A DNA stretch of 64,000 nt from Alphaproteobacteria bacterium (GCA_035509415.1 DATJLQ010000007.1:696-64695); one strand, 5' to 3'. Positions 1-64,000 are shown, counted from the first letter of the stretch. The notes: generated by a model from the sequence alone, not told the origin. Translations and numbers: made by a program.

Positions 1-797
1 GCCTCGCGGGGGCGCGGCTGCAAGTCGAGGCCATGAAGGCGACCTATCGCCAGCGCCGCGCGGACCTCCAATCGGCCGAGGACACGCTTGCCTATCGCCA
101 GCGCGAGTTCGACCGGCAGAAGCGCCTCATCGGCTCGGGTGTGGCGTCCCAGGCGCAATACGACCAGGCGAGCAACGCGCTCGTGGTCGCGCGCCAGCAG
201 GTCGAGGCGGCGCAGCAGCAGATCGCGAACGTGCTCGCGAGCCTGGGCGGCAATCCCGACATCCCGATCGACCAACACCCGTCGGTCGAGGAGGCCCAGG
301 CCCGGCTCGACCGCGCCAAGCTCGATCTCTCCTACACCGTGATCGCAGCCCCCGACGACGGCATCGTGACGCGCGTCGAGAAGCTCCAGGTGGGCGACTA
401 CGTCAACGCCTCGACGCCGGTGTTCGCCCTTCTCTCGACCCACCGCATCTGGGTCGAGGCCAATTTCAAGGAGGTCGAGCTCACCCACATGCGCGCGGGC
501 CAGCCCGCGACCATCGAGGTCGACACTTATCCGGATCACGATTTCACGGGCAAGGTCGAGAGCCTGAGCCCGGGCACGGGGGCGGTGTTCTCGTTGCTGC
601 CGCCGCAGAACGCGTCGGGCAATTGGGTCAAGGTGGTGCAGCGGCTTCCGGTGCGCATTTCGATCGACGATCCGAGTGCGTCCGCCCCGCTTCATGCGGG
701 GTTGAGCGCCTCGGTCGAGGTCGACACGGGCTATCGGCGCTCGCTCGGCGCGCTGTTCGATTGGCTCTTCGGCTCCTCGAGCTCGAGCAAGCCGTGA
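1..797 (+). CDS. HlyD/EmrA-family membrane fusion protein of an efflux pump. C-terminal part only; the 5' end lies outside the window.
   Basis: The translation (..VIAAPDDGIVTRVEKLQVGDYV...PATIEVDTYPDHDFTGKVESLSPGTGAVFSLLPPQNASGNWVKVVQRLPVRISID) is typical of EmrA/HlyD beta-barrel and MP domains. The ORF is open to the window start. Its stop TGA at 795-797 overlaps the GTG start of the next gene. Confidence 0.8.
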   Translation, partial: LAGARLQVEAMKATYRQRRADLQSAEDTLAYRQREFDRQKRLIGSGVASQAQYDQASNALVVARQQVEAAQQQIANVLASLGGNPDIPIDQHPSVEEAQARLDRAKLDLSYTVIAAPDDGIVTRVEKLQVGDYVNASTPVFALLSTHRIWVEANFKEVELTHMRAGQPATIEVDTYPDHDFTGKVESLSPGTGAVFSLLPPQNASGNWVKVVQRLPVRISIDDPSASAPLHAGLSASVEVDTGYRRSLGALFDWLFGSSSSSKP

Positions 798-2299
798 GCG
801 CCAGCGTCTCGATTTCGGTCGCCCGCAAGGCGGCCCGCTTGGCGTTGCCGGCGCTCCTGAGCATGCTTGCGGCTTGCACGGTCGGGCCCAATTTCAAGCC
901 GCCTCAGACCCCGGCGCCCAGGAGCTACGCGGCCGCGGGCGAGCGCGATCTCGAAGCGGGCGGCATTTCCGAGGCGGGCCAACGCGTCTCGCTCGGCAAG
1001 CAGCCCGCGGGCCCGTGGTGGAACGCGTTCAAGTCGGCGGAGCTCGATCGCACGATCGCATTGGCGCTCGCGGGCAACCGCAATCTCGAATCCGCGCGCG
1101 CGAACCTCGCCGCGGCGGAGGAGGCGGTCGCGGCGGCGGCGGGCGGCGAGCTCCCGCAAGCGAGTGCCGCCGCGAGTGCCGCGCGGGAAAAGCTCAACGC
1201 CCAGTCCTTCGGCCTCAAGCAGCCGATCCCGCGCTTCAATCTCTATTCGATCGGGCCGGCCGTGAGCTTCGATCTCGATCTCTTCGGCGGCACGCGGCGC
1301 CTCGTCGAGGAGAAGGCCGCACTCGCCGAGGTCGCGGACGACAGGCTCGCGGCGGCGCGCCTCGCCCTCGCGGGCAACGTCGCGACCCAGGCGTTCGCCG
1401 TCGCGACGGCGCGCGCGGAGATCGCGACCGTCCAGCAAATCCTCAAGGACGACGCGGAAAACCTGAAGCTCGTACGCGGCGCCTTTTCGGCGGGGGCGGT
1501 GACGCAGGTCGACGTGCTGAGTGCGGAGAGCCAGCTCGCCAACGACCGCACGCTTCTCCCGCCGCTCGACCAGCGTCTCGCCGTGGCGCGTCATGCGCTC
1601 TCGATCCTGGTGGGCCAAGCGCCCGCCGATTGGGCGCCGCCCGCGTTCGATTTCGACCGCATCGCGCTGCCGCAGGATTTGCCGCTGAGCCTGCCTTCGG
1701 CGCTCGCCCACGACCGGCCCGACATCCGCGCCGCCGAGGCCGAGCTTCACGCCGCCACCGCCGAGATCGGCGTCGCGACCGCGCGCCTCTATCCCGACGT
1801 GAACCTCACCGCGTCGCTCGGCCAGACCGCGAACGTCTTCGGCCATTTGTTCGACGGCGCGAACACGGTCTGGAGCCTCGCGACCGGCCTCACCGCGCCG
1901 ATCTTCACTGGCGGCACCCTCGAGGCCGAGAAGCGCGGCGCCGAGGACAAACGCGAGGCGGCCTACGCGGCCTATCAGGAAGTGGTGCTTCAGTCGTTCG
2001 GCCAGGTGGCCGACCGGCTCGAGGCGCTCGCCCATGACGGCGTGCTGTTGGAGGAGAACGAGCGCGCGGCCGACATCGCCGCAGCCTCGCTCAAGCTCAC
2101 GCGCGTGAGCTACAACGCGGGCAATACCGGCATCCTCCAGGTGCTCGACGCCGAGCGCGCGTCGAACGAGGCGCGCCTCGGCACGGTGCGTGCGCGCGCC
2201 GAGCTCTATCGCGACACGGCCGAGCTGTTCCTCGCGCTCGGCGGCACCGTGCCCGCGCCTACGACGCCTGCGGCACCCGAGGCATCGGCCAAGCCCTAA
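794..2299 (+). CDS. Efflux transporter outer-membrane lipoprotein, NodT/OprM family.
   Basis: GTG start at 794 overlaps the upstream stop (GTGA). Lipoprotein signal with lipobox (..LLSMLAAC TVGPNFKPP). Two OEP repeats. Typical RND/MFS outer-membrane factor. Confidence 0.85.
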   Translation: MSASVSISVARKAARLALPALLSMLAACTVGPNFKPPQTPAPRSYAAAGERDLEAGGISEAGQRVSLGKQPAGPWWNAFKSAELDRTIALALAGNRNLESARANLAAAEEAVAAAAGGELPQASAAASAAREKLNAQSFGLKQPIPRFNLYSIGPAVSFDLDLFGGTRRLVEEKAALAEVADDRLAAARLALAGNVATQAFAVATARAEIATVQQILKDDAENLKLVRGAFSAGAVTQVDVLSAESQLANDRTLLPPLDQRLAVARHALSILVGQAPADWAPPAFDFDRIALPQDLPLSLPSALAHDRPDIRAAEAELHAATAEIGVATARLYPDVNLTASLGQTANVFGHLFDGANTVWSLATGLTAPIFTGGTLEAEKRGAEDKREAAYAAYQEVVLQSFGQVADRLEALAHDGVLLEENERAADIAAASLKLTRVSYNAGNTGILQVLDAERASNEARLGTVRARAELYRDTAELFLALGGTVPAPTTPAAPEASAKP

Positions 2300-2390
2300 G
2301 CGGCCGGACCCGATCCGGGCCCGAATCGCCAATCCTTTGAGGGATTTGGACCAAGGCGCCCCTTGACCCGCGACGCCTTGCGGGTTTAAC

Positions 2391-2405
2391 GTTCATGCCG
2401 TGAAC
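2391..2405. promoter_or_regulatory. Inverted repeat GTTCA-N5-TGAAC upstream of cysD, a candidate regulator binding site. It is followed by a second TGAAC direct repeat.
   Basis: GTTCATGCCGTGAAC is seen directly. The same half-sites recur at 9666-9680 and 9910-9924. Confidence 0.45.
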
Positions 2406-2438
2406 ATGAACGCCGTCCGGGCGGCGGAGAAGGCTTTT

Positions 2439-2462
2439 CGCCCGGATTGCGGTAGCATGGGC
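2439..2462 (+). promoter_or_regulatory. Conserved 24-nt element CGCCCGGATTGCGGTAGCATGGGC in the cysD leader or promoter.
   Basis: Matches 10039-10062 at 22 of 24 positions (CACCCGGACTGCGGTAGCATGGGC). Located 35 nt before the cysD ATG. Confidence 0.5.
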
Positions 2463-2497
2463 CGCGCGCCGCATCCACGCCGAACCACGGTCTCCGG

Positions 2498-3295
2498 ATG
2501 ATCTCCCCGCTCGACGGTCTCGAGGCAAGAACCATCCATATTCTGCGCGAGGCGCAGGCGCGCGTGGCGCCGTTGGTGCTTCTCTGGTCGATGGGAAAGG
2601 ACAGCACGGCGCTGTTGTGGATGGCGCGCAAGGCGTTCTTCGGGCGCGTGCCGTTTCCCGTGGTCCAGCTCGATACCGGCATGGAGCTCGACGAGGTCTA
2701 CGCGTTCCGCGACCGCATCGCGCGCGATTGGCAGCTCGACCTCGCGATCGAGCTTTGCCCGCCCGAAGGATCGGTCGCGGCGGATCTGCCGCCCGCCGCG
2801 CGTGCCGCGGCGCGCAAGACCGAGGGACTGAAGAACCTGATCGCGCGGCGCGGGCTCCACGGCATCCTGGTCGGCATCCGGCGCGACGAGCAGGCGACGC
2901 GCGCGAAGGAGCGCATGTTCAGCCCGCGCGGCGCCGGCGGCGAATGGCACTTGCGCGAGCAGCCGGCCGAGCTGTGGGGCCAATACTTGACCGAGGTTCC
3001 GCCGGGCGGCCATGTGCGCATCCATCCACTGCTTCCCTGGCGCGAGATCGACGTGTGGCGCTACACGAAGCGGGAGGCGATCCCTTTCGTTCCGCTCTAT
3101 CTCGCGCGCGGCGGCAAGCGCTACCGCTCTCTCGGCGAGAAGAACATCACGGCCCCCGTCGCCTCGAGCGCCGCGTCGATCGACGCCATCATCGCCGAGC
3201 TCGAGACGACCGAGATCGCCGAGCGCGCCGGACGCGCCATGGATCGCGAGACCGAGGACGCGTTCGAGCGCCTGCGCGCCGCGGGGTACATGTGA
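2498..3295 (+). CDS. cysD: Sulfate adenylyltransferase subunit 2 (CysD/NodP-like).
   Basis: PAPS-reductase-fold ATP-sulfurylase small subunit. Motifs LLWSMGKDSTALLWMA and GIRRDE match. Translationally coupled to the next gene (GTGA). Confidence 0.9.
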   Translation: MISPLDGLEARTIHILREAQARVAPLVLLWSMGKDSTALLWMARKAFFGRVPFPVVQLDTGMELDEVYAFRDRIARDWQLDLAIELCPPEGSVAADLPPAARAAARKTEGLKNLIARRGLHGILVGIRRDEQATRAKERMFSPRGAGGEWHLREQPAELWGQYLTEVPPGGHVRIHPLLPWREIDVWRYTKREAIPFVPLYLARGGKRYRSLGEKNITAPVASSAASIDAIIAELETTEIAERAGRAMDRETEDAFERLRAAGYM

Positions 3296-5202
3296 CGGCG
3301 GCCGAAGAGCCGGCGCCGCGCGAGCGCCTCGCGATCGCCGTGGTCGGCCATGTCGATCACGGCAAATCGACGCTCATCGCGCGGCTCCTCTACGAGGCGG
3401 GGCTGGTGCCCGAAGCGAAACGCGCCGAGCTCGAGGCCGCGAGCCGCCGGCGCGGCACTTCGCTCGAATGGTCCTATCTCCTCGATGCGTTCCAGGCCGA
3501 GCGCGACCAGGCGGTCACCATCGATGCGACCCACGCGGCGCTCGCGACGGCGCGGCGCGACTACCTTCTGATCGACGCGCCCGGCCACAAGGAATTCCTC
3601 AAGAACATGCTCGTGGGGGCTGCGCAGGCGGACGCCGCCATCCTCGTGGTCGACGCGACCGAGGGGGTCGCCGAGCAGACGCGCCGCCACGCCTATCTGC
3701 TTTCGCTGCTCGGCATCGCCGACCTCGTGGTCGCGATCAACAAGATGGACGCGGTCGGCTACGCGGCCGCGCGTTTCGAGGCGCTAAGCGCCGAGATCCG
3801 GCGTCATCTCGAAGCGCTCGGCCTCGCGCCGCCCGCGATCGTGCCGGTCGCGGCGCGCGAGGGGGCCAATCTTGTTAGCCCGTCGAGCGAGATGCCCTGG
3901 CATCGCGGGCCGACGCTGCTCGCTTCCCTCGACCTTCTCGCGGCGCCGAGCGCGCGCGCCGATCTGCCGTTGCGATTTCCGGTCCAGGACGTCTACCGCA
4001 TCGACGGGAAGCGCATCATCGTGGGGCGCATCGAGTCAGGGACGCTCGCGCTCGGCGACCGGCTTCTTTTCGCGCCCGGCAATCACGGCGCGCGCGTGAA
4101 ATCGATCGAGACCTGGCCGGAGCGGCCCGAGTCCGCGGCGCCCGTGCGCGCCGAGGCGGGCCAATCGATCGGCCTCACCCTCGACGAGCCGATCTTCGTC
4201 GAGCGCGGCGACGTCGCGAGCCATGAGACGCGGCCACCCATGCTTACCCACGTGTTTCGCGCGCGGCTCCTCTGGCTCGCGGAGAAGCCGCTCGCCGTCG
4301 GCGCGGTCTACCGCCTGCGGCTCGGCACGCGCGTGGCGCAAGTCACGGTCCAGGCGATCGAGCGCCTGATCGACACGGGCAGCCTCGCGCCGCGCAAGGC
4401 CGACAAGATCGGCCGCAACGAGGTCGGCGAGGCGATCCTGCGTAGTCCGAGCCTGCTCGCCCTCGACGCGCGCAGCGCCGATCCCGCCCTCGGCCGCTTC
4501 GTCCTGGTCGAGGGCTACGAGGTGGTGGGTGCCGGAATCGTCGACATGGAGGGTTTCCCCGACGAGCGCCAAGCGTTCGCGGTCCACGGCGCCGGCCGGT
4601 TCGAGACCGATCATCTCCTCGCCCGCGACGCGCGCGCCCGGCGCAACGGCCATCAGGGGGCGGTCATCTGGTTCACCGGCCTCTCGGGTGCGGGCAAGTC
4701 GACCCTCGCGATGGAGGTCGAGCGGCGCCTGTTCCTCGCCGGCTATCAGGTCTATGTGCTCGACGGCGACAATGTGCGGCGCGGCCTCAACGCCGATCTC
4801 GGCTTCGCGCCCGATGACCGGGTCGAGAACATCCGGCGCGTGGGCGAGGTCGCGATGCTGTTCGCGGACGCGGGCTTCATCGTCATCACCGCCTTCATCT
4901 CGCCCTACATCTCGGACCGCGCCCGCGCGCGCGCCGCGGCGGCCCAGGGCGCCTTCCACGAGGTCTACATCAAGGCCGATCTCGAGCTTTGCGAGCGGCG
5001 CGACCCGAAGGGCCTCTATAAGCGCGCGCGCGCGGGCGAGATCCCGGACTTCACCGGCGTCTCAGCACCCTACGAGCCGCCGCCGGCGCCCGAGCTCACG
5101 GTCGACACGGGTGCTTGCTCGATCGAGGAATCGGTCGCGCGGGTCCTCGCCTATATCGAGCGGCACGTGGCGCTGAAGCCGCCCGACGCGGGACGCGGAT
5201 GA
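3292..5202 (+). CDS. cysNC: Bifunctional sulfate adenylyltransferase subunit 1 / adenylylsulfate kinase (CysN-CysC fusion, NodQ-like).
   Basis: GTG start at 3292 overlaps the cysD stop. N-terminal GTPase (AIAVVGHVDHGKSTL, DAPGH, NKMD). C-terminal APS kinase P-loop (VIWFTGLSGAGKSTLA). The upstream ORF extension to 2617 is a frame artefact. Confidence 0.9.
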   Translation: MTAAEEPAPRERLAIAVVGHVDHGKSTLIARLLYEAGLVPEAKRAELEAASRRRGTSLEWSYLLDAFQAERDQAVTIDATHAALATARRDYLLIDAPGHKEFLKNMLVGAAQADAAILVVDATEGVAEQTRRHAYLLSLLGIADLVVAINKMDAVGYAAARFEALSAEIRRHLEALGLAPPAIVPVAAREGANLVSPSSEMPWHRGPTLLASLDLLAAPSARADLPLRFPVQDVYRIDGKRIIVGRIESGTLALGDRLLFAPGNHGARVKSIETWPERPESAAPVRAEAGQSIGLTLDEPIFVERGDVASHETRPPMLTHVFRARLLWLAEKPLAVGAVYRLRLGTRVAQVTVQAIERLIDTGSLAPRKADKIGRNEVGEAILRSPSLLALDARSADPALGRFVLVEGYEVVGAGIVDMEGFPDERQAFAVHGAGRFETDHLLARDARARRNGHQGAVIWFTGLSGAGKSTLAMEVERRLFLAGYQVYVLDGDNVRRGLNADLGFAPDDRVENIRRVGEVAMLFADAGFIVITAFISPYISDRARARAAAAQGAFHEVYIKADLELCERRDPKGLYKRARAGEIPDFTGVSAPYEPPPAPELTVDTGACSIEESVARVLAYIERHVALKPPDAGRG

Positions 5203-5222
5203 GCGCCGACTCGGGGGATGCG

Positions 5223-6212
5223 TTACGCCGCGCGCGGCTTGGACGCGATCATCATGAAGCCGCTCACGGCGAGGTCCGCGTCGGCGACCGGCGCGAACTC
5301 GCGCGCGAGGTGCGGGCGCATCGCGCGCACGGTCTCGAGCGCCGTCGCACGCAAGCCGGGATCGATTTCGTCCCACGGTATGGGTGCTCCGAGCCCGTCC
5401 TCGCGGCCCGCGAGGTTGGTCACGAGGAAGCGGCAGTCGATTTTCGCCGCCGCGGCCCAGGCCTTGTAGCGATGGAGCAGCACGCGATTGGGCCGGCCGC
5501 TGTTCGCCACCATGCGCCGGAAGATGGCGCGCGGCACGGTGAGGAAGGTGAGCGGATGACGCCCGGCGAACATGCCATGGTCGCGCAGGTCGATCTGATG
5601 CACGAGGACGCCGCCGGGCACGAGCGCCCGCATCATGCCGTCGAGGCCGCGGATCGGATCGAGGAGATGCTCCATCACCGCGGTCGAGAGGATCGCCGAA
5701 TAGGTGGGCGGGAGCGACGCGAAATAATCCTCGGCCGCGACGCCGTAGACGTATTTGACGCCGCGGATGTTGCGCTCGGCGGGCGCGCCGTCGAACAGGC
5801 GCGCGAGATCGTGCTTCTCGGCGAGCGCGCGGTAGATCGGCGTCTGCACTGTTTCGTCGCGCTCCGAGCGGAAGCGGTCGATCGCGTGCACCTCGGCGGC
5901 GCCGCGCGCGAGCAGCAGCAACCCCACGCCCAGATTGTCGCCCGGGCCGATCTCGGCGACGGTGCCCTCGAAACGCGCGCGCCCGACGGCCGCCGCGTAG
6001 CTCTCGGCCACATGCTCGATGTAGCGCACCGACTCTTCGACCGGGATCGTCGCGTGGGTGGTGCCCGATTCGGTGCCGACGCGGCCGAGCGCGAGGCGCA
6101 AGCCGTCGAGCGCGTCGAGCACGAGATAGCCCACGCAGGTGAGGGGCACGCTCGCGCGCACCAGCTTCTTGAGCGCCGCGCGCGGCGAGGCGGGGGTGTC
6201 GGTCGGGCTCAT
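5223..6212 (-). CDS. Class I SAM-dependent methyltransferase.
   Basis: Rossmann motif I (VAEIGPGDNLGVGLLLLARGA) and an acidic post-I residue. 329 aa. Convergent with cysNC. Confidence 0.7.
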   Translation of the reverse strand: MSPTDTPASPRAALKKLVRASVPLTCVGYLVLDALDGLRLALGRVGTESGTTHATIPVEESVRYIEHVAESYAAAVGRARFEGTVAEIGPGDNLGVGLLLLARGAAEVHAIDRFRSERDETVQTPIYRALAEKHDLARLFDGAPAERNIRGVKYVYGVAAEDYFASLPPTYSAILSTAVMEHLLDPIRGLDGMMRALVPGGVLVHQIDLRDHGMFAGRHPLTFLTVPRAIFRRMVANSGRPNRVLLHRYKAWAAAAKIDCRFLVTNLAGREDGLGAPIPWDEIDPGLRATALETVRAMRPHLAREFAPVADADLAVSGFMMIASKPRAA

Positions 6213-6316
6213 GGGCTCCGAAGGGGCTCAGTCGTGGCAGCCGGGCGAGACGGTAGCGCAATCGAGGCGCAGGGAGAAGGCGCCTCGGACGCCGGCACGC
6301 GAGCGGCATACGCGCC

Positions 6317-7441
6317 ATGAAGATCGTCATCCTCTGCCGCTCGCTCGATTATGGCGGCGCCGAGCGCCAGGCGATCCTTCTTGCGCGCGGCCTCGCGGCG
6401 CGCGGCCACGCGGTGGCGTTGGCGCTCTTCTATCGCGGCGGACCGCTCGAGGCCGGGCTCGCGGGGACCGACCTGCGCGTTCACGATCTCGCGAAGCGCG
6501 GGCGCTGGGACGCGCTCGGATTCTTCGTGCGTCTCGTGCGCTTCCTCCGCCGCGAGCGGCCCGACATCGTCTATGGATTCCTTCCCGTGCCGAACCTCGT
6601 GGCGGCGCTCGCGAAGGCTTTCGTGCGCACACCGCGACTCGTGTTCGGCGTGCGCGCGGCGGGCATGGATCTCGCGCATTACGATTGGCTCGCGCGGCTT
6701 TCCTACCGGCTCGAGGCGCAGCTGTCGTCGCGCGCCGATCTTGTCATCGCCAATTCTGAAGAGGGTGCGCGCGACATCGCGCGACGCGGCTTCCGCGCGC
6801 GCAAGGTCGCGGTGGTCGCGAACGGCATCGACACCGAGAATTTCGCGCGCGATCCCGCGGCCCGCTTGGCGCTGCGGCGCGACTGGGGCGTTCCGGAGGG
6901 GGCGTTCCTCGTCGGCCATGCGGGGCGCCTCGATCCGATGAAGGGGCACGATCTGTTCCTTGAGGCGGCGGCAAATCTCGCGCGCGACGATGCGGGCTTG
7001 CGTTTCGTTTCGGTCGGCGCGGGCGACCGCACCTATCTCGCCCGGCTGAAGCTGCGCGCAACTTCGCTCGAGCTCGAGGGACGCCTCATTTGGGCGGGCG
7101 GCCGCGCCGACATGGCGCGTTGCTATGCGGCGCTCGATCTCTTCTGCTCCTCCTCGCGCTACGGCGAGGGATTCCCAAACGTCGTCGCGGAAGCCATGGC
7201 CTGCGGCGTTCCCTGCGTCGCGACCGATCTGGGGGCCGCGCGCGCGATCGTGGGCGAGCTCGGCCTCGTCGTCCCACCCGGAGACGCGAGCGCGCTGGCC
7301 AAGGCCCTCGCAACCATGATCGGGCGCGTCAAGTCGGAAGGTCCGAGCCTCGCGGCATCCACGCGCCGCTCGATCGAGACGCGGTTCGGCGTCGTGCGGC
7401 TTGCGGCCGAGACCGAGGCGCTGCTCCGGGACCTCGCCTGA
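6317..7441 (+). CDS. Glycosyltransferase family 4 (GT-B fold).
   Basis: N-terminal MKIVILCRSLDYGGAERQ and a C-terminal EGFPNVVAEAMACGVPCVATD (EX7E-like) motif typical of GT4. Confidence 0.8.
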   Translation: MKIVILCRSLDYGGAERQAILLARGLAARGHAVALALFYRGGPLEAGLAGTDLRVHDLAKRGRWDALGFFVRLVRFLRRERPDIVYGFLPVPNLVAALAKAFVRTPRLVFGVRAAGMDLAHYDWLARLSYRLEAQLSSRADLVIANSEEGARDIARRGFRARKVAVVANGIDTENFARDPAARLALRRDWGVPEGAFLVGHAGRLDPMKGHDLFLEAAANLARDDAGLRFVSVGAGDRTYLARLKLRATSLELEGRLIWAGGRADMARCYAALDLFCSSSRYGEGFPNVVAEAMACGVPCVATDLGAARAIVGELGLVVPPGDASALAKALATMIGRVKSEGPSLAASTRRSIETRFGVVRLAAETEALLRDLA

Positions 7442-7448
7442 AGGCGCA

Positions 7449-8618
7449 TCAGGTATCGCGCGCGTCGACCAGCTCGCGATAAAGCGCGTCGTAGGCGCCA
7501 ACGCAGGCCGCGAGCGAGAATTCCGCCTCGACGCGCGCGCGGCCCGCTTGGCCCATACGCGCGGCCGACCCGCGATCGCCGGCGAGCGATGCGATCGCAG
7601 CCCCAAGCTTCGCCGGATCGCGCGGCGGCACGAGAAGGCCCGTCGCGCCGTCGGCGACCGCCTCGGGATTGCCGCCCACATTGGTCGCGATCACCGGCAG
7701 CGCCGCCGCCATGGCCTCGAGGATCGCGTTGGAGAAGCCTTCCTCGTGCGACACCAAAAGCGCGAGGTCGGCCGCGACGTAAAGCGGCGCCGTGTCGCTC
7801 ACGAGCCCGAGCCAGCGCAGATTCTCCGCGATGCCGAGGCGGGCCGCGCGCGCCGCGAGCGAGGCACCCGCGCCATCGTCGCGGCCCGCGCATAGGAGCA
7901 GCCACGGCTTGGGCAAACGGCCCTCGATCGCGCCGAGGGCATCGAGCAGATCGGCATGGCCCTTGTAGGGAATGATGTTGGCCACCAGCAGCATGACGAA
8001 GGCGTCGGCGGGAACGCCGAGCGCGCGCCGCGCCTCGGCCCGCTGCGCCGCGGTCGCGACGGGCGCCGTCTCGATGCCGTTATAGATGAGGCGCAGCTTC
8101 TCCGCCGGCACGCCCTCCGCCGCGAGCTCGCCCATCACGGCGCGGCTGTTGCCACTGATGCGCGCCATGAAGGGATGGAGGAGACGCTCGAGCCGGGCGA
8201 GGAGCGGGCGCTCTGCCTGATAGGCGTTGAGGCTGCGCCGGCTCATGACGAGGTTGCGGCGCCCGGTCGCGAGTGCGGCGATCCCACCCACCACGTAGTT
8301 CGCCGGCAGGAAGAAATGCACGATCGCCGGCCGGCGGCGCATCATCTCGATCATCGAGGCGCCCGTCACCGCGAGAAGGCGCAGGCCGCGCGCGAGGATC
8401 GACGCGCGTCCGCTGCGCGCTCGGGCGCCGAAGCGCGACACGCGCACCGGAACGCCCCGGGCCTCGAGCGCGTCGGCCATGCGGCCGCGCTCGACCAGGC
8501 AGTAGATCTCGGGCTGCCAGACGCGCCGGTCGAGGGACGAGGCGATCTGCACGAGATGGCGTTGGGTCCCGCCGATCTTGAGCGAATCGATGACGTAAAG
8601 GATGCGGCGCGGCGTCAT
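7449..8618 (-). CDS. Glycosyltransferase family 4.
   Basis: N-terminal [17 protein letters not shown] and C-terminal [27 protein letters not shown] match GT4. Coupled (ATGA) to the upstream gene on the minus strand. Confidence 0.8.
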
Positions 8619-9565
8619 GGCACGGCAAAGCCCGCGATGGAATCATGAGCATAATGCGCCTCGGCTGAGCGCCATAGCACCTCGAAGCCGCGCCTTCCCT
8701 TGCGATAGATGCCGCCCTTGACCGGCGAGGACGCGCCGTCGTTGCTGCCGGTCGCGAGCAGGCCGCCCGCGCCGAGCCCCTCGAACAAGCGGCCCACGAC
8801 GGACGCCAGCGCCGCGCGGTCGAAATAGGATTCGTTGAGCACGTTCATGGCGCGGACGAGATCGGCCGGGCGCGGGAGCGGCGAGGGGTCGCGGAGATCG
8901 TGGGCGATCAGGTGGAAACGCGCATCGCGCGCGGCGAGCGCCGAGGCGCGCGGCGAGGCAAGGGTGAGCGTCTCGGCCTCGATCCTGTGGGCGCGCTCCG
9001 CCTCGAGGAGGCGCGGGAGGCGGCAGCGCTCGACGTATTGCAGGACGGCGTAATTCACCGGATAGAGCCGGAAATTCTCGCGCTCGCGCGCGACGACGTG
9101 GAACACGAAGGGCCGCGCGCCGAGCTCGAGCACGCGGCCGCCGCGGTCGAGCACCGCATGGACGCGGCCCGCGCGCAGCACGCGGAGCTCGGTGTCGTAG
9201 TCGGACGCGTAATAGTCGAGTTGGGCGTAGCGGGGTGCGAGCTTCTCGAACAGCTCGGCCGCGGTGCGCGCGTCGCTGACGCCGGCATCGTGGACCGTAA
9301 GCGGTGCGTCGGCCGCGAAGCGCTCGGCGACGAATGCCAACACACGCGCGTCGAAATCGTCGAAGCGGTGCCGTTGGGTGCGCTTATAGGCGCCGCGCGC
9401 GTCGGCGAAATGCTCGAGGATGAGCTCGGCCGCGCGCTCCGGGTCGGCGGCTTGGGCGATCTTGGCGTAGAGTGCGACCGAAATGCGCCGCCTTCCGCCG
9501 AACAGGGTGCGGAGCCGTCTCGGGTCGGCAAGCGCCTCGATGTCCTGCACTCCGGTTTTCAGCAT
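8615..9565 (-). CDS. Hypothetical protein, possibly a SAM-dependent methyltransferase. First gene of a minus-strand pair with the GT4.
   Basis: 316 aa. Weak motif-I-like LTVHDAGVSDARTAAEL followed by YYASDYD. No confident family assignment. Confidence 0.5.
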   Translation of the reverse strand: MLKTGVQDIEALADPRRLRTLFGGRRRISVALYAKIAQAADPERAAELILEHFADARGAYKRTQRHRFDDFDARVLAFVAERFAADAPLTVHDAGVSDARTAAELFEKLAPRYAQLDYYASDYDTELRVLRAGRVHAVLDRGGRVLELGARPFVFHVVARERENFRLYPVNYAVLQYVERCRLPRLLEAERAHRIEAETLTLASPRASALAARDARFHLIAHDLRDPSPLPRPADLVRAMNVLNESYFDRAALASVVGRLFEGLGAGGLLATGSNDGASSPVKGGIYRKGRRGFEVLWRSAEAHYAHDSIAGFAVP

Positions 9566-9665
9566 CGCGGCCTATGGGCGCTGGCAAGCGCGGGCGTCGG
9601 GTCGGACCGATGGTCCGCGGCGCGCGAGCCTCCGGGGAACGCGGCCGCACGCTCGAATCGCGCTT

Positions 9666-9680
9666 GTTCGTATCGTGAAC
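9666..9680. promoter_or_regulatory. Inverted repeat GTTCG-N5-TGAAC in the divergent intergenic region. The extended palindrome CTTGTTC-N7-GAACAAG spans 9663-9683.
   Basis: Seen directly. Lies about 100 bp upstream of the minus-strand gene start at 9565. Confidence 0.45.
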
Positions 9681-9909
9681 AAGCAGGGCCGGCAATAATA
9701 AAGCGCCGCCCGGGCGGGGGCACTTCCGCGCTCAAGATCGCTTCGGCGTTAGGCTTTCTCGCCGATCGGGCCGGATTGGCGCGCTTTCGGGTCCCCCGAG
9801 CGAGGCCGGCCTTTGGCTGTAAGATCCCTTGGCTCCACGCTTTTTCCGGCCGAAGGCGCCCGGCTTGGGTACGCGGACCCCTTGACGGCAGGGACGCCCA
9901 AGTGTAATC

Positions 9910-9924
9910 GTTCACGCCATGAAC
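9910..9924. promoter_or_regulatory. Inverted repeat GTTCA-N5-TGAAC upstream of the nonulosonic-acid operon.
   Basis: GTTCACGCCATGAAC, about 150 bp upstream of the ATG at 10077. Confidence 0.45.
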
Positions 9925-10038
9925 AAGGGCGCCGGAGCGGGCGCCCTCGCCCGAGAGGCGCGCGACGTTGGAGTGTTGCACGCCGTCCGATCTCGGCACC
10001 GCCACGCGTCCGTCCATGTTGGTCCGGTGAAGGCACTT

Positions 10039-10062
10039 CACCCGGACTGCGGTAGCATGGGC
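10039..10062 (+). promoter_or_regulatory. Second copy of the conserved 24-nt element, immediately upstream of the nonulosonic-acid operon.
   Basis: Located 15 nt before the ATG at 10077. Near-identical to 2439-2462. Confidence 0.5.
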
Positions 10063-10076
10063 GTCTTCTCGATTTC

Positions 10077-10739
10077 ATGAGCGAAACCTTCCTTCCCATC
10101 ATCGTCATCGGCGCGGGCGGCCACGGACGCGTGGTCGCGGACGCGCTTGCGGCCGCGGGCCGCCGCGTGCTCGGCTTTTGCGACGCCGATCCGGCGCTCG
10201 GCGGCCGCACCGTCGCCGGCCGGCCCGTGCTCGGCGGCGACGACGCGGTCGAGCGACACACGCCGGCGCACGTCGAGCTCGCCATGGGGATCGGCGCCGC
10301 GGGTCGCAAGCCTGCCGCCGCCATGGCCGAGCGCGCTGCGCTCATCGGACGTTGGCGCGCGCGCGGCTACGGGTTCGCGTCGGTGATCCATCCCTCGGCG
10401 ACGCTCGCGCGGGATTGCGCGACGGAAACGGGCCTGCAGGCCATGGCGCGCGTCGTGGTCCAAACCGGAAGCCGCCTCGGCGCCGACTGCATCCTCAACA
10501 CCTCCGCCTCGATCGATCACGATTGCATCGTGGGTGCCAACGCGCAGATCGGGCCGGGTGCCGTGCTCGGCGGTGCGGTGACCGTGGGGGAGGGCGCCTA
10601 TATCGGCATCGGTGCCACGATCCTGCAGGGCGTTACGATCGGCGCGGGCGCCGAGATCGCGGCGGGTGCCGTCGTGCTCGCGGACGTGGCCGCCGGGGCG
10701 CGCGTCATGGGAGTTCCGGCGCGCGAGGTCGCGCGATGA
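10077..10739 (+). CDS. Sugar O-/N-acetyltransferase, NeuD/PglD/LegH family (left-handed beta-helix).
   Basis: N-terminal Rossmann-like IVIGAGGHGRVVADAL followed by hexapeptide repeats (IGPGAVLGGAVTVGEGAYIGIGATILQGVTIGAGAEIAAGAVV). Confidence 0.85.
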   Translation: MSETFLPIIVIGAGGHGRVVADALAAAGRRVLGFCDADPALGGRTVAGRPVLGGDDAVERHTPAHVELAMGIGAAGRKPAAAMAERAALIGRWRARGYGFASVIHPSATLARDCATETGLQAMARVVVQTGSRLGADCILNTSASIDHDCIVGANAQIGPGAVLGGAVTVGEGAYIGIGATILQGVTIGAGAEIAAGAVVLADVAAGARVMGVPAREVAR

Positions 10740-11791
10740 AATCCTGGCGCAAATCGCTGGTCGCACCGGAGCGCACCCTGCGCCAGGCGATGGAGCTCCT
10801 CGAGGCGGAGGGGCTCCAGGTGGTGCTCGTGGCCGACGCCGAGGGCCGCCTCAAGGGTCTCATCACCGACGGCGACATCCGGCGCGGACTCCTCAACGGG
10901 TTGGCGCTCGAGGCGCCGGTGAGTGCGGTGATGAATCCGAGCCCGGTGGTCGGGCGCGTGAGCGACAGCCGCGAGCATTTGACGGCGCTCTTGCGCACCC
11001 ACGAGAAGCGCATCCACCATCTGCCGCTGCTCGACGAGGCCGGCCGCATCGTCGAGCTCTTCACGGTCGACGACATCGTCGCGGTACCCTTGCGCTCGTC
11101 GCTCGTGGTGCTGCTCGCGGGCGGGCGCGGCACGCGGCTCCGCCCACTCACCGAGGATTGCCCCAAGCCCATGCTGCGCGTCGGCGGCCGCCCGATCCTC
11201 GAGACCATCATCGGGCGCTTCCAGCTCCACGGGCTCCATCGCTTCCGCATTGCGATCAACTATCTGGGTGCGATGATCGAGGATTACTTCGGCGACGGCG
11301 CGCGGTGGGGGGCGGAGATCGAGTATTTGCGCGAATCCCAGCCGCTCGGCACCGCGGGGCCGGTCAAGCTTCTCGCACCCCGGCCGGACGAGCCGTTCTT
11401 CGTCATGAACGGCGATCTCCTCACCACGGTCAATTTCGACCATCTCATGAGGTTCCACCAGGAGCACAAGGCGCCGCTCACCATGTGCGTGAGCGAGCAT
11501 GCCTATTCCGTGCCCTACGGTGTCGCCCAGACCGCGGGCGTGTACCTCCGCGAGCTGGTCGAGAAGCCGCGCTACCGGAGCCTGGTCAATGCCGGTATCT
11601 ACGTCGCCGACCCGGACGTGCTCGATCTCATCCCGCCGGACGCCCGCTTCGACATGACCGAGCTGATCGACGCACTGCTCGCCGCGCGCCGCCCGCCGGC
11701 CGTGTTCCCGCTGCACGAATACTGGGTCGATGTGGGCGAGCGCGAGGACTACAATCGCGCGATCCAGGAATACGGCGACATTTTCGAGTAG
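10736..11791 (+). CDS. CBS-domain sugar-phosphate nucleotidyltransferase (PtmE-like).
   Basis: ATGA overlap with the upstream stop. N-terminal CBS pair. Nucleotidyltransferase motif LLAGGRGTRLRPLTEDCPKPML. Confidence 0.8.
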   Translation: MKSWRKSLVAPERTLRQAMELLEAEGLQVVLVADAEGRLKGLITDGDIRRGLLNGLALEAPVSAVMNPSPVVGRVSDSREHLTALLRTHEKRIHHLPLLDEAGRIVELFTVDDIVAVPLRSSLVVLLAGGRGTRLRPLTEDCPKPMLRVGGRPILETIIGRFQLHGLHRFRIAINYLGAMIEDYFGDGARWGAEIEYLRESQPLGTAGPVKLLAPRPDEPFFVMNGDLLTTVNFDHLMRFHQEHKAPLTMCVSEHAYSVPYGVAQTAGVYLRELVEKPRYRSLVNAGIYVADPDVLDLIPPDARFDMTELIDALLAARRPPAVFPLHEYWVDVGEREDYNRAIQEYGDIFE

Positions 11792-11819
11792 ATCGCGAAC
11801 CCGCCGCGGAGTGACGCGC

Positions 11820-12989
11820 ATGATCGACCAATTCTTCTTCCAGCTCAACAACCGGCTCCATTACGGCCTCGGCTGGAGCCGCAAGCTCGGCGCCTTCCTC
11901 CAGGAGAAGGGCTACCGCGCACCCGCCCTTCTGGTCGATGCCGGGGTCGCCGAGCGCAATCCCTATTATCGCGAGATCGCGGGCCTCGTCGCGGCGGCGG
12001 GGTTCGCCGCCCCTGAGATCCTGCTGCGCGCGACCGAGGAGCCGTCCTACGATTATCTCGACGAGGTCGCGGCGCGGGTGCGCGCGTTGCCCGCGCTCGA
12101 CGTCATCGTCGCGATCGGCGGCGGCAGCGCCCTCGACACGGCCAAGGCGGTCGCGGCGTTGCGCACCAATCCGGGCTCCGGTATCGAGTATCGCGGCTTC
12201 GACAAGATCGGCATCGCGCCGGTCGACACGATCTGCATTCCGACCACCGCCGGCACCGGGAGCGAGGTCACGATCAACGCGGTCTTCACCGACAAGCGCG
12301 AGATGCGCAAGCTCGGCATCAACGGCCGTCACATGCACGCGACCTGGGCCGTGCTCGACGCCGAATGGACCGCGAGCTGCCCCAAGAGCGTCGCCGTCTC
12401 GTCGGGCGTCGACGCGTTGGTGCACACGCTCGAAAGCTTCACGACGACCAATTCGAACCCGCTCGTGCGCGCCTTCAACCGCGAGGCGTTCCGGCTTCTC
12501 TACGAGAATCTGCCCGCCTTGGTCGAGGAGCCTGGGAACGCGGAGAAGCGCCAGCACCTGCTGCTCGCGGCCTATCTCGCGGCGGCTGGCCTGTTCAATT
12601 CGGGCTCGGGCATCGCGGGGGCACTCTCATACCCGATCGGGGTCCATTTCAAGGTGCCCCATGGGATCGGCGGCGGCATCTTCGCGGCCTCGATCGTCGC
12701 GTACAATGTCGAGCGCGGCTACCACGACTATGCCGAACTCCTCGACGTGGTCGAGCCCCATCCCGGCTGGAGCGCCGAGCGGAAGGCGCGCCGCTTCGTC
12801 GACGCGCTGCAGGCGCTGGTCGACCGGCTCGGCGTGCCGCGCCATCTCGACCAATGGGGCATCTGCCGCGCGAACCTCAAGGAGGTCGCGACCCTCATGC
12901 TGCCGCTCCAGGCGGCGTTCAACCAGAACCCGGTCGCCTTCTCCGCCGAGCGCGACGTGCCCGCGATCCTCGCGAAGCACGTCGCCTGA
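11820..12989 (+). CDS. Iron-containing alcohol dehydrogenase family protein.
   Basis: Fe-ADH fold signatures (GGGSALDTAKAVA, His-rich metal site HGIGGGIFAASI). In-frame ATG at 11820 within the longer ORF. Confidence 0.75.
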   Translation: MIDQFFFQLNNRLHYGLGWSRKLGAFLQEKGYRAPALLVDAGVAERNPYYREIAGLVAAAGFAAPEILLRATEEPSYDYLDEVAARVRALPALDVIVAIGGGSALDTAKAVAALRTNPGSGIEYRGFDKIGIAPVDTICIPTTAGTGSEVTINAVFTDKREMRKLGINGRHMHATWAVLDAEWTASCPKSVAVSSGVDALVHTLESFTTTNSNPLVRAFNREAFRLLYENLPALVEEPGNAEKRQHLLLAAYLAAAGLFNSGSGIAGALSYPIGVHFKVPHGIGGGIFAASIVAYNVERGYHDYAELLDVVEPHPGWSAERKARRFVDALQALVDRLGVPRHLDQWGICRANLKEVATLMLPLQAAFNQNPVAFSAERDVPAILAKHVA

Positions 12990-13045
12990 GCGGCACCGCC
13001 GGCATTCCCGCAACCGTCTATTCATCGAGCGCACGAGGAAAAACC

Positions 13046-14236
13046 ATGGCCGGCTATGAAGTGTTCGGCGAGGAAGAGCGCCGCGCGATCAACGAGATTT
13101 TCGACCTCAACGGCGGCATCCTGTTCGCCCACGGCTTCGACGCCCTCCGGAAGGGCGTCTACCGCGTGCGCGAGTTCGAGCGCGCCTTCGCGACGCGTCT
13201 CGGCGCCAAGCACGCCCAGGCGGTTTCGTCCGGGACCGCCGCGATCAAGGTGGCGCTTCAGGCGCTCGGCGTCGGGCGCGGCGACGAGGTGATCACCCAG
13301 TCCTTCACCTTCGTCGCAACCGTCGAGGCGATCCTCGAGACCGGCGCCAAGCCGGTGATCGTCGACATCGACGACACGCTGAACATGGACCCGCGCGCGT
13401 TCGAGGCGGCGATCACGCCCAAGACCAAGGCGGTGGTGCCGGTGCACATGATGGGCGAGGCGGCGGCGCTCGACGAAATCGTCGCCATCGCGCGGCGCCA
13501 CAAGATCCTGGTCATGGAGGACACCGCCCAGGCGCTCGGGGCGCGCTACAAGGGCCGCATGCTCGGCACCATCGGCGACATCGCCGCCTTCAGCACCGAC
13601 GCGGGCAAGACCATCAACACGGGCGAGGGCGGGCTCGTGGTCACCAACGAGGATGCGCTCTACGAGCGCGCGCGCGGTCTCCACGATCACGGCCACGAAT
13701 ACAGCAAGACCCTCGGGCGCGGTCAGGAGGGGGCGATCTGCGTCGGCTTCAACTTCCGCATGACCGAGCTCCAGGGTGCGGTCGGCCTGGCGCAGCTCGC
13801 GAAGCTCGACATGATCGTCGGGCGCCAGCGCGAGAACAAGGCGAAGCTCATGGCGCGCCTCAGGAAGCTGCCGCTCAAGTTCCGCCGCAGCCTGGATGGC
13901 GCGGGCGATCTCTCCGACACGATCGTGTTCTTCCTCGCGAGCTCCGCCAAGGCGAACGCTTTCGTCGCCGAGATGGCGAAGGAGGGGCTGGGGACGAAGA
14001 ACCTGCCCGACGCGGTGCGTTGGCATTTCGCGCGCCATTGGCAGCACATGTTCGAGGCGACCGGCTATTACCGCGACAGCTACCGGAGCGAATGGCGCGC
14101 CTCGGCCGATCTCCTCGAGCGCGCGGTCGCGATCCCGGTCATGGTCAAGATGGACGACGCGCGCATCGACACCGTGGCGTCCAAGCTCGAATCGATCACC
14201 GAGCGCGTCGTCTCGTCGAACGAGCCCGCCGCTTGA
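13046..14236 (+). CDS. DegT/DnrJ/EryC1/StrS-family PLP-dependent aminotransferase or dehydratase.
   Basis: Family-typical sequence (TGEGGLVVTNEDALYERARGLHDHG, FNFRMTELQGAVGLAQLAKLD). The upstream ORF extension is a frame artefact. Confidence 0.8.
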   Translation: MAGYEVFGEEERRAINEIFDLNGGILFAHGFDALRKGVYRVREFERAFATRLGAKHAQAVSSGTAAIKVALQALGVGRGDEVITQSFTFVATVEAILETGAKPVIVDIDDTLNMDPRAFEAAITPKTKAVVPVHMMGEAAALDEIVAIARRHKILVMEDTAQALGARYKGRMLGTIGDIAAFSTDAGKTINTGEGGLVVTNEDALYERARGLHDHGHEYSKTLGRGQEGAICVGFNFRMTELQGAVGLAQLAKLDMIVGRQRENKAKLMARLRKLPLKFRRSLDGAGDLSDTIVFFLASSAKANAFVAEMAKEGLGTKNLPDAVRWHFARHWQHMFEATGYYRDSYRSEWRASADLLERAVAIPVMVKMDDARIDTVASKLESITERVVSSNEPAA

Positions 14237-14955
14237 CGCTTCTCGCCTTCATTCCCGCGCGCGGCGGCTCAAAAGGAATCCCGCGCAAGAACATGGCGCT
14301 TCTCGCGGGCCGGCCGCTGCTCGGCTATACGCTCGCCGCGGCCAAGGCGTCGCGCGCGGTCTCCGAGATTTTCGTCTCGACCGACGATGACGAGATCGCG
14401 GCATTCTCCGAGGCCGAAGGCGTCGCGGTTCCCTATCGCCGCCCGAAGGCGCTCGCGACCGACACGGCACCCATCATCGACGCGGTCGTCGACGCGCTCG
14501 ATTGGCGCATGCGCGCGGGGCTGAGCGAGCCGGCTGCGATCGCGCTCCTGCAGCCGACCTCGCCCTTTCGTGCCGCCGCCGATATCGACCGCGCGGCTGC
14601 GGAATTCGAGGCGTCGGGCCGCGAGAGCCTGGTCGCGGTGCACGAAATGGCCGAGCATCCTTACGAATGCGTGCGCGCGAGCGGGGAGGGCTGGAGCCCG
14701 CTCGCGACGCCGCCCACCCCCGCGACGCGACGCCAGGATTACGGCCCCGAGCGCTTTCTTTTCATCAACGGCGCCCTCTATATCGCGACGCCCAGATTCC
14801 TCAGGCGGCGCCACGCCTTCGTCGTTCCCGGCGAGACGGCGCTCTTCGAGATGGACCCGGTGCGGGGCGCCGACATAGACGATCTCGACGATTGGCATCG
14901 CGCCGAGGCGCTGCTCGCCTCGCCCGCGCTCAAGGGGCGCTTGGCGCTCGCCTAG
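14233..14955 (+). CDS. Acylneuraminate cytidylyltransferase-family protein (CMP-nonulosonic acid synthetase, NeuA/LegF-like).
   Basis: TTG start overlaps the upstream stop (TTGA). N-terminal LAFIPARGGSKGIPRKN signature of the CMP-NeuAc/KDO synthetase family. Confidence 0.75.
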   Translation: MTLLAFIPARGGSKGIPRKNMALLAGRPLLGYTLAAAKASRAVSEIFVSTDDDEIAAFSEAEGVAVPYRRPKALATDTAPIIDAVVDALDWRMRAGLSEPAAIALLQPTSPFRAAADIDRAAAEFEASGRESLVAVHEMAEHPYECVRASGEGWSPLATPPTPATRRQDYGPERFLFINGALYIATPRFLRRRHAFVVPGETALFEMDPVRGADIDDLDDWHRAEALLASPALKGRLALA

Positions 14956-14985
14956 AACGACACGCTCGCTTGGAAGGACGACGAG

Positions 14986-16140
14986 ATGCCGAGCCGCGAC
15001 AACGACCCCTATTTCCGCCATCTGCGCCGCGTCGTCGACGAAAGCGATCCTGCGCTTTCGGACGACGCGAAGTCGCGCGCCTGGGCCGAGGGCGAGCGAG
15101 TCCACGCCGAGGTGCTGGCGCCGTTGAAGCTCGCGGGGCGCACGATCCTGCTGGTGGGTGGGGCGGGCTATATCGGGACGCCGCTCACGGCGGCCTTGCT
15201 CGAGCGCGGCTACGGGGTCGTGTGCCTCGATTTGCTGCTCTACCGCAACCAAGCGTGCGTCACGCCGTTTCTCGGCCATCCACGTTATCGCTTCGTGCGC
15301 GGCGATCTCGCCGACGCGGCCGCAATCGAGCGCGCGCTCGAGGGGGTGAGCGACGCGATCCTGCTCGCGGGCCTGGTCGGCGACCCCATCACCGCGCGTT
15401 ATCCCGAGCATGCCCAGGCGATCAACGACGAGGGCATGGCTTCGCTGATCGCGCGGCTCAAGGGGCGCGGGCTCAACAAGCTCGTGTTCGTCTCGACCTG
15501 CTCGAACTACGGCGAAATTCCCGCCGACGCCACGGCGGACGAGGAATTCCCGTTGAAGCCTCTCTCGCTCTACGCCAAGGCCAAGGTGCGCATGGAGGGC
15601 CTCGTGCGCGACGCGCGCGGCAACGCGGACTATTGCGCGACCGTGTTGCGTTTCGCGACCGCCTTCGGCCTCTCGGGCCGCATGCGCTTCGACCTCACGG
15701 TGAGCGAGTTCACGCGCGACCTGTTCGCGGGCCGCACCCTCGAGGTCTACGACGCCGATACCTGGCGCCCCTATTGCCATGTGCGCGATTTCGCGCGCGC
15801 CCTCATCCGCGTGCTCGAGGCGCCGCGCGCGGACGTGGCCTTCGAGGTGTTCAACGCGGGCGGCGACGTGAACAATTTCACCAAGGGCATGATCGTGGAC
15901 GCGGTGCGCAAAGAGCTGCCGCGGGCGCAGTTCAAGTTCGTCGAAGGCGGGCGCGACCGGCGCAATTACCGCGTCGACTTCGCCAAGATCCGACGCGTGC
16001 TCGGCTTCGAGCCGCGCGTCACGGTGGCGGACGGGATTCGCGAGCTGGTCGCGGCCTTGGGCCAGGGCTTCTTCGCCGATTACGACGACCGGCTCGATTT
16101 CTACCGCAACCGGGAAATCGCCTACCAACGCCCGCGATGA
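14986..16140 (+). CDS. NAD-dependent epimerase/dehydratase (extended SDR), a candidate nucleotide-sugar 4,6-dehydratase.
   Basis: GxxGxxG (LVGGAGYIGTPL) and YxxxK (YAKAK) motifs. 384 aa. Confidence 0.75.
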   Translation: MPSRDNDPYFRHLRRVVDESDPALSDDAKSRAWAEGERVHAEVLAPLKLAGRTILLVGGAGYIGTPLTAALLERGYGVVCLDLLLYRNQACVTPFLGHPRYRFVRGDLADAAAIERALEGVSDAILLAGLVGDPITARYPEHAQAINDEGMASLIARLKGRGLNKLVFVSTCSNYGEIPADATADEEFPLKPLSLYAKAKVRMEGLVRDARGNADYCATVLRFATAFGLSGRMRFDLTVSEFTRDLFAGRTLEVYDADTWRPYCHVRDFARALIRVLEAPRADVAFEVFNAGGDVNNFTKGMIVDAVRKELPRAQFKFVEGGRDRRNYRVDFAKIRRVLGFEPRVTVADGIRELVAALGQGFFADYDDRLDFYRNREIAYQRPR

Positions 16141-17360
16141 GCAGCATTTCTTCCAGTCCCGTGACGAAGCCGACGCTCGACTCCGCGACCGATCCTGCGG
16201 TGGCCGCCGTGCTCGCGGCGTTGCGCCAAGTGGCCGGTGCTGCCGCGAATGCGCCGATCGGCCTTCATGAGCCCGAATTCGCGGGCCGCGAATGGGATTA
16301 CGTCAAATCCTGCCTCGATACGGGGTGGGTCTCGTCGGCGGGCGCGTTCGTCGACCGGTTCGAGCGCGAGCTCGCGGACTACACGGGCACGCGTCATTGC
16401 ATCGCGACGGTCAACGGCACGGCGGCACTCCATCTGGCGTTGCGCTTGGCCGGCGTCGAAGCGGGCGACGAGGTGATCGTGCCGACCATCGGCTTCATCG
16501 CGACCTGCAACGCGGTTTCCTATTGCGGCGCCGTGCCTCATCTCGTCGATAGTAACGAAACGACTCTCGGCATGGATCCGGCGAAGCTCGGCTCCTGGCT
16601 CGACGAGATCGCCGAGCGTCGCACCGGCGGCGCGCTCTTGAACCGCCGCACGGGACGGCGCCTCGCGGCAATCGTGCCGATGCACACCTTCGGCCATCCG
16701 GTCGAGATCGATGCGCTCCTCGAGCTCGCCGCGCGTTGGAACATTCCGCTCGTCGAGGACGCGGCCGAATCCTTGGGCTCGACCTATCGCGGGCGCCATT
16801 GCGGCAGCTTCGGGCGTTTGGCGGCGCTGAGTTTCAACGGCAACAAGATCGTGACGACCGGGGGCGGCGGGGCGGTGCTCACCGACGATGCCGAGCTCGC
16901 GCGCCGCGCGAAGCATCTTTCGACCACGGCCAAGCTCTCGCACCGCTGGCGCTTCGACCATGACGAGGTCGGCTACAATTACCGCCTTCCGAACTTGAAC
17001 GCGGCCTTGGGCTGCGCACAGCTCGAGCGCATGCCGTCCTTCCTCGCGCGGAAGCGCCGCCTCGCGGAATCCTACCGCGCCGCCTTCGCCGGCATTGCGG
17101 GCGTGCGCGTCTTCGAGGAGCCGGCCCACGCGCAGAGCAACTACTGGCTCAACGTCATCCTGGTCGAGCCTAAGCTGCGCGACCCGATCCTCGCCGCCAC
17201 CAACGAGGCCGGGCTCATGACGCGTCCCGCTTGGACGCCGATGCATCGCCTCCCCATGTACGAGTCGGCGCCGCGTATGGACGATCTCTCGGTCGCTGAG
17301 GAGATCGAGCGTCGCCTGATCAATCTTCCGAGCAGCGCGGGCCTCGCGGGCCATGACTAG
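16137..17360 (+). CDS. LegC/PseC-type nucleotide-sugar aminotransferase (DegT family).
   Basis: ATGA overlap. Motifs WDYVKSCLDTGWVSSAG and SFNGNKIVTTGGGGAVLT are typical of UDP/GDP-4-keto-6-deoxy sugar aminotransferases. Confidence 0.85.
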   Translation: MSSISSSPVTKPTLDSATDPAVAAVLAALRQVAGAAANAPIGLHEPEFAGREWDYVKSCLDTGWVSSAGAFVDRFERELADYTGTRHCIATVNGTAALHLALRLAGVEAGDEVIVPTIGFIATCNAVSYCGAVPHLVDSNETTLGMDPAKLGSWLDEIAERRTGGALLNRRTGRRLAAIVPMHTFGHPVEIDALLELAARWNIPLVEDAAESLGSTYRGRHCGSFGRLAALSFNGNKIVTTGGGGAVLTDDAELARRAKHLSTTAKLSHRWRFDHDEVGYNYRLPNLNAALGCAQLERMPSFLARKRRLAESYRAAFAGIAGVRVFEEPAHAQSNYWLNVILVEPKLRDPILAATNEAGLMTRPAWTPMHRLPMYESAPRMDDLSVAEEIERRLINLPSSAGLAGHD

Positions 17361-18567
17361 TCCGACGCCCCGGAAAGTCTGCGTCGTCACCGGCTCGCGC
17401 GCGGAATACGGCATCCTGCGCCCGCTGCTCGCGGCCCTCAAGGCAGACCCGGGCTTCGAGCTCCGGCTCGTCGTGTGCGCGATGCATCTCTCGGCCACCT
17501 TCGGCCTCACCTATCGCGAGATCGAGGCGGACGGCTTCGCGATCGACCGCCAGGTCGAGATGGCGCCCGACGCGGACACGGCCGCCGGGGTGACGAAGTC
17601 GATCGGCCGCGGCTGCATCGGCTTCGCCGACGCCTTTGCCGAGCTCAAGCCCGATCTCCTGGTTCTTCTGGGCGACCGCTACGAGATTCTGGCCGCGGCG
17701 GCGGCGGCGCTCGTCGCGCGCATTCCGGTCGCGCACATCCACGGCGGCGAGCTCACCGAGGGCGCCATCGACGACGCGATCCGGCACGCGGTCACCAAGA
17801 TGTCCCATCTCCATTTCTGCGCCGCCGAGACCTATCGCCAACGCGTGATCCAGCTCGGCGAGGCGCCCGAGCGCGTATTCACCGTGGGCGCGCTCGGCCT
17901 CGACAATCTCGCTGCCATCCCGCTCATGAGCCGGCACGAGCTCGAGACCGATCTCGATTTCCGCTTCGGCGACCGGATGGTGGTCGTGACTTACCATCCG
18001 GCGACCCTCGAGGCGGGCGATCCCGCGGCCGGGCTCGCCGCACTCCTCAAGGCGCTCGACCGGTTCCCCGAATTGCGCGCGGTGATCACCTATCCCAACG
18101 CGGATGCGGGGGCGAACGCGCTCATCGACGGGATCGAGGCCTACGCCGCGCGGCGCAAGGGCCGCGTCCTCCTGGTGAAGTCGCTCGGCACCCGGCGTTA
18201 TCTGAGCCTCGTGGCCCAGGCCGCCGCAGTTATCGGCAATTCGTCGAGCGGCATCATCGAGGTTCCGTCCTTCCGCGTGCCCACGGTCAATCTCGGCACG
18301 CGCCAACGTGGCCGCCTGCGCGCGGCGTCGATCGTCGATTGCGCCGAGGAGCCGGAGGCGATCCTGCGCGCGATCCAGACCGCACTCTCGTCCGAGTTCC
18401 GCGCAGGGCTCATGGGCATGGCGAATCCCTATGGCGACGGCAAGACCGCGCCGCGCATTCTCGAGCGCCTGCGCGCGGCCGATCTCGAGGCGCTGCCGAT
18501 GAAGCGCTTTTACGATCTGCCGCGCGTGACGGCGGACGCGCGCGAGACGGCGGCGGCGAATCCATGA
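17353..18567 (+). CDS. neuC: UDP/GDP-N-acetylglucosamine 2-epimerase (hydrolysing), NeuC/LegG family.
   Basis: Motifs KVCVVTGSRAEYGILRPLL and HIHGGELTEGAIDDAIRHAVTKMSHLHF are characteristic of NeuC. Confidence 0.85.
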   Translation: MTSPTPRKVCVVTGSRAEYGILRPLLAALKADPGFELRLVVCAMHLSATFGLTYREIEADGFAIDRQVEMAPDADTAAGVTKSIGRGCIGFADAFAELKPDLLVLLGDRYEILAAAAAALVARIPVAHIHGGELTEGAIDDAIRHAVTKMSHLHFCAAETYRQRVIQLGEAPERVFTVGALGLDNLAAIPLMSRHELETDLDFRFGDRMVVVTYHPATLEAGDPAAGLAALLKALDRFPELRAVITYPNADAGANALIDGIEAYAARRKGRVLLVKSLGTRRYLSLVAQAAAVIGNSSSGIIEVPSFRVPTVNLGTRQRGRLRAASIVDCAEEPEAILRAIQTALSSEFRAGLMGMANPYGDGKTAPRILERLRAADLEALPMKRFYDLPRVTADARETAAANP

Positions 18568-19637
18568 CGCGCACGCTCGTCATCGCCGAGGCCGGGGTCA
18601 ATCATAACGGCTCGGCCGAGCTCGCGCTCGAGCTCGTCGACGTCGCGGCGGCGGCGGGCGCCGACGTGGTCAAGTTCCAGACCTTCCGCGCCGACGCGCT
18701 CGTCACGCGCGACGCCCCCAAGGCCGCGTACCAGAAGGAGCGCACTGCCGGCGACGATCAATACGCGATGCTCAAGGCGCTCGAGCTCGACCGCGCGATG
18801 CATGAGCGGCTCGCCGCGCGCTGCACGGAGAAGGGGATCGAGTTTCTCTCGACCGCCTTCGACCTCGAGAGCCTGGACCTCGTGGTCGCGACGGGCGTCA
18901 AGCGCCTCAAGATTCCATCGGGCGAGATCACCAACGGCCCGTTCCTCCTGGCCGCCGCGCGCAAGAAGCTTCCCATGGTGCTTTCGACCGGCATGTCGAC
19001 CCTCGACGAGATCGAGGAAGCGCTCGGCGTCGTCGCCTTCGGCCTCCTCGCGCCGTCGCAATCGAAGCCGACCCGCGCCGCTTTCGCCGAGGCCTTTCGC
19101 GCCCCCGAGGCCGCGGCGGCATTGCGCGCCAAAGTGACGCTGCTTCATTGCACCACGAGCTATCCGGCCGCGCTCGCGGACGTGAATTTGCGCGCCATGG
19201 ACACGATGGCCGAGCGCTTCGGCCTTCCGGTCGGCTATTCCGACCACAGCGAGGGGATCGAAGTGGCGCTCGCGGCGGTGGCGCGCGGGGCCACCACCCT
19301 CGAGAAGCACTTCACGCTCTCGCGCGATTTGCCGGGCCCGGACCACAAAGCCTCCCTCGAGCCCGCCGAGCTCAGGGCGATGATCGCGGGCATCCGGCGC
19401 GTCGAGGCGTGTCTCGGCAGTGCCGCCAAGGCGCCGACCGCGGCCGAGCGTCCGATGCAGGGGATCGCGCGTCATAGCCTCGTCGCCGCGTGCGCGATCG
19501 CGGCGGGCGAGGTGTTCAGCGAAAGGAACCTCGCCTCGAAGCGGCCCGGCACCGGCCTTTCGCCCATGGGCTATTGGGACCTGCTCGGCCGCCGCGCCGC
19601 GCGCGCCTACGCGCCCGACGAGCTGATCGACCAATGA
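18564..19637 (+). CDS. neuB: N-acylneuraminate (nonulosonic acid) synthase NeuB/LegI with C-terminal SAF domain.
   Basis: ATGA overlap. N-terminal LVIAEAGVNHNGS and a complete SAF/antifreeze-like C-terminus. The upstream ORF extension is an artefact. Confidence 0.9.
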   Translation: MTRTLVIAEAGVNHNGSAELALELVDVAAAAGADVVKFQTFRADALVTRDAPKAAYQKERTAGDDQYAMLKALELDRAMHERLAARCTEKGIEFLSTAFDLESLDLVVATGVKRLKIPSGEITNGPFLLAAARKKLPMVLSTGMSTLDEIEEALGVVAFGLLAPSQSKPTRAAFAEAFRAPEAAAALRAKVTLLHCTTSYPAALADVNLRAMDTMAERFGLPVGYSDHSEGIEVALAAVARGATTLEKHFTLSRDLPGPDHKASLEPAELRAMIAGIRRVEACLGSAAKAPTAAERPMQGIARHSLVAACAIAAGEVFSERNLASKRPGTGLSPMGYWDLLGRRAARAYAPDELIDQ

Positions 19638-19648
19638 TTTCGAGCCCC

Positions 19649-20863
19649 TCAATCGCGCGGCTTTGCGCCGTCGGAATAAACCGCGTCGCCGAGGAGGGCC
19701 CGCGCGGCCGTGAGCGCCGTGGGCTCGCGCGAGGCGCCGGGGCGGGCGAGGAAAGCGCGCGCATAGGCGTCGTAGGCCGCGTCGTCGAGCGTGGCCCAAT
19801 CGCGCGGCAACGCGGGCTCGGCCATGTCGAGCCGCGGCGCGCCGAGCCAGCTTGCGAAGCGCGCGATCGTGACGCCGTAGGGAGTCGCTTCCATCGCGGC
19901 GCCCGCGAGCAGCAGCACCGGCTTCCGGAACGCGACCGCGAAGCCGAGCGAGGTCGAGCAATGGGCGAGCACGAGACGCGCCCCCCGTACGAGCGCCGCC
20001 GTGCGGCCTTGCGCGATCTCGCGCCCGCCGAAGAGCTCGGCGGACCCGTAGCGCGCCTTGGGATGGGCGGCCACGACGACGTTGAGCCCGGTCTCGCGCT
20101 CGATGCGGTCGAAGGCGTTGCGCAGCAGCTCGAAATAGCGCTCCGGTGCGATGGGCGGCGGCGCCGCGCCGATGAGCGCGAAATCGGGATGGGATACGAA
20201 CATCTCATCGAGGAACACGGCATAGGCGCCGTCGGGTGCGGGCTCGGGCCGCGCCATCTCGGCGCGCGCGAGGCCCATGTCGAAGCTCTCGACGTCGACC
20301 ACGCGCGCGCGCGCGGGATGGGGGAAATGGGCCGTAAGCGCGCCGGGCGCATCCCCCGCCTTGAGCCAGATTGCCGGTGCGGCGAGTGCCGCGTAGCCGA
20401 GATCCCGGTCGAAGCGCCGGCACGCGAAACGCTTTGCGAGATGAGCCCAAAGGAGCGCATCCTGCGCGCGCGCGTGGAGATATTCATCCATGCCGCGCGT
20501 CGTCTTCCAGGGGCGGCGATGGAAAGTCGGGAGGGCGCCTTGGGTGAAGACCGCGTAGCGCACGCCCTTTCGCGCGAAGAGCCGGTAGAGCCAGGCGCTC
20601 TCATGATTGAGCGCCACGTCGGCCAGGACCGCGTCATGATCGGTGAGGCGCGCGAGATGGCTTTCGGCCGCCGCGACCGTTTGAGGCCGCACGGTGCTGG
20701 GGAAGAGAGGGGCTGCGGCCCCATCGACCGTGAGGCCGACCGGCCCATGGAGCTCGACGATCTCGACCTCGAGCCCGCGGCGCCGTGCCTCGTCGAGGCC
20801 GAGACGGGCCCAATCCCGCTCGGCGAACACGCCGCCATAGACGAAGACGATCCGGCTTGCCAT
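19649..20863 (-). CDS. Hypothetical protein. Possibly a GT-B-like glycosyl (ulosonic-acid) transferase.
   Basis: About 404 aa from the internal ATG at 20863. The ATG at 20941 would overlap the divergent ABC gene. The C-terminal half has Rossmann-like VVVAAHPKARYG...LVLAHCSTSLGFAVAFRKPVLLL. No confident family. Confidence 0.5.
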   Translation of the reverse strand: MASRIVFVYGGVFAERDWARLGLDEARRRGLEVEIVELHGPVGLTVDGAAAPLFPSTVRPQTVAAAESHLARLTDHDAVLADVALNHESAWLYRLFARKGVRYAVFTQGALPTFHRRPWKTTRGMDEYLHARAQDALLWAHLAKRFACRRFDRDLGYAALAAPAIWLKAGDAPGALTAHFPHPARARVVDVESFDMGLARAEMARPEPAPDGAYAVFLDEMFVSHPDFALIGAAPPPIAPERYFELLRNAFDRIERETGLNVVVAAHPKARYGSAELFGGREIAQGRTAALVRGARLVLAHCSTSLGFAVAFRKPVLLLAGAAMEATPYGVTIARFASWLGAPRLDMAEPALPRDWATLDDAAYDAYARAFLARPGASREPTALTAARALLGDAVYSDGAKPRD

Positions 20864-20940
20864 CGCGCGCGAGCCCCCGAGGACGCATGCCGCGCCCGTC
20901 ATATCGCACTCTCCGTGCGCCGCGCCAGGGGAATTCGGCA

Positions 20941-22779
20941 ATGAGGAACCGGCTCGCCGGCTATGTCGCCTTCGCGCGCCAATGCGCGACGCTGCTCGCC
21001 GACAACAAGGCGATCTTCGCCGTCTTCCTCGTGGTGTCGCTCCTGGGGGCGCTCACCGAGGGCCTCACCATCTCGCTCCTGGTGCCGATCCTCGACAACC
21101 AGGGCGGCCAGGGCTCGTTCGCCGGCGTTCCCTATTTCGGCGCCATCGCCGGCCTGTTCGGCGAGGTTTCGCCGAGCGAGCGCATCGAGATCGCCGCGAT
21201 CGCGATCGCGGTCCTGATCGTGCTCCGGAACCTGCTCCAATTCTCGGTCGACGCGTTGAGTGCCGTGATCCCGCTGCGCCTCCAGGAGAATTTCGCCAAC
21301 CGCGGCTACCGCGCGCTGATGGAGGTCGAGATCGGCTTCATCCACGCGCGCGAATACGGCGTGCTGTTCAACGGCGTGAGCGGCTGGGCCAAGGGTGTCA
21401 CGATGCTGCTCACCAACGTCGCGACCGTGGTGTGGGGAGCGCTCATCGTCGCGATCTACCTGGTCATGATGCTCGCGATCTCGGTGCCGCTCACGTTGCT
21501 CTCGATCGCGTTCATGGGCGGAATGTCGCTGGTGCTGCGCTGGCTGACCTCGGGGCCGCTCCGGCGCGCGGGCAAGCGCTCGAACGACGCGGTCGGCCGG
21601 GTCAACCAGCTGCTCATGGAATCGGTGGGCGGGATGAAGGTGATCCGCCTCGCGAGCGCCGAGACGACCATGATCGGCGCGTTCGGCGCCGCGGTCAGGA
21701 ACTCGCTCGAGGCCGAGCGCGGGGCGGCCAAGATCCAGGCGACCGTCCAGCCCGTGATGACGGCGGGCGCGGGACTGTTCATCTGCGCGCTCCTGCTTGG
21801 GAACGCGGCCTTCAACGCGTCGAACCCGAACGCCTGGGTCGGCTCGATCCTCCTGTTCCTGTTCCTGCTCTACCGCCTGGTGGGACCGATCGGCAACATC
21901 AACGGCGCGCGCGCGCGTATCGTCAAATACATCCATTCCTTCGACATGCTCAACGAATTCTACCGCGAGACCGCGGCGGCGCGGCAGCCCAACGGCACGC
22001 GCGCCTTCGAGGCCTGGCGCCGCGACATCGCGTTCGACCGCGTTTCCTTCGCCTACGCCAAGGCGGACGCGCCCGCGCTCCACGACGTCTCGACGCGCAT
22101 CGAGCGCGGCACGATGGTCGCGATCGTCGGCCCGTCGGGGGCCGGGAAGACAACCTTCATCTCGCTGCTCGCGCGCCTCTACGACCCGCGGGAGGGGAGC
22201 GTGCGCATCGACGGCACCGACCTCCGCGAATTCGACGTGCGCGGCTGGCGCCACCATTTGGCCGTGGTGACCCAGGACACCTTCATCTTCAACGACACCG
22301 CCGCGCGCAACATCGCGTTCGGGCGCGAGAACGCGACCCTCGACGAGATCCGCAACGCGGCCCGGCTCGCGGCCGCGGACGAGTTCATCGCCGGCATGCC
22401 CGAGGGCTACGACACGGTGCTCGGCGATCGCGGCGTGCGCCTTTCGGGCGGTCAGCAGCAGCGCATCGCGATCGCGCGCGCGGTGCTCGCGAACCCGGAC
22501 CTATTGATCCTCGACGAGGCCACGAGCCACCTCGATACCTTCACCGAGCGCGCGATCCAGGACGCGATCGATCGTGTGTCGCGCGAATGCACCGTGGTGG
22601 TGATCGCGCACCGCCTCTCGACCGTGCGCCGCGCCGACAAGGTGATCGTGATGGAGGGCGGACGCATCGTCGAGGAGGGATCGCACAAGGCGCTCATGGC
22701 GCGCCGCGGCCTCTATTGGGAGATGGTCGAGCATCAGCGCTTCGACATGTCGGACGAAGCGAGCGCGGCGTCGGCATGA
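20941..22779 (+). CDS. ABC transporter, fused permease/ATP-binding protein (type I exporter, MsbA-like).
   Basis: Six predicted TM helices, then Walker A (GPSGAGKTT), the ABC signature (LSGGQQQRIAIARA) and Walker B (ILDEATSHLD). Confidence 0.85.
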   Translation: MRNRLAGYVAFARQCATLLADNKAIFAVFLVVSLLGALTEGLTISLLVPILDNQGGQGSFAGVPYFGAIAGLFGEVSPSERIEIAAIAIAVLIVLRNLLQFSVDALSAVIPLRLQENFANRGYRALMEVEIGFIHAREYGVLFNGVSGWAKGVTMLLTNVATVVWGALIVAIYLVMMLAISVPLTLLSIAFMGGMSLVLRWLTSGPLRRAGKRSNDAVGRVNQLLMESVGGMKVIRLASAETTMIGAFGAAVRNSLEAERGAAKIQATVQPVMTAGAGLFICALLLGNAAFNASNPNAWVGSILLFLFLLYRLVGPIGNINGARARIVKYIHSFDMLNEFYRETAAARQPNGTRAFEAWRRDIAFDRVSFAYAKADAPALHDVSTRIERGTMVAIVGPSGAGKTTFISLLARLYDPREGSVRIDGTDLREFDVRGWRHHLAVVTQDTFIFNDTAARNIAFGRENATLDEIRNAARLAAADEFIAGMPEGYDTVLGDRGVRLSGGQQQRIAIARAVLANPDLLILDEATSHLDTFTERAIQDAIDRVSRECTVVVIAHRLSTVRRADKVIVMEGGRIVEEGSHKALMARRGLYWEMVEHQRFDMSDEASAASA

Positions 22780-23771
22780 CCGCATTTCCGAAGCGCGCCG
22801 CCGTCACCACGGCGCCGTTCGGCGCCCTCGACCCCGCGCCCCTCGAGCTCGCGGCGGCGGCGGGTGTCGCGCTCACGCTCAATCCCTACGGCCGGCGCCT
22901 CCAGGCGCACGAGGTCGCGGGCTTCCTCAAGGATCATCCGGTCGTGATCGCGGGCACCGAGCCGCTCAACGAAGCGGTGATGGACGCGTGCCCGGGGCTC
23001 AAGGCGATCTGCCGGGTCGGGGTCGGCCTCGACAGCGTGGATTTGAGTGCCGCGCGGCGGCGCGGCATCGCCGTCTCCTACACGCCCGACGCGCCCTCGA
23101 CCGCGGTCGCCGAGCTCGCGGTCGGCCTCATTCTCGATCTCTTGCGCGGCGTGGCGCCCGCGGACCGCGCGCTGCGCCAGGGCGAATGGACGCGCACGAC
23201 CGGCGCGCGCATCGCCCGCTCGACCGTGGGCGTGCTCGGCGTGGGACGCATCGGGCGGCGCGTCATCCACCATCTCCTCGGCGGATTCCCGGGCGTGCGC
23301 GTTCTCGCGCACGATCTCAATCCCGACCTGTCCCTCGACGGCGTCGAATGGGTCGACAAGGAGACGATCTATCGCACGGCGGACGTCGTCACCGTGCATC
23401 TGCCGCTCACCGCCGCGACCAAGGACCTGATCGGCGCGCGCGAGCTCGCCGCGATGCGGCCCTCGGCGGTGCTGGTGAACACGGCGCGTGGCGGCATCGT
23501 GAACGAGCGGGACCTTGCCGCGGCGCTTGCCCAAGGCGTCATCCAGGCCGCGGCGATTGACGTTTTCGAGCACGAGCCCTACAAGGGCCCGCTCGCTCAG
23601 TCGCCGCGTACGCTCCTGACCTGCCACATGGGCTCGATGACCGCCGATTGCCGCGCCCAGATGGAGACGGAGGCGATGCGCGAGGCGATCCGCTTTCTCG
23701 CGGGCGAGCCCTTCGCGTCGCCGGTACCGGACGAGGAATATGCCATTGCCGAGCAGCTTCACCGGGCTTGA
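22776..23771 (+). CDS. D-isomer-specific 2-hydroxyacid dehydrogenase (phosphoglycerate dehydrogenase-like).
   Basis: ATGA overlap. NAD-binding motif VGVLGVGRIGRRV and catalytic R/E/H motifs. The long ORF 20982-23771 is a frame fusion artefact. Confidence 0.8.
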   Translation: MTAFPKRAAVTTAPFGALDPAPLELAAAAGVALTLNPYGRRLQAHEVAGFLKDHPVVIAGTEPLNEAVMDACPGLKAICRVGVGLDSVDLSAARRRGIAVSYTPDAPSTAVAELAVGLILDLLRGVAPADRALRQGEWTRTTGARIARSTVGVLGVGRIGRRVIHHLLGGFPGVRVLAHDLNPDLSLDGVEWVDKETIYRTADVVTVHLPLTAATKDLIGARELAAMRPSAVLVNTARGGIVNERDLAAALAQGVIQAAAIDVFEHEPYKGPLAQSPRTLLTCHMGSMTADCRAQMETEAMREAIRFLAGEPFASPVPDEEYAIAEQLHRA

Positions 23772-24447
23772 GCGCGGCCTCGAGGCCGCGATCCTCGATT
23801 TCGACGGCGTCGTCGTCGAATCGACCGGGATCAAGACCGAAGCGTTCCGCGCGCTGTTCGCCGATTTCCCCGCGCGCGTCGACGCGATCGCGGCCCTCCA
23901 CCAGCGCCATGCGGGCGTCGACCGCTACGCCAAGTTCGACATGATTTATCGCGACATTCTCGGCCTGCCGCTTTCGGCCGAGACGCGGCGCGCGTTGGGC
24001 GAACGCTTCGCGCGTTTGGTCGAGGAGCGGGTCGTCGCCTGCCCGATGGTCGTCGGGGCCGGCGAGCTGCTGGCTTCCCTCGAGGGGCGCGTGCCGGTCG
24101 CAATCGCCTCGGCGACGCCCCAGGCCGAGATCGAGCGCATCGTCGCCAAACGCGGGCTCGGGCGATTCTTCGCCGCGGTACGCGGAAGCCCGCCGGACAA
24201 GACGGGCATCGTGCGGGCACTCCTGGCCGAGCGGGGCTGGAACCCATCGGCGACGCTCATGATCGGGGACGCGATCGCGGATTTCGAGGCGGCGCGCGCG
24301 AGCGGCCTCGCCTTCATCGGCCGCGCCGTGCCGGGCGAGCGCCATCCGTTCCCGGACGGCGTCGCGGTGGTCGACGATCTGACCGGCCTCGCCGCGACCC
24401 TTCTGGGCGATGCGCGCGGCACCATGCGCGCGAGGGCGATTTCATGA
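23740..24447 (+). CDS. HAD-superfamily hydrolase (phosphatase or beta-phosphoglucomutase-like).
   Basis: Motif I ILDFDGVVVEST plus later HAD motifs. The predicted start overlaps the upstream gene by 32 nt, so the true start may be downstream. Confidence 0.65.
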   Translation: MPLPSSFTGLERGLEAAILDFDGVVVESTGIKTEAFRALFADFPARVDAIAALHQRHAGVDRYAKFDMIYRDILGLPLSAETRRALGERFARLVEERVVACPMVVGAGELLASLEGRVPVAIASATPQAEIERIVAKRGLGRFFAAVRGSPPDKTGIVRALLAERGWNPSATLMIGDAIADFEAARASGLAFIGRAVPGERHPFPDGVAVVDDLTGLAATLLGDARGTMRARAIS

Positions 24448-25322
24448 GAATTCTCGTGACCGGCGGCAGCGGCTTCCTCGGCAGCCACGTCGCGGACGCG
24501 CTCACCGAGGCGGGCCACGAGACGATCGTGTTCGACCGCGCGCCGTCTCGCTGGATCGGGCCCAAGCAGCGCATGATCGTGGGCGACGTGCTCGATGCCG
24601 GCGCCGTCGCGACGGCGATGGAGGGATGCGGCGCCGTCTACCATCTCGCGGCCCTTGCCGACATCGACGCCGCGCTCGAGCGCCCGCGCGAGACCGTCGA
24701 GGTCAACATCATGGGCACGGTGAATTTGCTCGAGGCGGCGCGCGCGGCCAAGATCGGGCGCTTCGTGTTCTCGAGCTCGATCTACGTCTATTCGCGTCAG
24801 GGCTCGTTCTACCGCACCACCAAGCAGGCGTGCGAGCATTTGATCGAGGACTACCGCGAGCGCTTCGGCCTCGCCTACACGATCCTGCGTTACGGCTCGC
24901 TCTACGGACCGCGCGCCGACCGCAGCAACTATCTCCATAGCCTGCTCGCCCAGGCGCTCGAGGCGCGGCGCATGGACCATTACGGCACCGGCGACGAAGT
25001 GCGCGAGTACATCCACGTGCGCGACGCGGCCGCCATGAGCGTCGACGTGCTCGCGCCCGAGTTCGCCGACCAGATCATCCATCTCGCGGGCCGCGAGCGC
25101 ATGACCAGCCGCGACATGCTCGCCATGATCCGCGAGATGCTGGGCGGCGACGTGACGGTCAATTTCGAGAATGCCCTCTCGCCCGGCCATTACGTCCAGA
25201 CGCCGTACAACTACACGCCGCGGCTCGGCCGGCGCCTGACGCGCGACACCTACATCGACCTCGGCCTCGGGCTCCTCGATTGCCTGCAGCAGATCGACGC
25301 CGAGCGCACGCAAGAACGCTAG
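24444..25322 (+). CDS. NAD-dependent epimerase/dehydratase (SDR).
   Basis: ILVTGGSGFLGSHV motif and YxxxK (YRTTKQA). Confidence 0.8.
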   Translation: MRILVTGGSGFLGSHVADALTEAGHETIVFDRAPSRWIGPKQRMIVGDVLDAGAVATAMEGCGAVYHLAALADIDAALERPRETVEVNIMGTVNLLEAARAAKIGRFVFSSSIYVYSRQGSFYRTTKQACEHLIEDYRERFGLAYTILRYGSLYGPRADRSNYLHSLLAQALEARRMDHYGTGDEVREYIHVRDAAAMSVDVLAPEFADQIIHLAGRERMTSRDMLAMIREMLGGDVTVNFENALSPGHYVQTPYNYTPRLGRRLTRDTYIDLGLGLLDCLQQIDAERTQER

Positions 25323-25332
25323 GGAGCGAAGC

Positions 25333-26079
25333 ATGATCGTCGCCATCCTCATCGGCCGCGAAGGCTCGTCCGGCTATCCGGGGAAGAACGTGCTTCCGGT
25401 CCTGGGGAAGCCGCTGGTCGCCTGGCCGCTCGAGGCCGCGAAGTCGGTCGCCGAGATCGGACGCATCTACGTCTCGACCGATAGCCCGTCGATCAAGGCG
25501 ATCGCGCGCGAATACGGCGCACGCATCATCGAGCGGCCGGCCCATCTCGCGACCAAGGCGGCGCTCGGCGAGCACGCCTACGAGCATGCGCACCAGGTGA
25601 TCGCGGCCGAGCTCGCGCGCGAGGGGCAGACGGCCGAGCTCTACGTGCTGCTGATGGCGAACGCGCCGACCGTCTCGGCGGCGCAACTGCGCGAAGGCAT
25701 CGCGGTGCTGCGCGCCCATCCAGAGTACGATTCCGCGGTGACCGTGTCCTGCTACAACATGTGGAGCCCGTTGCGCGCGCGCAAGATCGGTGCCGACGGG
25801 CTCCTGCATCCCTTCGTGCCGTTCGAGACGTTCGGCGATCCGAAGACGCTCAATTGCGACCGCGACAGCCAGGGCGATTCCTGGTTCGCCGACATGGGCG
25901 TGTCGATCGTGCGGCCGAAGAATCTCGACCGGCTCGAGGACGGGCTTCTGCCGCAGAAATGGATGGGCCAGAAAATCTACCCGATCAGGAACGAAGGCGG
26001 GCTCGACGTCGATTATCCGTACCAGATGCCGCAAGCCGAGTTCTGGCTCAAGGCCCAGGGCGGCACCAAGGGGAAATGA
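25333..26079 (+). CDS. Acylneuraminate cytidylyltransferase-family protein (second CMP-sugar-acid synthetase paralogue).
   Basis: N-terminal AILIGREGSSGYPGKN matches the family motif. Confidence 0.8.
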   Translation: MIVAILIGREGSSGYPGKNVLPVLGKPLVAWPLEAAKSVAEIGRIYVSTDSPSIKAIAREYGARIIERPAHLATKAALGEHAYEHAHQVIAAELAREGQTAELYVLLMANAPTVSAAQLREGIAVLRAHPEYDSAVTVSCYNMWSPLRARKIGADGLLHPFVPFETFGDPKTLNCDRDSQGDSWFADMGVSIVRPKNLDRLEDGLLPQKWMGQKIYPIRNEGGLDVDYPYQMPQAEFWLKAQGGTKGK

Positions 26080-27221
26080 CCGTGCCCAAGCGCGAGGACG
26101 GCGGCGCTCCAAGGATGGGCGCGGCCCCGCGGCCCCGGGACCATCTCGCCGGCTTGAGCCGCGACAGCGATTGTCTCGGCGAGCGCACGCGCTTCGTGTG
26201 CCTCGACCGGAACGAGCGGCCGAGCGCGTGGCCGGAGGCGGATTTCCGCGCGGCCCTCGCGACCCTCAAGCCGACCGACTTCAATCATTATCCCGATCTC
26301 GGCCCGCTCTATGAGCGGCTGGTGCGCGCGACCGGCTTGCCCCAGGCGCGGCTTGCGGTGGGTGCCGGCTCGGACGCCCTCATCCGGCGCGCGCTTCACG
26401 CCTATCTCAGGCCAGGCGACAAGCTGCTCTCGCCCGATCCGAGCTACGGCATGTACGCGGTGTGGGCGCGTATCTTCGAGGCGGAGCATGTCGCGGTCCC
26501 CTACGGCGCCGATCTGCGTCTCGACCTCGACGGCTTCATCGCGCGCATCGAGACGGCGCGGCCGCGCGTGGTCGCGATCGCCAACGCCGACCAACCGACC
26601 GGCGCCATGCTCGCGCGCGACTCCCTGCTCGCCATCGTCGATGCCTGCGCGCGCATGGGCGCGTTGTGCCTCGTCGACGAGGCCTATCACCCGTTCTCGC
26701 CCGTGACCCTGCTCGGCGACGTGCGCGACCGTCCGTCGCTCCTGGTGCTGCGTAGCTTCTCCAAGAGCGGCGGCATCGCGGGCCTGCGCGTCGGCTTCGC
26801 CGCGGGCGACGCGGAGGCGATCCGCGCCCTCCACGCCGTGCGCAGCCCGGGCGAGGTCGCCTCGCTCTCGGCCGCGATCGCCTGCTACCTGCTCGACCGG
26901 CCGGAGATTTTCGAGCGCCATCGCGCCGAGGTCGAGGAGGGGCGCGCGCGCCTCCTCGCGGCGGCGGCGTCGCTCGGCTTCGAATGCCCGCCCTGCCACG
27001 GCAATTTCCAGCTCGTGCGCACGGCGCCGCTCGCGCCCAAGGCGCTCGCCGCAGCCCTCGAGCGGCGCGGCTACCTCGTCCGCGCCGGCTTCGGCTTCGC
27101 GCCCCTCAAGGACGCGATCCGCGTGACGCTCGACGGCCCGGCGGTGATCGATCCCTTCGTCGCGGCGCTCGAGGAAAGCTGCGCCGAGCTGCGCGCGGCC
27201 GCGGCACCCGCCGGCACCTGA
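26076..27221 (+). CDS. HisC-like class I/II PLP-dependent aminotransferase (CobD-type decarboxylase not excluded).
   Basis: ATGA overlap. PLP-lysine region SFSKSGGIAGLRVGF is typical of histidinol-phosphate aminotransferase and CobD homologues. Confidence 0.75.
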   Translation: MTVPKREDGGAPRMGAAPRPRDHLAGLSRDSDCLGERTRFVCLDRNERPSAWPEADFRAALATLKPTDFNHYPDLGPLYERLVRATGLPQARLAVGAGSDALIRRALHAYLRPGDKLLSPDPSYGMYAVWARIFEAEHVAVPYGADLRLDLDGFIARIETARPRVVAIANADQPTGAMLARDSLLAIVDACARMGALCLVDEAYHPFSPVTLLGDVRDRPSLLVLRSFSKSGGIAGLRVGFAAGDAEAIRALHAVRSPGEVASLSAAIACYLLDRPEIFERHRAEVEEGRARLLAAAASLGFECPPCHGNFQLVRTAPLAPKALAAALERRGYLVRAGFGFAPLKDAIRVTLDGPAVIDPFVAALEESCAELRAAAAPAGT

Positions 27222-27266
27222 GCGCGCCCAGATCGTTCGCCCGGATTCCCCGACCGAGGAGCCACT

Positions 27267-28358
27267 ATGACCGTGAAGATCGCCCTCATCGGCTGCGGCC
27301 GCGTCGCCGGCCATCATCTGCGCTCGGTCGCCTCGATCGAGGGCGCCCAGGTGGTCGCGGTGTGCGACCTCGTGGCCGACAAGGCGCGCGCATACGGCGA
27401 GAAGTTCAACGTCGCCTGGTTCACCGACTACCACGCCATGCTGCGCGCGCTGCCGGAGATCGACGTGGTCTCGATCATCACGCCGTCGGGCATGCATGCC
27501 GAGCACGGCATCGACGTGATGCGCCGCTACAAGAAGCACATCCTGGTCGAGAAGCCGACCTTCATGCACCCGGCGCAGCTCAACGAGGCCTACGACCTCG
27601 CCGAGGCGTCGGGCTTGCGCATCTTTCCAGTGTTCCAGAACCGCTACAATCGCGCCGTGGCGCGGGTCAAGGCAGCACTCGCGCGCGGCGAGCTCGGCGA
27701 GATCCGCATCATGGCGGTGCGCGTGCGCTGGTGCCGGCCCCAGCGCTATTACGAGCTCGCACCCTGGCGCGGCACCTTCTCCCACGATGGCGGCTGCCTC
27801 GGCAATCAGGGCATCCACCATATCGATCTGCTGCGCTATCTCGGCGGCGAGGTCGACCGGCTCAATGCCACGCTACGCACCCTTGGCGCCACGATCGAGG
27901 TCGAGGACACGGCGATCGCCACGCTCACCTACCGCAGCGGGGCCGTGGGCGTGGTCGAGGTCACGACGGCGGCGCGACCGGACGATTTCGAGGCGTCGCT
28001 CTCGATCGTGGGCTCGAAGGGGCTCGCCGAGCTCGGCGGCTGGGCGGTCAACGAGCTCCGGACCTTCACGCCCGATCCGGCCGTTTGCGCCGAGGCGAGC
28101 GAGAAGTTTCCCGACGTCTACGGCTTCGGCCATTTCGAGGTCTATCGCAACCTGGTGGCCGACCTCGCCGGGCGCCGGTCCTTTCCGGTCGACCGGCGCG
28201 ACTGTCTCAGCTCGATCAACCTGCTCCACGCCTTCTATCGCTCCGACGAGGAGGGCGGCTGGATCGACGTCGCGGCGGGCCGCGCGTCCGACCGGCTGGG
28301 CCGGCCGAACGAGGCGCTCTCCAACCTCTACCGCACGCCGGCGCCGAGCGCGCCCTGA
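27267..28358 (+). CDS. Gfo/Idh/MocA-family oxidoreductase.
   Basis: N-terminal KIALIGCGRVAGHHL Rossmann fold and EKP motif (ILVEKPTF). Confidence 0.8.
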   Translation: MTVKIALIGCGRVAGHHLRSVASIEGAQVVAVCDLVADKARAYGEKFNVAWFTDYHAMLRALPEIDVVSIITPSGMHAEHGIDVMRRYKKHILVEKPTFMHPAQLNEAYDLAEASGLRIFPVFQNRYNRAVARVKAALARGELGEIRIMAVRVRWCRPQRYYELAPWRGTFSHDGGCLGNQGIHHIDLLRYLGGEVDRLNATLRTLGATIEVEDTAIATLTYRSGAVGVVEVTTAARPDDFEASLSIVGSKGLAELGGWAVNELRTFTPDPAVCAEASEKFPDVYGFGHFEVYRNLVADLAGRRSFPVDRRDCLSSINLLHAFYRSDEEGGWIDVAAGRASDRLGRPNEALSNLYRTPAPSAP

Positions 28359-28361
28359 AAG

Positions 28362-29147
28362 TTGCCGCTCGTGACCGCGAAGAACATCGTCTACCGGACC
28401 GACGGGATCGCGCGCTATTTCGAGCGCCATCGCCGCCATTGGGACGAGTTCTATCCCTCCGAGCGCTGGGTGTTCGAGGCGATCGCGCGCGAGCGGTCGA
28501 GCCTCGGCGCGGTGCTCGACGTCGGCTGCGCGTTGGGCGGCCTGGGCACGGCCTTGGCCGAGCGCTTCCCGCTCGAGCGCTATGTCGGCGTCGACATCAA
28601 CCGCCAGGCGATCGAGGCGGCGCAGGCGCGTCCCGCCGCGATCCCGAGCGAGTTCATCGCGGGCGATATTTGCGATTGCGCGCCGCTTGCGGGCCGCGTC
28701 TTCGATCTCGTCGCGGCGCTGAGCGTGGTCGATTGGAATCTCGACGGCACCGGCATCCTCAAGGCGTGCTGGGAGCGCGTGGCGCCGGGCGGCCATCTCG
28801 TGCTTTCGCTCCGGCTCACCCCGGGCGCGGGCGTGCGCGATCCCGCGCGAAGCTTCCAGTACATCTGGCACGGCGCCGAGCCGCCGCCCGCGGACGCGGA
28901 GCGCGCACCCTATGTGGTGCTCAATGGGGTCGACGCGCTGCGGCTTCTCGCGAGCCAAGTGCCCGCACCCGCGCGCATTCTCGGCTACGGCTATTGGGGC
29001 CGTCCGTCCGCGACCGCGCGCACGCTTTACGAGCGGCTCGTCTTCGCGGTGTTCGCGCTCCGCAAGGCCGCGGCGGGCGAGACGCCGGACGAGCCGGCGC
29101 TCGAGCTTCATTTGCCATCGTCGGTGCTGCTTCCGGCGGCGCGATGA
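28362..29147 (+). CDS. Class I SAM-dependent methyltransferase.
   Basis: Motif I VLDVGCALGGLG. Non-ATG (TTG) start assumed. 261 aa. Confidence 0.65.
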   Translation: MPLVTAKNIVYRTDGIARYFERHRRHWDEFYPSERWVFEAIARERSSLGAVLDVGCALGGLGTALAERFPLERYVGVDINRQAIEAAQARPAAIPSEFIAGDICDCAPLAGRVFDLVAALSVVDWNLDGTGILKACWERVAPGGHLVLSLRLTPGAGVRDPARSFQYIWHGAEPPPADAERAPYVVLNGVDALRLLASQVPAPARILGYGYWGRPSATARTLYERLVFAVFALRKAAAGETPDEPALELHLPSSVLLPAAR

Positions 29148-31024
29148 CGGGCGCGGCCGAGATCGTCATGCTGCCCGCGGACGAGGCGAGCCCGGATGCG
29201 CTCGAAGCGTGTGCCGCGCGCGGCGCCTTCGCGGTGCTTTATCTGGGATCGTCCTTCGCGGCCCTGGCCGCGCTCGAGCGCGCGCTCCCCGCGGGCTGGA
29301 CGCTGGTGCCGGTGGGCGACGGGCTGCGGCGTGCGGCGGAGTCGCTACGCCGGGAATTCCTCGATCTCGACGCCGCGGTGCTGCGCCCGGGTGTCGCGCG
29401 CGATTGGTGGGACGCGACCCATCTCGGCGAGCGCAATCCCTTGTCCTCGACCCTCGGGCTCGATCTCGCGCGTTTCTTTTTTCTGCTCGAGACGCTGCGG
29501 CGCCACGAGCGATTGCTCGTGCTGTGCGACGATCGCGCGCGTTGCCGCCTCTACGACGCCGAGATGCGCCGCCGCGGCCATCGCGTCGGCTGGGGCGGGC
29601 CGGGACGCGCGCGGCCATTGGGCGAGGGGGTGCGCGCCATCGGCTACGTCTTGCGTTGCCTTGCGCGCGGCGTCCGGGTCCGGCTTCGCGGCTGCGCCGA
29701 CTATCGCCGGCGCCGCCGCCTGTTGCGCTCGCTTCGACTTGCGCGGCCGCTCGACCTCGAAGGTTTACGGCGCGCCCGGGTGCTGCTGGTCTCGTGGCTA
29801 CGCGCCGAGACCTTTCCGCCGGGTGCGGCCTTGCCCGACGACGCCTATCTCCCGGGCTTCGCGGCGACCGCGACGGCCGCGGGCGAGGGCGTCGCCTATC
29901 TCATGCGCGCGGCTCCCGGGCTCGAGGATTACGCGGCCGCGGCGCAGGGTGCCCTCGCCTCGAGGGTTCCAGTGCTGATGTTCGAGGAGCTGGCGCCCGC
30001 GGGCGCGATGCTCGCGGCGGCGTTCATTTCCATGGCGCTGCCGTGGCGCGTGCCGCGCGCGACGCTCGCGGGCGAGGACGTGGGCGCCATCCTACGTCTC
30101 GGCGCCTGGCGCGAGCTCGGCAGCTTCGACGTCGTGACCGCCTTCGGCCACAAGGCCCTGTGCCAGACGCTCGCGCGGCTCGGCGCCGCACCCGCCTCGC
30201 TCGCCCATCCCTACGAGCATCAGCCCTGGGAAAAGATGCTGCGCCGAGGATTGCGCCGCTGGCTGCCCGATGCGCGCGTGATCGGGGTGCAGCACGTCCC
30301 GTTCGCCCGGACCTATCTGAGCCTGTTTCCGAGCCGGCGCGAGATCGAAAGCGGCCTCATTCCGGACCGGCTTTTGGTCGCGGGCGAGGGATACGCGGAC
30401 TGGTTCCGCGCCGTGGGTTTCCCTCCCGGGCGCCTCGCGGTTCTGGGCGCCGTGCGTTATGCCAAGCCGTCGCGCGCGGCCGAAACGGGAGGCCGTGGTA
30501 TCCTGTGTTGCACGAGCATCGATCTCGCGGAATCGATCGAGCTCGTCGCCAAGGCAGCGCTCGCGAGCCGCGGGCTCGGCCGCACCGTCACGGTCAATTA
30601 TCACCCCGCGACGGGCGAGGATTTCCGCCGCGCGTTGCGCGAGGGGGCGGCGCGCATCGCAGGCGGCGACCTCGACCATCTCGGCTACGTCGACGCACCG
30701 GCCGCGACGCTCCTCGACGACGCGCACCTGGTCCTTTATTGCACCTCGGCCGCGGTCTTCGACGCGCTGCTTGCGGGCAAGCCTGCGGTCTTCGTCGGGC
30801 GCGAGACCGATCTCGACTACGACAAGGCGCCCGACGGATTGACGACGCGGTGCCGCACGGTCGGGGAATTGCGCGCGATCCTGGCCGCTTCCTTTGCCGA
30901 GCCCGCCGGCGACGCGGCGCGCGCGCCGCGTACGGCCGAGCTCGAGCGCTGGATCGCGCCGGTCAAGGAGTCGATCCTGCGCGCGGCCCTGTCGCTCGCG
31001 CCGCGCGAAGCCGTTCCGGCGTGA
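29144..31024 (+). CDS. Large hypothetical protein (626 aa). A candidate glycosyltransferase, possibly of the KpsC/KpsS capsule-synthesis type.
   Basis: ATGA overlap with the upstream stop. Two-lobed Rossmann-like organisation. No confident motif match. The long ORF 26984-31024 is a frame artefact. Confidence 0.5.
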   Translation: MTGAAEIVMLPADEASPDALEACAARGAFAVLYLGSSFAALAALERALPAGWTLVPVGDGLRRAAESLRREFLDLDAAVLRPGVARDWWDATHLGERNPLSSTLGLDLARFFFLLETLRRHERLLVLCDDRARCRLYDAEMRRRGHRVGWGGPGRARPLGEGVRAIGYVLRCLARGVRVRLRGCADYRRRRRLLRSLRLARPLDLEGLRRARVLLVSWLRAETFPPGAALPDDAYLPGFAATATAAGEGVAYLMRAAPGLEDYAAAAQGALASRVPVLMFEELAPAGAMLAAAFISMALPWRVPRATLAGEDVGAILRLGAWRELGSFDVVTAFGHKALCQTLARLGAAPASLAHPYEHQPWEKMLRRGLRRWLPDARVIGVQHVPFARTYLSLFPSRREIESGLIPDRLLVAGEGYADWFRAVGFPPGRLAVLGAVRYAKPSRAAETGGRGILCCTSIDLAESIELVAKAALASRGLGRTVTVNYHPATGEDFRRALREGAARIAGGDLDHLGYVDAPAATLLDDAHLVLYCTSAAVFDALLAGKPAVFVGRETDLDYDKAPDGLTTRCRTVGELRAILAASFAEPAGDAARAPRTAELERWIAPVKESILRAALSLAPREAVPA

Positions 31025-31097
31025 CGCGCGCCCCGAAATCCGAAGAATTCCAGCGATCATTGCGCGCCCGAGCGCGCGCCCCCAGAGGAGAACGACC

Positions 31098-31973
31098 ATG
31101 ACCGCCCAGCCCGTCCGCATCGGCAAGAAGTCCGTCGGTCCCGGCCAGCCCTGCTACATCGTGGGCGAGATCGGCATCAACCACAATGGCGACCTCGCGA
31201 TCGCGAAGAAGCTCATCGACCGAGCGGTCGAATTCGGCTTCGACGCGGTCAAGTTCCAGAAACGCACGGTCGACGTGGTCTACACGCCCGAGGATCTGGC
31301 GCGCGAGCGCGAATCGCCGTTCGGCAGCACCAATGGCGACCTGAAACGCGGCCTCGAGTTCGGCGCGGCGCAATACAAGGAAATCGATGCGTATTGCCGC
31401 GCGCACGGCATCGATTGGTTCTGCTCGCCCTGGGACGAGGGCAGCGTCGACTTTCTCGAGCGCTTCGACCCCGTATGCTACAAGATCGCGTCGGCCTGCC
31501 TGACCGACGACGGGCTCCTCAAGCACATCAAGGCCACGAAGCGTCCGATCGTCCTCTCGACCGGCATGAGCACGCTCGACCAGATCGACCGCGCGGTCGC
31601 GATCCTCGAGGGCACGCCGCTCATCCTTCTCCACACCAACTCGACCTATCCCTCGAAGCACGAGGAGCTCAACCTCTCGGTGATTGCGAGCTTGCGCGCG
31701 CGTTACGGGAAGCCGGTCGGCTACAGCGGCCACGAGCCGGACGTGATCCCATCGGTCATGGCGGCGTCTGCCTACGACGCCTGCATGGTCGAGCGCCACA
31801 TCACCCTCGACCGCGCGATGTGGGGCACCGATCAGGCGGCGAGCCTCGAGCCGCGTGGCATGGAGCTGATGGCGAAATACATCCGCACTTGGGAAGTGGT
31901 GCGCGGCGACGGCAAGAAGCGCGTTTACGACAGCGAGATCCCGATCCTCAAGAAGCTGCGCCGGGTCGGCTGA
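31098..31973 (+). CDS. NeuB-family sugar-acid synthase lacking a C-terminal SAF domain (KDN/Neu5Ac-9-phosphate-synthase-like or PseI-like).
   Basis: RBS AGGAG 7 nt upstream. N-terminal CYIVGEIGINHNGDL and the NeuB TIM-barrel core. 291 aa, with no SAF domain. Confidence 0.8.
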   Translation: MTAQPVRIGKKSVGPGQPCYIVGEIGINHNGDLAIAKKLIDRAVEFGFDAVKFQKRTVDVVYTPEDLARERESPFGSTNGDLKRGLEFGAAQYKEIDAYCRAHGIDWFCSPWDEGSVDFLERFDPVCYKIASACLTDDGLLKHIKATKRPIVLSTGMSTLDQIDRAVAILEGTPLILLHTNSTYPSKHEELNLSVIASLRARYGKPVGYSGHEPDVIPSVMAASAYDACMVERHITLDRAMWGTDQAASLEPRGMELMAKYIRTWEVVRGDGKKRVYDSEIPILKKLRRVG

Positions 31974-31990
31974 GGCGCGCACCCATTCCC

Positions 31991-33148
31991 ATGACCGCGA
32001 CGCTCCGCCTTCTGCATTTGGTGAACAGCCACAGCACCAACGTGGGCAATGGGGCGCTCGCCGACGGTGCCGAGCGCGTGCTGGGCGAGGATCTGGCGGC
32101 ACCGGTCTCGTGGTCGCGCGTGCCGTGGGACGATTACACCTTCGGGCTCAAGAAATTCGATCGGGATTTCGTAGGCGCGATCAACCGCTCGGACGGCATG
32201 ATCGTGGGCGGTGCGGTCACGATCAACGGGCGCGCCTATCTCGAGCACGCGGGCATGCGCTTCGACCTTCCGCCAGCGCTTTGGCCGGAGATCCGTAAAC
32301 CATTGATCTTCTACGGGATTTCCTACCGACATTGGGCGGGCCAGCGGTTCCATCACGCGGACAAGCTGCGTTGGGCGTTCGACCACGCGCTCGGGCGCCA
32401 AGACATGCTGCTCGCGTTGCGCAACGACGGCACGCGCGAATGGCTCGAAGGCGCGCTCGGCATCGCGAGCGATCGGCTCCACGTAATCCCCGATCCCGCG
32501 GTGTTCGTCGAAGCCGACGACGCGGCGGCCGCGGCGGACGATCTTGCGCTCGATCCCGGGCGACCCAACATCGTGCTCGCCCTCAACGACGAGGATTCGG
32601 CCGAGCGCTACGGCACACCCGAGCGGCGCATGGAAGTGCTGCGCGGGATTGCCCAGGCGCTCGAGCCCGTGCTCGATGCGCGCGGCGCAAATCTCGTCTT
32701 GGCGCCCCATTATTTCGACGATCATCGCATGATCGCCGACTTCATCGCGTGCTGCCGCCCGCAGCTCGCGCACCAGCGCATGATCTCGACCGGCCTCGCG
32801 CGCATGGCGGACGCGAAGCGCTTCTACGGCCGCTACGCCCGTGCCCAGCTCGTGATCGCGATGCGCGTCCACGCCATGTCGCCCTCGATCGGCCTCGGCG
32901 TGCCGATGATCCCGCTCGTGACCCAGGACCGGCTCGGCCGCTTTCTCGACGATGTCGGCTTGGGCGACCTGGCGATCGACGCGCTCGCACCCGATCTCGC
33001 GGGTCGCCTCCGCGTTGCCATCGAGGCGGCGCTCGACCGGCCCGACGAGCTGCGGCGCCGCTTCCGCGTCACGCGCGACGGCATGCGCGCGCGGCTCGGT
33101 GCCTTCAATCGAAAGGTGGGGGAATTGCTTCATGGCCAAACGCGCTAA
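31991..33148 (+). CDS. Polysaccharide pyruvyl transferase family protein (CsaB/WcaK-like).
   Basis: 385 aa. PS_pyruv_trans-like pattern (LHLVNSHSTNVGNGAL...). Confidence 0.7.
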   Translation: MTATLRLLHLVNSHSTNVGNGALADGAERVLGEDLAAPVSWSRVPWDDYTFGLKKFDRDFVGAINRSDGMIVGGAVTINGRAYLEHAGMRFDLPPALWPEIRKPLIFYGISYRHWAGQRFHHADKLRWAFDHALGRQDMLLALRNDGTREWLEGALGIASDRLHVIPDPAVFVEADDAAAAADDLALDPGRPNIVLALNDEDSAERYGTPERRMEVLRGIAQALEPVLDARGANLVLAPHYFDDHRMIADFIACCRPQLAHQRMISTGLARMADAKRFYGRYARAQLVIAMRVHAMSPSIGLGVPMIPLVTQDRLGRFLDDVGLGDLAIDALAPDLAGRLRVAIEAALDRPDELRRRFRVTRDGMRARLGAFNRKVGELLHGQTR

Positions 33149-33644
33149 GTCCGCCGCGCGTCCGCGTCTCGATCCGGCGCGCGTGGCGCTCATCGTGTTC
33201 GATTTCGACGGCGTGCTCACCGACAACCGCGTGCTTGTGCTCGAGGACGGACGCGAGGCGGTCCTTTGCAGCCGCGCCGACGGGCTCGGCTTCGACGCGT
33301 TGCGCGCGGCGCGCATTCCGACGCTCATTCTCTCGACCGAGCGCAATCCGGTGGTGGCGGCGCGCGCGCGAAAGCTCGGCGTGCCGGTGCTCCAGGCGGT
33401 CGCCGACAAGGCGCAGGCGCTCGAGGCCCATTGCATTGCCGCGGGCATCGCGCTCGCGAGCGTGGTCTATGTCGGGAACGACCTCAACGATCTCAAGGCC
33501 ATGGGGACGGTCGGGCATCCGGTCGCGGTCGCCGACGCCCATGAGCGTGTGCGTAAGGCGGCGCGTTACGTGCTTAAAGCGGCGGGCGGCGAGGGGGCCG
33601 CGCGCGAGCTGGTCGAGCGGCTCATGGGCCTCGCGGTCGGATAG
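33132..33644 (+). CDS. KdsC-family HAD-IIIA phosphatase (3-deoxy-ulosonate-phosphate or acylneuraminate-9-phosphate phosphatase-like).
   Basis: Motif I VFDFDGVLTDN and C-terminal GNDLNDL motif as in KDO-8-P and KDN-9-P phosphatases. Confidence 0.8.
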   Translation: MAKRAKSAARPRLDPARVALIVFDFDGVLTDNRVLVLEDGREAVLCSRADGLGFDALRAARIPTLILSTERNPVVAARARKLGVPVLQAVADKAQALEAHCIAAGIALASVVYVGNDLNDLKAMGTVGHPVAVADAHERVRKAARYVLKAAGGEGAARELVERLMGLAVG

Positions 33645-33647
33645 GCG

Positions 33648-34394
33648 ATGGCCGAGATTCTCGCCCTCATTCCCGCGCGCGGCGGGTCGAAGTCGATCCC
33701 GCGCAAGAACCTGCTCCCGCTCGCGGGGCGGCCGCTCATCGTCCATTCGATCGAGCAGGCGCGCGCCTCGCGCCTGGTTTCGCGCGTGATCGTCACGACC
33801 GACGACGCCGAGATCGCGGCGGTCGCCAAGGCGGCGGGTGCCGAGGTGCCGTTCTTGCGGCCCGCCGAGCTCGCGCGCGACGACTCCCTCGACATCGAGT
33901 TTCATCGCCACGCGCTCGACTGGCTCGGCGCGCAAGAGCGCTATCGGCCCGACGCCGTCGTCAATCTTCGGCCCACCAATCCGACCCGGCGCCCCGCGAC
34001 CATCGACCGCGCGATCGAGACGTTCCTCGCCCATCCCGAGGCGGATTCGCTCCGCTCGGTCTCGCTCGCCGAGCAAACGCCCTACAAAATGTGGCTCATC
34101 GGCGCCGATGGCTGCTTGGCGCCGGTGGCCGCGCTCCCGGGCACGACCGAGCCCTACAACCTTCCGCGCCAGCGCCTGCCGCTGGTCTATTGGCAGAACG
34201 GCTATGTCGACATCGCCTGGACGCGCACCGTGATGGAGAAGCAATCGACCACGGGGACGCGCATCCTGCCCTTCGTGATCGAGGAGCGGAGCGTCGACAT
34301 CGACTATCCGGACGAGGTCGCGGACGCCGAACGCGCCATCGCCGAGGGCGACGCCGAGGCGAACGGCTCGGCCGGAAAGCGTCACCCGTCATGA
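33648..34394 (+). CDS. Acylneuraminate cytidylyltransferase-family protein (third paralogue).
   Basis: N-terminal LALIPARGGSKSIPRKN. Confidence 0.8.
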   Translation: MAEILALIPARGGSKSIPRKNLLPLAGRPLIVHSIEQARASRLVSRVIVTTDDAEIAAVAKAAGAEVPFLRPAELARDDSLDIEFHRHALDWLGAQERYRPDAVVNLRPTNPTRRPATIDRAIETFLAHPEADSLRSVSLAEQTPYKMWLIGADGCLAPVAALPGTTEPYNLPRQRLPLVYWQNGYVDIAWTRTVMEKQSTTGTRILPFVIEERSVDIDYPDEVADAERAIAEGDAEANGSAGKRHPS

Positions 34395-35422
34395 AGTTCC
34401 TCGTTTGCGGCCTGGGCTCGATCGGCCAGCGCCATGTGCGCGTGCTGCGCTCGCTCCTCGGCGACGAGGCCACGATCTACGTCCATAGGAAACGCGGCCT
34501 CGACATCGTCATCAACGACGACATGACGGCGATCCAGGGCCGCGATCCGGTCGCCCATTACGGGCTCATCGACGAGCCGTCCTTCGAGCGCGCCCTTGAG
34601 CGCGAGCTCGATGCCGTGCTGGTGACCAATCCGATCTCGATGCATGTGGAAACCGCGCTCGCCGCGGCCGAGCGCGGGCACAATCTCTTCATCGAGAAAC
34701 CCTTGGGCGCCTCGCTCGACGGGGTCGAGCGGCTCGAATCGCTGGTCGCGCGGAGCGGGCTCGTGACCCATGTGGGCTATCAGCTGCGCTTCCATCCCGC
34801 CCTGCGCCTGATGCGCGAGCTGTTGCAGGAGGGTGCCATCGGCGATCCGATCGCCGCGGAGGTCCATTTCGGCGAATGGCTGCCGGGCATGCACCCCTAC
34901 GAAGATTACCGCACGAGCCATGCGGCGCGGCGTGACCAGGGTGGGGGTGCCATCCTGTGCCTGAGCCACGACATCGATTACGCCACGTGGTTGTTCGGCC
35001 TGCCGAGGGTGCTGTTCGCGGTCGGCGGCAAGCTTTCCGATCTCGAGATGGACGTCGAGGACACGGCCTCGATCCTGATGCAATGCGGCGCGAGCGGCCG
35101 GCCGGTGCCGGTCCAGGTCCATGTCGACTTCGTCCAACGCGTGCCGCGGCGGTTTTGTCGCATCGCCGGCACGCGCGGCACGATCGCGTGGGATTATCAC
35201 CGGAACCAGGTGACGATCGTGGATGCGGCCGGGAACGAGACAGAGCGGAGCTTCCCCGGCTGGCAGCGCAACGACATGTTCCGGGCCCAGATGGCCCATT
35301 TCATCGCCTGCCTCGGCGGCGCGGAGCGGCCGCAGATCCCCGTTTCGGCCGGGGCCGCGACGCTCAGAGTCTGCCTGGCGGCGAAGCAATCCCTCGAGAC
35401 CGGGAAGGCGGTGACCCTATGA
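34391..35422 (+). CDS. Gfo/Idh/MocA-family oxidoreductase.
   Basis: ATGA overlap. KFLVCGLGSIGQRHV Rossmann fold and EKP motif. Confidence 0.8.
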   Translation: MKFLVCGLGSIGQRHVRVLRSLLGDEATIYVHRKRGLDIVINDDMTAIQGRDPVAHYGLIDEPSFERALERELDAVLVTNPISMHVETALAAAERGHNLFIEKPLGASLDGVERLESLVARSGLVTHVGYQLRFHPALRLMRELLQEGAIGDPIAAEVHFGEWLPGMHPYEDYRTSHAARRDQGGGAILCLSHDIDYATWLFGLPRVLFAVGGKLSDLEMDVEDTASILMQCGASGRPVPVQVHVDFVQRVPRRFCRIAGTRGTIAWDYHRNQVTIVDAAGNETERSFPGWQRNDMFRAQMAHFIACLGGAERPQIPVSAGAATLRVCLAAKQSLETGKAVTL

Positions 35423-36267
35423 GCACGAGCTCCAAGGACGGCGGCGTCGGCGCGCGCTTCCGCCTCGACGGCAAGGTGATCGCGATCACCGGCGGCGGCG
35501 GCTTCTTGGGCCCGCGCCACGCCGAGGCGATCGCGGAAGCGGGCGGCGTTCCGGTGCTGCTCGACATCAGGCGCGCGGCAGCCGAGGCGGCAGCGGCGGC
35601 GATCTCGAAGACCGGCGCCGAGGCACTCGGCCTCGGCTGCGACATCACCGACCCGGCCGCGGTGCGCGCCGCGCTCGCTACGGTGCTCGCGCGTTACGGC
35701 CGCATCGACGGGCTCGTCAACAACGCCGCCAACGATCCCAAGGTCGACACCGACGGCGCGGTCCAGAATTCGAGCCGGCTCGAGACCTTCCCGCTCGCGC
35801 TCTGGAACGCGGACCTCGCGGTCGGGCTCACGGGCGCTTTCGTGTGCGCGCAGGCGTTCGGCGGCGAGATGGCGCGCCGGCGCTCGGGCGTCATCCTCAA
35901 CATCGCGTCCGACCTCGCCGTGATCGCGCCCGACCAGCGCCTCTATCGCCAGCCCGGCCTCGCGCCCGAGGCGCAGCCGGTCAAGCCCGTGACCTATTCG
36001 GTGTTCAAGGCCGGGCTCCTGGGCCTCAACCGCTATCTCGCGACCTATTGGGCCGAGGCGGGGGTGCGCGTCAACGCGCTCTCGCCGGGCGGCGTCCATA
36101 ACGGCCAGGACGACGCCTTCGTCGCGCGCCTCGCGGACCTGATCCCGCTCGGCCGCATGGCGCGCGCGGACGAATACAAGGCGGCCGTCGTGTTCCTGCT
36201 GTCCGACGCTTCGTCCTACATGACCGGCGCCAACCTGGTCATGGATGGCGGCCGCAGCACCTGGTAG
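35419..36267 (+). CDS. SDR-family oxidoreductase (short-chain dehydrogenase).
   Basis: ATGA overlap. Motifs VIAITGGGGFLG, NNAA and YSVFK (YxxxK). Confidence 0.8.
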   Translation: MSTSSKDGGVGARFRLDGKVIAITGGGGFLGPRHAEAIAEAGGVPVLLDIRRAAAEAAAAAISKTGAEALGLGCDITDPAAVRAALATVLARYGRIDGLVNNAANDPKVDTDGAVQNSSRLETFPLALWNADLAVGLTGAFVCAQAFGGEMARRRSGVILNIASDLAVIAPDQRLYRQPGLAPEAQPVKPVTYSVFKAGLLGLNRYLATYWAEAGVRVNALSPGGVHNGQDDAFVARLADLIPLGRMARADEYKAAVVFLLSDASSYMTGANLVMDGGRSTW

Positions 36268-36311
36268 CGCGCAGGACCGCGCAACAAGAAACGGAAACGG
36301 GCCGCATCGAG

Positions 36312-37613
36312 ATGGTTAAAAGAGTTTATTTCCACATCGACGAGGTGGCGCGCGATTCGGTCGTCGCCGCCAATCTGAAGCGCGTGCTGGCGGCGCGCGG
36401 CATCGAGCTCGTCTACGGCAACCGGCCGTCGAGCCGGTTCCTGCCGCGCGTGTGCCCGTTCGACGCGCTCGTCCTGCCGACCGTGCAGTTCGTCCAGGCG
36501 GTCGCCCCGGATCCCACGGCTCCCATGCCGCCCATGATCGTGCTGCCGACCGAGGGCATCGGCGGCATTCCCGAGGACCCGAAGCGCGCGGCGTTGAAGT
36601 TCCTGGGCGATCCCTTCATGGCCGGCGACCGGCGCTGGGTCGAGAAGGTCGCGGCCTTTTGCCTCTGGGGCAAGCAGCAGCTCATCGGCTTCGAGCAGTT
36701 CGCGCCCCATCTCGCGGATCGCTGCCACGTGATCGGCCATCCGCGCTTCGACCGGCGCTGCCTGCCGCGGCCGCGGCCGCGCGCGGCGAGCGGCGACGGG
36801 ACCGTGCGCATCGGGCTCCTGACCCGCTACTCGATGCTCAACCCGTTCGACGGGCGCACGGCCTTGACCTATGTCCACTCGGCGCGCCGCTCCAAATTCC
36901 ACCATATCCAGCTGCAGCCCGACCCGACCCTCGATATCGAGGATCTTTATTTCACCAACGTGTCGGATTTGCGCGTCACCTTCGATCTCATCGACCGGCT
37001 CGACCCGCAACGCCATCGCGTGGCGCTACGCATCCATCCGCGCGAGGACCGCACCCATTGGGAAGCGCTGGCGGCGGCGCAGCGTCTGCCGATCTCGATC
37101 GCACCCTGGGACCAGCCCTTCATCCATTGGCTCGAGGAGGTCGACTGGATGGTGGCCCCGCCCTCCACCAGCTTCTACGACGCCTTCGTCATGGGAAAAC
37201 CGGTGGTCTGCATCGATCGCATCGCGCCCAAGCGCAAGGCGCATGTGCTGCCCTTGAGCGACGATTCCTCGCGCATCATCGATTACACGTTCCGGCCCAA
37301 GAGCTTGGACGAGCTCATGGCCCTGATCGCGCGCCCGCCGGCCGGGCCGGTCGAGCTCTCGGCGCCGGTCGCAACGCTTCTCGCCAACGACGCCCATTAC
37401 CCCGAGTGCGGCCGCTCGCTCGACGCGCTCGCCGACGTGTGCGAGCTCGTGATGCGCGCGCACCCGGTCGAGCAGCGCGCGTCCGAAAGTCTCCGCTACG
37501 GGCTCCTCACCGCGGTCGACGGGCTGCGCCAGCGCCGGATGGTGGACCAGGGGGCCTGGTTCCGGCTCGACCGCGGCCGGCGCCGCTGGATCGACGGGCT
37601 GGCGGCCGTCTAG
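36312..37613 (+). CDS. Hypothetical protein (433 aa). A candidate surface-carbohydrate biosynthesis protein or glycosyltransferase.
   Basis: No defined motif. Last gene of the long plus-strand operon. Confidence 0.5.
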   Translation: MVKRVYFHIDEVARDSVVAANLKRVLAARGIELVYGNRPSSRFLPRVCPFDALVLPTVQFVQAVAPDPTAPMPPMIVLPTEGIGGIPEDPKRAALKFLGDPFMAGDRRWVEKVAAFCLWGKQQLIGFEQFAPHLADRCHVIGHPRFDRRCLPRPRPRAASGDGTVRIGLLTRYSMLNPFDGRTALTYVHSARRSKFHHIQLQPDPTLDIEDLYFTNVSDLRVTFDLIDRLDPQRHRVALRIHPREDRTHWEALAAAQRLPISIAPWDQPFIHWLEEVDWMVAPPSTSFYDAFVMGKPVVCIDRIAPKRKAHVLPLSDDSSRIIDYTFRPKSLDELMALIARPPAGPVELSAPVATLLANDAHYPECGRSLDALADVCELVMRAHPVEQRASESLRYGLLTAVDGLRQRRMVDQGAWFRLDRGRRRWIDGLAAV

Positions 37614-38428
37614 GACTCGACGAGCTCGATGCGCTCGAGCGTTGCGACTGCGGCGGGGTCGAGGGCACCCGGCCCGAAGATCACCGGATAGGTGCGCCCC
37701 GACTTCGTGTGCCGGATGTTCGCGTCCATCAAGCACAGCGTCATGGCGCGCCGCGAATTGTCGGTCTTGTTGGGGCCGGAGCGGTGGAGGAGGGCGCAGT
37801 GGAACACGACCGCGTCGCCCGCCTCGAGCTCGATCATGCGGCGCCGGTCGGCCGGCGCGTAGCGCGCCTCGTCCTCGGCCTTGAGCAGGTGGCCGTCGCC
37901 GATGCGGCCGTGCTTGTGCGAGCCGACCGCGAATTCCATGCACCCGCTTTCGACCGTGGCGTCGTCGAGCGCGATCCAGAGCGTGAGCGAGGGCGATGCG
38001 CTCATCGGCCATTTGGCGCTCACGTCCTGGTGGAACGGCAGCTCGCCCGCGATGCGCGCCGGTTTGTTGAACAGCATCGCGCGCATGCTCGAGACCGCGG
38101 GCCCGATCAAGGCCTCCGAGAGCGAGCGGATGGTCGCGCACTGGAACAGCGCCAGGAACAGCGGGTCGTACTCGAAGCCCTTGATCTTGCGGTAGTCGCG
38201 GCTCGGGCCGCTGAACCGCGTCGTGTCCCACTGCACGCCGTCATAGTCGCCGGTGCCGGAGTCGCGCTGGAAGAACATGCCCGGGCGGGCGATGCGCCCA
38301 TCCATCAGATCGTCGATGCGGCGCGACAATTCGGCGGTCTCGGCCGGCGTCAACAGGTCGCGCAGGAAGAAGAAGCCGTCCTCCTCGAACTGGCGGCGCT
38401 GCGTTTCGGTGAACGGACGCGTGGTCAT
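37610..38428 (-). CDS. Phytanoyl-CoA dioxygenase (PhyH) family Fe(II)/2-oxoglutarate-dependent oxygenase.
   Basis: Facial triad HxD...H (PFHQDVS...H) in a 272-aa protein from the ATG at 38428. The longer ORF to 38797 is a GC-rich upstream extension. Confidence 0.75.
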   Translation of the reverse strand: MTTRPFTETQRRQFEEDGFFFLRDLLTPAETAELSRRIDDLMDGRIARPGMFFQRDSGTGDYDGVQWDTTRFSGPSRDYRKIKGFEYDPLFLALFQCATIRSLSEALIGPAVSSMRAMLFNKPARIAGELPFHQDVSAKWPMSASPSLTLWIALDDATVESGCMEFAVGSHKHGRIGDGHLLKAEDEARYAPADRRRMIELEAGDAVVFHCALLHRSGPNKTDNSRRAMTLCLMDANIRHTKSGRTYPVIFGPGALDPAAVATLERIELVES

Positions 38429-38519
38429 GGCTTGGCCCCGGGCTCGAAAGCGGCCGGCATCATAGGTCGGCGGCCGCGTCGTGACAATCGTTTGGCTGCC
38501 GGCTCCTGCGTCGCGGCGC

Positions 38520-39440
38520 TCAGCCCGCCTCGGCCGCGAGGTAATAATGCCGCACCGCCGCGTCCGCCGCGGCTCCCGTGCCGAGGCGAAGCGGGATCGC
38601 GCGCGCCTCGCGCACGGCAAGGCCGGCCTCCTCGGCATAATCCCGGTAATCGTGCGACCAGGCGAAATTGCCGCGCCAGCGGCTGTGTGCGCCGAGCGGC
38701 CGCCCGTCGGGGCGCCAGGTCTCGCCGAAGATCGTGCGCAGCCTGCCGCGACGCGCGAAGGCTTGGAACATCGCGGCGACATGCTCCGGCTGCACATATT
38801 GAAGCGCTCCGTTGGAATAGAGGATGAGCGGCGGCACCTCGGGAATGCGCGCCATGAGCGCGTGGGCGCGCGCGACCTCGAAGCGGAGGTTGGGGAGACG
38901 ATGGACGCGCGCCGCGCGCGCGACGATGGCGGGGTCGATGTCGGTGCCGAGGAAGGACAGTGCGGGAAAGCGCTGCGCGTAATGGGCCATTTCGCGGCCC
39001 GACGAGCAGCCGATCTGGACCGTGAGTGCGTTGGGCGGGGCCGCGGCCAACGCCGCCTCCAGCCCGTCGAACCAGGGGCAGGCCGCGTCGAACGCGAGAT
39101 CGCCGACCTTGCCTTCGCGCCGGATCGGCGTCTCTTCGTAATGCTCGGCCCAGGACACGCCGGACTCGCCGGCCATGCAGATGTCCTTGAGCGCCTCGCG
39201 CCGGTCGGGATCGGGCTCGGCGAGGTAGCGCGTCGCGATCCAGCGTTCGAAAAGGGCCGGGAAGGCGAGGCGCTCGAAGCCCGTGCGGCGCTCCGGAAGA
39301 TGCCAAGTCGCCAGCACCCGCTCGATGCGCGCCGCGGGCCAAAGCGTCAGAAGACAAGCGCCGAGCGCGCGCGTCGCGGCCGTGCGCGCGGCGGCGCGCG
39401 GATCGCGCACGGCGGTCGTGAGCTTCCTCAGGACTTGCAT
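38520..39440 (-). CDS. Putative class I SAM-dependent methyltransferase.
   Basis: Motif-I-like LTVQIGCSSGREMAHY. Start chosen at the internal ATG (39440) to avoid a head-on overlap with the divergent GT2 gene. Confidence 0.55.
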   Translation of the reverse strand: MQVLRKLTTAVRDPRAAARTAATRALGACLLTLWPAARIERVLATWHLPERRTGFERLAFPALFERWIATRYLAEPDPDRREALKDICMAGESGVSWAEHYEETPIRREGKVGDLAFDAACPWFDGLEAALAAAPPNALTVQIGCSSGREMAHYAQRFPALSFLGTDIDPAIVARAARVHRLPNLRFEVARAHALMARIPEVPPLILYSNGALQYVQPEHVAAMFQAFARRGRLRTIFGETWRPDGRPLGAHSRWRGNFAWSHDYRDYAEEAGLAVREARAIPLRLGTGAAADAAVRHYYLAAEAG

Positions 39441-39549
39441 CGATGACCCGAATCGGAACGAACGGCGGCAGCGAGCCTCGCGTGGATGACGGTGGCGCAG
39501 GGTCGTGCGTCCGTCAAGAGCGCTCGGCGCGCGCGCGGGGAGGTCCATC

Positions 39550-40455
39550 GTGAGCGCCGCACGCCCGCGCGTCTCGGTGCTGATGACGAGCTACAATCCC
39601 GGGCCCTATCTCAAGCCCGCGCTCGACAGCATCCTCGCCCAGACGCTCACGGACTTCGAGCTCGTGGTGGTCGAGGACGGGTCGACCGACGGCTCGAAGG
39701 CGCTGCTCCACACCTATGCGGCGGCCGACGCGCGTATCCGGCTCCACGACCTCGGGAAGAACATCGGCCGCACGCCCGCGCTCAATCTCGGCCTAAGCGC
39801 CGCGCGCGGCGATTATGTCGCGGTGCTCGACGCGGACGATCTCGCGGCACCCGACCGGCTCGCGCGCGAGGCCGAGCTCCTCGATCGCCGTCCCGACGTG
39901 GTCCTGGTCGGAAGCTTCGTCCGCTTCGTCGACGATTCGAACACCGTGCTCGGCGTCTCGACGCCGCCGACCGACGCCACGGCGCTTTCCGAGGCGCTCG
40001 CCTATTCCAACCCGTTCCCCCATTCGAGCGTGATGTACCGGCGGCGCGCGGCGCTCGCGGCGGGCGGCTATCCGAAGGACTTCGCCTACGCCCAGGATTT
40101 CGCGCTCTGGATCGCGCTCGCCGGCAAGGGCGCCTTCGCCATGATCGACGCGTTCCTCGCCGAGGTGCGCGAGCATCGCACGCCGACCCGCCTCGCGGTG
40201 AGCCCGCAACATCTCGCGAGCCGCGCCCGCGACGGCGTCATCCTCTATCGGCGCGCGCGGAAGTTGCCCGGTCTCTCCGCCGCGGCGCGACAGCGCGGTC
40301 GGGTGTTCCTCGCGGGCCTCCGCTACGGCTACGCGCGCGAGTTCGCGGCGGCCGGGCGTTGGGGCCCGGCGCTCCGGGAGCTCGCGGGCGCATTCGGCGC
40401 GGCGCCGCTCCATTGTCTCGGCCGGCTTTTCACGCGGCGCGCCGCCGGACGCTGA
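39550..40455 (+). CDS. Glycosyltransferase family 2.
   Basis: GGGGAGG RBS 6 nt before the GTG at 39550. Motifs VSVLMTSYNPGPYL and DxD (LDADDL) match GT2. Confidence 0.8.
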   Translation: MSAARPRVSVLMTSYNPGPYLKPALDSILAQTLTDFELVVVEDGSTDGSKALLHTYAAADARIRLHDLGKNIGRTPALNLGLSAARGDYVAVLDADDLAAPDRLAREAELLDRRPDVVLVGSFVRFVDDSNTVLGVSTPPTDATALSEALAYSNPFPHSSVMYRRRAALAAGGYPKDFAYAQDFALWIALAGKGAFAMIDAFLAEVREHRTPTRLAVSPQHLASRARDGVILYRRARKLPGLSAAARQRGRVFLAGLRYGYAREFAAAGRWGPALRELAGAFGAAPLHCLGRLFTRRAAGR

Positions 40456-40475
40456 GCGCCCATCGATCGCCCCTC

Positions 40476-40511
40476 GAGGGCCGGGTTCGCGCCGCGAATC
40501 CGGCCTTTTTT
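40476..40511 (+). terminator. Rho-independent terminator between the convergent GT2 gene and lptD.
   Basis: GC-rich hairpin GGCCGGGTTCGCG/CCGCGAATCCGGCC followed by TTTTTTATT. Confidence 0.5.
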
Positions 40512-42756
40512 ATTGGTTGTTGCTGTTGCTGTTGTTGAGGCTGCCGCCGATCGGGATCGTGGTGAAGCTCTTGAAGATCAGCGTCACGAGGATGCTGGTG
40601 CTGGGCATGACGGGGCCGCTTTGGGTGTAGCTGCGCGAGAGCACCGCGGTCATGTTGAAGCATTCGTCGTCGTAGATCGCCGACGCCGAGATGCTGCTCA
40701 AGCGGCCGACGGTGAAGTTGTAGACGGTGCCGGAAGTGGCGCTCCAATGGTCGGTGATCTTGACGTTCGGCGTGAATTGCCCCTCCTGCACGCCCTGGAT
40801 GCCGACCCCCGGCACCTGCTGGGTGACCGAGAGGTAATTGGCGCTGAGCGTGTAGCCCGAAGGGCCGAGCGTCGCGCTGACGAGCGTGCTGCGCGGCGAG
40901 AAGTCGGTCGGCGAGAGCAGGTAGCGGTAGGTGACGTCGACGTCCTTCAAGGGCTTGATCTGCACGTGGCCGACATAATCCGACTGGTGGCCCGAAAGGC
41001 CGGAGTAGGTGGTGAACGTGTCGTCGGTGTGCGGCCGGTAGAGCTGGCCGAAGAACATGTTGGCGGTGCCGCCCTTGCTGCCGTAGGCGCCGATGCTGGT
41101 GCCGTAGATCACGCGCTCGCCGCCGTCGACTCGGTCGACGCCGGGAAACGGATTGAGGTTGTACATGTTCGTGTCGTCGAGCTCGAAGGCGAGGCTGTCC
41201 TGGTTCGGGATCAGGAAGCTGTTGCGACCCTGGGGACCGCCGATGAACGCGACGTGCGGCTCGATCAGCTCCTCGACCGTACCGGCCTGGCGCACCCAGG
41301 GATAACGCCAATCGAGCTTGATCTGGGGCAGCATGCGCCCCGCCGAGGTGTCGGTCCTGAGGGCGGTCGGGTTGTTCGGGTTGATGTTGTCGCTGGTCGA
41401 GTAGCCGTCGGTCTCGAAGCTGAGGGCGAGGTCGTACATCTGACCGTCGGACGCGGTGTAGGGCAGGTCCCACTGGGTGCGTTGAGACAGGCGCCGCGAG
41501 TCGACGCCGACCGGCGTCGAGAGGTTGAGAGCGCTCGCGTCGACGGTCCAGCGCTGGCCGTGCGAGCCCGGCTCGCTCACATAGTTGAACTGGTAGGACG
41601 GCGCGATGACGGGCAGCGTGTCGGTCGGCACGGTCGTGCGCAAATCCTGGAACGCGTAGGCATCGAGCGAGTTGTAGCTGCGGCCGAAGAATCCCTCGGC
41701 ATAGGCGCGCGAGGTGAGCAGCGTGCTGCTCGGCGCGGTGAGGAGCTTGTAGTAGGCGATGTAGGTCTGGGTGGTTTCGCGATAAGCGTCGAAGCCGGCG
41801 CGCCAATTGTCGTTGATGTCGACGATGCCGCGCGCGTTCACGTTGCCGCCGATCGAATCCTGGTGGCTGTCGAGGGGCGAGCTGGCCCCCGTGAGGCTGC
41901 CCTGGACGTCGAGCGCCGCGTCGCCCCAGCGCTCGCGGTACTCGCCGTCGAACACCTGGCCGCCCTTGGTGGTGAAGATCGGGTTGAGCAGCACGTCCTT
42001 GTCGGGGCCGAGGGTCTGGAAGTAGGGCACCTGGATCAGCGTGCCGAGTTGGGTGCTGACGCCGTAGGTGGGCATCAGGAAGCCGCTCTTGCGCTTCACC
42101 GTCGGGTCGGGGAACTGGAAGTAGGGCGTCCAGCCGACCGGGACGCCGAACATCTCCATGGTCGCGTCCTCGAAGCGGATCTCGTGGTCGGTGTCGTCGT
42201 GGGTGATGTCGCGCGCCTCGACCTGCCACAGGGGTGCGCGCGTCGGGTCCTTCTTGCACGGCGCGCACAGCGAATAGACGCCGTTCGCCATCTCGGTGAG
42301 GTTGCCGTTGCCGCCGAGGCGCGCGCCGGTCGCCGCCATGCGCGCGTGGTCCGAAAGCAGCAGGCGGAAATCCTGGATCGCGCCCTGCTTCAGCCCCTCG
42401 CTCAGCTCCATGTAGCTCGCGAACACGACGTCGCCGTCGGGCTGCAGCAGGCTCACATTGCCCGACGCGGTCACGAGATCGACGCGCTGGTTGTAGGTGA
42501 CCGTGTCGGCGAGCAGCACGCGCTCGTTCTGCGAGATCTGGACGTGGCCGGAGGCGACCACGATGCCGAGATCCTGGTCGTAGGAGACGCGGTCGGCCTT
42601 AAGCAGCGCCGGTGCCGAGGAGCGGGTGAGCTTGCCGCCGTAGCCCGGCGACTTCGACTGCGACGGGGGCGTGCCGGGTGTGCCCTGGGCGCGCGCCAAG
42701 GGCGCGAACAGCACCATGAGCCCGCATAGCAGGAGTGCCGGGAAAGTCCGCCGCAC
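40510..42756 (-). CDS. lptD: LPS-assembly outer-membrane protein LptD (OstA).
   Basis: 748 aa. Signal peptide, N-terminal OstA domain and a large C-terminal beta-barrel. Confidence 0.9.
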   Translation of the reverse strand: MRRTFPALLLCGLMVLFAPLARAQGTPGTPPSQSKSPGYGGKLTRSSAPALLKADRVSYDQDLGIVVASGHVQISQNERVLLADTVTYNQRVDLVTASGNVSLLQPDGDVVFASYMELSEGLKQGAIQDFRLLLSDHARMAATGARLGGNGNLTEMANGVYSLCAPCKKDPTRAPLWQVEARDITHDDTDHEIRFEDATMEMFGVPVGWTPYFQFPDPTVKRKSGFLMPTYGVSTQLGTLIQVPYFQTLGPDKDVLLNPIFTTKGGQVFDGEYRERWGDAALDVQGSLTGASSPLDSHQDSIGGNVNARGIVDINDNWRAGFDAYRETTQTYIAYYKLLTAPSSTLLTSRAYAEGFFGRSYNSLDAYAFQDLRTTVPTDTLPVIAPSYQFNYVSEPGSHGQRWTVDASALNLSTPVGVDSRRLSQRTQWDLPYTASDGQMYDLALSFETDGYSTSDNINPNNPTALRTDTSAGRMLPQIKLDWRYPWVRQAGTVEELIEPHVAFIGGPQGRNSFLIPNQDSLAFELDDTNMYNLNPFPGVDRVDGGERVIYGTSIGAYGSKGGTANMFFGQLYRPHTDDTFTTYSGLSGHQSDYVGHVQIKPLKDVDVTYRYLLSPTDFSPRSTLVSATLGPSGYTLSANYLSVTQQVPGVGIQGVQEGQFTPNVKITDHWSATSGTVYNFTVGRLSSISASAIYDDECFNMTAVLSRSYTQSGPVMPSTSILVTLIFKSFTTIPIGGSLNNSNSNNQ

Positions 42757-42762
42757 GGCCTC

Positions 42763-43866
42763 TTACCCGTCCTCGAGATGGAACAGGACGGCGCTGCCGA
42801 GCAGCGTGCTCGCACCCGCCGGACTCCACGCCGCGAGGAAGATCGGAATCGTGGCGCTGAGGCCGAGCGCGAACACCACGTCGGAGAGGAAGTAGATGAG
42901 GAAGCCGGTGAAGACGCCGAGCGCGATCAAGAGCAGCGTGCCGCCGCGCCGCTGGTGGCGCAGCGAGAAGCTCGCGGCGATCAGCACCATGGCGCATTGG
43001 AGCAGCGGGTCGGCGAGCAGCGAGTTCCAATAGAGCCGGTGGCGCTGGGCCGAAAAGCCCGCGCGCTGGAGCACGTCGATGAAGCGCGGCAGGTCCCAGA
43101 ACGAGATCGATTCGGGCGAGGCGAAGCTGTTCTGGATCTCGTTGAAGGTGAGCTCGGTCGGGACGCGGAGCGTCTTCTCGAAGCGCGGCGGCCGGTCGGG
43201 CGACGCGCGCCAGGCGTTCGTGAGGTCCCAGTCGCCGGCCTTGAGCCGTGCGCTCGTCGCGTCGATGCGGCCGACGAAGCGGTCGTTGGCGCCGAAGCGG
43301 AAGAAGGTCACGTCGTGGAGCTCGAAATTGTTGAAATCGTGCGACGTCACGCGCAGCGCGTGCACGATCACGTCGCCGCCGGGATCGTTCTCGCGCAGCC
43401 AGAATCCGGTGTCGGAGACCGAGAGCATGCTGGTCTTGCCCTTGAGGTACTTGTTCTCGAGCTCCTCGTAGCGGAACAGCATGGCGGACGCGACCGGGTT
43501 GAGCATGGTGATCTTCGCGACCCCGATCAGGAACGCGAGAAAGAGCGCCGGGAAGATGAACTGCCAGACCGAGACGCCGACCGAGCGCACCACGATCAGC
43601 TCCTGGCTGCGCGTCAAGCGCCAGAAGGCGAGCATGGCGCCGAACAGGACCGCGAACGGGATCACCTGCTCGGTCAGGTGCGGCAGCTTGAACAGCGACA
43701 TCGACAGCACGACCGAGAACACCGCGTTGTCCTTCGAGTTCGCGCGCCGCAGCGTCTCGACCAGGTCGAACAGAAAGCTCACGCTCACGAAGGCCATGAG
43801 GATGGCGCCGAACGCGGCCAGGAACTGGCGTCCGAAATAGATCGAGAGCGTGGGCGAGGTGCGCAT
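42763..43866 (-). CDS. lptG: LPS export ABC permease LptG.
   Basis: YjgP/YjgQ-family permease. Six TM helices with a periplasmic beta-jellyroll. Confidence 0.85.
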   Translation of the reverse strand: MRTSPTLSIYFGRQFLAAFGAILMAFVSVSFLFDLVETLRRANSKDNAVFSVVLSMSLFKLPHLTEQVIPFAVLFGAMLAFWRLTRSQELIVVRSVGVSVWQFIFPALFLAFLIGVAKITMLNPVASAMLFRYEELENKYLKGKTSMLSVSDTGFWLRENDPGGDVIVHALRVTSHDFNNFELHDVTFFRFGANDRFVGRIDATSARLKAGDWDLTNAWRASPDRPPRFEKTLRVPTELTFNEIQNSFASPESISFWDLPRFIDVLQRAGFSAQRHRLYWNSLLADPLLQCAMVLIAASFSLRHQRRGGTLLLIALGVFTGFLIYFLSDVVFALGLSATIPIFLAAWSPAGASTLLGSAVLFHLEDG

Positions 43867-43913
43867 CTAGCGCTCCTTCCGCGCGCAGGCGCCGTTCGAG
43901 GCGGCCCGGCGCG

Positions 43914-45059
43914 TCACGGCGAGCCCGCGGCTTCCGCCGGGCCGTCGAGCCCCTCGAACCAGGCCTTGGGGCGGCGCCGCGGCGGGCGCACGAGGTAGAG
44001 GGCGGCGAGCGCGAGCGGCACGAAGCAATTGACGTAGAGGAGCGGGAGGAGCGAGAGGTCCTTCCCGGCGACGTTCTGGATGCCGACCTCGGCCGCCTGC
44101 AGGAAAACGACGCACAGGATCGCGACCAGGACGCGCAGCGTCTGGCCCTGGCGGCTGAAATCGCCCGAGAGCAGGGCCGCGAGCCCGATGAGCGTGAAGG
44201 TGAAGGCGTAGAACGGGCTCACCAGGCGCTGGTGCGCCTCGACGATGAGCTGGCCGAAATAGAACCGGTCGTTGGCATCGTTCATGTTGGGATGGAGCAG
44301 CTCGCCGAGGAAGCGCTCCTGGGGCCGGCGCCATTGGTTCTCGATGCCTTGGGAGAGCCAGCTCAAATCGACGCTGTACCGGTCGAAATAGAGGATCGAG
44401 AGGCGGCCGTCGGTGGGGTTCACCTCCTGGCGGTTGCCGTTGAACAGGACCACGCGCGGCCCGTCGGGCGAGGAGATCAGCTCGCCGCGCTCGGCGGTGT
44501 AGGTCACCGGACGTTTCGGGTTGCGCATGTCCTCGACCAGGATGCCCGCGAGCTCGCCGTCGCCGACGCGCGAGCGCACATAGACCGTGAGCCCGTCGCC
44601 GATCGTGTTGAACTTGCCCTCCTGCAGCAGGAGCGCCGAGAAGTTGTTGTGGATCGCGAACTCGAGGTCCCGGAAGTCGCGGTACGAGGCCGGGAGGAAA
44701 TAGAGGTTGATCGCGTAGGCGGCGACCAGCACGACGCCCGCGATCGCCAGGGCCGGAAGGGCGAGCGACATCTGGCTCACGCCGATCGAGCGCAGCACCA
44801 CCAGCTCGCGGTCCATCCAGAGCTTGTTGTAGGTGAACAGCACCGAGCTGAAGAGGGCGATCGGCAGCACGATCGCGAGGAAGCTCGGCAGCAGGAGCGC
44901 CGTGAGGTAGAGGAAGGTGCCGAACGAAATGCCCTTGTCGACGATCAATTCGACGAAGCGCAGCGACTGGGTGAGCCAGATGGCGCAAGTCAGGCAGAAG
45001 CTGACGAACAGCATCGCGACGAGAAGCTGCTTCAGAATGTAACGGCCGTGCGCCTTCAT
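43914..45059 (-). CDS. lptF: LPS export ABC permease LptF.
   Basis: YjgP/YjgQ family. Start at the internal ATG 45059 (MKAHGRYILKQLL). Confidence 0.85.
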   Translation of the reverse strand: MKAHGRYILKQLLVAMLFVSFCLTCAIWLTQSLRFVELIVDKGISFGTFLYLTALLLPSFLAIVLPIALFSSVLFTYNKLWMDRELVVLRSIGVSQMSLALPALAIAGVVLVAAYAINLYFLPASYRDFRDLEFAIHNNFSALLLQEGKFNTIGDGLTVYVRSRVGDGELAGILVEDMRNPKRPVTYTAERGELISSPDGPRVVLFNGNRQEVNPTDGRLSILYFDRYSVDLSWLSQGIENQWRRPQERFLGELLHPNMNDANDRFYFGQLIVEAHQRLVSPFYAFTFTLIGLAALLSGDFSRQGQTLRVLVAILCVVFLQAAEVGIQNVAGKDLSLLPLLYVNCFVPLALAALYLVRPPRRRPKAWFEGLDGPAEAAGSP

Positions 45060-45294
45060 GGAAGGCTTTATAACCCGGCGCGCGCTTCCTGGATAGGCCG
45101 AAATGCCGCGCTTGCCCAAGAGGTTAGGCGCTCCGGGCGAAGGCGCGGCGCCTTGCAGGACGGGCCCATGCCGTCATGCTTGCGTAAGCGTGCCGGCGGC
45201 CGCGCGCACCCGACGCGCGGCGTGCGCCTGTGTCGCGCAAAAAAGCGCGCGGGCGACCCGGGCGTCGTCGATCCGGATCGCCCGCGCGAGACCG

Positions 45295-45540
45295 CTACTC
45301 GGCGTCGGTTTCCTCGAACTCCTCGATCTCGCCGTGATGCTCGGCGTGCAGCTTGCCCGCTTCGCCCGCATGGTGCTCGGCGTGAAGATGGTGGCCGTGG
45401 GCGACATGCGCGTGGTGCGCCGCCGTCTCGTGCTCCTCGTCCTTGTGGAGCTCCGCCGCGCGGCGGTGATGGAGTGCCGCCTGCTCGTGATGGTGGGCGG
45501 CGGTCTCGTGGTGCTGGGCGAGCTTTTCGACGTGCTTCAT
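45295..45540 (-). CDS. Histidine-rich small acidic protein (81 aa, about 28% His). Putative metal-binding or stress protein.
   Basis: AGGAG RBS 8 nt upstream. The sequence has HH/HHH runs (MKHVEKLAQHHETAAHHHEQAALHH...HAEHHAGE...). Confidence 0.6.
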   Translation of the reverse strand: MKHVEKLAQHHETAAHHHEQAALHHRRAAELHKDEEHETAAHHAHVAHGHHLHAEHHAGEAGKLHAEHHGEIEEFEETDAE

Positions 45541-45686
45541 GGGATGTCACTCCTAGGGGGACGCGGACCGTCCGTCCGCGCCCCACCCTTAGGAGCTTTG
45601 GATTGCAGCGAGGGCGCCGATTCGAAGTCGCGTCGGCCGCAATTCGGCGACGGGTTCGTGATGGTGCCGTGTCGCTTTCGCGTCGC

Positions 45687-46556
45687 CTAGAAGCGGCCCG
45701 CCTCGTAATCCTTGAACGCCTCGAGGATTTCCTCGCGGCTGTTCATGACGAAGGGGCCGTAGCGCACGACCGGCTCGTCGAGCGGCTGCCCCGCGATGAG
45801 CAGGAGGCCCGCCGCCTTGCCGTGGGCCGCGACCGCCAGCGTCTCGCCGTCGGAAAGCAGCGCCGTCGTCCCGCGCGGCACGATCTCGTCGCCGATCTTG
45901 GCCTCGCCCTTGTAGACGTAGGCGAAGGCCGTGTGGCCGGGCGTCACCGGCACGGTCCAGGCCGCACCTTTGTCGAGGCGCAGATCGAGGAACTCGGGCG
46001 CCACGTCGATGCCGCGCACCGGCCCCTCGACGCCGCCGACCTTGCCCGCGATCACGCGCGCGAGCACGCCCGGCGCGGGCTCGATCTCGGGGATCTTGCC
46101 GGCGGCGAACTCCTGGTAACGCGGCGCCCGCATCTTGTCGCGCGCGGGCAGGTTGACCCAGAGCTGGAAGCCCCACAGCAATCCCTTTTCCTGCTCGGGC
46201 ATCTCGGAATGGACGATGCCGCGGCCCGCGGTCATCCATTGCACGTCGCCCGCCTCGATCACGCCGTTGTGACCCTTGTTGTCGCCGTGGCGCATCTTTC
46301 CCGCGAGCATGTAGGTCACGGTCTCGAAACCGCGATGGGGATGCTCGGGGAAGCCGGCGATGTAGGCGCCCGGATCATCGGAGCGGATCTCGTCGAGCAG
46401 AAGGAACGGATCGAGCTCGCTGAGGCGCGGATTGCCGATCGCGCGGTTGAGGCTGACGCCGCCGCCGTCCTGGGTCGGCATCGCCGGTATCGTCTTGGTA
46501 ACGCCGCGCGCGGCTCGCGTGCCCGCGGCGTCCTTGGTCTTGGTTTCCGTGGCCAT
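45687..46556 (-). CDS. Pirin-family protein (bicupin).
   Basis: Motif FPEHPHRGFETVTYMLAG with the His metal site. 289 aa. Confidence 0.85.
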   Translation of the reverse strand: MATETKTKDAAGTRAARGVTKTIPAMPTQDGGGVSLNRAIGNPRLSELDPFLLLDEIRSDDPGAYIAGFPEHPHRGFETVTYMLAGKMRHGDNKGHNGVIEAGDVQWMTAGRGIVHSEMPEQEKGLLWGFQLWVNLPARDKMRAPRYQEFAAGKIPEIEPAPGVLARVIAGKVGGVEGPVRGIDVAPEFLDLRLDKGAAWTVPVTPGHTAFAYVYKGEAKIGDEIVPRGTTALLSDGETLAVAAHGKAAGLLLIAGQPLDEPVVRYGPFVMNSREEILEAFKDYEAGRF

Positions 46557-46618
46557 GTTGGCATCCTCCGTTGGCGCGTTAGATCGGGCGCCGCGCGCAC
46601 GCCGTCAAGTGCGGGCAC

Positions 46619-47242
46619 CTAGACGTAACCGAGGCTTTGCAGCACCTCGGCGCTGCCCTCGAGGATCATGTTGATCGCGACCAAGGCCACCGCCGCGAGG
46701 CCGACATAGACGAGCCATGGATAGCGCCCGAGATAGCGCGCGATCGCGTGCGCCGCGAACGCCATGAGGGCGATCGAGAGCGCGAGGCCGATGCCGAGCA
46801 CCCAGGGATGCTGATGCGCGGCCCCCGCGACCGCGAGCACGTTGTCGAGCGAGAGCGACAGGTCGGCGAGCGCCACCTGGAAAATCGCCTGGCGCATGGT
46901 CTTGGGTGCCTGGCGCGACGCCGGCTCGGACCCCGCGTTTGTCGGCGGCGCCAATTCGTGGCGCGTCTCGCGCCAGATCTTCCACGCGACCCATAGAAGA
47001 AGGAGGCCGCCCGCGAGCGTGAGCCCCACGATCGCGAGCAGCGGCACCGCGACGAAGGCGAGCGCCACGCGCAGAAGGGTCGCGAGTGCGACACCGTAGA
47101 AGATCACGCGCCCGCGGCGCTCGGGCTCAAGGCCGCTCGCGGCGAGGCCGAGGATGATCGCGTTGTCGCCCGACAGCACGATGTCGATCACGATCACCGC
47201 GCCCAGGCTCGCGAGGGCGGCAAAATCGAATTCCGGGCTCAT
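46619..47242 (-). CDS. TerC-family integral membrane protein.
   Basis: Duplicated TerC motifs LSGDNAIILG and LSLDNVLAV. Confidence 0.8.
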   Translation of the reverse strand: MSPEFDFAALASLGAVIVIDIVLSGDNAIILGLAASGLEPERRGRVIFYGVALATLLRVALAFVAVPLLAIVGLTLAGGLLLLWVAWKIWRETRHELAPPTNAGSEPASRQAPKTMRQAIFQVALADLSLSLDNVLAVAGAAHQHPWVLGIGLALSIALMAFAAHAIARYLGRYPWLVYVGLAAVALVAINMILEGSAEVLQSLGYV

Positions 47243-47440
47243 GGCCCGGAAATCCTACACCATTCGGGGTGCCGACGGTCGAGCGGCCAAACCCGGCGGC
47301 CGAACCCGGCCGAGCGAGACCCGGCGGGACGAGATCGGGCCCAAATCCCGGTTGCGACGCCGCCTGACTTGTGTCAACCAACCGGAGCCGGGCCGCCGGT
47401 CGGTCAATAGAAGTCCCGCGGCGCGGCAGGAGAGCCCATT

Positions 47441-48562
47441 TTGGTAAGCCGCATCACCGCGATCTACCGCATCGAGAGCGACGCGCACGCGATCGGCGCG
47501 CGCGCCCAGGCGCTCGCGGTCGAGCAAAGCGTAGAGATGCCGGTCGCGGCGATCGACGACCGCATGGTGCTCGACGAGATCGTCGGGCGCATCGAGGGGA
47601 TCGAGGAGTTGGCACCCGGCCGGTTCGAGGTGCGTATCGGGCTCGCGGTCGCGACCACCGGCCCCGAGGTCGGCCAGCTCATGAACATGCTGTTCGGCAA
47701 CAGCTCGATCCACCCGGACATCGAGCTCCACGACGCGATCCTGCCGCCCGAAATCCTGACCGCGTTCGGCGGGCCGCGCCACGGGCTCGAGGGATTGCGC
47801 GCGCGCGTCCGCGCCGAGGGGCGCGCCATGACCTGCTCGGCCTTGAAGCCGCAGGGTTTCGCGCCCGCGCGCCTTGCCGAGCTCGCGCGGCGCTTCGCTC
47901 TCGGCGGCATCGACTACATCAAGGACGATCACGGCCTCGCCGACCAGGCCTATAGCCCGTTCGACGAGCGCGTGGGCGTCTGCGCCGAGGCGGTCGCGAA
48001 GGCGGCGCGCGAGACCGGCCATCCGACGCGCTATTTGCCGAGTCTCTCGGGCGATCTCGACCGGCTCCGGGCGCAGGTGAAGCGCGCGCGCGCGGCCGGG
48101 CTCGACACACTCCTGATCGCGCCGCTGGTCGTGGGGTTGCCCGCGTTCCATGCGTTGGTGCGCGAGAATCCGGACATGGCGTTCATGGCCCATCCCGCAC
48201 TCGCGGGCGCCGCGCGTTTCGCGCCCCCACTTCTGTTGGGAAAGCTGTTTCGGCTGTTCGGTGCCGACGCGACCGTGTTCCCGAATCACGGCGGCCGCTT
48301 CGGCTATTCGCGCGAGACCTGCGCGGCGCTGGCCGACGCGGCGCGCGGCGCCTGGGGTGCGCTCGAGCCCGCGGTGCCGGTGCCCGCGGGCGGGATGACG
48401 CCGGAGCGCGTGCCGGAGATGCTTGACTTCTATGGGACCGAGGTCATGCTCCTCATCGGCGGCGGACTGCTCGCGGCGCGCGAGCGGTTGACCCAGGAGA
48501 CGGCGGCGTTCGTCGCGCGCGTCGCCGAGATCAAGGGCACGAGCCGCGGGCGCAGGCGATAG
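47441..48562 (+). CDS. RuBisCO-like protein (form IV RLP).
   Basis: RuBisCO large-subunit barrel with the GGIDYIKDDHG motif, but no canonical carboxylase active-site set. 373 aa. Confidence 0.8.
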   Translation: MVSRITAIYRIESDAHAIGARAQALAVEQSVEMPVAAIDDRMVLDEIVGRIEGIEELAPGRFEVRIGLAVATTGPEVGQLMNMLFGNSSIHPDIELHDAILPPEILTAFGGPRHGLEGLRARVRAEGRAMTCSALKPQGFAPARLAELARRFALGGIDYIKDDHGLADQAYSPFDERVGVCAEAVAKAARETGHPTRYLPSLSGDLDRLRAQVKRARAAGLDTLLIAPLVVGLPAFHALVRENPDMAFMAHPALAGAARFAPPLLLGKLFRLFGADATVFPNHGGRFGYSRETCAALADAARGAWGALEPAVPVPAGGMTPERVPEMLDFYGTEVMLLIGGGLLAARERLTQETAAFVARVAEIKGTSRGRRR

Positions 48563-48571
48563 TCGAGGCCA

Positions 48572-48622
48572 GGCGAACGTCGTGACTGGGCGAACGTCGT
48601 GACTGGTCGAACGTCGTGACTG
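48572..48622. repeat. Tandem direct repeat, 3 x 17 bp (GGCGAACGTCGTGACTG), between the RLP and cupin genes.
   Basis: Seen directly. The third copy has G to T at position 2. Confidence 0.85.
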
Positions 48623-48649
48623 GGCCATCGCCGTAAGAGGGCGGAAGCC

Positions 48650-49168
48650 ATGAGCGTCGATCTCAAGAACAAGAGCAAGACCGTATCCGCGCGCGCGGCG
48701 CCGACGCGCGACGACGATGCGCGTTTCCGCGCCTTTGCGGACGGCTTCGAATGGAGCGGGGTCGAGCGCCTTCCATACAAGGAGGAGGGCAGCGCTCCCT
48801 TCAAGTCGATCTCGCGCCAGATTCTGTTCGCCGACCCGAAGCTCCACTGCGAGCTGCGTTATTTCGAGATGGCGCCGGGCGGCTACTCGACCCTCGAGCG
48901 GCACGAGCACGTGCATGCGGTGATGATCCTGCGCGGCCGCGGCGAGTGCCTGCTCGGGAATTCGGTGCGCGCGGTGAAGACGAACGACCTGATCTCGATC
49001 CCGTCGATGACCTGGCACCAGTTCAAGGCCTCGGCGGGCGAGCCGTTCGGCTTTCTCTGCATGGTGAATGCGGAGCGCGACAAGCCGCAGCTCCCGAGCG
49101 CGGACGAGCTTGCATCCCTCAAGGCCGACCCGCGGCTTGCGGCGTTTCTCGCCAATTATCGCTCTTGA
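48650..49168 (+). CDS. Cupin-domain protein.
   Basis: Cupin motifs (TLERHEHVHAVMILRGRG). RBS AGAGGG upstream. Confidence 0.75.
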   Translation: MSVDLKNKSKTVSARAAPTRDDDARFRAFADGFEWSGVERLPYKEEGSAPFKSISRQILFADPKLHCELRYFEMAPGGYSTLERHEHVHAVMILRGRGECLLGNSVRAVKTNDLISIPSMTWHQFKASAGEPFGFLCMVNAERDKPQLPSADELASLKADPRLAAFLANYRS

Positions 49169-49746
49169 AGTACGTGCGCGCGGCTCAGGCGGACGCGCCC
49201 TCGGTCGCCGCGATCTTGCGCCGCACGGCGACGCGCGCCTCGCTCACGGTGCGGAACGCGCTGCCGTCGAGCCCGTCGAGCGGCGGTACCGACGAGTAGA
49301 ACAGGAATCCCTCGCTCGCGCGCACCAGAATCCCGGCGGGCGCCCCGAGGAGCGTGAAGATCACGGTGTCCGACTTGCGCATTCGCTCGATCCTTGGCCC
49401 GTTTCCTCGCGCGGCAGGTCTCAATTCCTTGCCGGACCAGACTCGCGCCGCCGGCCCGACTTCGGACCGACTCTTCACATACAGGAATTTCGTGACATTC
49501 CTGCGGAAGCCTGTCGAGCCTACGGCCGGGGGCCGGGTTTTAGGGGGCGCTGTCTAGCATAGTTTTGATCTAGATCAAAAATCTTTCCCCATGCTGCAGC
49601 GCGACGACGGCTCTGCCACGGCGCGCGAATGGGGGCGCTGCGGCGCACAATCGCCGGGAAACGACCTGACGACATCGTGCGAACCATGCATAATTCGCAA
49701 GGCAAGCTTGCGCGCGCCTTCGGCGGCCTAGGAGCGGGACGATCCC

Positions 49747-51750
49747 ATGAAGATCAAAAAGACGCGGGCCACGCCGTCCCGGAAGAAGATCGCGAAGGGT
49801 GCGCCGCAGCGCGAACGCCGGCGCGGCGAGGTCGCGGCCCTGCGCACCGAGCTCGCGACCAGCGAGGCGCGTTTCAGCTTGCTGACCGCGATCGCGGCAG
49901 CCCCCATCCTGCTGCTCACGCCGGCGCTCGAGGTATTCGAGATCAACGACGAGGCCGAGGCGGTCTACGGCCGCCGGCGCGCCAATCTCGTCGGGCGCGA
50001 TTATTTCGCGGCCCTCGATCCCGAGCGCATCGGCGGGCTCACCGAATCCGATTTCGATGCCGTGCTCGCGGGGCGCACCGTGCGCGGCGTCGAGGGTGTG
50101 GTGCGCCGGCCCGACGGCAGCGAGCGCGCCCTCCTGTGGAACGCGAGCCGGCTTCTCGACTCGGCCGGCCGCGTCCTCGGCATCGTCGCGGTCGCCCAGG
50201 ACGTGACCGAGCGGCGCCAGGTCGAGGAGGCGCTGCGCGAGCGCGAGGCGCGGCTGAGCTCGATCATCGCGACGGCACCCGACGCGATCATCACCATCGA
50301 CGGGCGCGGCACGATCCAGTCCTTCAGCATCGCCGCCGAGAAGATGTTCGGCTACGAGGCGGGCGAGGTGATCGGGCGCAACATCAAGATGCTCATGCCC
50401 AATCCCTACCGCGACCGCCACGACGGCTATCTCGCGCGCTACCGCCGCACCGGCGAGAAGCGCATCATCGGCACCGGCCGCGAGGTCGAGGCGCAGAAGA
50501 AGGACGGCAGCGTGTTCCCGATGGAGCTCGCGGTGGGCGAGGTCAAGGTCGGCGGCACGCGCATCTTCACCGGCTTCATCCGCGACCTCTCGGCGCGCGC
50601 GCGCATGGAGGCCGAGCTGCGCCAGGCGCAGAAGATGGAGGCGGTCGGCCAATTGACCGGCGGCGTCGCGCACGACTTCAACAATCTCCTGACCGTGATC
50701 ATGGGCAATCTGGAGATGCTCGGAGACCGGGTCGTGTCGGCGGCCGAGCGCGAGCTCGTGGGCGAGGCGCAGGAGGCGGCCGAGCTCGGCGCCCAGCTCG
50801 CGGGCCGCCTCCTCGCCTTCGGCCGGCGCCAGGCGCTGAGCCCGAAGCCGATCCAGTTGAGCGCGCTGGTCAAGGACATGGTCGTGCTGTTGTACCGCTC
50901 CCTCGGCGAGACGGTGCGCATCGAGACGCGCCTCGCCCAGGATTTGCCGCTTACCCTCGCGGATCCGGGACAGGTCGAGAACGCGCTCCTGAACCTCGCG
51001 ATCAACGCGCGCGACGCCATGCCCCAGGGCGGCCTGCTCACGATCGAGACCGCGACCGTCGAGCTCGGCGTCGAGGACGCCGTCTATACCGAGATTCATC
51101 CCGGCCGCTACGTCATGCTGGCGGTGATCGACACCGGAATCGGCATGCCGCCCGAGGTCGCCGAGCGCGCCTTCGAGCCCTTCTTCACGACCAAGCAGGC
51201 GGGGCTCGGCAGCGGCTTGGGCCTGAGCATGGTCTATGGCTTCGTGCGCCAGTCGGGCGGTGCCGTGCGGCTCGAAAGCGCTCCCGGGCGCGGCACCACA
51301 GTACGCATGTTCCTCCCCGTGGCGCCCGACGAGATCCCCGCGACCGACGAGCGGGGCGGCGAGACGTCGCAGTCGGTCGGCGGCGGCGAGACCATCCTCG
51401 TGGTCGAGGACGATGCGCGCGTGCGGCGCGTCTCGGTGCGGCACCTCGAGGCGCTCGGCTACAAGGTGATCGCGGTCGAGGACGGGCCCGCGGCGCTCGC
51501 GTTGCTCGACGCCGGGACGCCGGTCGATCTTCTCTTCACCGACGTCGTCATGCCGGGCGGAATGAGCGGGCTCGATCTCGCGCACGAGGCGCGCGCGCGC
51601 CGGCCCGAGCTGCCCATTCTCGTGACCTCTGGCTATACCGATCCCGGAACCGCCGAGCGCGGGCTGCCCTCGGGGAGAACCGGCTGGCTCGCCAAGCCCT
51701 ATCAGACGGGCGCGCTCGAGGCGTCGCTACGCGAGCTTCTGGGAGGCTAG
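49747..51750 (+). CDS. fixL: Hybrid oxygen-sensor histidine kinase FixL (heme-PAS, HisKA, HATPase, C-terminal receiver).
   Basis: The FixL heme-PAS signature (FGYEAGEVIGRNIKMLMPNPYRDRHDGYLARYRRTGEKRIIGTGREVEAQKKDGSVFPMELAVGE) is followed by the H-box (VAHDFNNLL), N/G boxes and a receiver (ILVVEDD...DLLFTDVVMPG). The minus-strand ORF 49570-51585 is its antisense shadow. Confidence 0.85.
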   Translation: MKIKKTRATPSRKKIAKGAPQRERRRGEVAALRTELATSEARFSLLTAIAAAPILLLTPALEVFEINDEAEAVYGRRRANLVGRDYFAALDPERIGGLTESDFDAVLAGRTVRGVEGVVRRPDGSERALLWNASRLLDSAGRVLGIVAVAQDVTERRQVEEALREREARLSSIIATAPDAIITIDGRGTIQSFSIAAEKMFGYEAGEVIGRNIKMLMPNPYRDRHDGYLARYRRTGEKRIIGTGREVEAQKKDGSVFPMELAVGEVKVGGTRIFTGFIRDLSARARMEAELRQAQKMEAVGQLTGGVAHDFNNLLTVIMGNLEMLGDRVVSAAERELVGEAQEAAELGAQLAGRLLAFGRRQALSPKPIQLSALVKDMVVLLYRSLGETVRIETRLAQDLPLTLADPGQVENALLNLAINARDAMPQGGLLTIETATVELGVEDAVYTEIHPGRYVMLAVIDTGIGMPPEVAERAFEPFFTTKQAGLGSGLGLSMVYGFVRQSGGAVRLESAPGRGTTVRMFLPVAPDEIPATDERGGETSQSVGGGETILVVEDDARVRRVSVRHLEALGYKVIAVEDGPAALALLDAGTPVDLLFTDVVMPGGMSGLDLAHEARARRPELPILVTSGYTDPGTAERGLPSGRTGWLAKPYQTGALEASLRELLGG

Positions 51751-51825
51751 GCCGCTATCGTATCGAAATAAGGCGCACCCCCACCCAGCTTGCGCTAGGG
51801 CGCGGCTTCGCCTCGCCAACCCTGC

Positions 51826-51847
51826 GCAACCCTCCCCCCTTCAGGGG
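51826..51847. terminator. Bidirectional hairpin terminator between convergent fixL and the OmpR-type regulator.
   Basis: Perfect 9-bp stem CCCTCCCCC-TTCA-GGGGGAGGG. G/T-rich flank. Confidence 0.5.
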
Positions 51848-51901
51848 GAGGGTAGGGTGGGGGGTGACGGTTTGGAATAGCCGACGGAGCATTAGGCCGC
51901 G

Positions 51902-52630
51902 TTAGGCCTCGGTCACCTCGGTCGCGAAGATGTAGCCCGCACCGCGCACCGTCTTGATCAGCTCGGGATGCGCGGGGTCGCGCTCGATCTTGCGCCGGAG
52001 CCGCACGACCTGGGTGTCGATCGCGCGGTCGAACGCCGCCCAATCGCGCCCCTTGACCCGGTCCATGAGCTGGTCGCGGTCGAGCACGCGATTGGGGCTC
52101 GAGACGAAAGCGCGCAGCAACTCGAATTCGCCGCCGGTGAGCTCGACCGGCTCGCCGCTCGCGCGCCTCAATTCGCGCTTCAAGAGATCGAGGCGCCAGC
52201 CCGCGAAGGCGAGCACGTGGCCGCGCTCCGATTTCGCCTCGACCGGCTCGGCCGGCGCGCAGGGGGCGCGGCGCAGCACGCTACGCACGCGCGCCAGCAC
52301 CTCGCGCAAATGGAACGGCTTGGCGATGTAGTCGTCCGCCCCCGCCTCGAGCCCCGCGACCCGGTCGATCGGATCGCCCATGCCGGTCAGGATGATGATC
52401 GGCACCGCCGAGCGCTGGCGTACCTCGCGCGCGAGGCTGAGCCCGTCGTCGCCGGGCATGACGAGGTCCAAGAGGATCAGATCGATCCCGCCCTGGGCGA
52501 ACGCGGCGCGTAGGCCGGCGCCGTTCTCGGCCAGGCTCACGCGCAGGCCCGCCTCCACGAGGTAATTCTGCAGCATGGTGCGGATGCGCTTGTCGTCGTC
52601 GACCACCAGGATATGGGGGACATCGCTCAT
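51902..52630 (-). CDS. OmpR/PhoB-family DNA-binding response regulator (FxkR-like).
   Basis: Receiver (ILVVDDD...LILLDLVMPGDDG) plus C-terminal winged helix (LTGGEFELL...GAGY). Confidence 0.8.
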   Translation of the reverse strand: MSDVPHILVVDDDKRIRTMLQNYLVEAGLRVSLAENGAGLRAAFAQGGIDLILLDLVMPGDDGLSLAREVRQRSAVPIIILTGMGDPIDRVAGLEAGADDYIAKPFHLREVLARVRSVLRRAPCAPAEPVEAKSERGHVLAFAGWRLDLLKRELRRASGEPVELTGGEFELLRAFVSSPNRVLDRDQLMDRVKGRDWAAFDRAIDTQVVRLRRKIERDPAHPELIKTVRGAGYIFATEVTEA

Positions 52631-52828
52631 GGCTGGGACAAAACGCGTTACATATCAATGCGTTGATCTTGGCCGCGCGGTGCTTCGCGCCGTCACCTTT
52701 TGTCACATTTCGCCAATTGTTGAAACCACTTTCCGCTTTCCCCGCCATCAACGCGCGACAGGACGCCCTTAAGTCTGAACGCGGCGCCGGGGACCGACCC
52801 TGGTGCGAGGCAAACCGAGGAGGGCACC

Positions 52829-53560
52829 ATGTACGCACACGCCGCCGCTGCCGCAGTTCTCGCTGCGGCTCCCGTCTTCAACCGAGGCGCTTCCGCGATC
52901 TTCCAGGGCACCGAGCGCATGGGCGCCGTGCGCATGGGGGCCGCGGGCACGGTCCAGAAGCTCGAATCGGGCAAGACCCTGTTCGCCGAGGGCGACGACG
53001 CCGAGAACGTCTACGAGCTGATGAGCGGCATGGTGAAGCTCTTCAAGCTGCTCCCCGACGGACGGCGCCAGATCACCGGCTTCCTCTGGTCGGGCGACAT
53101 CATGGGCGTGGCCCATTCCGAGCTCTATCTCTACGGCGCCGAGGCGATCACGGACGTGGTCCTGTGCCGCTACCCGCGCGCGCGCTTCGACGACCTGGTC
53201 GACCAGGTTCCCGGTCTCGGGCGTCGCGTGCTCAAGGTCATCGCGCGCGAGCTGAGTGCCGCGCAGGAGCAGATGCTGCTGCTCGGCCGCAAGACCGCGG
53301 TCGAGAAGATCGCGAGCTTCCTCCTCGACATGGCCGAGCGTCAGCTCGAGCAGCTCGAGACGCGGGGCTGCGTGCTGGTGCCGATGGGCCGCAGCGACAT
53401 CGCCGACTATCTCGGCCTCACGACCGAGACCGTGAGCCGCACCCTCACCAAGCTCAAGCAGGACCACGTGATCGCGTTGCCGAGCCCGGCGCGCGTGACG
53501 GTCGAGAACCGCGATCGCCTCGCGGAGCTCGCTGCGGGGGACGGCGACGAGGATTTCTAA
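52829..53560 (+). CDS. fixK: Crp/Fnr-family transcriptional regulator, FixK-type (no N-terminal Cys cluster).
   Basis: cNMP-like domain (VKLFKLLPDGRRQITGF) and C-terminal helix-turn-helix (RSDIADYLGLTTETVSRTL). RBS GAGGAGGG upstream. Confidence 0.85.
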   Translation: MYAHAAAAAVLAAAPVFNRGASAIFQGTERMGAVRMGAAGTVQKLESGKTLFAEGDDAENVYELMSGMVKLFKLLPDGRRQITGFLWSGDIMGVAHSELYLYGAEAITDVVLCRYPRARFDDLVDQVPGLGRRVLKVIARELSAAQEQMLLLGRKTAVEKIASFLLDMAERQLEQLETRGCVLVPMGRSDIADYLGLTTETVSRTLTKLKQDHVIALPSPARVTVENRDRLAELAAGDGDEDF

Positions 53561-54022
53561 ATGCGTCACATGGAAGGACATGGGGGCATGATCGCGGCAT
53601 TGAGAGCGGCGCCGCCCAAATCGGGAAAGCCCTATCTCGGGCGGCGCGCCCTCGTGATCGAGGGCGATGCCAAGTCGCGCGCGCTGTGCGTCGAGCGGCT
53701 CGAGCGTCTGGGCTTCGAGGTGGTCGAGGCCGTGGGCGGCGTCGATGCGCTGCGCGCGGCGCGCCTCGAGACGCCGGACGTGATCCTGCTCGATACCGAG
53801 CTGCACGACGTGCCGGGGGTCGAGCTGATCCGCTGGCTTTGCGCCGATCCTGCGCTTGCGCGCGTGCCGATCGCGGTCGTGGTCGCATCGGCGCGGCGGC
53901 GCTCGGCGCCGAGCGCGATCGCGGCCGGCGTCCGCGCCGTGCTCGAGAAGCCGTTCACCGCCGCCGACATCGACGACGCGATCGCAGAGGCACTTCCGCT
54001 TCCCGACCCGGCATCGCCATGA
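53561..54022 (+). CDS. Single-domain response-regulator receiver protein (FixT-like candidate).
   Basis: REC fold (VILLDTELHDVPG, K in EKPF). Its start abuts the fixK stop. Confidence 0.65.
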   Translation: MRHMEGHGGMIAALRAAPPKSGKPYLGRRALVIEGDAKSRALCVERLERLGFEVVEAVGGVDALRAARLETPDVILLDTELHDVPGVELIRWLCADPALARVPIAVVVASARRRSAPSAIAAGVRAVLEKPFTAADIDDAIAEALPLPDPASP

Positions 54023-54395
54023 GGGGCCGCGATTCGGGCGCGGCGCTCGGCTGAAGAAAGCCTCGAGCCCGCGCCCGGTCGCGAAGTCGGCGTCGCCACG
54101 CTAGCGTGCATTTTAGGAAAATACCGACATTCGCGGCGTCAACGCCGCGCATTTCCGCGTTTCCGCGCCCCGCCTGTGCGAGCGAAGCGATATGGCACCG
54201 GGTGCCCGCACTTTTTTCGGGCAAAGCCGTGCTTGAATTCGCACGTCGCTCGACCGCGCCGCAATAATTTGGCACTCTCATATACGATCCAACGGGGCGG
54301 CGGCCCGGCTCGCTTTCGAACGACCAGCGTGACGGACCGTTGCCGCGCATCGGGGACATTTCCAGTGCGTGTCATTCAACGGAGGGAGCCGTCAC

Positions 54396-55394
54396 ATGAG
54401 CATCGTTCAGAATCTGTTCGGATCGCCGGCCCGCGGGCGGGGCCAGCCCGAACCCACTCTGCGCGCGCCCGAACTCCATCGCGACGCGAGCGCCGTTCCG
54501 GCGCACGTCGAAGTGGCGAATTGGCGTTACGAGAACATCGACGTCGAGCTCGATCCCGAGGCACGGACCTTCTGGTGCTTCATGCGCACCAAGGAGCGCG
54601 GCAGCTTCACGCTCGAGCTGATGCAGGACATCGCGCACATGCAGCGCTCCTTCCCGCGCCTGTTCGCCGAGCGCGCGCACGAGCCGGAGAAGCCGTTCGA
54701 GTACTTCGTGTTCGCGTCGCGCATTCCGGGCACCTACAATCTGGGCGGCGATCTCGGCTTCTTCGCCGAGCGCATCCGCGCGCGCGACCGCGCGGCCTTG
54801 AGCCTCTACGCCCACACCGCGGTGCGCGCGATCCACAAGAACCACACCGCGTTCGACGTGCCGGTCGTGACCATGGCCTTGGTCCAGGGCGACGCGCTCG
54901 GCGGCGGGTTCGAGTGCGCGCTCTCGCTCGACATGATCGTGGCCGAGCGCAGCGCCAAGATGGGGCTGCCGGAGATCCTGTTCAATCTCTTCCCCGGCAT
55001 GGGCGCCTACAGCTTCCTCTCGCGCCGGCTCGACGCCGCGCGCGCCGAGAAGATGATCCTCTCGGGGAAGATCTACAGCGCCGAGGAGCTCCACGAGCTC
55101 GGCATCGTCGACGTTCTGGCGGACGACGGCAACGGCGAGGAGGCGGTGCGCGAGTACATCGACCGCCACGCCTACCGGCACAACGCCTATCGCGGCGTGT
55201 TCCAGGCGCGGCGCCGGGTCAATCCGGTGCCGTTCGACGAGCTGCGCGACGTGGTCGACATCTGGGTCGAGGCGGCGCTCAGCCTCAAGGAAGCGGACTT
55301 GCGCAAGATGGAGCGGCTCACCGCGGCGCAGAACCGGCGCCGTGCCGCGACCGCCCAGCCCGAGCCGGTCGTCTCGGCGCTGCCGGCGGAGTGA
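54396..55394 (+). CDS. Enoyl-CoA hydratase/isomerase (crotonase) superfamily protein. Candidate RpfF/DSF-synthase-like enzyme.
   Basis: Crotonase fold (ALVQGDALGGGFECALSLDMIVA, LPEILFNLFPGMGA). GGAGGG RBS 9 nt before the ATG at 54396. Confidence 0.7.
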   Translation: MSIVQNLFGSPARGRGQPEPTLRAPELHRDASAVPAHVEVANWRYENIDVELDPEARTFWCFMRTKERGSFTLELMQDIAHMQRSFPRLFAERAHEPEKPFEYFVFASRIPGTYNLGGDLGFFAERIRARDRAALSLYAHTAVRAIHKNHTAFDVPVVTMALVQGDALGGGFECALSLDMIVAERSAKMGLPEILFNLFPGMGAYSFLSRRLDAARAEKMILSGKIYSAEELHELGIVDVLADDGNGEEAVREYIDRHAYRHNAYRGVFQARRRVNPVPFDELRDVVDIWVEAALSLKEADLRKMERLTAAQNRRRAATAQPEPVVSALPAE

Positions 55395-55552
55395 CGGGTC
55401 CGGCCGCGGCCGTTTGACGGTTCAGAAGGCCCTGCCCGGCGACGGGCAGGGCCCCTCCGCGCGGAAGCCGTCCGCGGCGGATGCGAGACGACACCCGGCG
55501 CCCGTCGCGGGCGTCGGCCCCCCCAAGGCCCGATCGGGCCCGATCCAGCCCC

Positions 55553-58093
55553 TCAGCTCGTGCTTTCCGACTGATTGTCCGCGGCGAGATGCTGCTGCAG
55601 CGCGCGCCGCAAGCGCTCGAACTCGGCCCTGAGCCGCTCGACGTGGCGCGGCCCGTGCTCGGCGAGCTCGGCCAGCGTGATCTGGCGCCATTGCAGGCAG
55701 AGATCGTAGAGCGCCTTGGCGCCGATGTTGGCGGCGCCGCTCCTGAGCGCGTGCACCTTGGCGCGGAACGCCGGCACGTCGCCCTCGTCGACCGAGGTCG
55801 CGAGGCTCTCGAGCACCACTTCGGCGTCGCGCAGGAACTCCTTCACGAGCTCGGCGAGGAACGGTTTTCCGCCCAGCTCCTCGAGCTCGCCGAGCGTCGC
55901 GCGGTCGACGGTCGGAACGAAGCTCGCGGCCTGGAAGCGCGGATGGGACGCGATGTCGGTCACGGGTGCGCGCTCGGCGTCGGTCGCAGCGGCAAGCGGG
56001 GCCGCGGGCGCGAGGCTGCGGATCACCTCGAGGAGCCGCGCCGGCTCGACCGGCTTGGTGACGCAGGTGTCGAGCCCGGCCTCGGCGCAACGCGCCGCGA
56101 CCTCGGGCGTGGTGTCGGCGGTGAGGGCGATGATCGGCACGTGCGGCTCGCCGAGCGAGGCGAAGCGATAGAGCTTGGTCGCCTCGATGCCGTTCATCAC
56201 CGGCATGTTGATGTCCATCAGCACGAGGTCGAAGCGCGACTGCTCGAGCGCGTCGAGCGCCTCCTCGCCGTTGCTGACGATGCGCGATTCGTAGCCCGCG
56301 CGCTCGAGGATCTTCGCGATCACGCGCTGGTTGATGCGGTTGTCGTCGGCGACCAGGATACGCAGCTTCCGGTGCGCGCGGGGTGCCGGCACCGGCGCCT
56401 CGCCCACGGCGGGTGCCCGGCGCAGGATCGCCGCGATCGAGAGCGCGCCCCAGAGCTCGCTCTCGCCGAGGGCGGGCGAGAGGGCGGTGGCGAAATGCCG
56501 GCGCAGCGCCAGTGCCGGAAGCTGCGGCGGCACCGCGTCGTCGATCAGCACCAGCGGGAGCCGGCCCGCGGGATCGAGGCCCTGAAGCGCCGAGGCGAGC
56601 GCGTCGACGTCGGCGGTGACGCCCGCGCGATGCAGCATGAGCGTGTGCCACGAGCCGTCGACCGAGTTGCGCAAGAGGCCGATCGCCTGGGCGGCGCTCG
56701 CGACCGTGCGCAGGGTGACGCTCCAGGGAGCGAGGCGTTGGCGCAGCCGCTCCGCGAGCCCGCTGTCGGCGCTGAGCAGCAGCACCTCGGAGCCCGCGAA
56801 GGCGGGGGCCGTCGGCGCCTCGGCCTGGCGCTCGAGATCGAGGGTGAACCAGAAGGTGCTGCCCGCGCCGAGCGAGCTCTCGACGCCGATCTCGCCGCCG
56901 AGCCGCTTCACCAGGCGCTGGCAGATCGCGAGGCCGAGGCCGGTGCCGCCGAAGCGGTCGATGATGGTCTCGTCCGCCTGGGTGAAGCTCTCGAAGATGC
57001 GGCCCACCGCGTCGGGCGCGATGCCGATGCCGGTGTCCGACACCTCGACGCGCAGGCGCACCTTGGAATCCGCGAGCGGCGTCGCGTCGACCGCGAACAC
57101 CACGCCGCCCGCGTCCGTGAACTTGACCGCGTTGCCGGCGAGGTTGAGCAGGATCTCGTGGAGATGGCGCCGCTCGCCATGGAGCAGCAGCGGCGTGCGC
57201 GTCGTGAGGTGGATGGCGAGGCGCAAATTCTTCGCGCGCGCCTGGGCGGTCACCAGGCCGCGCACGTCGCTCAAGAGCTCGCCCAGGTCGAAATCGACCA
57301 GGTTCACGGGCATGGCCCCCGCCTCGATGCGCGAGAGATCGAGGATGCCGTCGATGAGCGCGAGCAACGACTTCGCGGCCCCCTGGATGGTGCGCGTCAT
57401 GTCGTGCTGCTCGGGATCGAGGCGCGTGTCCGTCAAGAGTCCGCCCATGCCGATGATGGCGTTGAGCGGCGTACGCAGCTCGTGGCTCACGCTGGCCAAG
57501 AACATGCTCTTCGCCTGGTTCGCCGCCTCGGCCTGCTGCTTCGCGACCGAGAGCTTCTTGATCAGCGTCCCGGCATAGAGCGGGATGATGAGGAGGCCCG
57601 CGAGCAGGCCGAGCGAAAGATTGAGATGGTCGCCCCAGAAGGGCGTGGTCGCGATCACGAGCGAGAAGCCGAGCATCGCCTCGGCGGTCGCGATCAGGAG
57701 GGACCGGACGCCGAAGCGGAAGCCGTTCCCCAGCACGACCCAAAGATAGATCGGGAAGATCGCGGCCGTGACGGCGCCGCCGAGATAGAGCTGGATCGAC
57801 ACCCCCGCCATGTCGCCCGCAAGGGCGATGTTCCGGCGCACCAGCGAGGCGTGCGGGCGCCACAGGATGTGGGCGAAGATCGCGATCGTGACGCCGGTAT
57901 AGACGAACATCACGACCAGCGCCGGGTCGAGCGCGCCGCCGCGGTGGATCAGAAGATAGACGATGATGGCGATGCAGAAGGCGAGCCGGTTGAAGCTCAT
58001 CTCGTGCTCGCTGTCGGGACGGCCGCGCAGCTCGGCCGCGAGGCGGCCGATGACCGAGAGCGAGTTCTTGGGTGCCGCGTCGGGTTCGCTCAT
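55553..58093 (-). CDS. Hybrid sensor histidine kinase with 5-6 TM input domain, HisKA, HATPase, receiver and C-terminal HPt (RpfC-like architecture).
   Basis: H-box [14 protein letters not shown]-box GGTGLGLAI, receiver ILVADDN...LVLMDINMP, HPt [13 protein letters not shown]. Start set at ATG 58093. A GTG at 58162 is possible. The plus-strand ORF 55481-58405 is its antisense shadow. Confidence 0.8.
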
Positions 58094-58100
58094 CCTCGGC

Positions 58101-58664
58101 TCAGCCCTTTCGTCCGCGCGTGCGGAAGACGCGCGCGTGCCGCTCCTCGGCCGCCTCGGCACCCCGGCGCACGAGCGGCAGCACGTAGGTCTCGAGCGTT
58201 TTCACGGGCGCCGGCTCGTCGCGCGCGACCGGGCGCACCACGAGGCCGCCGAATACGTGGCTCAAAGCGCCCGCGTCGTCCGCGAGCGGCGCCAACACGG
58301 TCTCGACCCGGCAGGGATGCGCATCGAGCGCGCAGGTGCCGGCCGCGACCGCGGGTGCCGACGACGCGATCACGAGCTCGAACGCCTCGATCCAGGACGC
58401 GGTGAAGGCGCCGAACTCGAAGTCGCGCACGCTGCAGCCGCGCACGTCGCGGCGGAACGCGTGCGCCGCCTCCTCGCCCATGAGGCGCATGCGCGCCTCG
58501 GCGCCGTCGATCTCGGCGAGCAGGACCACCGGCAACAGGCTCGGGATCTCGACCGGATCGATGTCGCGCCGCGCGGGCATTTGACGCGTGCCGCGCTTGC
58601 GGTTCCAGTAGCGCAGCACCGCCGCCAGGCGCGGAAACTGCACGTCGGTCTCTTCGGTCGTCAT
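58101..58664 (-). CDS. Small PAS-domain protein, co-oriented upstream of the hybrid kinase.
   Basis: PAS-like fold. Start uncertain: ATG at 58664 or GTG at 58694. Confidence 0.55.
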
Positions 58665-58982
58665 TCCTCCGGCCCCAACTTTGGCGCGTCGCACCCGGAC
58701 GTTACGCTCGTACGACGCGGCATTCTACCGGGATTTTGCGGTTTGTTGAGCCGAATGCGCGCGGGGCGCCGCCGCACCCGCGTCCCACGCGCGTGCGTGG
58801 GACGCGGCCCAATCCCAGTAATGGTTCGACGGTTACTGGCTCGATCGGGCACAGCAGCGCGCAATCCTTGCGCGTTCCGGGCCTCGATTGGGCATCGGCA
58901 ACTAACGGCGCGCCGCGCGCCCGCCGCGATGTCGAAAATATTAGAGATATATTATCGATTAGATCACCACGGTCGCTAAAGA

Positions 58983-60671
<1,689 letters not shown>

Positions 60672-60912
60672 GGCGCGCTATCGCGGGTTCTGCGCCGTCA
60701 ATCCGCGACGCGCCTTCGGTCGCGCCCGAACAGGCGCGTCGGCGCCGCCTGGTTCGAGAGATACGGGTCGCGTCCCTGCGAGGGATCGCCCGCCGCGAGC
60801 GTGTCGTGGATCGGCGTGTCCAATGCGGTCACCGGGACGGGCGCTCGGTATTAGGGCGCAAACGCCACCAATGGGCGCTTGGGTTTAGGCATGAGCGGCT
60901 TATCTTGGCACC

Positions 60913-61380
60913 ATGGCCGAGCCGCAAGTCATATACGCACTGCGCAAGAAGCGCAACAAGATCGAAGCCGCGATTGCTGGGTACGAGCGCAAGATCAAGG
61001 AAGCCCAAGCCGACCTGGCGCACGTCACGGCGTCCCTGCGGCTGTTCGAGCTCTCGGGCGACCCGAGCGAGTTCCCGGCCTACATCGACCTTAACCGAAT
61101 CCTGCGGCGCGGAGAGACGACGCGCCTGTGCCTGGACGCCCTCAAGGCCGAAGGGCCGCTCGACACGCGCCAGCTCACCCAGCGCGTCATGGCGACCAAA
61201 GGGCTCAACCAGGACGACCGGGTGTTGGCAAAGGCCATTGCGCTGCGAATCGTCCAAACCTTGCGCGTGAAGGCTCTACGAGGTGGCTTGTTGGACGGTT
61301 CCGAACGCCGAAAGGGCGCATGTGTTTGGCGACTAACGTTGGGGACCACCCGAATTGACGCGCGGCCACGAGAAGGCTAA
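60913..61380 (+). CDS. Hypothetical protein.
   Basis: 155-aa ORF at the boundary where GC content starts to drop. No recognisable family. Confidence 0.4.
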   Translation: MAEPQVIYALRKKRNKIEAAIAGYERKIKEAQADLAHVTASLRLFELSGDPSEFPAYIDLNRILRRGETTRLCLDALKAEGPLDTRQLTQRVMATKGLNQDDRVLAKAIALRIVQTLRVKALRGGLLDGSERRKGACVWRLTLGTTRIDARPREG

Positions 61381-61859
61381 AGCTGGAGTAACTGAGATAT
61401 CACAATATGGTTACAGAGGATCGAAATTGTGGCCGAAAAATATCACGTGAAATCAAAGGATTGCTGGCTTCGTGTCTTTGGGTCCGCTGGAGTTGCTTTC
61501 GTTGCCATTGGCGCTACATCAGATAACCTAGTAAAGTTCCTATGGGGGCCGGGTTATATGTGGATCGTGGGCGGCAGCGTTTTGGCAGCGCTTTGGGCCT
61601 ATGAGACATACTGCTTTTGGGCGCCACAAGATGGATCTTGAGCATCACATCTGCCGGGTTTGTACATTCCTGGGGCGAGATGTCCCATGGGGATTTATGA
61701 TTGCGGCAGCGATCATTTCTATAACGCCTTTGGGAGAGGGCTGGCAGAGGTGGTCGGCATATTTGCTCGCCTTTAGTTTGTTTCTCCTTGCAATCACTTA
61801 TCTCGTAAGGAGATTTGTTCTTTCGCGTCATTAGCCTGGACCTAAGTGGTCTACCCATA

Positions 61860-63000
61860 AATCAGGCGCGCGACGCTCCAGCTGTGCGGACTGCCGATCA
61901 TTATTTGACCGTCAAACGTAACCATGGTTACGTTTATAAGTGGCTTTTTTCTCTAAATGCCGCTGCCAGTAACCACAGAAATCGACTGACGGCTTGCGCT
62001 TCATCGCGAGCGCCGCAATTTGGTTGACCTGATCGCCGTTCGGCGTGCGGCGATTATCTTCACGCCACGATGCCTCTTGTGCGTACCGAAGTAGATAAGG
62101 GCCTGCAATGTGGTGGTGATGCCCAATCTCACCCCGGCGCATGCGGCTAAAAAATTCCTCAGCCCAATTCGTGCATGCTCCGTCGAGGCTGTACGCTTCC
62201 TCGTGATTGATGCGCTTCATTTCGAAGCGGTCGTGTAGTTCGTCCCAGGCACGGGCTTCATCGGCATTGACGGTCGTGCCTTTCGCGATGCGGGACCGAA
62301 TGAAATCAAGCGCCTGCCCTTCGGTACGAAAGACGGCGGGAAGCGAATTGCCGCCACGCTCGCGGATCACCACGACGCATTGGCGCTTCCCGCTCTTGTT
62401 CTGCCACAAGCGCCGATCGCGCCTGTTCTCCCGCTCGTTTGCAGGCTTGACGTAGCCGCCAAAAAATCCGCCGTCGATTTCGCGGGTCTTGCCATCTCCG
62501 CCGACCACGCGCCCTTTCAATTCGCCTGCCATCACTTCGCGCATCTTGTGCGCCAAGACGAAACTGGCCTTGTACGAAATGCCGAGATCGCGGCTAAGCG
62601 CGAGCATGCTCTTGCCCTTAACCTCATTACAGAAAATCGCAATTGCCGCGAGATAGCCGCGCAAGGGCAGTTTGTGTGAAGCGAACAGGGTGCCGGACGT
62701 AACCGAGAAATCTGCCCGGCAGCCCCCGCACCGCCAACGCGGGGCCCCGTGAGGGCGCCGGCAGTCGTACACCTTCGGTGAGCCGCATTTCGGGCGGTAC
62801 GGCGCGCCGTCAGTCTCGGGCCAGCGCACCTTGCAAAACAGCGCTTCCGCTTCGACGTCCGAAAGCCGCATGACCTGGGCCAAGGTCAGGCTTTTCGCGG
62901 CTCGGGACAGGAGGAAGTGCTGTGCCATGGGTGTCATTTATGACACCTACGGGCGGCCTTGTCAAAGGGAAACGTGTCAGATATGCTCCTTTTTAGTCAG
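61860..63000 (-). mobile_element. IS1595-family insertion sequence (approximate extent).
   Basis: Transposase gene flanked by palindromes at 61916-61935 and 62932-62947. Exact terminal inverted repeats were not resolved. Confidence 0.45.
61912..62937 (-). CDS. IS1595-family transposase (ISXO2-like DDE domain with N-terminal zinc-ribbon).
   Basis: Zn-ribbon CGSPKVYDC...RWRCGGCRADFSVTSGTLF plus a DDE_Tnp_IS1595 core. The gene lies in a low-GC segment. Confidence 0.85.
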   Translation of the reverse strand: MTPMAQHFLLSRAAKSLTLAQVMRLSDVEAEALFCKVRWPETDGAPYRPKCGSPKVYDCRRPHGAPRWRCGGCRADFSVTSGTLFASHKLPLRGYLAAIAIFCNEVKGKSMLALSRDLGISYKASFVLAHKMREVMAGELKGRVVGGDGKTREIDGGFFGGYVKPANERENRRDRRLWQNKSGKRQCVVVIRERGGNSLPAVFRTEGQALDFIRSRIAKGTTVNADEARAWDELHDRFEMKRINHEEAYSLDGACTNWAEEFFSRMRRGEIGHHHHIAGPYLLRYAQEASWREDNRRTPNGDQVNQIAALAMKRKPSVDFCGYWQRHLEKKATYKRNHGYV

Positions 63001-63002
63001 GA

Positions 63003-63254
63003 GTGACCCCTTTGGGCCTAGCTAAATCCGAGGCTGAAGTTGCCGAACGCGCATCCCGCTATCTCAAGGCGGAGCTAAAGCGCGCTGGCATTACCTATGA
63101 GGAATTGGCTCAACGATTGAAAAAACATGGTTTACCGGACGAAACCGTTGATTCCATCAAGGCCAAGCTCAAGCGCGGCACGTTTGCCGCGACCTTCTTT
63201 CTGGCTTGCCTCGCGGCGCTTGAATTGGAGGGAGTTCGGTTAGAAGATATTTAG
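63003..63254 (+). CDS. Hypothetical small protein in the low-GC segment.
   Basis: 83-aa ORF, Lys/Glu-rich. No family assignment. Confidence 0.35.
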   Translation: MTPLGLAKSEAEVAERASRYLKAELKRAGITYEELAQRLKKHGLPDETVDSIKAKLKRGTFAATFFLACLAALELEGVRLEDI

Positions 63255-63300
63255 GCAATACTATCCTTTTGAACGCGGTGACCGTATGGGGAGGGCGGGC

Positions 63301-64000
63301 ATGACGCTAAAAGAGCAATGGCGCCACCCCGCTCACATACAGAAGCAAAAGAACGCCGAGAGAAAAGAGCGGGAACGCCAGCAACACAATGACCATATAC
63401 AAATAGTCACTGCGCTTAACCGCATCAGCGACCAACTTGCCGCTGATGAACAGCAAGAGAGTCGCGATCACAGAAAGCGTGCATGTCGTGAGTGGATGAC
63501 TATCATTTTGATTTTTGCGACCGTGACGACGGCCGGAATCGGAGACTGGATATTCTATCTGACGATGCGGGACGCCCGTATCGCTTCTGCTAATCAGCAC
63601 AGTGACAGCACTTCGGTTATGATTGCTGATAGCCGTGCGTGGGTCGGACCAGTCGATTCGAATTTTAGGTCGCCCCCTGTGAAAGATCAGGAAATTATAG
63701 GAATCATTCTTTACCATAATACTGGGCGCGAACCCGGTCAGAACAGTGCACACGACGTAGTTGCGTACATCGGAAGCGTTGCTGATGATAACAGCGGCAA
63801 ACTCACCTCCAAAATCAACCAATATGTGACTAACTGTCTCGCCGCGCCAGAGCACGTGGGAGGGGAGGTAATTTACCCATCGACCGGATTTAGCTCGATG
63901 ACGACTGAATTCCAGGTTCCAAAAGAGGATGTAACCCAAGACGTAATTGATGGAAAAGCCTACATTGTCGTGCAGGGTTGCTTCATCTACAGAACCGCTG
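63301..64000 (+). CDS. Hypothetical membrane-anchored protein (5' partial; continues past the window end).
   Basis: ATG at 63301 preceded by GGGGAGGG. The ORF is open to 64000. A charged N-terminus is followed by a TM helix (WMTIILIFATVTTAGIGDWIFYL). It is more protein-like than the antisense ORF 63307-63939. Confidence 0.45.
   Translation, partial: MTLKEQWRHPAHIQKQKNAERKERERQQHNDHIQIVTALNRISDQLAADEQQESRDHRKRACREWMTIILIFATVTTAGIGDWIFYLTMRDARIASANQHSDSTSVMIADSRAWVGPVDSNFRSPPVKDQEIIGIILYHNTGREPGQNSAHDVVAYIGSVADDNSGKLTSKINQYVTNCLAAPEHVGGEVIYPSTGFSSMTTEFQVPKEDVTQDVIDGKAYIVVQGCFIYRTA

Follow-up and report, generated by a model that had tools for sequence, protein, structure and literature searches.

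RfaH serves as the model case of an elongation factor loaded at a specific sequence, and the NusG paralog LoaP acts via a leader RNA hairpin. [quoted passage not shown] The E. coli signal is the ops element, with the reference sequence GGCGGTAGCGTG (PMC11880322). Its non-template strand forms a hairpin with the pairs G2:C9, C3:G8 and G4:A7 and a G5-T6 loop, in which T6 is essential, and U11 is the pause site (PMC11001881). For the proteins of one RfaH cluster, CL4, neither a recruitment site nor an operator is given (Wang et al. 2020, PMC7593976).

The DNA analyzed here is a 64-kb stretch (64,000 nucleotides, the window) from an alphaproteobacterium. It contains an operon for PAPS synthesis and another for a nonulosonic acid, and it is likely that both carry two cis-elements of a conserved alphaproteobacterial surface-glycan regulon. 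The genes concerned are the following:

2498 to 3295, plus strand: cysD, sulfate adenylyltransferase subunit 2 of the PAPS_reduct family (Pfam PF01507, E 2.9e-29)
3292 to 5202, plus strand: fused cysN-cysC, GTPase plus APS kinase (Pfam GTP_EFTU, E 6e-45; APS_kinase, E 1.9e-64)
7449 to 8618 (GT4) and 8615 to 9565, minus strand: genes of the divergent operon 3' of a variant palindrome (see below)
10077 to 19637, plus strand: nine-gene, 9.6-kb nonulosonic-acid (legionaminic-type) operon (Pfam scans)
19649 to 20941, minus strand: convergent gene after the nonulosonic-acid operon

The GTG start codon of cysN-cysC overlaps the stop codon of cysD. Genes 1 to 5 of the nonulosonic-acid operon encode a PglD-like acetyltransferase, a CBS-nucleotidyltransferase, an Fe-ADH-like protein, a DegT aminotransferase and a cytidylyltransferase, and genes 6 to 9 an epimerase/dehydratase, a second DegT protein, a UDP-GlcNAc 2-epimerase and NeuB. 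No Shine-Dalgarno sequence is visible before cysD or the pglD-like gene.

A sequence-only reading of the window had described a 24-nt element, identical at 22 of 24 positions, upstream of both operons. The two copies are indeed present, as CGCCCGGATTGCGGTAGCATGGGC at 2439-2462 and CACCCGGACTGCGGTAGCATGGGC at 10039-10062. With up to three mismatches allowed they are the only sites in the window, and none was expected or found in 100 dinucleotide shuffles, so that the claim of a likeness too close for chance in 64 kb holds. A profile built from 146 related elements (see below) and run on the window with nhmmer recovers these two sites alone (E 2e-9 and 2.6e-5), all remaining matches having E values of 12 or more. 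The asymmetric element is found invariably on the coding strand, immediately before the first gene, and comprises the 3' arm of a predicted hairpin and, after it, the ops-like 12-mer TGCGGTAGCATG. Rather than the promoter element it had been taken for, it appears to be a transcribed hairpin with a pausing and recruitment signal similar to ops, and to be associated with an RfaH-like NusG paralog. Its parts are:

2416 to 2446, plus strand: leader hairpin A (TCCGGGCG...CGCCCGGA), predicted by RNAfold; the 24-mer begins with the 8 nt of its 3' arm
2448 to 2459, plus strand: ops-like 12-mer A, TGCGGTAGCATG, matching E. coli ops at 10 of 12 positions and ending 38 nt 5' of the cysD ATG
10023 to 10046, plus strand: leader hairpin B (TCCGGTGAAG gca CTTCACCCGGA, with one bulged C), predicted by RNAfold
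10048 to 10059, plus strand: ops-like 12-mer B, identical to A and ending 17 nt 5' of the ATG at 10077

The identities with E. coli ops comprise positions 2-9 (G2 to C9), T11 and G12. Both copies carry the 12-nt core GGCGGTAGnnTG on the non-template strand, with T at position 1, and all of the bases for the non-template hairpin (three pairs and the G5-T6 loop) are present in each. Each copy lies in operon orientation with a start codon within about 100 nt of G12, and in most of the related loci compared the 12-mer is less than about 90 nt from the predicted start. The Rfam JUMPstart family RF01707 gave no match in the window leaders at E <= 10 and none in eight related loci at E <= 0.1; as a positive control, the E. 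coli element reached 61.1 bits, where the cutoff is 35. No published description of the element was found.

Pattern scans yielded at least 151 related loci, nearly all of them alphaproteobacterial. The genome scan, for CCGGANTGCGGTAGCATGGG, yielded 32 loci, each in a different genome; judging from the record title or the sequence context, about 31 are alphaproteobacterial. The metagenome scan, in which ops positions 9 and 10 were left free, gave at least 120 matches, from which 117 non-duplicate copies were used. Because the core TGCGGTAG was fixed by the search patterns in the 151 loci, its independent conservation is that of the two window copies and of four loci found via the protein alone. 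The latter, all Bradyrhizobium-like, have the hairpin and TGCGGTAGC(A/G)TG 75-95 nt 3' of the paralog gene, and all four have the palindrome discussed below at the regulator promoter.

The gene neighborhood of the element is conserved. In 105 of the 124 listed loci with enough upstream DNA, the gene for an RfaH-like NusG paralog ends no more than 250 nt 5' of the element, and a gene for a winged-helix regulator precedes it in 76 of 90 listed loci. The genes that come first after the element are of the sugar-nucleotide or glycan type; in 28 loci the first one encodes a sugar epimerase/dehydratase, a GFO/IDH/MocA oxidoreductase, a GT4 protein, a cytidylyltransferase or a UDP-GlcNAc 2-epimerase. 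The NusG-like proteins match Pfam NusG (E about 1e-20) and, among NCBIfam models, RfaH best (E about 1e-32), with weaker matches to UpxY and LoaP. Their best PDB match is E. coli RfaH, and close homologues are named RfaH by NCBI and JGI. With the RfaH equivalog model, NCBIfam TIGR01955, they score 111-114 bits, below its cutoff of 144.5. Alignment to the PDB RfaH shows that H20 and T72 are kept, while R16 is replaced by K, T68 by S, K10 by Q and R73 by Y. The winged-helix regulator (about 215-240 aa) is MarR_EPS-like with a C-terminal Rossmann-like domain; it matches Pfam HTH_24 (E about 1e-9) and scores 56-64 bits, below the cutoff of 88, with NCBIfam TIGR04176 (MarR-family EPS-associated regulator). 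Neither regulatory gene was found in the 64-kb window, and both are assumed to be encoded elsewhere in the genome of this organism.

A hairpin equivalent to those of the two leaders is predicted in 92% of the 146 related elements, compared to 47% when the upstream sequence is shuffled. The 3' arm of hairpin B, TTCACCCGGA, is the family consensus, and hairpin A differs from the consensus TCAC/GTGA by a compensated G-C pair (TCGC/GCG). The 5'-arm variants TCCGG, TCTGG, TTCGG and TTTGG keep their pairing via G-U. The 3' arm, TCACCCGGA, is nearly invariant across the related elements even though the first scan left TCAC free, which suggests sequence-specific recognition beyond ops; the arm may be an extra determinant, possibly acting at the RNA level, that is absent from E. 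coli ops. One might go further and propose that the element works entirely as RNA, either as a riboswitch or as a leader RNA bound by a LoaP-like NusG paralog, and not as non-template ops DNA. The conserved hairpin, with G-C to G-U changes in its 5' arm that fit RNA pairing, and the nearly invariant 3' arm would suit such an element, as would associated proteins that do not have the R73 and K10 of E. coli RfaH. However, scans with Rfam gave no match for the whole window at the gathering score and only chance-level matches for both leaders at E <= 10, and a single short hairpin has none of the complexity of a ligand pocket. Moreover, at positions 2-9 the single-stranded part is identical throughout to the DNA hairpin of E. 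coli ops, and position 9, which pairs with G2 there, is occupied by C in all 117 non-duplicate copies among the metagenome matches listed. We consider an RNA-level element unlikely, and retain the reading of the 12-mer as an ops-type DNA signal.

The neighboring position 10 begins an NTG (positions 10-12). It is G, A or T in 116 of the same 117 listed copies and C in one, so that the NTG is almost always a usable start codon. The conserved block could then be mainly a translation start region, in which this codon starts a leader peptide or the first gene, with ATGA coupling. In the window, upstream open reading frames of 14 and 7 codons end in ATGA on the start codons of cysD and the pglD-like gene, respectively, and neither of these genes has a Shine-Dalgarno sequence. 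The NTG and the first gene share a reading frame at several loci, and the frames of the first genes are mildly skewed (49/30/29, chi-square 7.06). However, ATGA/TGATG overlaps occur in 23 of 49 cases versus 23 of 59 in the control frame geometries (Fisher p = 0.44), and loose criteria for coupling are equally satisfied in all three frames. The neighboring NusG paralog and the identity with ops would also be left unexplained, and a block that serves mainly translation is very unlikely. A different and doubtful proposal is that the NTG is a working start codon within an ops-type site, the RfaH-like factor loading at the half-made codon and handing the ribosome over there. If this is true, coupling would be set at the recruitment site, with the first gene started directly or via a short leader reading frame ending on its ATG, which would explain both the rarity of C at position 10 and the missing Shine-Dalgarno sequences.

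The other shared element is the palindrome GTTCA-N5-TGAAC, of which three copies had been reported. Two of these are exact, and the third has one mismatch (GTTCG in place of GTTCA). The palindromes and the candidate promoter boxes near them are:

2360 to 2367, plus strand: CCCTTGAC, -35-like box of the cysD leader, read directly, with the same octamer and spacing at the second operon
2385 to 2390, plus strand: TTTAAC, weak candidate -10 box 16 nt after TTGACC, proposed from sequence only
2391 to 2405, no strand: operator-like palindrome GTTCATGCCGTGAAC over the predicted cysD transcription start (exact match, conserved in the family)
9666 to 9680, no strand: variant palindrome GTTCGTATCGTGAAC, a putative site with one mismatch, 100 nt 5' of the divergent minus-strand operon
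9879 to 9886, plus strand: CCCTTGAC, -35-like box of the nonulosonic-acid operon leader, read directly
9903 to 9909, plus strand: TGTAATC, candidate -10 region, likewise judged by its letters
9910 to 9924, no strand: operator-like palindrome GTTCACGCCATGAAC (exact match, family evidence as for 2391-2405)

The box CCCTTGAC lies exactly 23 nt 5' of the palindrome in both leaders, and one related locus (L059) has the identical TTGAC-N23-GTTCA spacing. A consensus promoter scan of both leaders called no promoter, and the box is therefore treated here as a candidate. The likeness of the two leaders is wider than originally listed, with this box and a hairpin in both.

With one mismatch allowed, the palindrome has three sites in the window versus a shuffled mean of 0.63, and 3 of 100 shuffles reach three, a borderline result. 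In 847 kb of the related loci listed, the exact palindrome occurs 140 times versus 0.45 expected, an enrichment of about 300-fold, and 120 of these 140 copies are at the start region or promoter of the winged-helix regulator gene. The one-arm variant with GTTCG, as at 9666, occurs 37 times in the same DNA (1.4 expected), 32 of them at regulator promoters, where it recurs as a second or third site. Typically the palindrome fills the spacer, GTTCAnnnnnTGAAC, between cTTGAC and gcgCTA.

Judged by the palindrome count in the window alone, the shared sequences might be a dispersed intergenic repeat or a chance likeness with no specific function. However, the 24-mer was never produced by shuffles, the genome scan shows a single exact copy in each genome, the 151 listed loci agree in orientation and gene context, and the palindrome is enriched as described; we give a repeat or chance origin almost no credence. 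Occurring twice in 64 kb, the elements do not form a repeat spread over the genome, and their layout places them at expected promoter and leader positions, both as the original proposal required. REP/RIME-like dispersed repeats were considered as a candidate in their own right and rejected, given two copies in 64 kb and a constant context.

The sequence-only reading had explained these elements by one regulator or one shared leader RNA. The part of this proposal that stands is dedicated control shared by cysD-cysNC and the nonulosonic-acid operon; the evidence favors two separate factors. In the one-regulator model, the 24-mer would be the promoter-proximal site of a single factor that also binds the palindrome, and both elements do occur together in the two leaders and in six other loci with the window-type layout (palindrome within 200 nt 5' of hairpin-ops, no NusG gene between). 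In most loci, however, the palindrome and the 24-mer are separated by 1.2-1.4 kb and flank the regulator and NusG genes, and the 24-mer is asymmetric, restricted to the coding strand and located 57-138 nt 3' of the candidate promoter. A single factor for both sites is extremely unlikely.

Most likely, cysD-cysNC and the 9.6-kb nonulosonic-acid operon share a two-layer regulon that combines operator-controlled initiation with ops-type processive antitermination. In the first layer, transcription would start from a promoter of the form CCCTTGAC-N16/17-TAAyC, directly followed by GTTCA-N5-TGAAC, which is most likely bound by the dimeric winged-helix regulator. Because the palindrome covers the predicted start point, the regulator most likely represses until a ligand releases it. 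In the second layer, the transcript would pass through the hairpin with the 3' arm TC(A/G)CCCGGA, and TGCGGTAGCATG would follow one nucleotide later. By analogy with E. coli ops, RNA polymerase would pause at the T of ATG (position 11), and the non-template GCGGTAGC would fold into a small DNA hairpin exposing G5 and T6, where the RfaH-like NusG paralog would load. The distance from the base of the RNA hairpin to the paused 3' end would be 12 nt, as in a hairpin-stabilized pause. The modified polymerase would then resist pausing and Rho termination across both operons, and because neither first gene has a Shine-Dalgarno sequence, it may also help to recruit ribosomes.

The link to PAPS recurs in two unrelated loci (L031 and L119), in which ATP-sulfurylase and/or APS-kinase genes adjoin the module and the palindrome precedes each PAPS gene group. 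For this organism the model predicts the joint induction of PAPS synthesis and of that of the nonulosonic-acid glycan. A sulfated surface glycan, which had also been suggested, is unsupported: the Pfam scans of genes located at 0.6 to 40 kb revealed no sulfotransferase domain, and several open reading frames there have no Pfam match at all. Glycan sulfation is thus still unproven, and the idea becomes testable. More broadly, the element is a concrete and widely conserved candidate recruitment site for alphaproteobacterial RfaH-like proteins, with the palindrome as the candidate operator of the neighboring regulator, and the regulons of these proteins could be read from sequence.

Among known systems, Rex-type redox repressors resemble the regulator in architecture alone, with a winged helix, a Rossmann domain and a palindromic operator overlapping the promoter. 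The Rex operator sequence differs from GTTCA-N5-TGAAC, and neither Rex Pfam domains nor a PDB sequence match were found for the winged-helix regulator. The CL4 cluster (PMC7593976) is a near system, to which the present proteins may belong. LoaP, UpxY and TaA are likewise specialized NusG paralogs beside long polysaccharide or secondary-metabolite operons that act via a leader element. They are set apart in that RfaH scores best here, the leader signal matches ops DNA, and the window targets must be served in trans. The closest likeness is to E. coli ops/JUMPstart and RfaH (RF01707). In both systems, polysaccharide operons have a coding-strand 12-nt signal in their 5' leader, one nucleotide after the end of a stem-loop; a start codon follows within 100 nt, the first genes have no Shine-Dalgarno sequence, and an RfaH-type NusG paralog is associated, in the present case at the related loci. 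Unlike in E. coli, position 1 is T instead of G, position 10 varies (G/A/T), the stem has 8-10 bp instead of 5 with a nearly invariant 3' arm, and the paralog gene usually lies directly 5' of one target, paired with a dedicated winged-helix regulator. The core of the ops non-template hairpin would thus be conserved across proteobacterial classes, while its flanks differ.

The 24-nt element that the sequence-only reading had placed in both leaders, upstream of cysD-cysNC (leader A) and of the nonulosonic-acid operon (leader B), is indeed present at 2439-2462 and 10039-10062 with 22/24 identity. No further window match occurs at three or fewer mismatches, and 100 shuffles gave 0 matches. Of the three reported copies of the palindrome GTTCA-N5-TGAAC, two are exact (2391-2405, 9910-9924) and one, at 9666-9680, begins with GTTCG and has one mismatch. 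Beyond these elements, CCCTTGAC lies exactly 23 nt 5' of the palindrome in both leaders, and each 24-mer supplies, with its 5' part, the 3' arm of a hairpin (2416-2446 and 10023-10046). The genes around the two leaders are as follows.

623-2299, plus strand, outer-membrane efflux protein
2498-3295, plus strand, cysD
3292-5202, plus strand, fused cysN-cysC, with a GTG start that overlaps the cysD stop
5223-6212, minus strand, methyltransferase-like gene
6317-7441, plus strand, GT4 glycosyltransferase
7449-8618, minus strand, GT4 glycosyltransferase
8615-9565, minus strand, unknown protein of 316 aa with good coding signal and no significant Pfam domain
10077-19637, plus strand, nonulosonic-acid operon of nine genes
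19649-20941, minus strand, convergent gene 3' of the nonulosonic-acid operon, supported by codon-position GC

A consensus promoter and terminator scan called no promoter in leader A or leader B; the promoters are therefore assigned from the CCCTTGAC-N23 geometry that both leaders have. Being 3' of a weak -10-like box, the palindrome in the window would be expected to overlap the transcription start, a position that would suit a repressor. The two leaders also have a 10-mer in common, ACGCCGTCCG (2410-2419 and 9980-9989), which overlaps the 5' arm of hairpin A in the cysD leader and lies 34 nt upstream of hairpin B in the other; by a rough estimate it is probably not significant by itself. On the minus strand at 9707-9722, a GC-rich hairpin followed by GCGCTTTATTATT scores as terminator-like; it is found in the divergent intergenic region between both operator-like palindromes, with no evident gene to terminate.

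The 3' part of the 24-mer contains an ops-like 12-mer; positions 2-9, 11 and 12 of its core, TGCGGTAGCATG, are the same as in E. coli ops (GGCGGTAGCGTG; PMC11880322). According to cryo-EM, the non-template strand of ops forms a small hairpin by G2:C9, C3:G8 and G4:A7, RfaH reads the loop bases G5 and T6, and the polymerase pauses at U11 (PMC11001881). No Shine-Dalgarno sequence is visible before cysD or the pglD-like first gene of the nonulosonic-acid operon, which fits RfaH-dependent operons because ribosome-binding sites are often absent there (PMC13015549); the start codon in such operons lies less than 100 nt from ops (PMC11001881).

Scanning 185,579 species genomes with the pattern CCGGANTGCGGTAGCATGGG gave 32 loci, one per genome, of which about 31 are alphaproteobacterial, as judged from record titles or the surrounding sequence (Bradyrhizobium, Afipia, Xanthobacteraceae, Stellaceae, Rhodospirillales, Pelagibius, Thalassospiraceae). 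All alphaproteobacterial scan loci have a common layout, hairpin CCGGGTGAC-loop-GTCACCCGG and then (C/G)TGCGGTAGCATGGG, and TCAC in the hairpin is nearly invariant although it lay outside the search pattern. A metagenome scan with TCRCCCGGANTGCGGTAGNNTG, which leaves ops positions 9-10 free, gave at least 120 matches; with the genome scan, the combined sample comprises 151 listed loci. Among the matches listed, the free position 9 is C in 117/117 copies, and position 10 is G in 52, A in 38, T in 26 and C in 1. Folding predicts the hairpin for 92% of the 146 unique copies in the combined sample, versus 47% with shuffled upstream sequence, and variants of its 5' arm retain pairing via G-U. Hairpin and element were assessed by per-sequence folding and an nhmmer profile rather than a covariance model, since a right-justified MAFFT alignment left the 5' arms out of register. 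The plasmid collection yielded chance-level matches only, the Azospirillum match being GCGGTGGCAT with no ops core.

The ATG within the ops-like element opens ORFs of 14 codons before cysD (2457-2501) and 7 codons before the pglD-like gene (10057-10080), whose TGA stops overlap the respective start codons (ATGA), and comparable cases were seen in other loci. A general coupling through ATGA was rejected: under loose criteria all three frames were equal, and strict ATGA/TGATG overlap showed no enrichment (23/49 versus 23/59 in control frame geometries, p = 0.44). What is left after these controls is a mild skew in the frame of the first gene (49/30/29) and the near absence of C at position 10 (1/117 copies among the matches listed), so that almost every NTG could serve as a start codon.

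The related loci also carry the genes for two candidate trans-acting factors. A NusG paralog gene ends 44-90 nt upstream of the element in the genome-scan loci, and a NusG-like ORF ends no more than 250 nt upstream in 105/124 listed loci with enough DNA. The product matches Pfam NusG (E about 1e-20). Among NCBIfam models RfaH scores highest for it (E about 1e-32, 111-114 bits, short of the 144.5-bit equivalog cutoff); in the PDB it matches E. coli RfaH best, with NusG behind, and close homologues are labelled "transcriptional antiterminator RfaH" by NCBI and JGI. Directly 5' of this gene, often with a 4-nt overlap, lies a winged-helix gene (76/90 loci among the matches listed) encoding about 215-240 aa, in which the N-terminal domain is a winged helix (HTH_24; MarR_EPS-like, below cutoff) and the C-terminal domain is Rossmann-like; a PDB search with this regulator returned no informative relative. 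In 22/31 genome loci the palindrome precedes the ops-like element by 1.2-1.4 kb, which puts it at the winged-helix gene's promoter. That promoter typically reads cTTGAC|GTTCAnnnnnTGAAC|gcgCTA, in which the palindrome fills the -35/-10 spacer, often with one or two additional palindromes 20-27 nt away. The 151 listed loci contain 140 exact palindromes versus 0.45 expected, 120 of them at the start of the winged-helix gene, and 37 copies of the one-arm GTTCG variant seen at window position 9666 versus 1.4 expected, 32 of them at regulator promoters.

Because the scan patterns fixed TGCGGTAG, loci were also sampled from the protein side. All four independent loci fetched only via NusG-paralog homologues combine the winged-helix gene with a palindrome at its promoter and with the hairpin-ops element, here the hairpin plus TGCGGTAGC(A/G)TG at 75-95 nt past the NusG-paralog gene; in one of the four, the hairpin arm varies to CACCTGGA, a form outside the reach of the scan patterns. 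In the 28 loci checked, every first gene downstream of the element has a sugar-nucleotide or glycan function. Loci of the Bradyrhizobium type (e.g. L015, L033, L159-L163, with L159 from B. lablabi) show a second conserved hairpin, GCTCC-loop-GGAGC, directly 5' of the main one and a terminator-like stem 3' of the NusG-paralog stop codon; both are absent from the window's leaders.

Neither the winged-helix regulator gene nor the NusG paralog gene was found within the 64-kb window, and hence both leaders would be served in trans. Six other listed loci have the window-like layout, a palindrome no more than 200 nt 5' of the hairpin-ops element without an intervening NusG gene, and one of these related loci, L059, has the same TTGAC-N23-GTTCA spacing as the window. 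In two metagenome loci (L089 and L156), the regulator/NusG-paralog operon is divergent from a leader with the ops-like element, and the shared intergenic region contains three or four tandem GTTCA-N5-TGAAC sites; these are the same parts in a different wiring.

PAPS-synthesis genes are recurrent neighbours of this regulatory module, even with a different sulfurylase type. L031, from a Thalassospiraceae MAG, encodes a pyruvate-kinase-like/PUA_2/ATP-sulfurylase protein in a single ORF and then an APS kinase (3155-5943), and L119 has a pyruvate-kinase-like gene and then an APS kinase gene only (3094-4722). Both gene groups adjoin the regulator/NusG-paralog pair directly upstream, and a palindrome precedes each group. 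The pyruvate-kinase-like proteins of both loci have the pyruvate-kinase barrel. The recurrence supports the co-regulation of PAPS supply and glycan synthesis put forward in the sequence-only reading. The mechanism differs from the single regulator or shared leader RNA envisaged there: judged from sequence, the system probably combines a candidate operator for the winged-helix regulator with an ops-type antitermination leader.

A single 27-kb operon (10077-37613) was ruled out by the minus-strand gene at 19649-20941, which is real by codon-position GC, and the unit behind the ops-like element is therefore 10077-19637. Its products are a PglD-like acetyltransferase, a CBS-nucleotidyltransferase, an Fe-ADH-like protein, two DegT aminotransferases, a cytidylyltransferase, an epimerase/dehydratase, a UDP-GlcNAc 2-epimerase and NeuB. 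Further glycan genes follow on the plus strand at about 20.8-37.6 kb, including a second NeuB, more cytidylyltransferases and a pyruvyl transferase; the head of this second unit has neither an ops-like element (nhmmer profile) nor a palindrome. The cluster thus holds two NeuB paralogs (18564-19637 and 30894-31973) and four cytidylyltransferase-like (CTP_transf_3) genes, at about 14.0-15.0, 25.3-26.1 and 33.6-34.4 kb, which points to two separate pathways for nonulosonic or ulosonic acids. Pfam showed no sulfotransferase domain among the window genes that were scanned, but several ORFs there are without any Pfam match, and the glycan may still be sulfated. Good coding signal is also seen at 29150-31024 and 36312-37613 (both plus strand), which gave no significant Pfam domain, the latter with a faint polysialyltransferase match (E 0.006), and in the minus-strand ORF 19649-20941. 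A missing glycan-modifying enzyme, including a sulfotransferase, could be encoded by any of 8615-9565, 29150-31024, 36312-37613 or 19649-20941. Soil-metagenome contigs carry proteins identical to the window's, and the organism is accordingly taken to be uncultured.

Alphaproteobacteria account for 18% of rfaH genes, RfaH cluster CL4 neighbours a helix-turn-helix regulator, and the mode of recruitment is known for E. coli RfaH only (Wang et al. 2020, PMC7593976). In literature on rhizobia, Bradyrhizobium and Alphaproteobacteria, searched with incomplete coverage, neither an ops/JUMPstart element nor this operator was found. For a large and unstudied branch of the RfaH family, the finding gives testable recruitment sites and regulons.

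Rfam gave no meaningful match for the whole window at the gathering score or for both leaders at E <= 10, and a marginal similarity of the palindrome hairpin to queA RNA (E 3.3) was judged to be chance. The E. coli JUMPstart 39-mer occurs in every one of the 5,426 complete genomes of E. coli, between galF and rfbB in one example, and scores 61 bits against Rfam RF01707, whose model has a stem of 5 bp separated by a single nucleotide from GGCGGUAGCGUG. Since the stem and flanks of the alphaproteobacterial element differ from this family and RF01707 does not detect it, the element appears to be an ops/JUMPstart variant rather than a member of the Rfam family; it shares with JUMPstart the overall layout and the 1-nt stem spacing, and in both the stem base lies 12 nt from the U11 pause.

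Follow-up and report, generated by a model that had tools for sequence, protein, structure and literature searches.

Three genes of a nine-gene operon that do not fit the pattern of a legionaminic acid (Leg) pathway, g3, g4, and g6, together suggest a conserved variant of this pathway by which a nine-carbon sugar would gain a third amino group. The operon lies in the window analyzed here, a 64-kb stretch of alphaproteobacterial DNA, and presumably serves the LPS/capsule-type glycan locus that surrounds it. Its genes, all on the + strand, span positions 10077-19637 exactly, each reading frame is backed by third-position GC, and Pfam and NCBIfam searches bear out the protein families originally predicted for all nine (Table 1). 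In our reading, which we give about an even chance of being correct and every step of which is deduced from sequence, the cassette would encode a route to a CMP-activated 5,7-diamino nonulosonic acid, built on the GDP-linked Leg scaffold with three linked changes and amination at C9.

Table 1. Genes of the operon, with positions counted from the first nucleotide of the window.
Gene	Position	Strand	Length	Assignment	Family or match
g1	10077..10739	+	220 aa	NeuD/PglD-type hexapeptide N-acetyltransferase, LegH role	TIGR03570; PF17836 + PF00132
g2	10736..11791	+	351 aa	CBS-pair + nucleotidyltransferase, PtmE/LegX type	PF00571 x2 + PF00483
g3	11820..12989	+	389 aa	Fe-ADH-family oxidoreductase	PF00465 + PF25137
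g4	13046..14236	+	396 aa	DegT; KdnA-family PLP aminotransferase	PDB 5k8b match
g5	14233..14955	+	240 aa	CMP-nonulosonate synthetase, acylneuraminate cytidylyltransferase family (CTP_transf_3)	PF02348
g6	14986..16140	+	384 aa	Extended SDR in LegB slot, Cj1427-like	Sequence + fold match
g7	16137..17360	+	407 aa	LegC-family aminotransferase	TIGR04181
g8	17353..18567	+	404 aa	NeuC/LegG-type hydrolyzing NDP-sugar 2-epimerase	TIGR03568
g9	18564..19637	+	357 aa	NeuB/LegI-type nonulosonate synthase, SAF domain	TIGR03569

The original prediction counted six consecutive overlapping junctions in the operon and took these to imply stoichiometric co-translation. Overlaps are found at only five of the eight junctions and are not consecutive: those at g1/g2, g6/g7, and g8/g9 are ATGA overlaps, that at g4/g5 is TTGA, and g7 and g8 share 8 nt, with gaps of 28 nt (g2/g3), 56 nt (g3/g4), and 30 nt (g5/g6) breaking up the run. 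Because 12 of the 39 same-strand junctions across the window have a four-base overlap, the four of eight in the operon are unexceptional, and stoichiometric co-translation does not follow from a miscounted and, for this genome, ordinary overlap rate. The apparent TTG start of the CMP-synthetase gene is plausible, as it retains the N-terminal IPARGGSKG and is used in NCBI record HUC60468.1 (240 aa), while other gene callers pick an alternative ATG at 14293. The start of g1 is that of NCBI record HUC60464.1.

Six of the genes fit the GDP-linked Leg pathway, namely those for the NeuD/PglD acetyltransferase, the PtmE/LegX-type CBS-nucleotidyltransferase, LegC, NeuC, NeuB, and the CMP-synthetase. 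A nonulosonic acid operon following the GDP-linked, Campylobacter-type legionaminic logic, as originally predicted, is supported, with the combination of CBS and nucleotidyltransferase domains in g2 being the architecture described for PtmE/LegX. In the protein-by-protein HMM comparison that had been suggested as a check, scores exceeded the cutoffs of the NeuC (g8 with TIGR03568, 476 bits, cutoff 235.9; WecB, 100 bits), LegC (g7 with TIGR04181, 534.5 bits, cutoff 420), NeuD (g1 with TIGR03570, 208 bits, cutoff 160.8), and NeuB models (g9 with TIGR03569, 459.8 bits, cutoff 399.65, this model being unable to split LegI from NeuB), and fell short for LegB. Identities to the proteins of a canonical Rhizobium Leg cluster are 44% for the acetyltransferase, 45% over the full length for the nucleotidyltransferase, which is predicted to use GTP, 59% for LegC, and 55% for NeuB/LegI, and g7 is named "LegC family aminotransferase" by NCBI (HUC60470.1). 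The canonical enzymes to which LegC and NeuB are 55-59% identical use 6-deoxy substrates, an observation that counts against the C9 reading. The sole equivalog model matched by g5 is that of PseF (126 bits, below the cutoff of 205.7), and its identity to canonical LegF is 35%. The pseudaminic route was rightly set aside, as PseB, PseG, and PseH are all absent from the nine genes: the PseB model gives g6 19.9 bits, and Pfam and NCBIfam place none of the nine in the PseG or PseH families. NeuC and LegC, moreover, are above their curated cutoffs. The PseI model gives g9 240 bits, below its cutoff of 340.

What does not hold is that the operon contains the full enzymatic logic of the canonical pathway, since the LegB slot is occupied by a Cj1427-like SDR that lacks the dehydratase acid/base pair. 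The designation of g6 as an SDR dehydratase was thus correct as to superfamily and is contradicted by the missing catalytic residues. At the position where LegB has STSEVYG, RmlB and DesIV have STDEVYG, and Cj1427 has NTNSGYG, g6 has STCSNYG, a motif that is invariant in 17 sequences (g6 and 16 orthologues) and is without the Glu (and Asp) found in every characterized 4,6-dehydratase compared. An assignment of g6 as LegB was rejected, with a score of 46.8 bits to TIGR04180 compared to a cutoff of 475 and scores of 484-524 for true LegBs. The top sequence match of g6 is Cj1427 (6vo6/6vo8; 145 bits, 32% identity), which is also the best fold match of its structural model (pLDDT 93; target-normalized TM-score, TMt, 0.90-0.93), and an RMR(F/L)DL motif (RMRFDL in g6) is common to both. 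Cj1427 is the GDP-D-glycero-D-manno-heptose C4 dehydrogenase of C. jejuni, which oxidizes C4 with no dehydration and contains tightly bound NADH that is recycled by alpha-ketoglutarate (ping-pong). We propose that g6 is a candidate GDP-sugar C4 dehydrogenase that does not carry out 4,6-dehydration, as judged from its sequence and model. A non-canonical dehydration by g6 could in principle occur, where the conserved Cys might serve as the base. The 64-kb window contains no other LegB candidate; a 4,6-dehydratase could sit elsewhere in the genome, which is a point against the C9 reading.

If g6 were a divergent, working 4,6-dehydratase, the cassette would be a canonical Leg operon with CMP-Leg5Ac7Ac as its product, and g3 and g4 would be accessory enzymes whose substrate is not the nonulosonic acid. 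We regard this as unlikely, even though six of the nine have orthologues among the canonical Leg enzymes and g6 has the position of LegB beside LegC, because g6 groups with a non-dehydrating C4 oxidase and lacks the residues noted above. It is favored by the existence of g6-type/LegC pairs with no g3 or g4 nearby. In related loci the g6-type gene is always immediately upstream of LegC, and in two of these (L102 and L103) the KdnA-like gene is absent within 10 kb of the pair, so that the coupling between the three changes is not strict, an observation that also goes against the C9 reading. Such accessory roles are, however, hard to reconcile with the conservation of g3 and g4, which at 56-75% identity across phyla exceeds that of the core enzymes, and with their fixed place in the cassette.

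The families of the Fe-ADH and of the second DegT protein were correctly recognized in the original prediction, which left their role unexplained; the two form a conserved pair that is foreign to canonical Leg clusters. The best PDB match of g4 is KdnA (5k8b), with a score of 285 bits (198 bits for the next match) and an alignment that starts at residue 1 and covers almost the entire protein, and JGI labels its homologues "Kdo8N transaminase" (KdnA). The g4 protein is ~47% identical to KdnA in the alignment, compared to 55-60% for true KdnA orthologues, and forms a clade separate from them. The g3 protein retains the GGGS motif along with the metal ligands D..H and PHG, while the third ligand, canonically His, is a Tyr. 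Its identity across phyla is 56-75%, and it is always found inside an AcT-PtmE-FeADH module. It matches KdnB (5k8c) at only 85 bits, under generic Fe-ADHs (130-149 bits), a distant kinship that counts against the C9 reading; it is of the same superfamily and adjoins g4. We propose g3 as a candidate alcohol-to-aldehyde oxidase that supplies g4.

The g4 clade was sampled at 36 loci with readable context from several phyla, of which ~33 have enough upstream sequence. All 36 are NulO clusters, and none has a Kdo/LPS-core context. An alcohol oxidase is found in 31 of the ~33, and this is a g3-type Fe-ADH in 25 and a GMC oxidoreductase in the identical slot in six. The g5-type CMP-synthetase directly follows g4 in related loci, and canonical LegB is absent from every locus with a KdnA-like aminotransferase; conversely, canonical alphaproteobacterial Leg clusters contain LegB and PtmF/PtmA and lack the Fe-ADH and the KdnA-like gene. 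In three loci (L045, L048, and L049) the KdnA-like aminotransferase adjoins NeuC/NeuB, and here the C9 hydroxyl is certainly present; two of the three have the g5-type CMP-synthetase and two the Fe-ADH, for which L049 offers no sequence upstream of g4. L045 and L048 are Neu-type, with NeuC and NeuB and without PtmE, LegC, or the SDR. Homologue searches place the cassette in Alphaproteobacteria, Desulfovibrionaceae, Nitrospirae, and other lineages.

In the C9 pathway that we envisage, g2 would generate a GDP-hexosamine that would be oxidized at C4 by g6 with retention of the 6-OH (no 6-deoxygenation) and transaminated at C4 by g7, and the new amine would be N-acetylated by g1. Release of GDP with epimerization at C2 by g8, and condensation with PEP by g9, would then yield a 5,7-diacetamido nonulosonic acid that keeps its C9 hydroxyl. 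This primary alcohol would be oxidized to the aldehyde by g3 and converted to the amine by g4, in the manner of KdnB and KdnA at C8 of Kdo, and CMP activation would fall to g5. The sugar predicted to result is 5,7-diacetamido-9-amino-3,5,7,9-tetradeoxy-non-2-ulosonic acid (C13H23N3O8, 349.149 Da).

The data do not fix the aminated position, and C8 or C4 of true Leg is chemically possible for g3 and g4. If g6 is a dehydratase after all, so that true Leg is formed, amination at one of these secondary carbons would give a 5,7,8- (or 4,5,7-) triamino sugar, to which the evidence for an oxidase and a transaminase applies equally; oxidation of secondary alcohols is within the reach of Fe-ADH and GMC enzymes, and ketones are the usual substrates of DegT enzymes. 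We consider this somewhat less probable than a canonical Leg operon, as the nearest characterized relative of g4 works on a terminal aldehyde, and it leaves unexplained why, wherever g4 has an SDR alongside, that SDR is Cj1427-like and not LegB. That g3 and g4 instead stand in for PtmF/PtmA, making a hexosamine phosphate or GDP-hexosamine for entry into the pathway, is improbable in spite of their equivalent positions (PtmE-PtmF-LegF-PtmA in the canonical order and PtmE-FeADH-KdnA-like-CMP synthetase here), given that the pair also occurs in Neu-type L045 and L048, which need no special precursor, that g4 is nearest to an ulosonic acid transaminase, and that PtmF/PtmA-like genes are present in the window at 34391-36267.

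Nonulosonic acids coat flagella, capsules, LPS, and S-layers and shape recognition by immune systems and phages. To our knowledge, the well-described bacterial 5,7-diamino nonulosonic acids are all 9-deoxy, Leg (5,7-diamino-3,5,7,9-tetradeoxy, D-glycero-D-galacto) among them. We suggest tentatively, and with rather less than even confidence, that the cassette marks a widespread pathway, not described in the literature searched, that would yield nonulosonic acids bearing a third amino group, located at C9. In such a pathway glutamate/alpha-ketoglutarate may provide the redox link between LegC and a Cj1427-like C4 dehydrogenase, and a dedicated terminal-alcohol oxidase, either a GMC enzyme or an Fe-ADH with Tyr for the metal-ligand His, would act with a KdnA-clade transaminase. 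If so, 9-amino nonulosonic acids would be a new class of sugar, zwitterionic or further acylatable, the many environmental "Leg" clusters in which annotation pipelines can name no LegB would be explained, and the oxidase/transaminase logic of Kdo8N would be a portable module of general use for ulosonic acids. Mass spectrometry of Magnetospirillum has revealed unassigned CMP-ulosonic acids that lose ammonia and give a C10 marker fragment, and variants of the cassette with added B12-radical-SAM genes could explain these.

Among known systems, the GDP-linked CMP-Leg pathway of Campylobacter jejuni (PtmE, LegB, LegC, LegH, LegG, LegI, and LegF), which has also been demonstrated in Tannerella forsythia and Brevundimonas (LegX), has six enzyme types in common with the operon, and in both the SDR adjoins LegC. 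The operon differs in that its SDR is not LegB, PtmF/PtmA are missing from the cassette, and the genes for an Fe-ADH and a KdnA-family aminotransferase are extra. Cj1427 and g6 both have T-x-S in place of T-D/S-E, and a GDP-linked substrate is presumed for g6, which, unlike Cj1427, has a ~50-residue helical N-terminal extension and an aminotransferase as its partner rather than epimerases/reductases. The Kdo8N pathway of Shewanella oneidensis (KdnB and KdnA) resembles the operon in having an Fe-ADH-superfamily enzyme and a KdnA-family aminotransferase beside a CMP-ulosonate synthetase, and differs in that the operon is a nine-carbon sugar cassette rather than a Kdo/LPS core locus and g3 is no KdnB orthologue. 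KdnB/KdnA chemistry, reportedly described by Gattis and colleagues in 2013, turns the terminal CH2OH of an ulosonic acid (C8 of Kdo) into CH2NH2. Amination of a sugar by oxidation and then transamination is proven for SepI (GMC oxidase) and SepG (DegT aminotransferase) of septacidin, and although these act at C4' of a heptose nucleoside natural product and not on an ulosonic acid, the GMC oxidase echoes the alternation of Fe-ADH and GMC enzymes in the g4-type loci.

The nine plus-strand genes (g1 to g9) occupy the operon interval exactly, as judged by third-position GC, and Pfam and NCBIfam recovered the families named in the original prediction: a NeuD/PglD acetyltransferase (g1), a CBS plus nucleotidyltransferase protein (g2), an Fe-ADH (g3), a DegT aminotransferase (g4), a CTP_transf_3 CMP-synthetase (g5), an extended SDR (g6), the aminotransferase LegC (g7; 534 bits, cutoff 420), NeuC (g8; 476, cutoff 236) and NeuB (g9; 460, cutoff 400). 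The operon is a real one of legionaminic type. Its start codons are the same in the NCBI gene models, including the TTG of g5, which keeps the IPARGGSKG motif of that protein. The tight translational coupling proposed as a special feature did not hold up. Instead of six consecutive overlaps there are five among the eight junctions (three ATGA, one TTGA and one of 8 nt), interrupted by gaps of 28, 56 and 30 nt, and such coupling is ordinary for this genome because four-base overlaps occur at 12 of the 39 same-strand junctions across the window. A promoter and terminator scan of 9400-21200 gave no signal above the shuffle background.

The main interest of the operon is something that the original prediction passed over, namely that it is a variant cassette, conserved and without prior characterisation, which probably makes a nonulosonic acid (NulO) with a third amino group. 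The general legionaminic (Leg) assignment holds for six of the genes because of their identity to a canonical alphaproteobacterial Leg cluster (g7 59%, g9 55%, g2 45%, g1 44%, g8 41%, g5 35%) and because the CBS-nucleotidyltransferase is one of the markers by which the GDP-linked route to Leg is recognised. The reference cluster, annotated by PGAP on a Rhizobium plasmid, has the order LegB-LegC-NeuC-NeuB-acetyltransferase-nucleotidyltransferase-Gfo/Idh/MocA-cytidylyltransferase-SDR, and a second example was taken from Azospirillum. The choice of this route over the pseudaminic one was also borne out, as the operon has NeuC and LegC, lacks PseB, PseG and PseH, and falls short of the cutoff for the PseI model.

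The assignment fails for the SDR, which had been read as a dehydratase and is not LegB. Against the LegB model g6 scores 46.8 bits (cutoff 475), compared with 524 and 484 for two PGAP-named LegBs, and it aligns with Rhizobium LegB at 28% identity over 163 residues only; the g6-like proteins of other loci likewise miss the cutoff. Where LegB has S-T-S-E-V-Y-G, which we take to be GMD-like and to contain the catalytic Glu, S-T-C-S-N-Y-G is invariant in g6 and all 16 orthologues recovered (41-67% identity); the same position reads S-T-D-E in DesIV and RmlB and N-T-N-S-G-Y-G in Cj1427. The top PDB sequence match of g6 is 6vo6 (145 bits, runner-up 93), and a fold search with its AlphaFold model (pLDDT 93, pTM 0.92) placed 6vo6/6vo8 first at a target-normalised TM-score of 0.90-0.93, naming them as Cj1427 with bound NADH and GDP-heptose. 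Cj1427 oxidizes a GDP-sugar at C4 without dehydration, its NADH being recycled by alpha-ketoglutarate. It shares an RMR(F/L)DL motif with g6 but lacks the ∼50-residue N-terminal extension, a confidently modelled two-helix element that is present in most orthologues and absent from the shorter g6-like proteins of two loci (L007 and L013).

A g6-type SDR lies directly 5′ of LegC in every locus with both genes and therefore occupies the LegB slot. Presumably it supplies the keto substrate of LegC, and it would do so while keeping the 6-hydroxyl. The SDR might still dehydrate by another mechanism. No other dehydratase candidate was found within the 64-kb window, where a second SDR also lacks the acidic dehydratase residues. 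The 'LegB' of Halorubrum PV6, a structurally proven Leg producer, has a primer-implied N-terminus that does not look g6-like, which, being known from primers only, counts neither as refutation nor as proof.

Oxidation without dehydration would fit together with the two other unusual genes. Clearly the closest solved relative of g4 is KdnA (5k8b), the Shewanella transaminase for Kdo8N, with an alignment that starts at residue 1 and scores 285 bits (perosamine synthases 198), and many g4 homologues are labelled KdnA by JGI. The Fe-ADH g3 belongs to the same superfamily as the Kdo 8-oxidase KdnB (5k8c; 85 bits) and is not its orthologue. Both genes are conserved across phyla to an unusual degree (g3 56-75%, g4 52-77%). 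In g3 the Tyr of ALSYPIG stands at the position of the third metal-ligand His of generic Fe-ADHs (FucO, methanol and propanediol dehydrogenases), and it recurs in all 38 of the 42 listed Fe-ADHs beside KdnA-like aminotransferases (L004-L086) that were readable by motif pattern, a set of several subfamilies with 30-100% identity to g3.

Locus contexts were gathered by looking up homologues and by a single scan each of genomes and metagenomes. In Hyphomicrobiales all nine genes are found together again as a cassette, commonly in the circular permutation NeuB-AcT-PtmE-FeADH-KdnA-like-CMP-SDR-LegC-NeuC (AcT, acetyltransferase; PtmE, g2 type). Rearranged or extended cassettes occur in Desulfovibrionaceae, in one deltaproteobacterial genome and in one locus beside flagellin and Maf genes. 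In L005, from Nitrospirae, the core genes are accompanied by g3, g4 and g5, and there is no g6-like SDR within 21 kb. Average-linkage clustering (n = 88) divides the KdnA-like proteins into three clades. One comprises all 36 loci with NulO genes and three contigs too short for context. The middle clade, distinct from true KdnA, comprises 44 loci (L050-L094) that are 41-50% identical to g4 and have no NulO genes nearby, many with an adjoining Tyr-variant Fe-ADH. The third comprises five loci of true KdnA orthologues (55-60% identity to 5k8b). The middle-clade relatives were considered as KdnA/KdnB loci and rejected, since their Fe-ADH neighbours are generic types, not KdnB, and true KdnA orthologues are confined to the five loci.

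Within the NulO clade a g3-type Fe-ADH is found in 25 loci, and six without it encode instead a GMC oxidoreductase of ∼500 residues, which in all five inspected stands in exactly the Fe-ADH slot between PtmE and the transaminase. That one alcohol oxidase has been swapped for an unrelated one is the strongest sign that this step turns an alcohol into the carbonyl on which the transaminase acts. Of the loci whose upstream sequence is long enough, just two lack both oxidases (L036 and L099/L100, the latter with a radical-SAM/SPASM gene after PtmE). Three Neu-type loci have the KdnA-like transaminase beside NeuC and NeuB without LegC, PtmE or the SDR; Fe-ADH is present in L045 and L048 and a g5-type CMP-synthetase in L045 and L049, the sequence of L049 starting too near the transaminase to show any preceding oxidase. 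Canonical LegB was found in no collected locus with a KdnA-like gene. Among 72,556 plasmids, several with canonical Leg clusters, there was no g4 homologue at 1e-60, only distant g6 relatives and no further cassette; haloarchaeal and Cupriavidus matches were uninformative.

In the proposed pathway g2 would generate a GDP-hexosamine, g6 would oxidize C4, g7 would transaminate it and g1 would acetylate the new amine, after which g8 would hydrolyse the GDP linkage and epimerise C2, and g9 would condense the product with PEP to a 5,7-diacetamido nonulosonate that keeps its C9-OH. This hydroxyl would then be oxidized by g3 and the carbonyl aminated by g4, and CMP would be added last by g5. On this scheme the three differences from a canonical Leg cluster would account for one another: the oxidase and transaminase pair needs the terminal CH2OH that a true LegB would remove. 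Against such linked changes are two loci (L102 and L103) in which g6-type and LegC genes occur without a g3/g4-type pair nearby. L101 (Paramagnetospirillum caucaseum) reads g6-LegC-NeuC-NeuB-AcT-PtmE, with neither g3 nor g4 up to the end of the stretch read. Plain Leg, to which the six canonical genes point and the SDR and the pair do not, is an unlikely product. An extra-aminated NulO of some kind is the outcome we favor, and for the 9-amino form in particular we put the chances at about even.

The cassette is embedded in a ∼40 kb surface-glycan locus (Table) in a window of ∼70% G+C that is most closely related to genomes of Hyphomicrobiales (Rhodopseudomonas, Afipia and Xanthobacteraceae). 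The 5′ side of the cassette has genes for sulfate activation, for methyltransferases and for GT4 glycosyltransferases; the PAPS synthesis genes beside the GT4 genes hint at a sulfated glycan. On the 3′ side are an ABC exporter, a second set of ulosonic-acid-like genes and lptD/lptG/lptF; in L013 and L099, too, ABC exporters flank the cassette. The convergent 430-aa protein has a 27% homologue within L007, the NulO cluster of Desulfovibrionaceae, and may be a transferase or polymerase that handles the operon's sugar. The second set includes a PGDH-like 2-hydroxyacid dehydrogenase, a HAD protein, an SDR and a second CTP_transf_3, as well as a HisC/CobD-like aminotransferase, an enzyme of the Gfo/Idh/MocA family, a methyltransferase and an unassigned protein of 626 aa. 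With its short NeuB-family synthase are a pyruvyl transferase, a HAD resembling KdsC and Kdn-9-P phosphatase, and a third CTP_transf_3. The last members are two oxidoreductases, one PtmF-like and one PtmA-like, and a 433-aa protein that matches polysialyltransferase weakly. From this content the glycan may contain a further CMP-activated sugar, possibly Kdn-like.

Table. Positions of features in the window and, where a locus is named, in related loci.
Feature	Position	Strand	Remark
cysD + cysN/cysC (PAPS synthesis)	2498-5202	+	adjoin methyltransferase and GT4 genes
Nine-gene operon	10077-19637	+	
Tyr of g3 ALSYPIG	∼12630		
g6 residues 1-50	14986-15140		N-terminal extension
430-aa protein	19649-20941	-	no Pfam hit; convergent on neuB, 11 nt apart
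Fused TMD-NBD ABC exporter	20941-22779	+	directly after cassette
Second ulosonic-acid-like gene set	22776-37613	+	
Second SDR	24444-25322		
Short NeuB-family synthase	31098-31973	+	no SAF domain; in second set
RuBisCO large-chain-like protein, 373 aa	47441-48562	+	weak partial PF00016 match; probably form IV RuBisCO-like
G+C drop	60001-64000		∼69% to 56-62%
IS1595-family transposase	61912-62937	-	in low-G+C window end
GMC oxidoreductase replacing Fe-ADH	L029:8507-9988, L030:7579-9072, L033:4498-6051, L038:7873-9366, L042:8413-9990		also L037

Searches of the open literature turned up no triamino or 9-amino nonulosonic acid and no KdnA associated with NulO genes. In related cassettes (L004, L005, L024 and L101) the Fe-ADH is separated from the KdnA-like gene by B12-binding radical-SAM, radical-SAM/SPASM and methyltransferase genes, and these may relate to the unassigned CMP-ulosonic acids, with a C10 marker fragment and ammonia loss, described in Magnetospirillum (2026 preprint). 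The deacetylase and formyltransferase that L029 adds may parallel, in gene content, the Kuenenia cluster with the same two functions, from an organism with free-amine nonulosonic acids (2026 preprint). For the oxidase and transaminase step itself, the SepI/SepG pair of septacidin provides a biochemical precedent.

Follow-up and report, generated by a model that had tools for sequence, protein, structure and literature searches.

In Leptospira interrogans, a nonulosonic acid (NulO) cluster combines several aminotransferases with two synthases, one of them fused to a phosphatase, and at least two CMP synthetases (Ricaldi et al. 2012, PMC3438082). The CMP-legionaminic acid pathway of Campylobacter jejuni comprises PtmE, LegB, LegC, LegH, LegG, LegI and LegF. 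In Shewanella oneidensis, KdnB and KdnA (PDB 5k8c and 5k8b) turn Kdo into Kdo8N, the terminal CH2OH of the free ulosonic acid becoming CH2NH2 ahead of CMP activation. In Acinetobacter baumannii KL49, the Gfo-type oxidoreductase ElaA, the cytidylyltransferase ElaB and the SDR ElaC are associated with C8 epimerisation of CMP-Leg5,7Ac2 (PMC13656337). Streptomyces possesses a Kdn wall polymer and also a NeuA/NeuB operon (PMC11481543, PMC3479208).

The island described here belongs to an uncultured alphaproteobacterium, represented by a metagenome-assembled genome (MAG) of soil origin. Genes were called by third-position GC periodicity because the window, meaning the whole 64,000-nucleotide stretch analysed, has a G+C content of ~70%; GC3 in the called frames is ~0.85–0.90, and no internal stops were found in the called genes. 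Domains were assigned with Pfam, families with NCBIfam models at their curated cutoffs, and solved relatives with the PDB. The sugar-precursor genes span 10.1–37.6 kb of a surface-glycan locus of ~38 kb in all, which is adjoined by lptD/lptG/lptF, and they form two co-directional operons (g01–g09 and g11–g26) packed by 4-bp overlaps. Glycosyltransferase genes are also present, and PAPS genes lie upstream. A reading that we hold to be reasonably probable is that the island consists of three independent CMP-activation units, with unit A making a legionaminic-type 9-amino sugar, unit B activating another moiety and unit C following a phosphate route, and that a sulfated glycan is exported. This glycan would be assembled and exported by g11, the ABC exporter, together with the glycosyltransferases and the upstream PAPS genes.

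The gene counts of the preliminary description are borne out by Pfam. Three intact CTP_transf_3 genes are present at 14233–14955 (CT1; E 6e-19), 25333–26079 (CT2; 5e-14) and 33648–34394 (CT3; 2e-22), together with two NeuB genes (18564, with SAF; 31098, without) and three aminotransferases (DegT at 13046–14236 and 16137–17360, class I/II at 26076–27221). Pairwise identity is 30–38% among CT1, CT2 and CT3, 31% between the two NeuB proteins and 35% between the two DegT proteins. With intact frames and such low identity, the paralogues of all three families can be taken neither for pseudogenes nor for recently duplicated copies; CT1–CT3 are, by their divergence, old paralogues. The view that the paralogues are without functional consequence, whether as redundant duplicates or as copies in decay, is thereby refuted at the sequence level and can be given almost no credence: coding periodicity is strong throughout, each paralogue has close homologues in conserved context, and nothing was found in its favour. 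CT1, CT2, CT3, the phosphatase g22 and the short NeuB g20 score below every NCBIfam equivalog cutoff. None of the three cytidylyltransferases reaches the cutoff of a KdsB model (best scores 44–61 bits, cutoffs 155–281). The models of a pseudaminic acid pathway likewise stay below cutoff for the synthase (PseI model, 240 bits; cutoff 340), aminotransferase (PseC model, 220 and 236 bits; cutoff 423) and synthetase (PseF model, 126, 72 and 120 bits; cutoff 206), and no PseB, PseG or PseH domain was detected in the island genes.

Unit A consists of the following genes:

g01, 10077..10739, + strand: NeuD/LegH-type N-acetyltransferase (PglD_N and Hexapep; TIGR03570 208 bits, cutoff 161)
g02, 10736..11791, + strand: PtmE-like CBS and sugar-1-phosphate nucleotidyltransferase (CBS and NTP_transferase; 50% identity to the syntenic L091 gene)
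g03, 11730..12989, + strand: Fe-dependent alcohol dehydrogenase, proposed oxidase for g04 (Fe-ADH and ADH_Fe_C)
g04, 13046..14236, + strand: KdnA-like aminotransferase (DegT)
g05, 14233..14955, + strand: cytidylyltransferase CT1 (CTP_transf_3; 4-bp overlap with g04)
g06, 14986..16140, + strand: extended SDR at the LegB position (best PDB match 6vo6, 145 bits)
g07, 16137..17360, + strand: LegC-family aminotransferase (TIGR04181 534 bits, cutoff 420)
g08, 17353..18567, + strand: NeuC/LegG-type hydrolysing 2-epimerase (TIGR03568 476 bits, cutoff 236)
g09, 18564..19637, + strand: NeuB/LegI-type synthase with SAF (NeuB and SAF, E 1e-90; TIGR03569 460 bits, cutoff 400)

The true start of g03 probably lies slightly downstream of 11730. 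CT1 must start at the TTG at 14233, because the next ATG (14293) would cut off the nucleotide-binding loop IPARGGSKG.

Family models show unit A to be a legionaminic-type operon with PtmE-like, LegC, NeuD, NeuC and NeuB/LegI members, and equivalents of PtmE, LegC, LegH, LegG and LegI of the C. jejuni pathway thus stand in a single operon. It differs from that pathway in having no LegB-type dehydratase and in adding an Fe-ADH and a KdnA-like transaminase. A LegB-type NDP-GlcNAc 4,6-dehydratase, which gives a 9-deoxy acid, was sought with TIGR04180, where both g06 (47 bits) and g14 (105 bits) fall below the cutoff of 475. In g06, the motif STCSNYG places T-C-S where dehydratases carry T-D-E, and there is no Asp/Glu pair. 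By this motif, which is an indirect argument, the protein is probably a C4-dehydrogenase and not a 4,6-dehydratase, resembling a GDP-sugar C4-dehydrogenase; we take its best PDB match to be the C4-dehydrogenase Cj1427. The legionaminic-type pathway would start from a GDP-sugar, with g06 oxidising C4 without removal of O-6, and the nine-carbon acid would therefore retain its 9-OH. The Fe-ADH g03 and the KdnA-like g04 could then convert the 9-OH into 9-NH2 by Kdo8N logic, after which CT1 would activate the product, which we infer to be a 9-amino derivative.

The analogy with KdnB/KdnA lies in an Fe-ADH-family oxidase and a related transaminase beside a cytidylyltransferase, an arrangement that parallels amination ahead of CMP activation. 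Among PDB structures, g04 matches KdnA 5k8b best (285 bits, with the alignment starting at residue 1), 86 bits ahead of the next structure at 199, which marks it as a KdnA-type transaminase. In contrast, g03 comes from a different Fe-ADH subfamily and is not a KdnB orthologue, since KdnB 5k8c ranks 27th among its PDB matches with 85 bits and the top match reaches 149. The pair also differs from KdnB/KdnA in lying inside a nonulosonic acid operon and in having CT1 as partner, whose nearest PDB relatives are PseF 6ifd (121 bits) and NeuA, the KdsB structures scoring only ~24 bits; a KdnB-type oxidase with a KdsB activator was rejected on these scores. It could be argued that g03 and g04 simply supply Kdo8N to the LPS core, on the Shewanella pattern, and that their place in the island is incidental, given the KdnA affinity of g04, the Kdo8N transaminase labels of its homologues at JGI and the adjoining lptD/G/F genes. 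We regard this as improbable: beyond the distance of g03 from KdnB and the overlap of g04 with a cytidylyltransferase unlike KdsB, the g03/g04 pair is kept within the legionaminic-type operon of locus L091. That locus, from a Magnetovibrio MAG, is a syntenic nine-gene equivalent of unit A with 45–68% identity (62% for g03), one NeuB and one cytidylyltransferase. The KdnA-like gene is followed by a CT1 relative both there and in L092; in L092, however, no Fe-ADH lies beside them, a point against the proposed joint action of g03 and g04.

Unit B begins with the only gene of this set on the opposite strand:

g10, 19649..20941, − strand: soluble protein (in L089, a 35% homologue immediately precedes the 2-Hacid_dh cassette)
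g11, 20887..22779, + strand: fused ABC exporter of HepA/MsbA/PglK type (ABC_membrane and ABC_tran; HepA family 469 bits, below cutoff)
g12, 22776..23771, + strand: D-2-hydroxyacid dehydrogenase, PGDH-like, core (2-Hacid_dh_C; 61–63% identity in L089, L090)
g13, 23740..24447, + strand: HAD-IA phosphatase (HAD families; 43–45% identity in L089, L090)
g14, 24444..25322, + strand: extended SDR, epimerase/reductase type, core (Epimerase; 72% identity in L089, L090)
g15, 25333..26079, + strand: divergent cytidylyltransferase CT2, core (CTP_transf_3, residues 4–74 only)
g16, 26076..27221, + strand: HisC/CobD-like class I/II aminotransferase (Aminotran_1_2; hisC model 206 bits, below cutoff 277)
g17, 27267..28358, + strand: Gfo/Idh/MocA oxidoreductase (IolG model 133 bits, below cutoff)
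g18, 28371..29147, + strand: SAM methyltransferase (Methyltransf_11/25; 56% identity in L089)
g19, 29144..31024, + strand: 626-aa protein that may transfer the unit B product (weak TIGR04326 match, 50 bits)

A Pfam search found no synthase in this unit, leaving CT2 without a synthase partner. The cassette is conserved in L086, L089 and L090, and its 2-hydroxyacid dehydrogenase/SDR/CT2 core recurs at 61–83% identity in Xanthobacteraceae and other metagenome contigs, with CT2 itself at 80–90% identity in more than 100 protein clusters. The exporter position of g11 is likewise filled in L089 and L090, where 35% homologues of g19 also follow the CT2 cassette. A motif check found no D/E dehydratase pair in g14; g10 has no Pfam or NCBIfam match and no transmembrane segment, and AF2 prediction of g19 yielded an unusable model. 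Because there is no third synthase, CT2 may activate something else, and a different moiety would be activated by CT2 and then transferred by g19. In a competing proposal, the g09 product, or else a variant of pseudaminic or legionaminic acid, is activated by CT2 as an additional synthetase, and the unit B enzymes then oxidise, transaminate and methylate the resulting CMP-sugar, steps for which g17, g16 and g18 would form the set. In L090, moreover, a NeuB with SAF and a PseH-like acetyltransferase are found 5 kb away from the CT2 cassette, with no other cytidylyltransferase in that 20 kb. The proposal nevertheless seems unlikely to us, as CT2 has diverged further than CT1 or CT3, aligns to Pfam over a short stretch, carries the loop GREGSSGYPGKN and not ARGGSKGIPRKN, and keeps as conserved partners a 2-hydroxyacid dehydrogenase and a phosphatase that have no role in known NulO decoration.

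Unit C closes the second operon:

g20, 31098..31973, + strand: short NeuB without SAF, 291 aa (NeuB only, E 8e-69)
g21, 31991..33148, + strand: polysaccharide pyruvyl transferase family protein (PS_pyruv_trans; same slot after short NeuB in L006, L086–L088)
g22, 33132..33644, + strand: KdsC / KDN-9-P phosphatase-like HAD (KdsC model 92 bits, below cutoff)
g23, 33648..34394, + strand: cytidylyltransferase CT3 (CTP_transf_3)
g24, 34391..35422, + strand: Gfo/Idh/MocA oxidoreductase, ElaA/PtmF-like (domain search)
g25, 35419..36267, + strand: classical SDR, ElaC/PtmA-like (adh_short_C2; best NCBIfam PRK09186, 154 bits)
g26, 36312..37613, + strand: 433-aa candidate transferase of unit C (weak TIGR04396 match, 46 bits)

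At the level of families and gene context, unit C is shown to be a phosphate route, with the synthase, KdsC-family phosphatase and cytidylyltransferase of such a route present as g20, g22 and g23. The public gene call for g20 is likewise 291 aa, and its best PDB match is 6ncs, a SAF-less chain of 290 aa presumably from Leptospira. The short NeuB has more than 8000 homologues. Of 80 loci compared, 71 place it beside a phosphatase of KdsC-like type, and in L037 and L087 the phosphatase and a CT3 relative form one fused protein. In this route, g20 would condense PEP with a sugar 6-phosphate, g22 would strip the phosphate and CT3 would then activate the acid. With mannose 6-phosphate as the putative substrate of g20, the product is probably Kdn-type. 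The phosphatase g22 scores 87 bits on the KDN-9-P phosphatase model (cutoff 180), and ManNAc kinase and NanE are absent from the island, an argument purely from absence. The short NeuB/KdsC-type phosphatase/cytidylyltransferase set resembles the Streptomyces NeuA/NeuB operon (SCO4879-4881), Kdn teichulosonic acid and the Bacteroides Kdn-9-P route; locus comparison finds the three-gene form of unit C in Streptomyces, whose NeuB is 54–56% identical to g20. Compared with that set, the island adds the pyruvyl-transferase, Gfo, SDR and g26 genes, and Kdn is here deduced. The Streptomyces Kdn-cluster cytidylyltransferases are slightly closer to CT1 than to CT3, a point against the overall reading given here.

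The domain trio of ElaABC recurs in g23–g25, adjacent and with 4-bp overlaps, although here it is tied to the short NeuB and phosphatase and not to legionaminic acid genes. By this likeness, g24 and g25 may act as epimerases on the CMP-sugar, in the way that CMP-legionaminic acid is epimerised by ElaA and ElaC. No Ela chain was identified among the PDB matches of g24 and g25, which include 3ezy and 6uh2, the Ela authors' search models, but not as top matches. The domain types of g24/g25 are also those of Campylobacter PtmF/PtmA, which counts against epimerisation: Schoenhofen, in 2009, reportedly assigned PtmF and PtmA to precursor supply and not to epimerisation. Relatives of g24 co-occur with short NeuB, phosphatase, CT3 and SDR as a five-gene module in Polyangiaceae and Anaerolineales loci, with 59–64% identity for g25 in the Polyangiaceae modules. 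A 52% homologue of g26 lies between phosphatase and cytidylyltransferase in L086; AF2 prediction of g26 gave an unusable model.

The recurrence of these sets in unrelated genomes agrees with the earlier observation that each cytidylyltransferase sits beside its own tailoring enzymes, and it bears on whether all three, with both synthases, might serve a single nonulosonic acid, which after activation and modification would be released and activated anew. Units B and C do occur together elsewhere, in L086 and in Anaerolineales loci with a second cytidylyltransferase and 2-Hacid_dh, and a synthase is lacking in unit B. Such a shared acid is nonetheless hard to credit, given that the two synthases differ in type, the short one travelling with its phosphatase, and that unit A stands alone in L091 and unit C in Polyangiaceae; around unit B in L089 and L090, no short NeuB was seen within 20 kb. 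The earlier interpretation is partly supported: a single island carries two distinct routes to nine-carbon sugars resembling sialic acid, plus a third activation cassette. Of the two or three ulosonic acids first proposed, two are thus retained because the synthases are of different type, and a third, which would need another synthase, is not.

Such multiplicity is not unique, as similar islands recur in other bacteria, and the view of the preliminary description that it is unusual is not supported. Like the L. interrogans cluster, the island joins a complete legionaminic-type pathway to a SAF-less, phosphatase-tied second synthase and extra aminotransferases and CMP synthetases; unlike it, the phosphatase is a separate gene, and the island adds the CT2 cassette (2-Hacid_dh, HAD, SDR), the Gfo and SDR pair, the pyruvyl-transferase-family gene, and the Fe-ADH with its KdnA-like transaminase. 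The Chloroflexi locus L037 holds two NeuB and three cytidylyltransferase genes within 14 kb, and, within 10 kb, a second NeuB accompanies the short one in 8 of 83 loci and at least two cytidylyltransferases in 12 of 83. The product is also less unpredictable than had been stated: both scaffolds can be predicted, one a di-N-acyl acid of legionaminic type and the other a Kdn/Neu-type acid from the phosphate route, and prediction fails only for the decorations and for what the third cassette makes.

Parts of the island point to sugars so far undescribed. We put forward, tentatively and as something less likely than its negation, that the product of unit A is a 5,7,9-triamino-3,5,7,9-tetradeoxy-nonulosonic acid not described before, built by a legionaminic-type pathway in which O-9 is retained for a later oxidation and transamination of KdnB/KdnA type, and that the highly conserved CT2 cassette makes a CMP conjugate of a moiety other than a 2-keto-3-deoxy acid. 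In the alphaproteobacterium Magnetospirillum gryphiswaldense, unassigned CMP-linked ulosonic acids that lose ammonia and bear two N-acetyl groups have been described, as have unassigned CMP-linked HexNAc-like masses without the keto-acid reaction (bioRxiv 10.64898/2026.04.20.719630). This preprint serves as a lead and not as a test; if true, the triamino and CT2-conjugate readings would fit the CMP-linked species of M. gryphiswaldense.

The sugar island of the window, at about 10.1-37.6 kb, is a dual locus for nonulosonic acids (NulOs) with three conserved, uncharacterised enzyme sets, the predicted chemistry of which is open to test. Since the G+C content of the window is about 70%, mechanical ORF lists are crowded with false frames, and genes were instead called by the periodicity of GC at third codon positions and by the context of start codons. 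From 10.0 to 37.6 kb the coding is nearly all on the + strand, and the genes form two operons, g01-g09 and g11-g26, most members of which are joined by 4-bp overlaps; g10 is the island's single divergent gene. Public copies of the contig, which belongs to an Alphaproteobacteria MAG, have an identical set of genes called. Promoter-like sites were absent from a consensus scan, which gave terminator-like sites in numbers below the chance expectation, and searches for tRNA genes and Rfam families gave no matches. Pfam confirmed the three cytidylyltransferases, two NeuB synthases (one SAF-less) and three aminotransferases noted in the preliminary description:

13046-14236, + strand: g04, DegT aminotransferase
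14233-14955, + strand: g05 (CT1), cytidylyltransferase, CTP_transf_3
16137-17360, + strand: g07, DegT aminotransferase
18564-19637, + strand: g09, NeuB with SAF domain
25333-26079, + strand: g15 (CT2), cytidylyltransferase, CTP_transf_3
26076-27221, + strand: g16, class I/II aminotransferase
31098-31973, + strand: g20, NeuB without SAF domain, 291 aa
33648-34394, + strand: g23 (CT3), cytidylyltransferase, CTP_transf_3

Judged by their divergence, these paralogues are old: pairwise identity is 30-38% among the cytidylyltransferases, 31% between the two synthases and 35% within the DegT pair. A reading as pseudogenes or recent duplicates is excluded by these values and by the translations of all 29 genes, which contain no internal stops. 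The cytidylyltransferases were typed by how they score on curated models and on solved structures; all are far closer to NeuA and PseF structures than to KdsB, and none of the three reaches a curated equivalog cutoff. When homologues from 87 loci were assigned to their best paralogue, the contexts of CT3 and CT2 came apart, and the Streptomyces enzymes were ambiguous between CT1 and CT3.

Unit A (g01-g09) is, on sequence grounds, an operon of the legionaminic type that differs from the standard pathway at three points. Curated models assign g07 to the LegC family (534 bits against a cutoff of 420) and identify g08 as NeuC (476 bits, cutoff 236), g09 as NeuB/NnaB (460 bits, cutoff 400) and g01 as a NeuD-type acetyltransferase (208 bits, cutoff 161); on the PseI model g09 scores 240 bits, under the cutoff of 340. 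The CBS and nucleotidyltransferase architecture of g02 is that of PtmE. The short-chain dehydrogenase (SDR) in the LegB position, g06, gains 47 bits on the LegB model against a cutoff of 475, and carries S-T-C-S-N-Y-G at the site of T-D-E in 4,6-dehydratases; an archaeal homologue shows S-C-S there. Among solved structures g06 is closest to 6vo6 (145 bits; next structure 93), which we take to be Cj1427, the GDP-heptose C4-dehydrogenase. Cj1427 performs this oxidation without dehydration (PMC10680097). The aminotransferase g04 aligns from residue 1 with KdnA, the Kdo8N transaminase (5k8b, 285 bits; next structure 199), and its homologues, 60-77% identical, carry KdnA-type names in JGI. Directly before it lies g03, an Fe-dependent alcohol dehydrogenase that scores 85 bits against KdnB (5k8c) and higher against other enzymes of its class. 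The genes g04 and CT1 overlap by 4 bp, and their counterparts lie side by side in locus L092 too. A Magnetovibrio MAG locus with one synthase and one cytidylyltransferase has counterparts of all nine genes (45-68% identity), which makes g03, g04 and CT1 part of the unit A pathway. In that MAG a sulfotransferase gene follows the operon. In an archaeal MAG, NeuC, LegC and a g06-like SDR with the S-C-S motif adjoin a short NeuB with its phosphatase and cytidylyltransferase, an arrangement that could be understood if enzymes of the g06 type keep O-6 free for phosphorylation.

According to the proposed mechanism, C4 would be oxidised without 6-deoxygenation, so that O-9 would be retained in the nine-carbon acid. 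This O-9 would then be oxidised and transaminated in a Kdo8N-like manner, and CT1 would activate the resulting acid. By analogy, the product of unit A would be a 5,7,9-triamino acid; Kdo8N is formed by oxidation and transamination (Gattis et al. 2013, cited in PMC5125639). Within the literature collection searched, to which this negative is limited, no paper pairs "triamino" with "nonulosonic".

Unit C (g20-g26) centres on the short NeuB, g20, whose family is very large (>8000 matches, with about 70% identity in many metagenome contigs) and whose best solved relative is 6ncs, a SAF-less chain of 290 aa. A KdsC-like phosphatase adjoins the short NeuB in 71 of 80 reference-genome loci, usually together with a cytidylyltransferase. 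The best models for the island's phosphatase, g22, are KdsC and KDN-9-P phosphatase, both under cutoff, and CT3-type enzymes are fused to phosphatases in L037 (Chloroflexi) and L087, which ties CT3 to the phosphate route. Streptomyces has the bare set of short NeuB, phosphatase and cytidylyltransferase; a Kdn polymer is present in Streptomyces walls (PMC11481543), and a PhoP-activated NeuA/NeuB operon lies within a cluster for a phosphate-free wall polymer (PMC3479208).

A module of five genes (short NeuB, phosphatase, CT3-type enzyme, SDR and Gfo-type oxidoreductase) is repeatedly present in Polyangiaceae and Anaerolineales, where legionaminic genes are absent nearby. The domains of CT3, g24 and g25 are those of ElaB (cytidylyltransferase), ElaA (Gfo oxidoreductase) and ElaC (SDR), and no ElaABC chains were identifiable among the PDB matches. 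Schoenhofen's 2009 work on the legionaminic acid pathway reportedly placed Campylobacter PtmA/PtmF in precursor supply. ElaA, ElaB and ElaC act in C8 epimerisation of CMP-legionaminic acid (PMC13656337). A pyruvyl-transferase-family gene lies immediately 3' of the short NeuB in the window and in the alphaproteobacterial relatives L006 and L086-L088, and g26 has a homologue at 52% identity inside the L086 module. In L086-L088, which are of alphaproteobacterial type, genes for a B12-binding radical SAM enzyme and an RNase_T-family protein come after the module's cytidylyltransferase, and in L086 a SIS_2 (GmhA-like) gene adjoins the 2-hydroxyacid dehydrogenase (2-Hacid_dh) gene. These genes, all absent from the window, could bring about a carbon-skeleton change, and heptose phosphate as the substrate would lead to a C10 acid.

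Unit B (g10-g19) contains no synthase. Its CT2 is the most divergent of the cytidylyltransferases, with a Pfam alignment covering residues 4-74 only, and is matched at 80-90% identity by over 100 protein clusters, among them some from MAGs of Xanthobacteraceae. L089 and L090 keep the order ABC exporter, 2-Hacid_dh, HAD, SDR and CT2 (identities of 61-63% for 2-Hacid_dh, 72% for the SDR and 80-83% for CT2); next in these loci come methyltransferases, an aminotransferase resembling HisC and a g19 homologue. The cassette's matches lie in metagenome contigs of other alphaproteobacteria, some of which have been placed in Xanthobacteraceae. A 2-Hacid_dh gene and an additional cytidylyltransferase are also paired with the short-NeuB module in L086 and several Anaerolineales loci. 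AlphaFold2 models made without alignment were unusable for g19 (pLDDT 36.5) and g26 (pLDDT 38.5). In Magnetospirillum gryphiswaldense, HexNAc-like, non-keto-acid CMP-linked masses and larger CMP-ulosonic acids without assignment have been described (2026 preprint, bioRxiv 10.64898/2026.04.20.719630); for this island, these CMP-sugars serve as a lead only.

The surroundings of the island and the rest of the window include the following features:

33-2299: HlyD-type membrane-fusion and TolC-type outer-membrane genes, at the left window edge
2498-5202: CysD (PAPS_reduct domain) and CysN/APS-kinase fusion, directly upstream of the glycan genes
8615-9565, - strand: protein of 316 aa, coding periodicity strong, with the GT4 genes on one side and unit A on the other
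47441-48562: 373-aa protein, partial RuBisCO_large match only (E 6e-21)
58983-60671: sensor kinase, HisKA found and HATPase_c not, adjoining the low-GC tail
61912-62937, - strand: IS1595-family transposase, in the low-GC tail

Upstream of the island, the HlyD, TolC-like and PAPS-synthesis (CysD, CysN/C) genes are accompanied by a methyltransferase, two GT4 genes and the 316-aa protein, which matches neither Pfam nor NCBIfam families and lacks transmembrane segments; on the downstream side come a PhyH dioxygenase, a methyltransferase and a GT2 gene, with lptD, lptG and lptF after them. The CysD and CysN/APS-kinase genes beside the glycan genes suggest sulfation of the glycan or of another product of the envelope, and the HlyD-type and TolC-type genes could form a tripartite glycan exporter with the HepA/MsbA-like g11. 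With this gene content, a sulfated glycan of the envelope is a better reading than a flagellin island. Flagellin glycosylation was considered; the annotated ORFs include no flagellin or Maf (motility-associated factor) gene and the island is surrounded by lptD/G/F, ABC exporter, GT4, GT2 and PAPS genes. The 373-aa protein is probably a RuBisCO-like protein with no relation to the sugar island. In the 60-64 kb tail, G+C falls to 0.56-0.62; the sensor kinase beside it, given HisKA without HATPase_c, may be truncated.

The earlier view that such multiplicity is unusual was not borne out. The Leptospira interrogans cluster holds several aminotransferases, two synthases (one phosphatase-fused) and multiple CMP synthetases (PMC3438082), and the Chloroflexi locus L037 has two NeuB and three cytidylyltransferases inside 14 kb. 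Among 83 short-NeuB loci, a second NeuB occurs within 10 kb in 8 and at least two cytidylyltransferases in 12. Multiplicity is thus a recurrent design and no singular event. What stands of the proposal of two or three ulosonic acids is that each cytidylyltransferase belongs to a recurrent enzyme set of its own and that two NulO routes are implied.

NulOs cap bacterial surface glycans and govern recognition by the immune system and by phages, and their CMP-activated forms are difficult to access chemically. Three recurrent sets are found here: a predicted C4-dehydrogenase, Fe-dependent alcohol dehydrogenase and KdnA-like transaminase within a legionaminic-type operon; a short NeuB that goes with a phosphatase, a cytidylyltransferase, an Ela-like pair of redox enzymes and a gene of the pyruvyl-transferase family; and a 2-hydroxyacid dehydrogenase, SDR and cytidylyltransferase conserved elsewhere at 61-83% identity. 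Should the predictions prove wrong, the island would still be a clear case of a Leptospira-like dual NulO locus; these enzyme sets could link genes to the unexplained CMP-sugars detected by mass spectrometry in environmental alphaproteobacteria.
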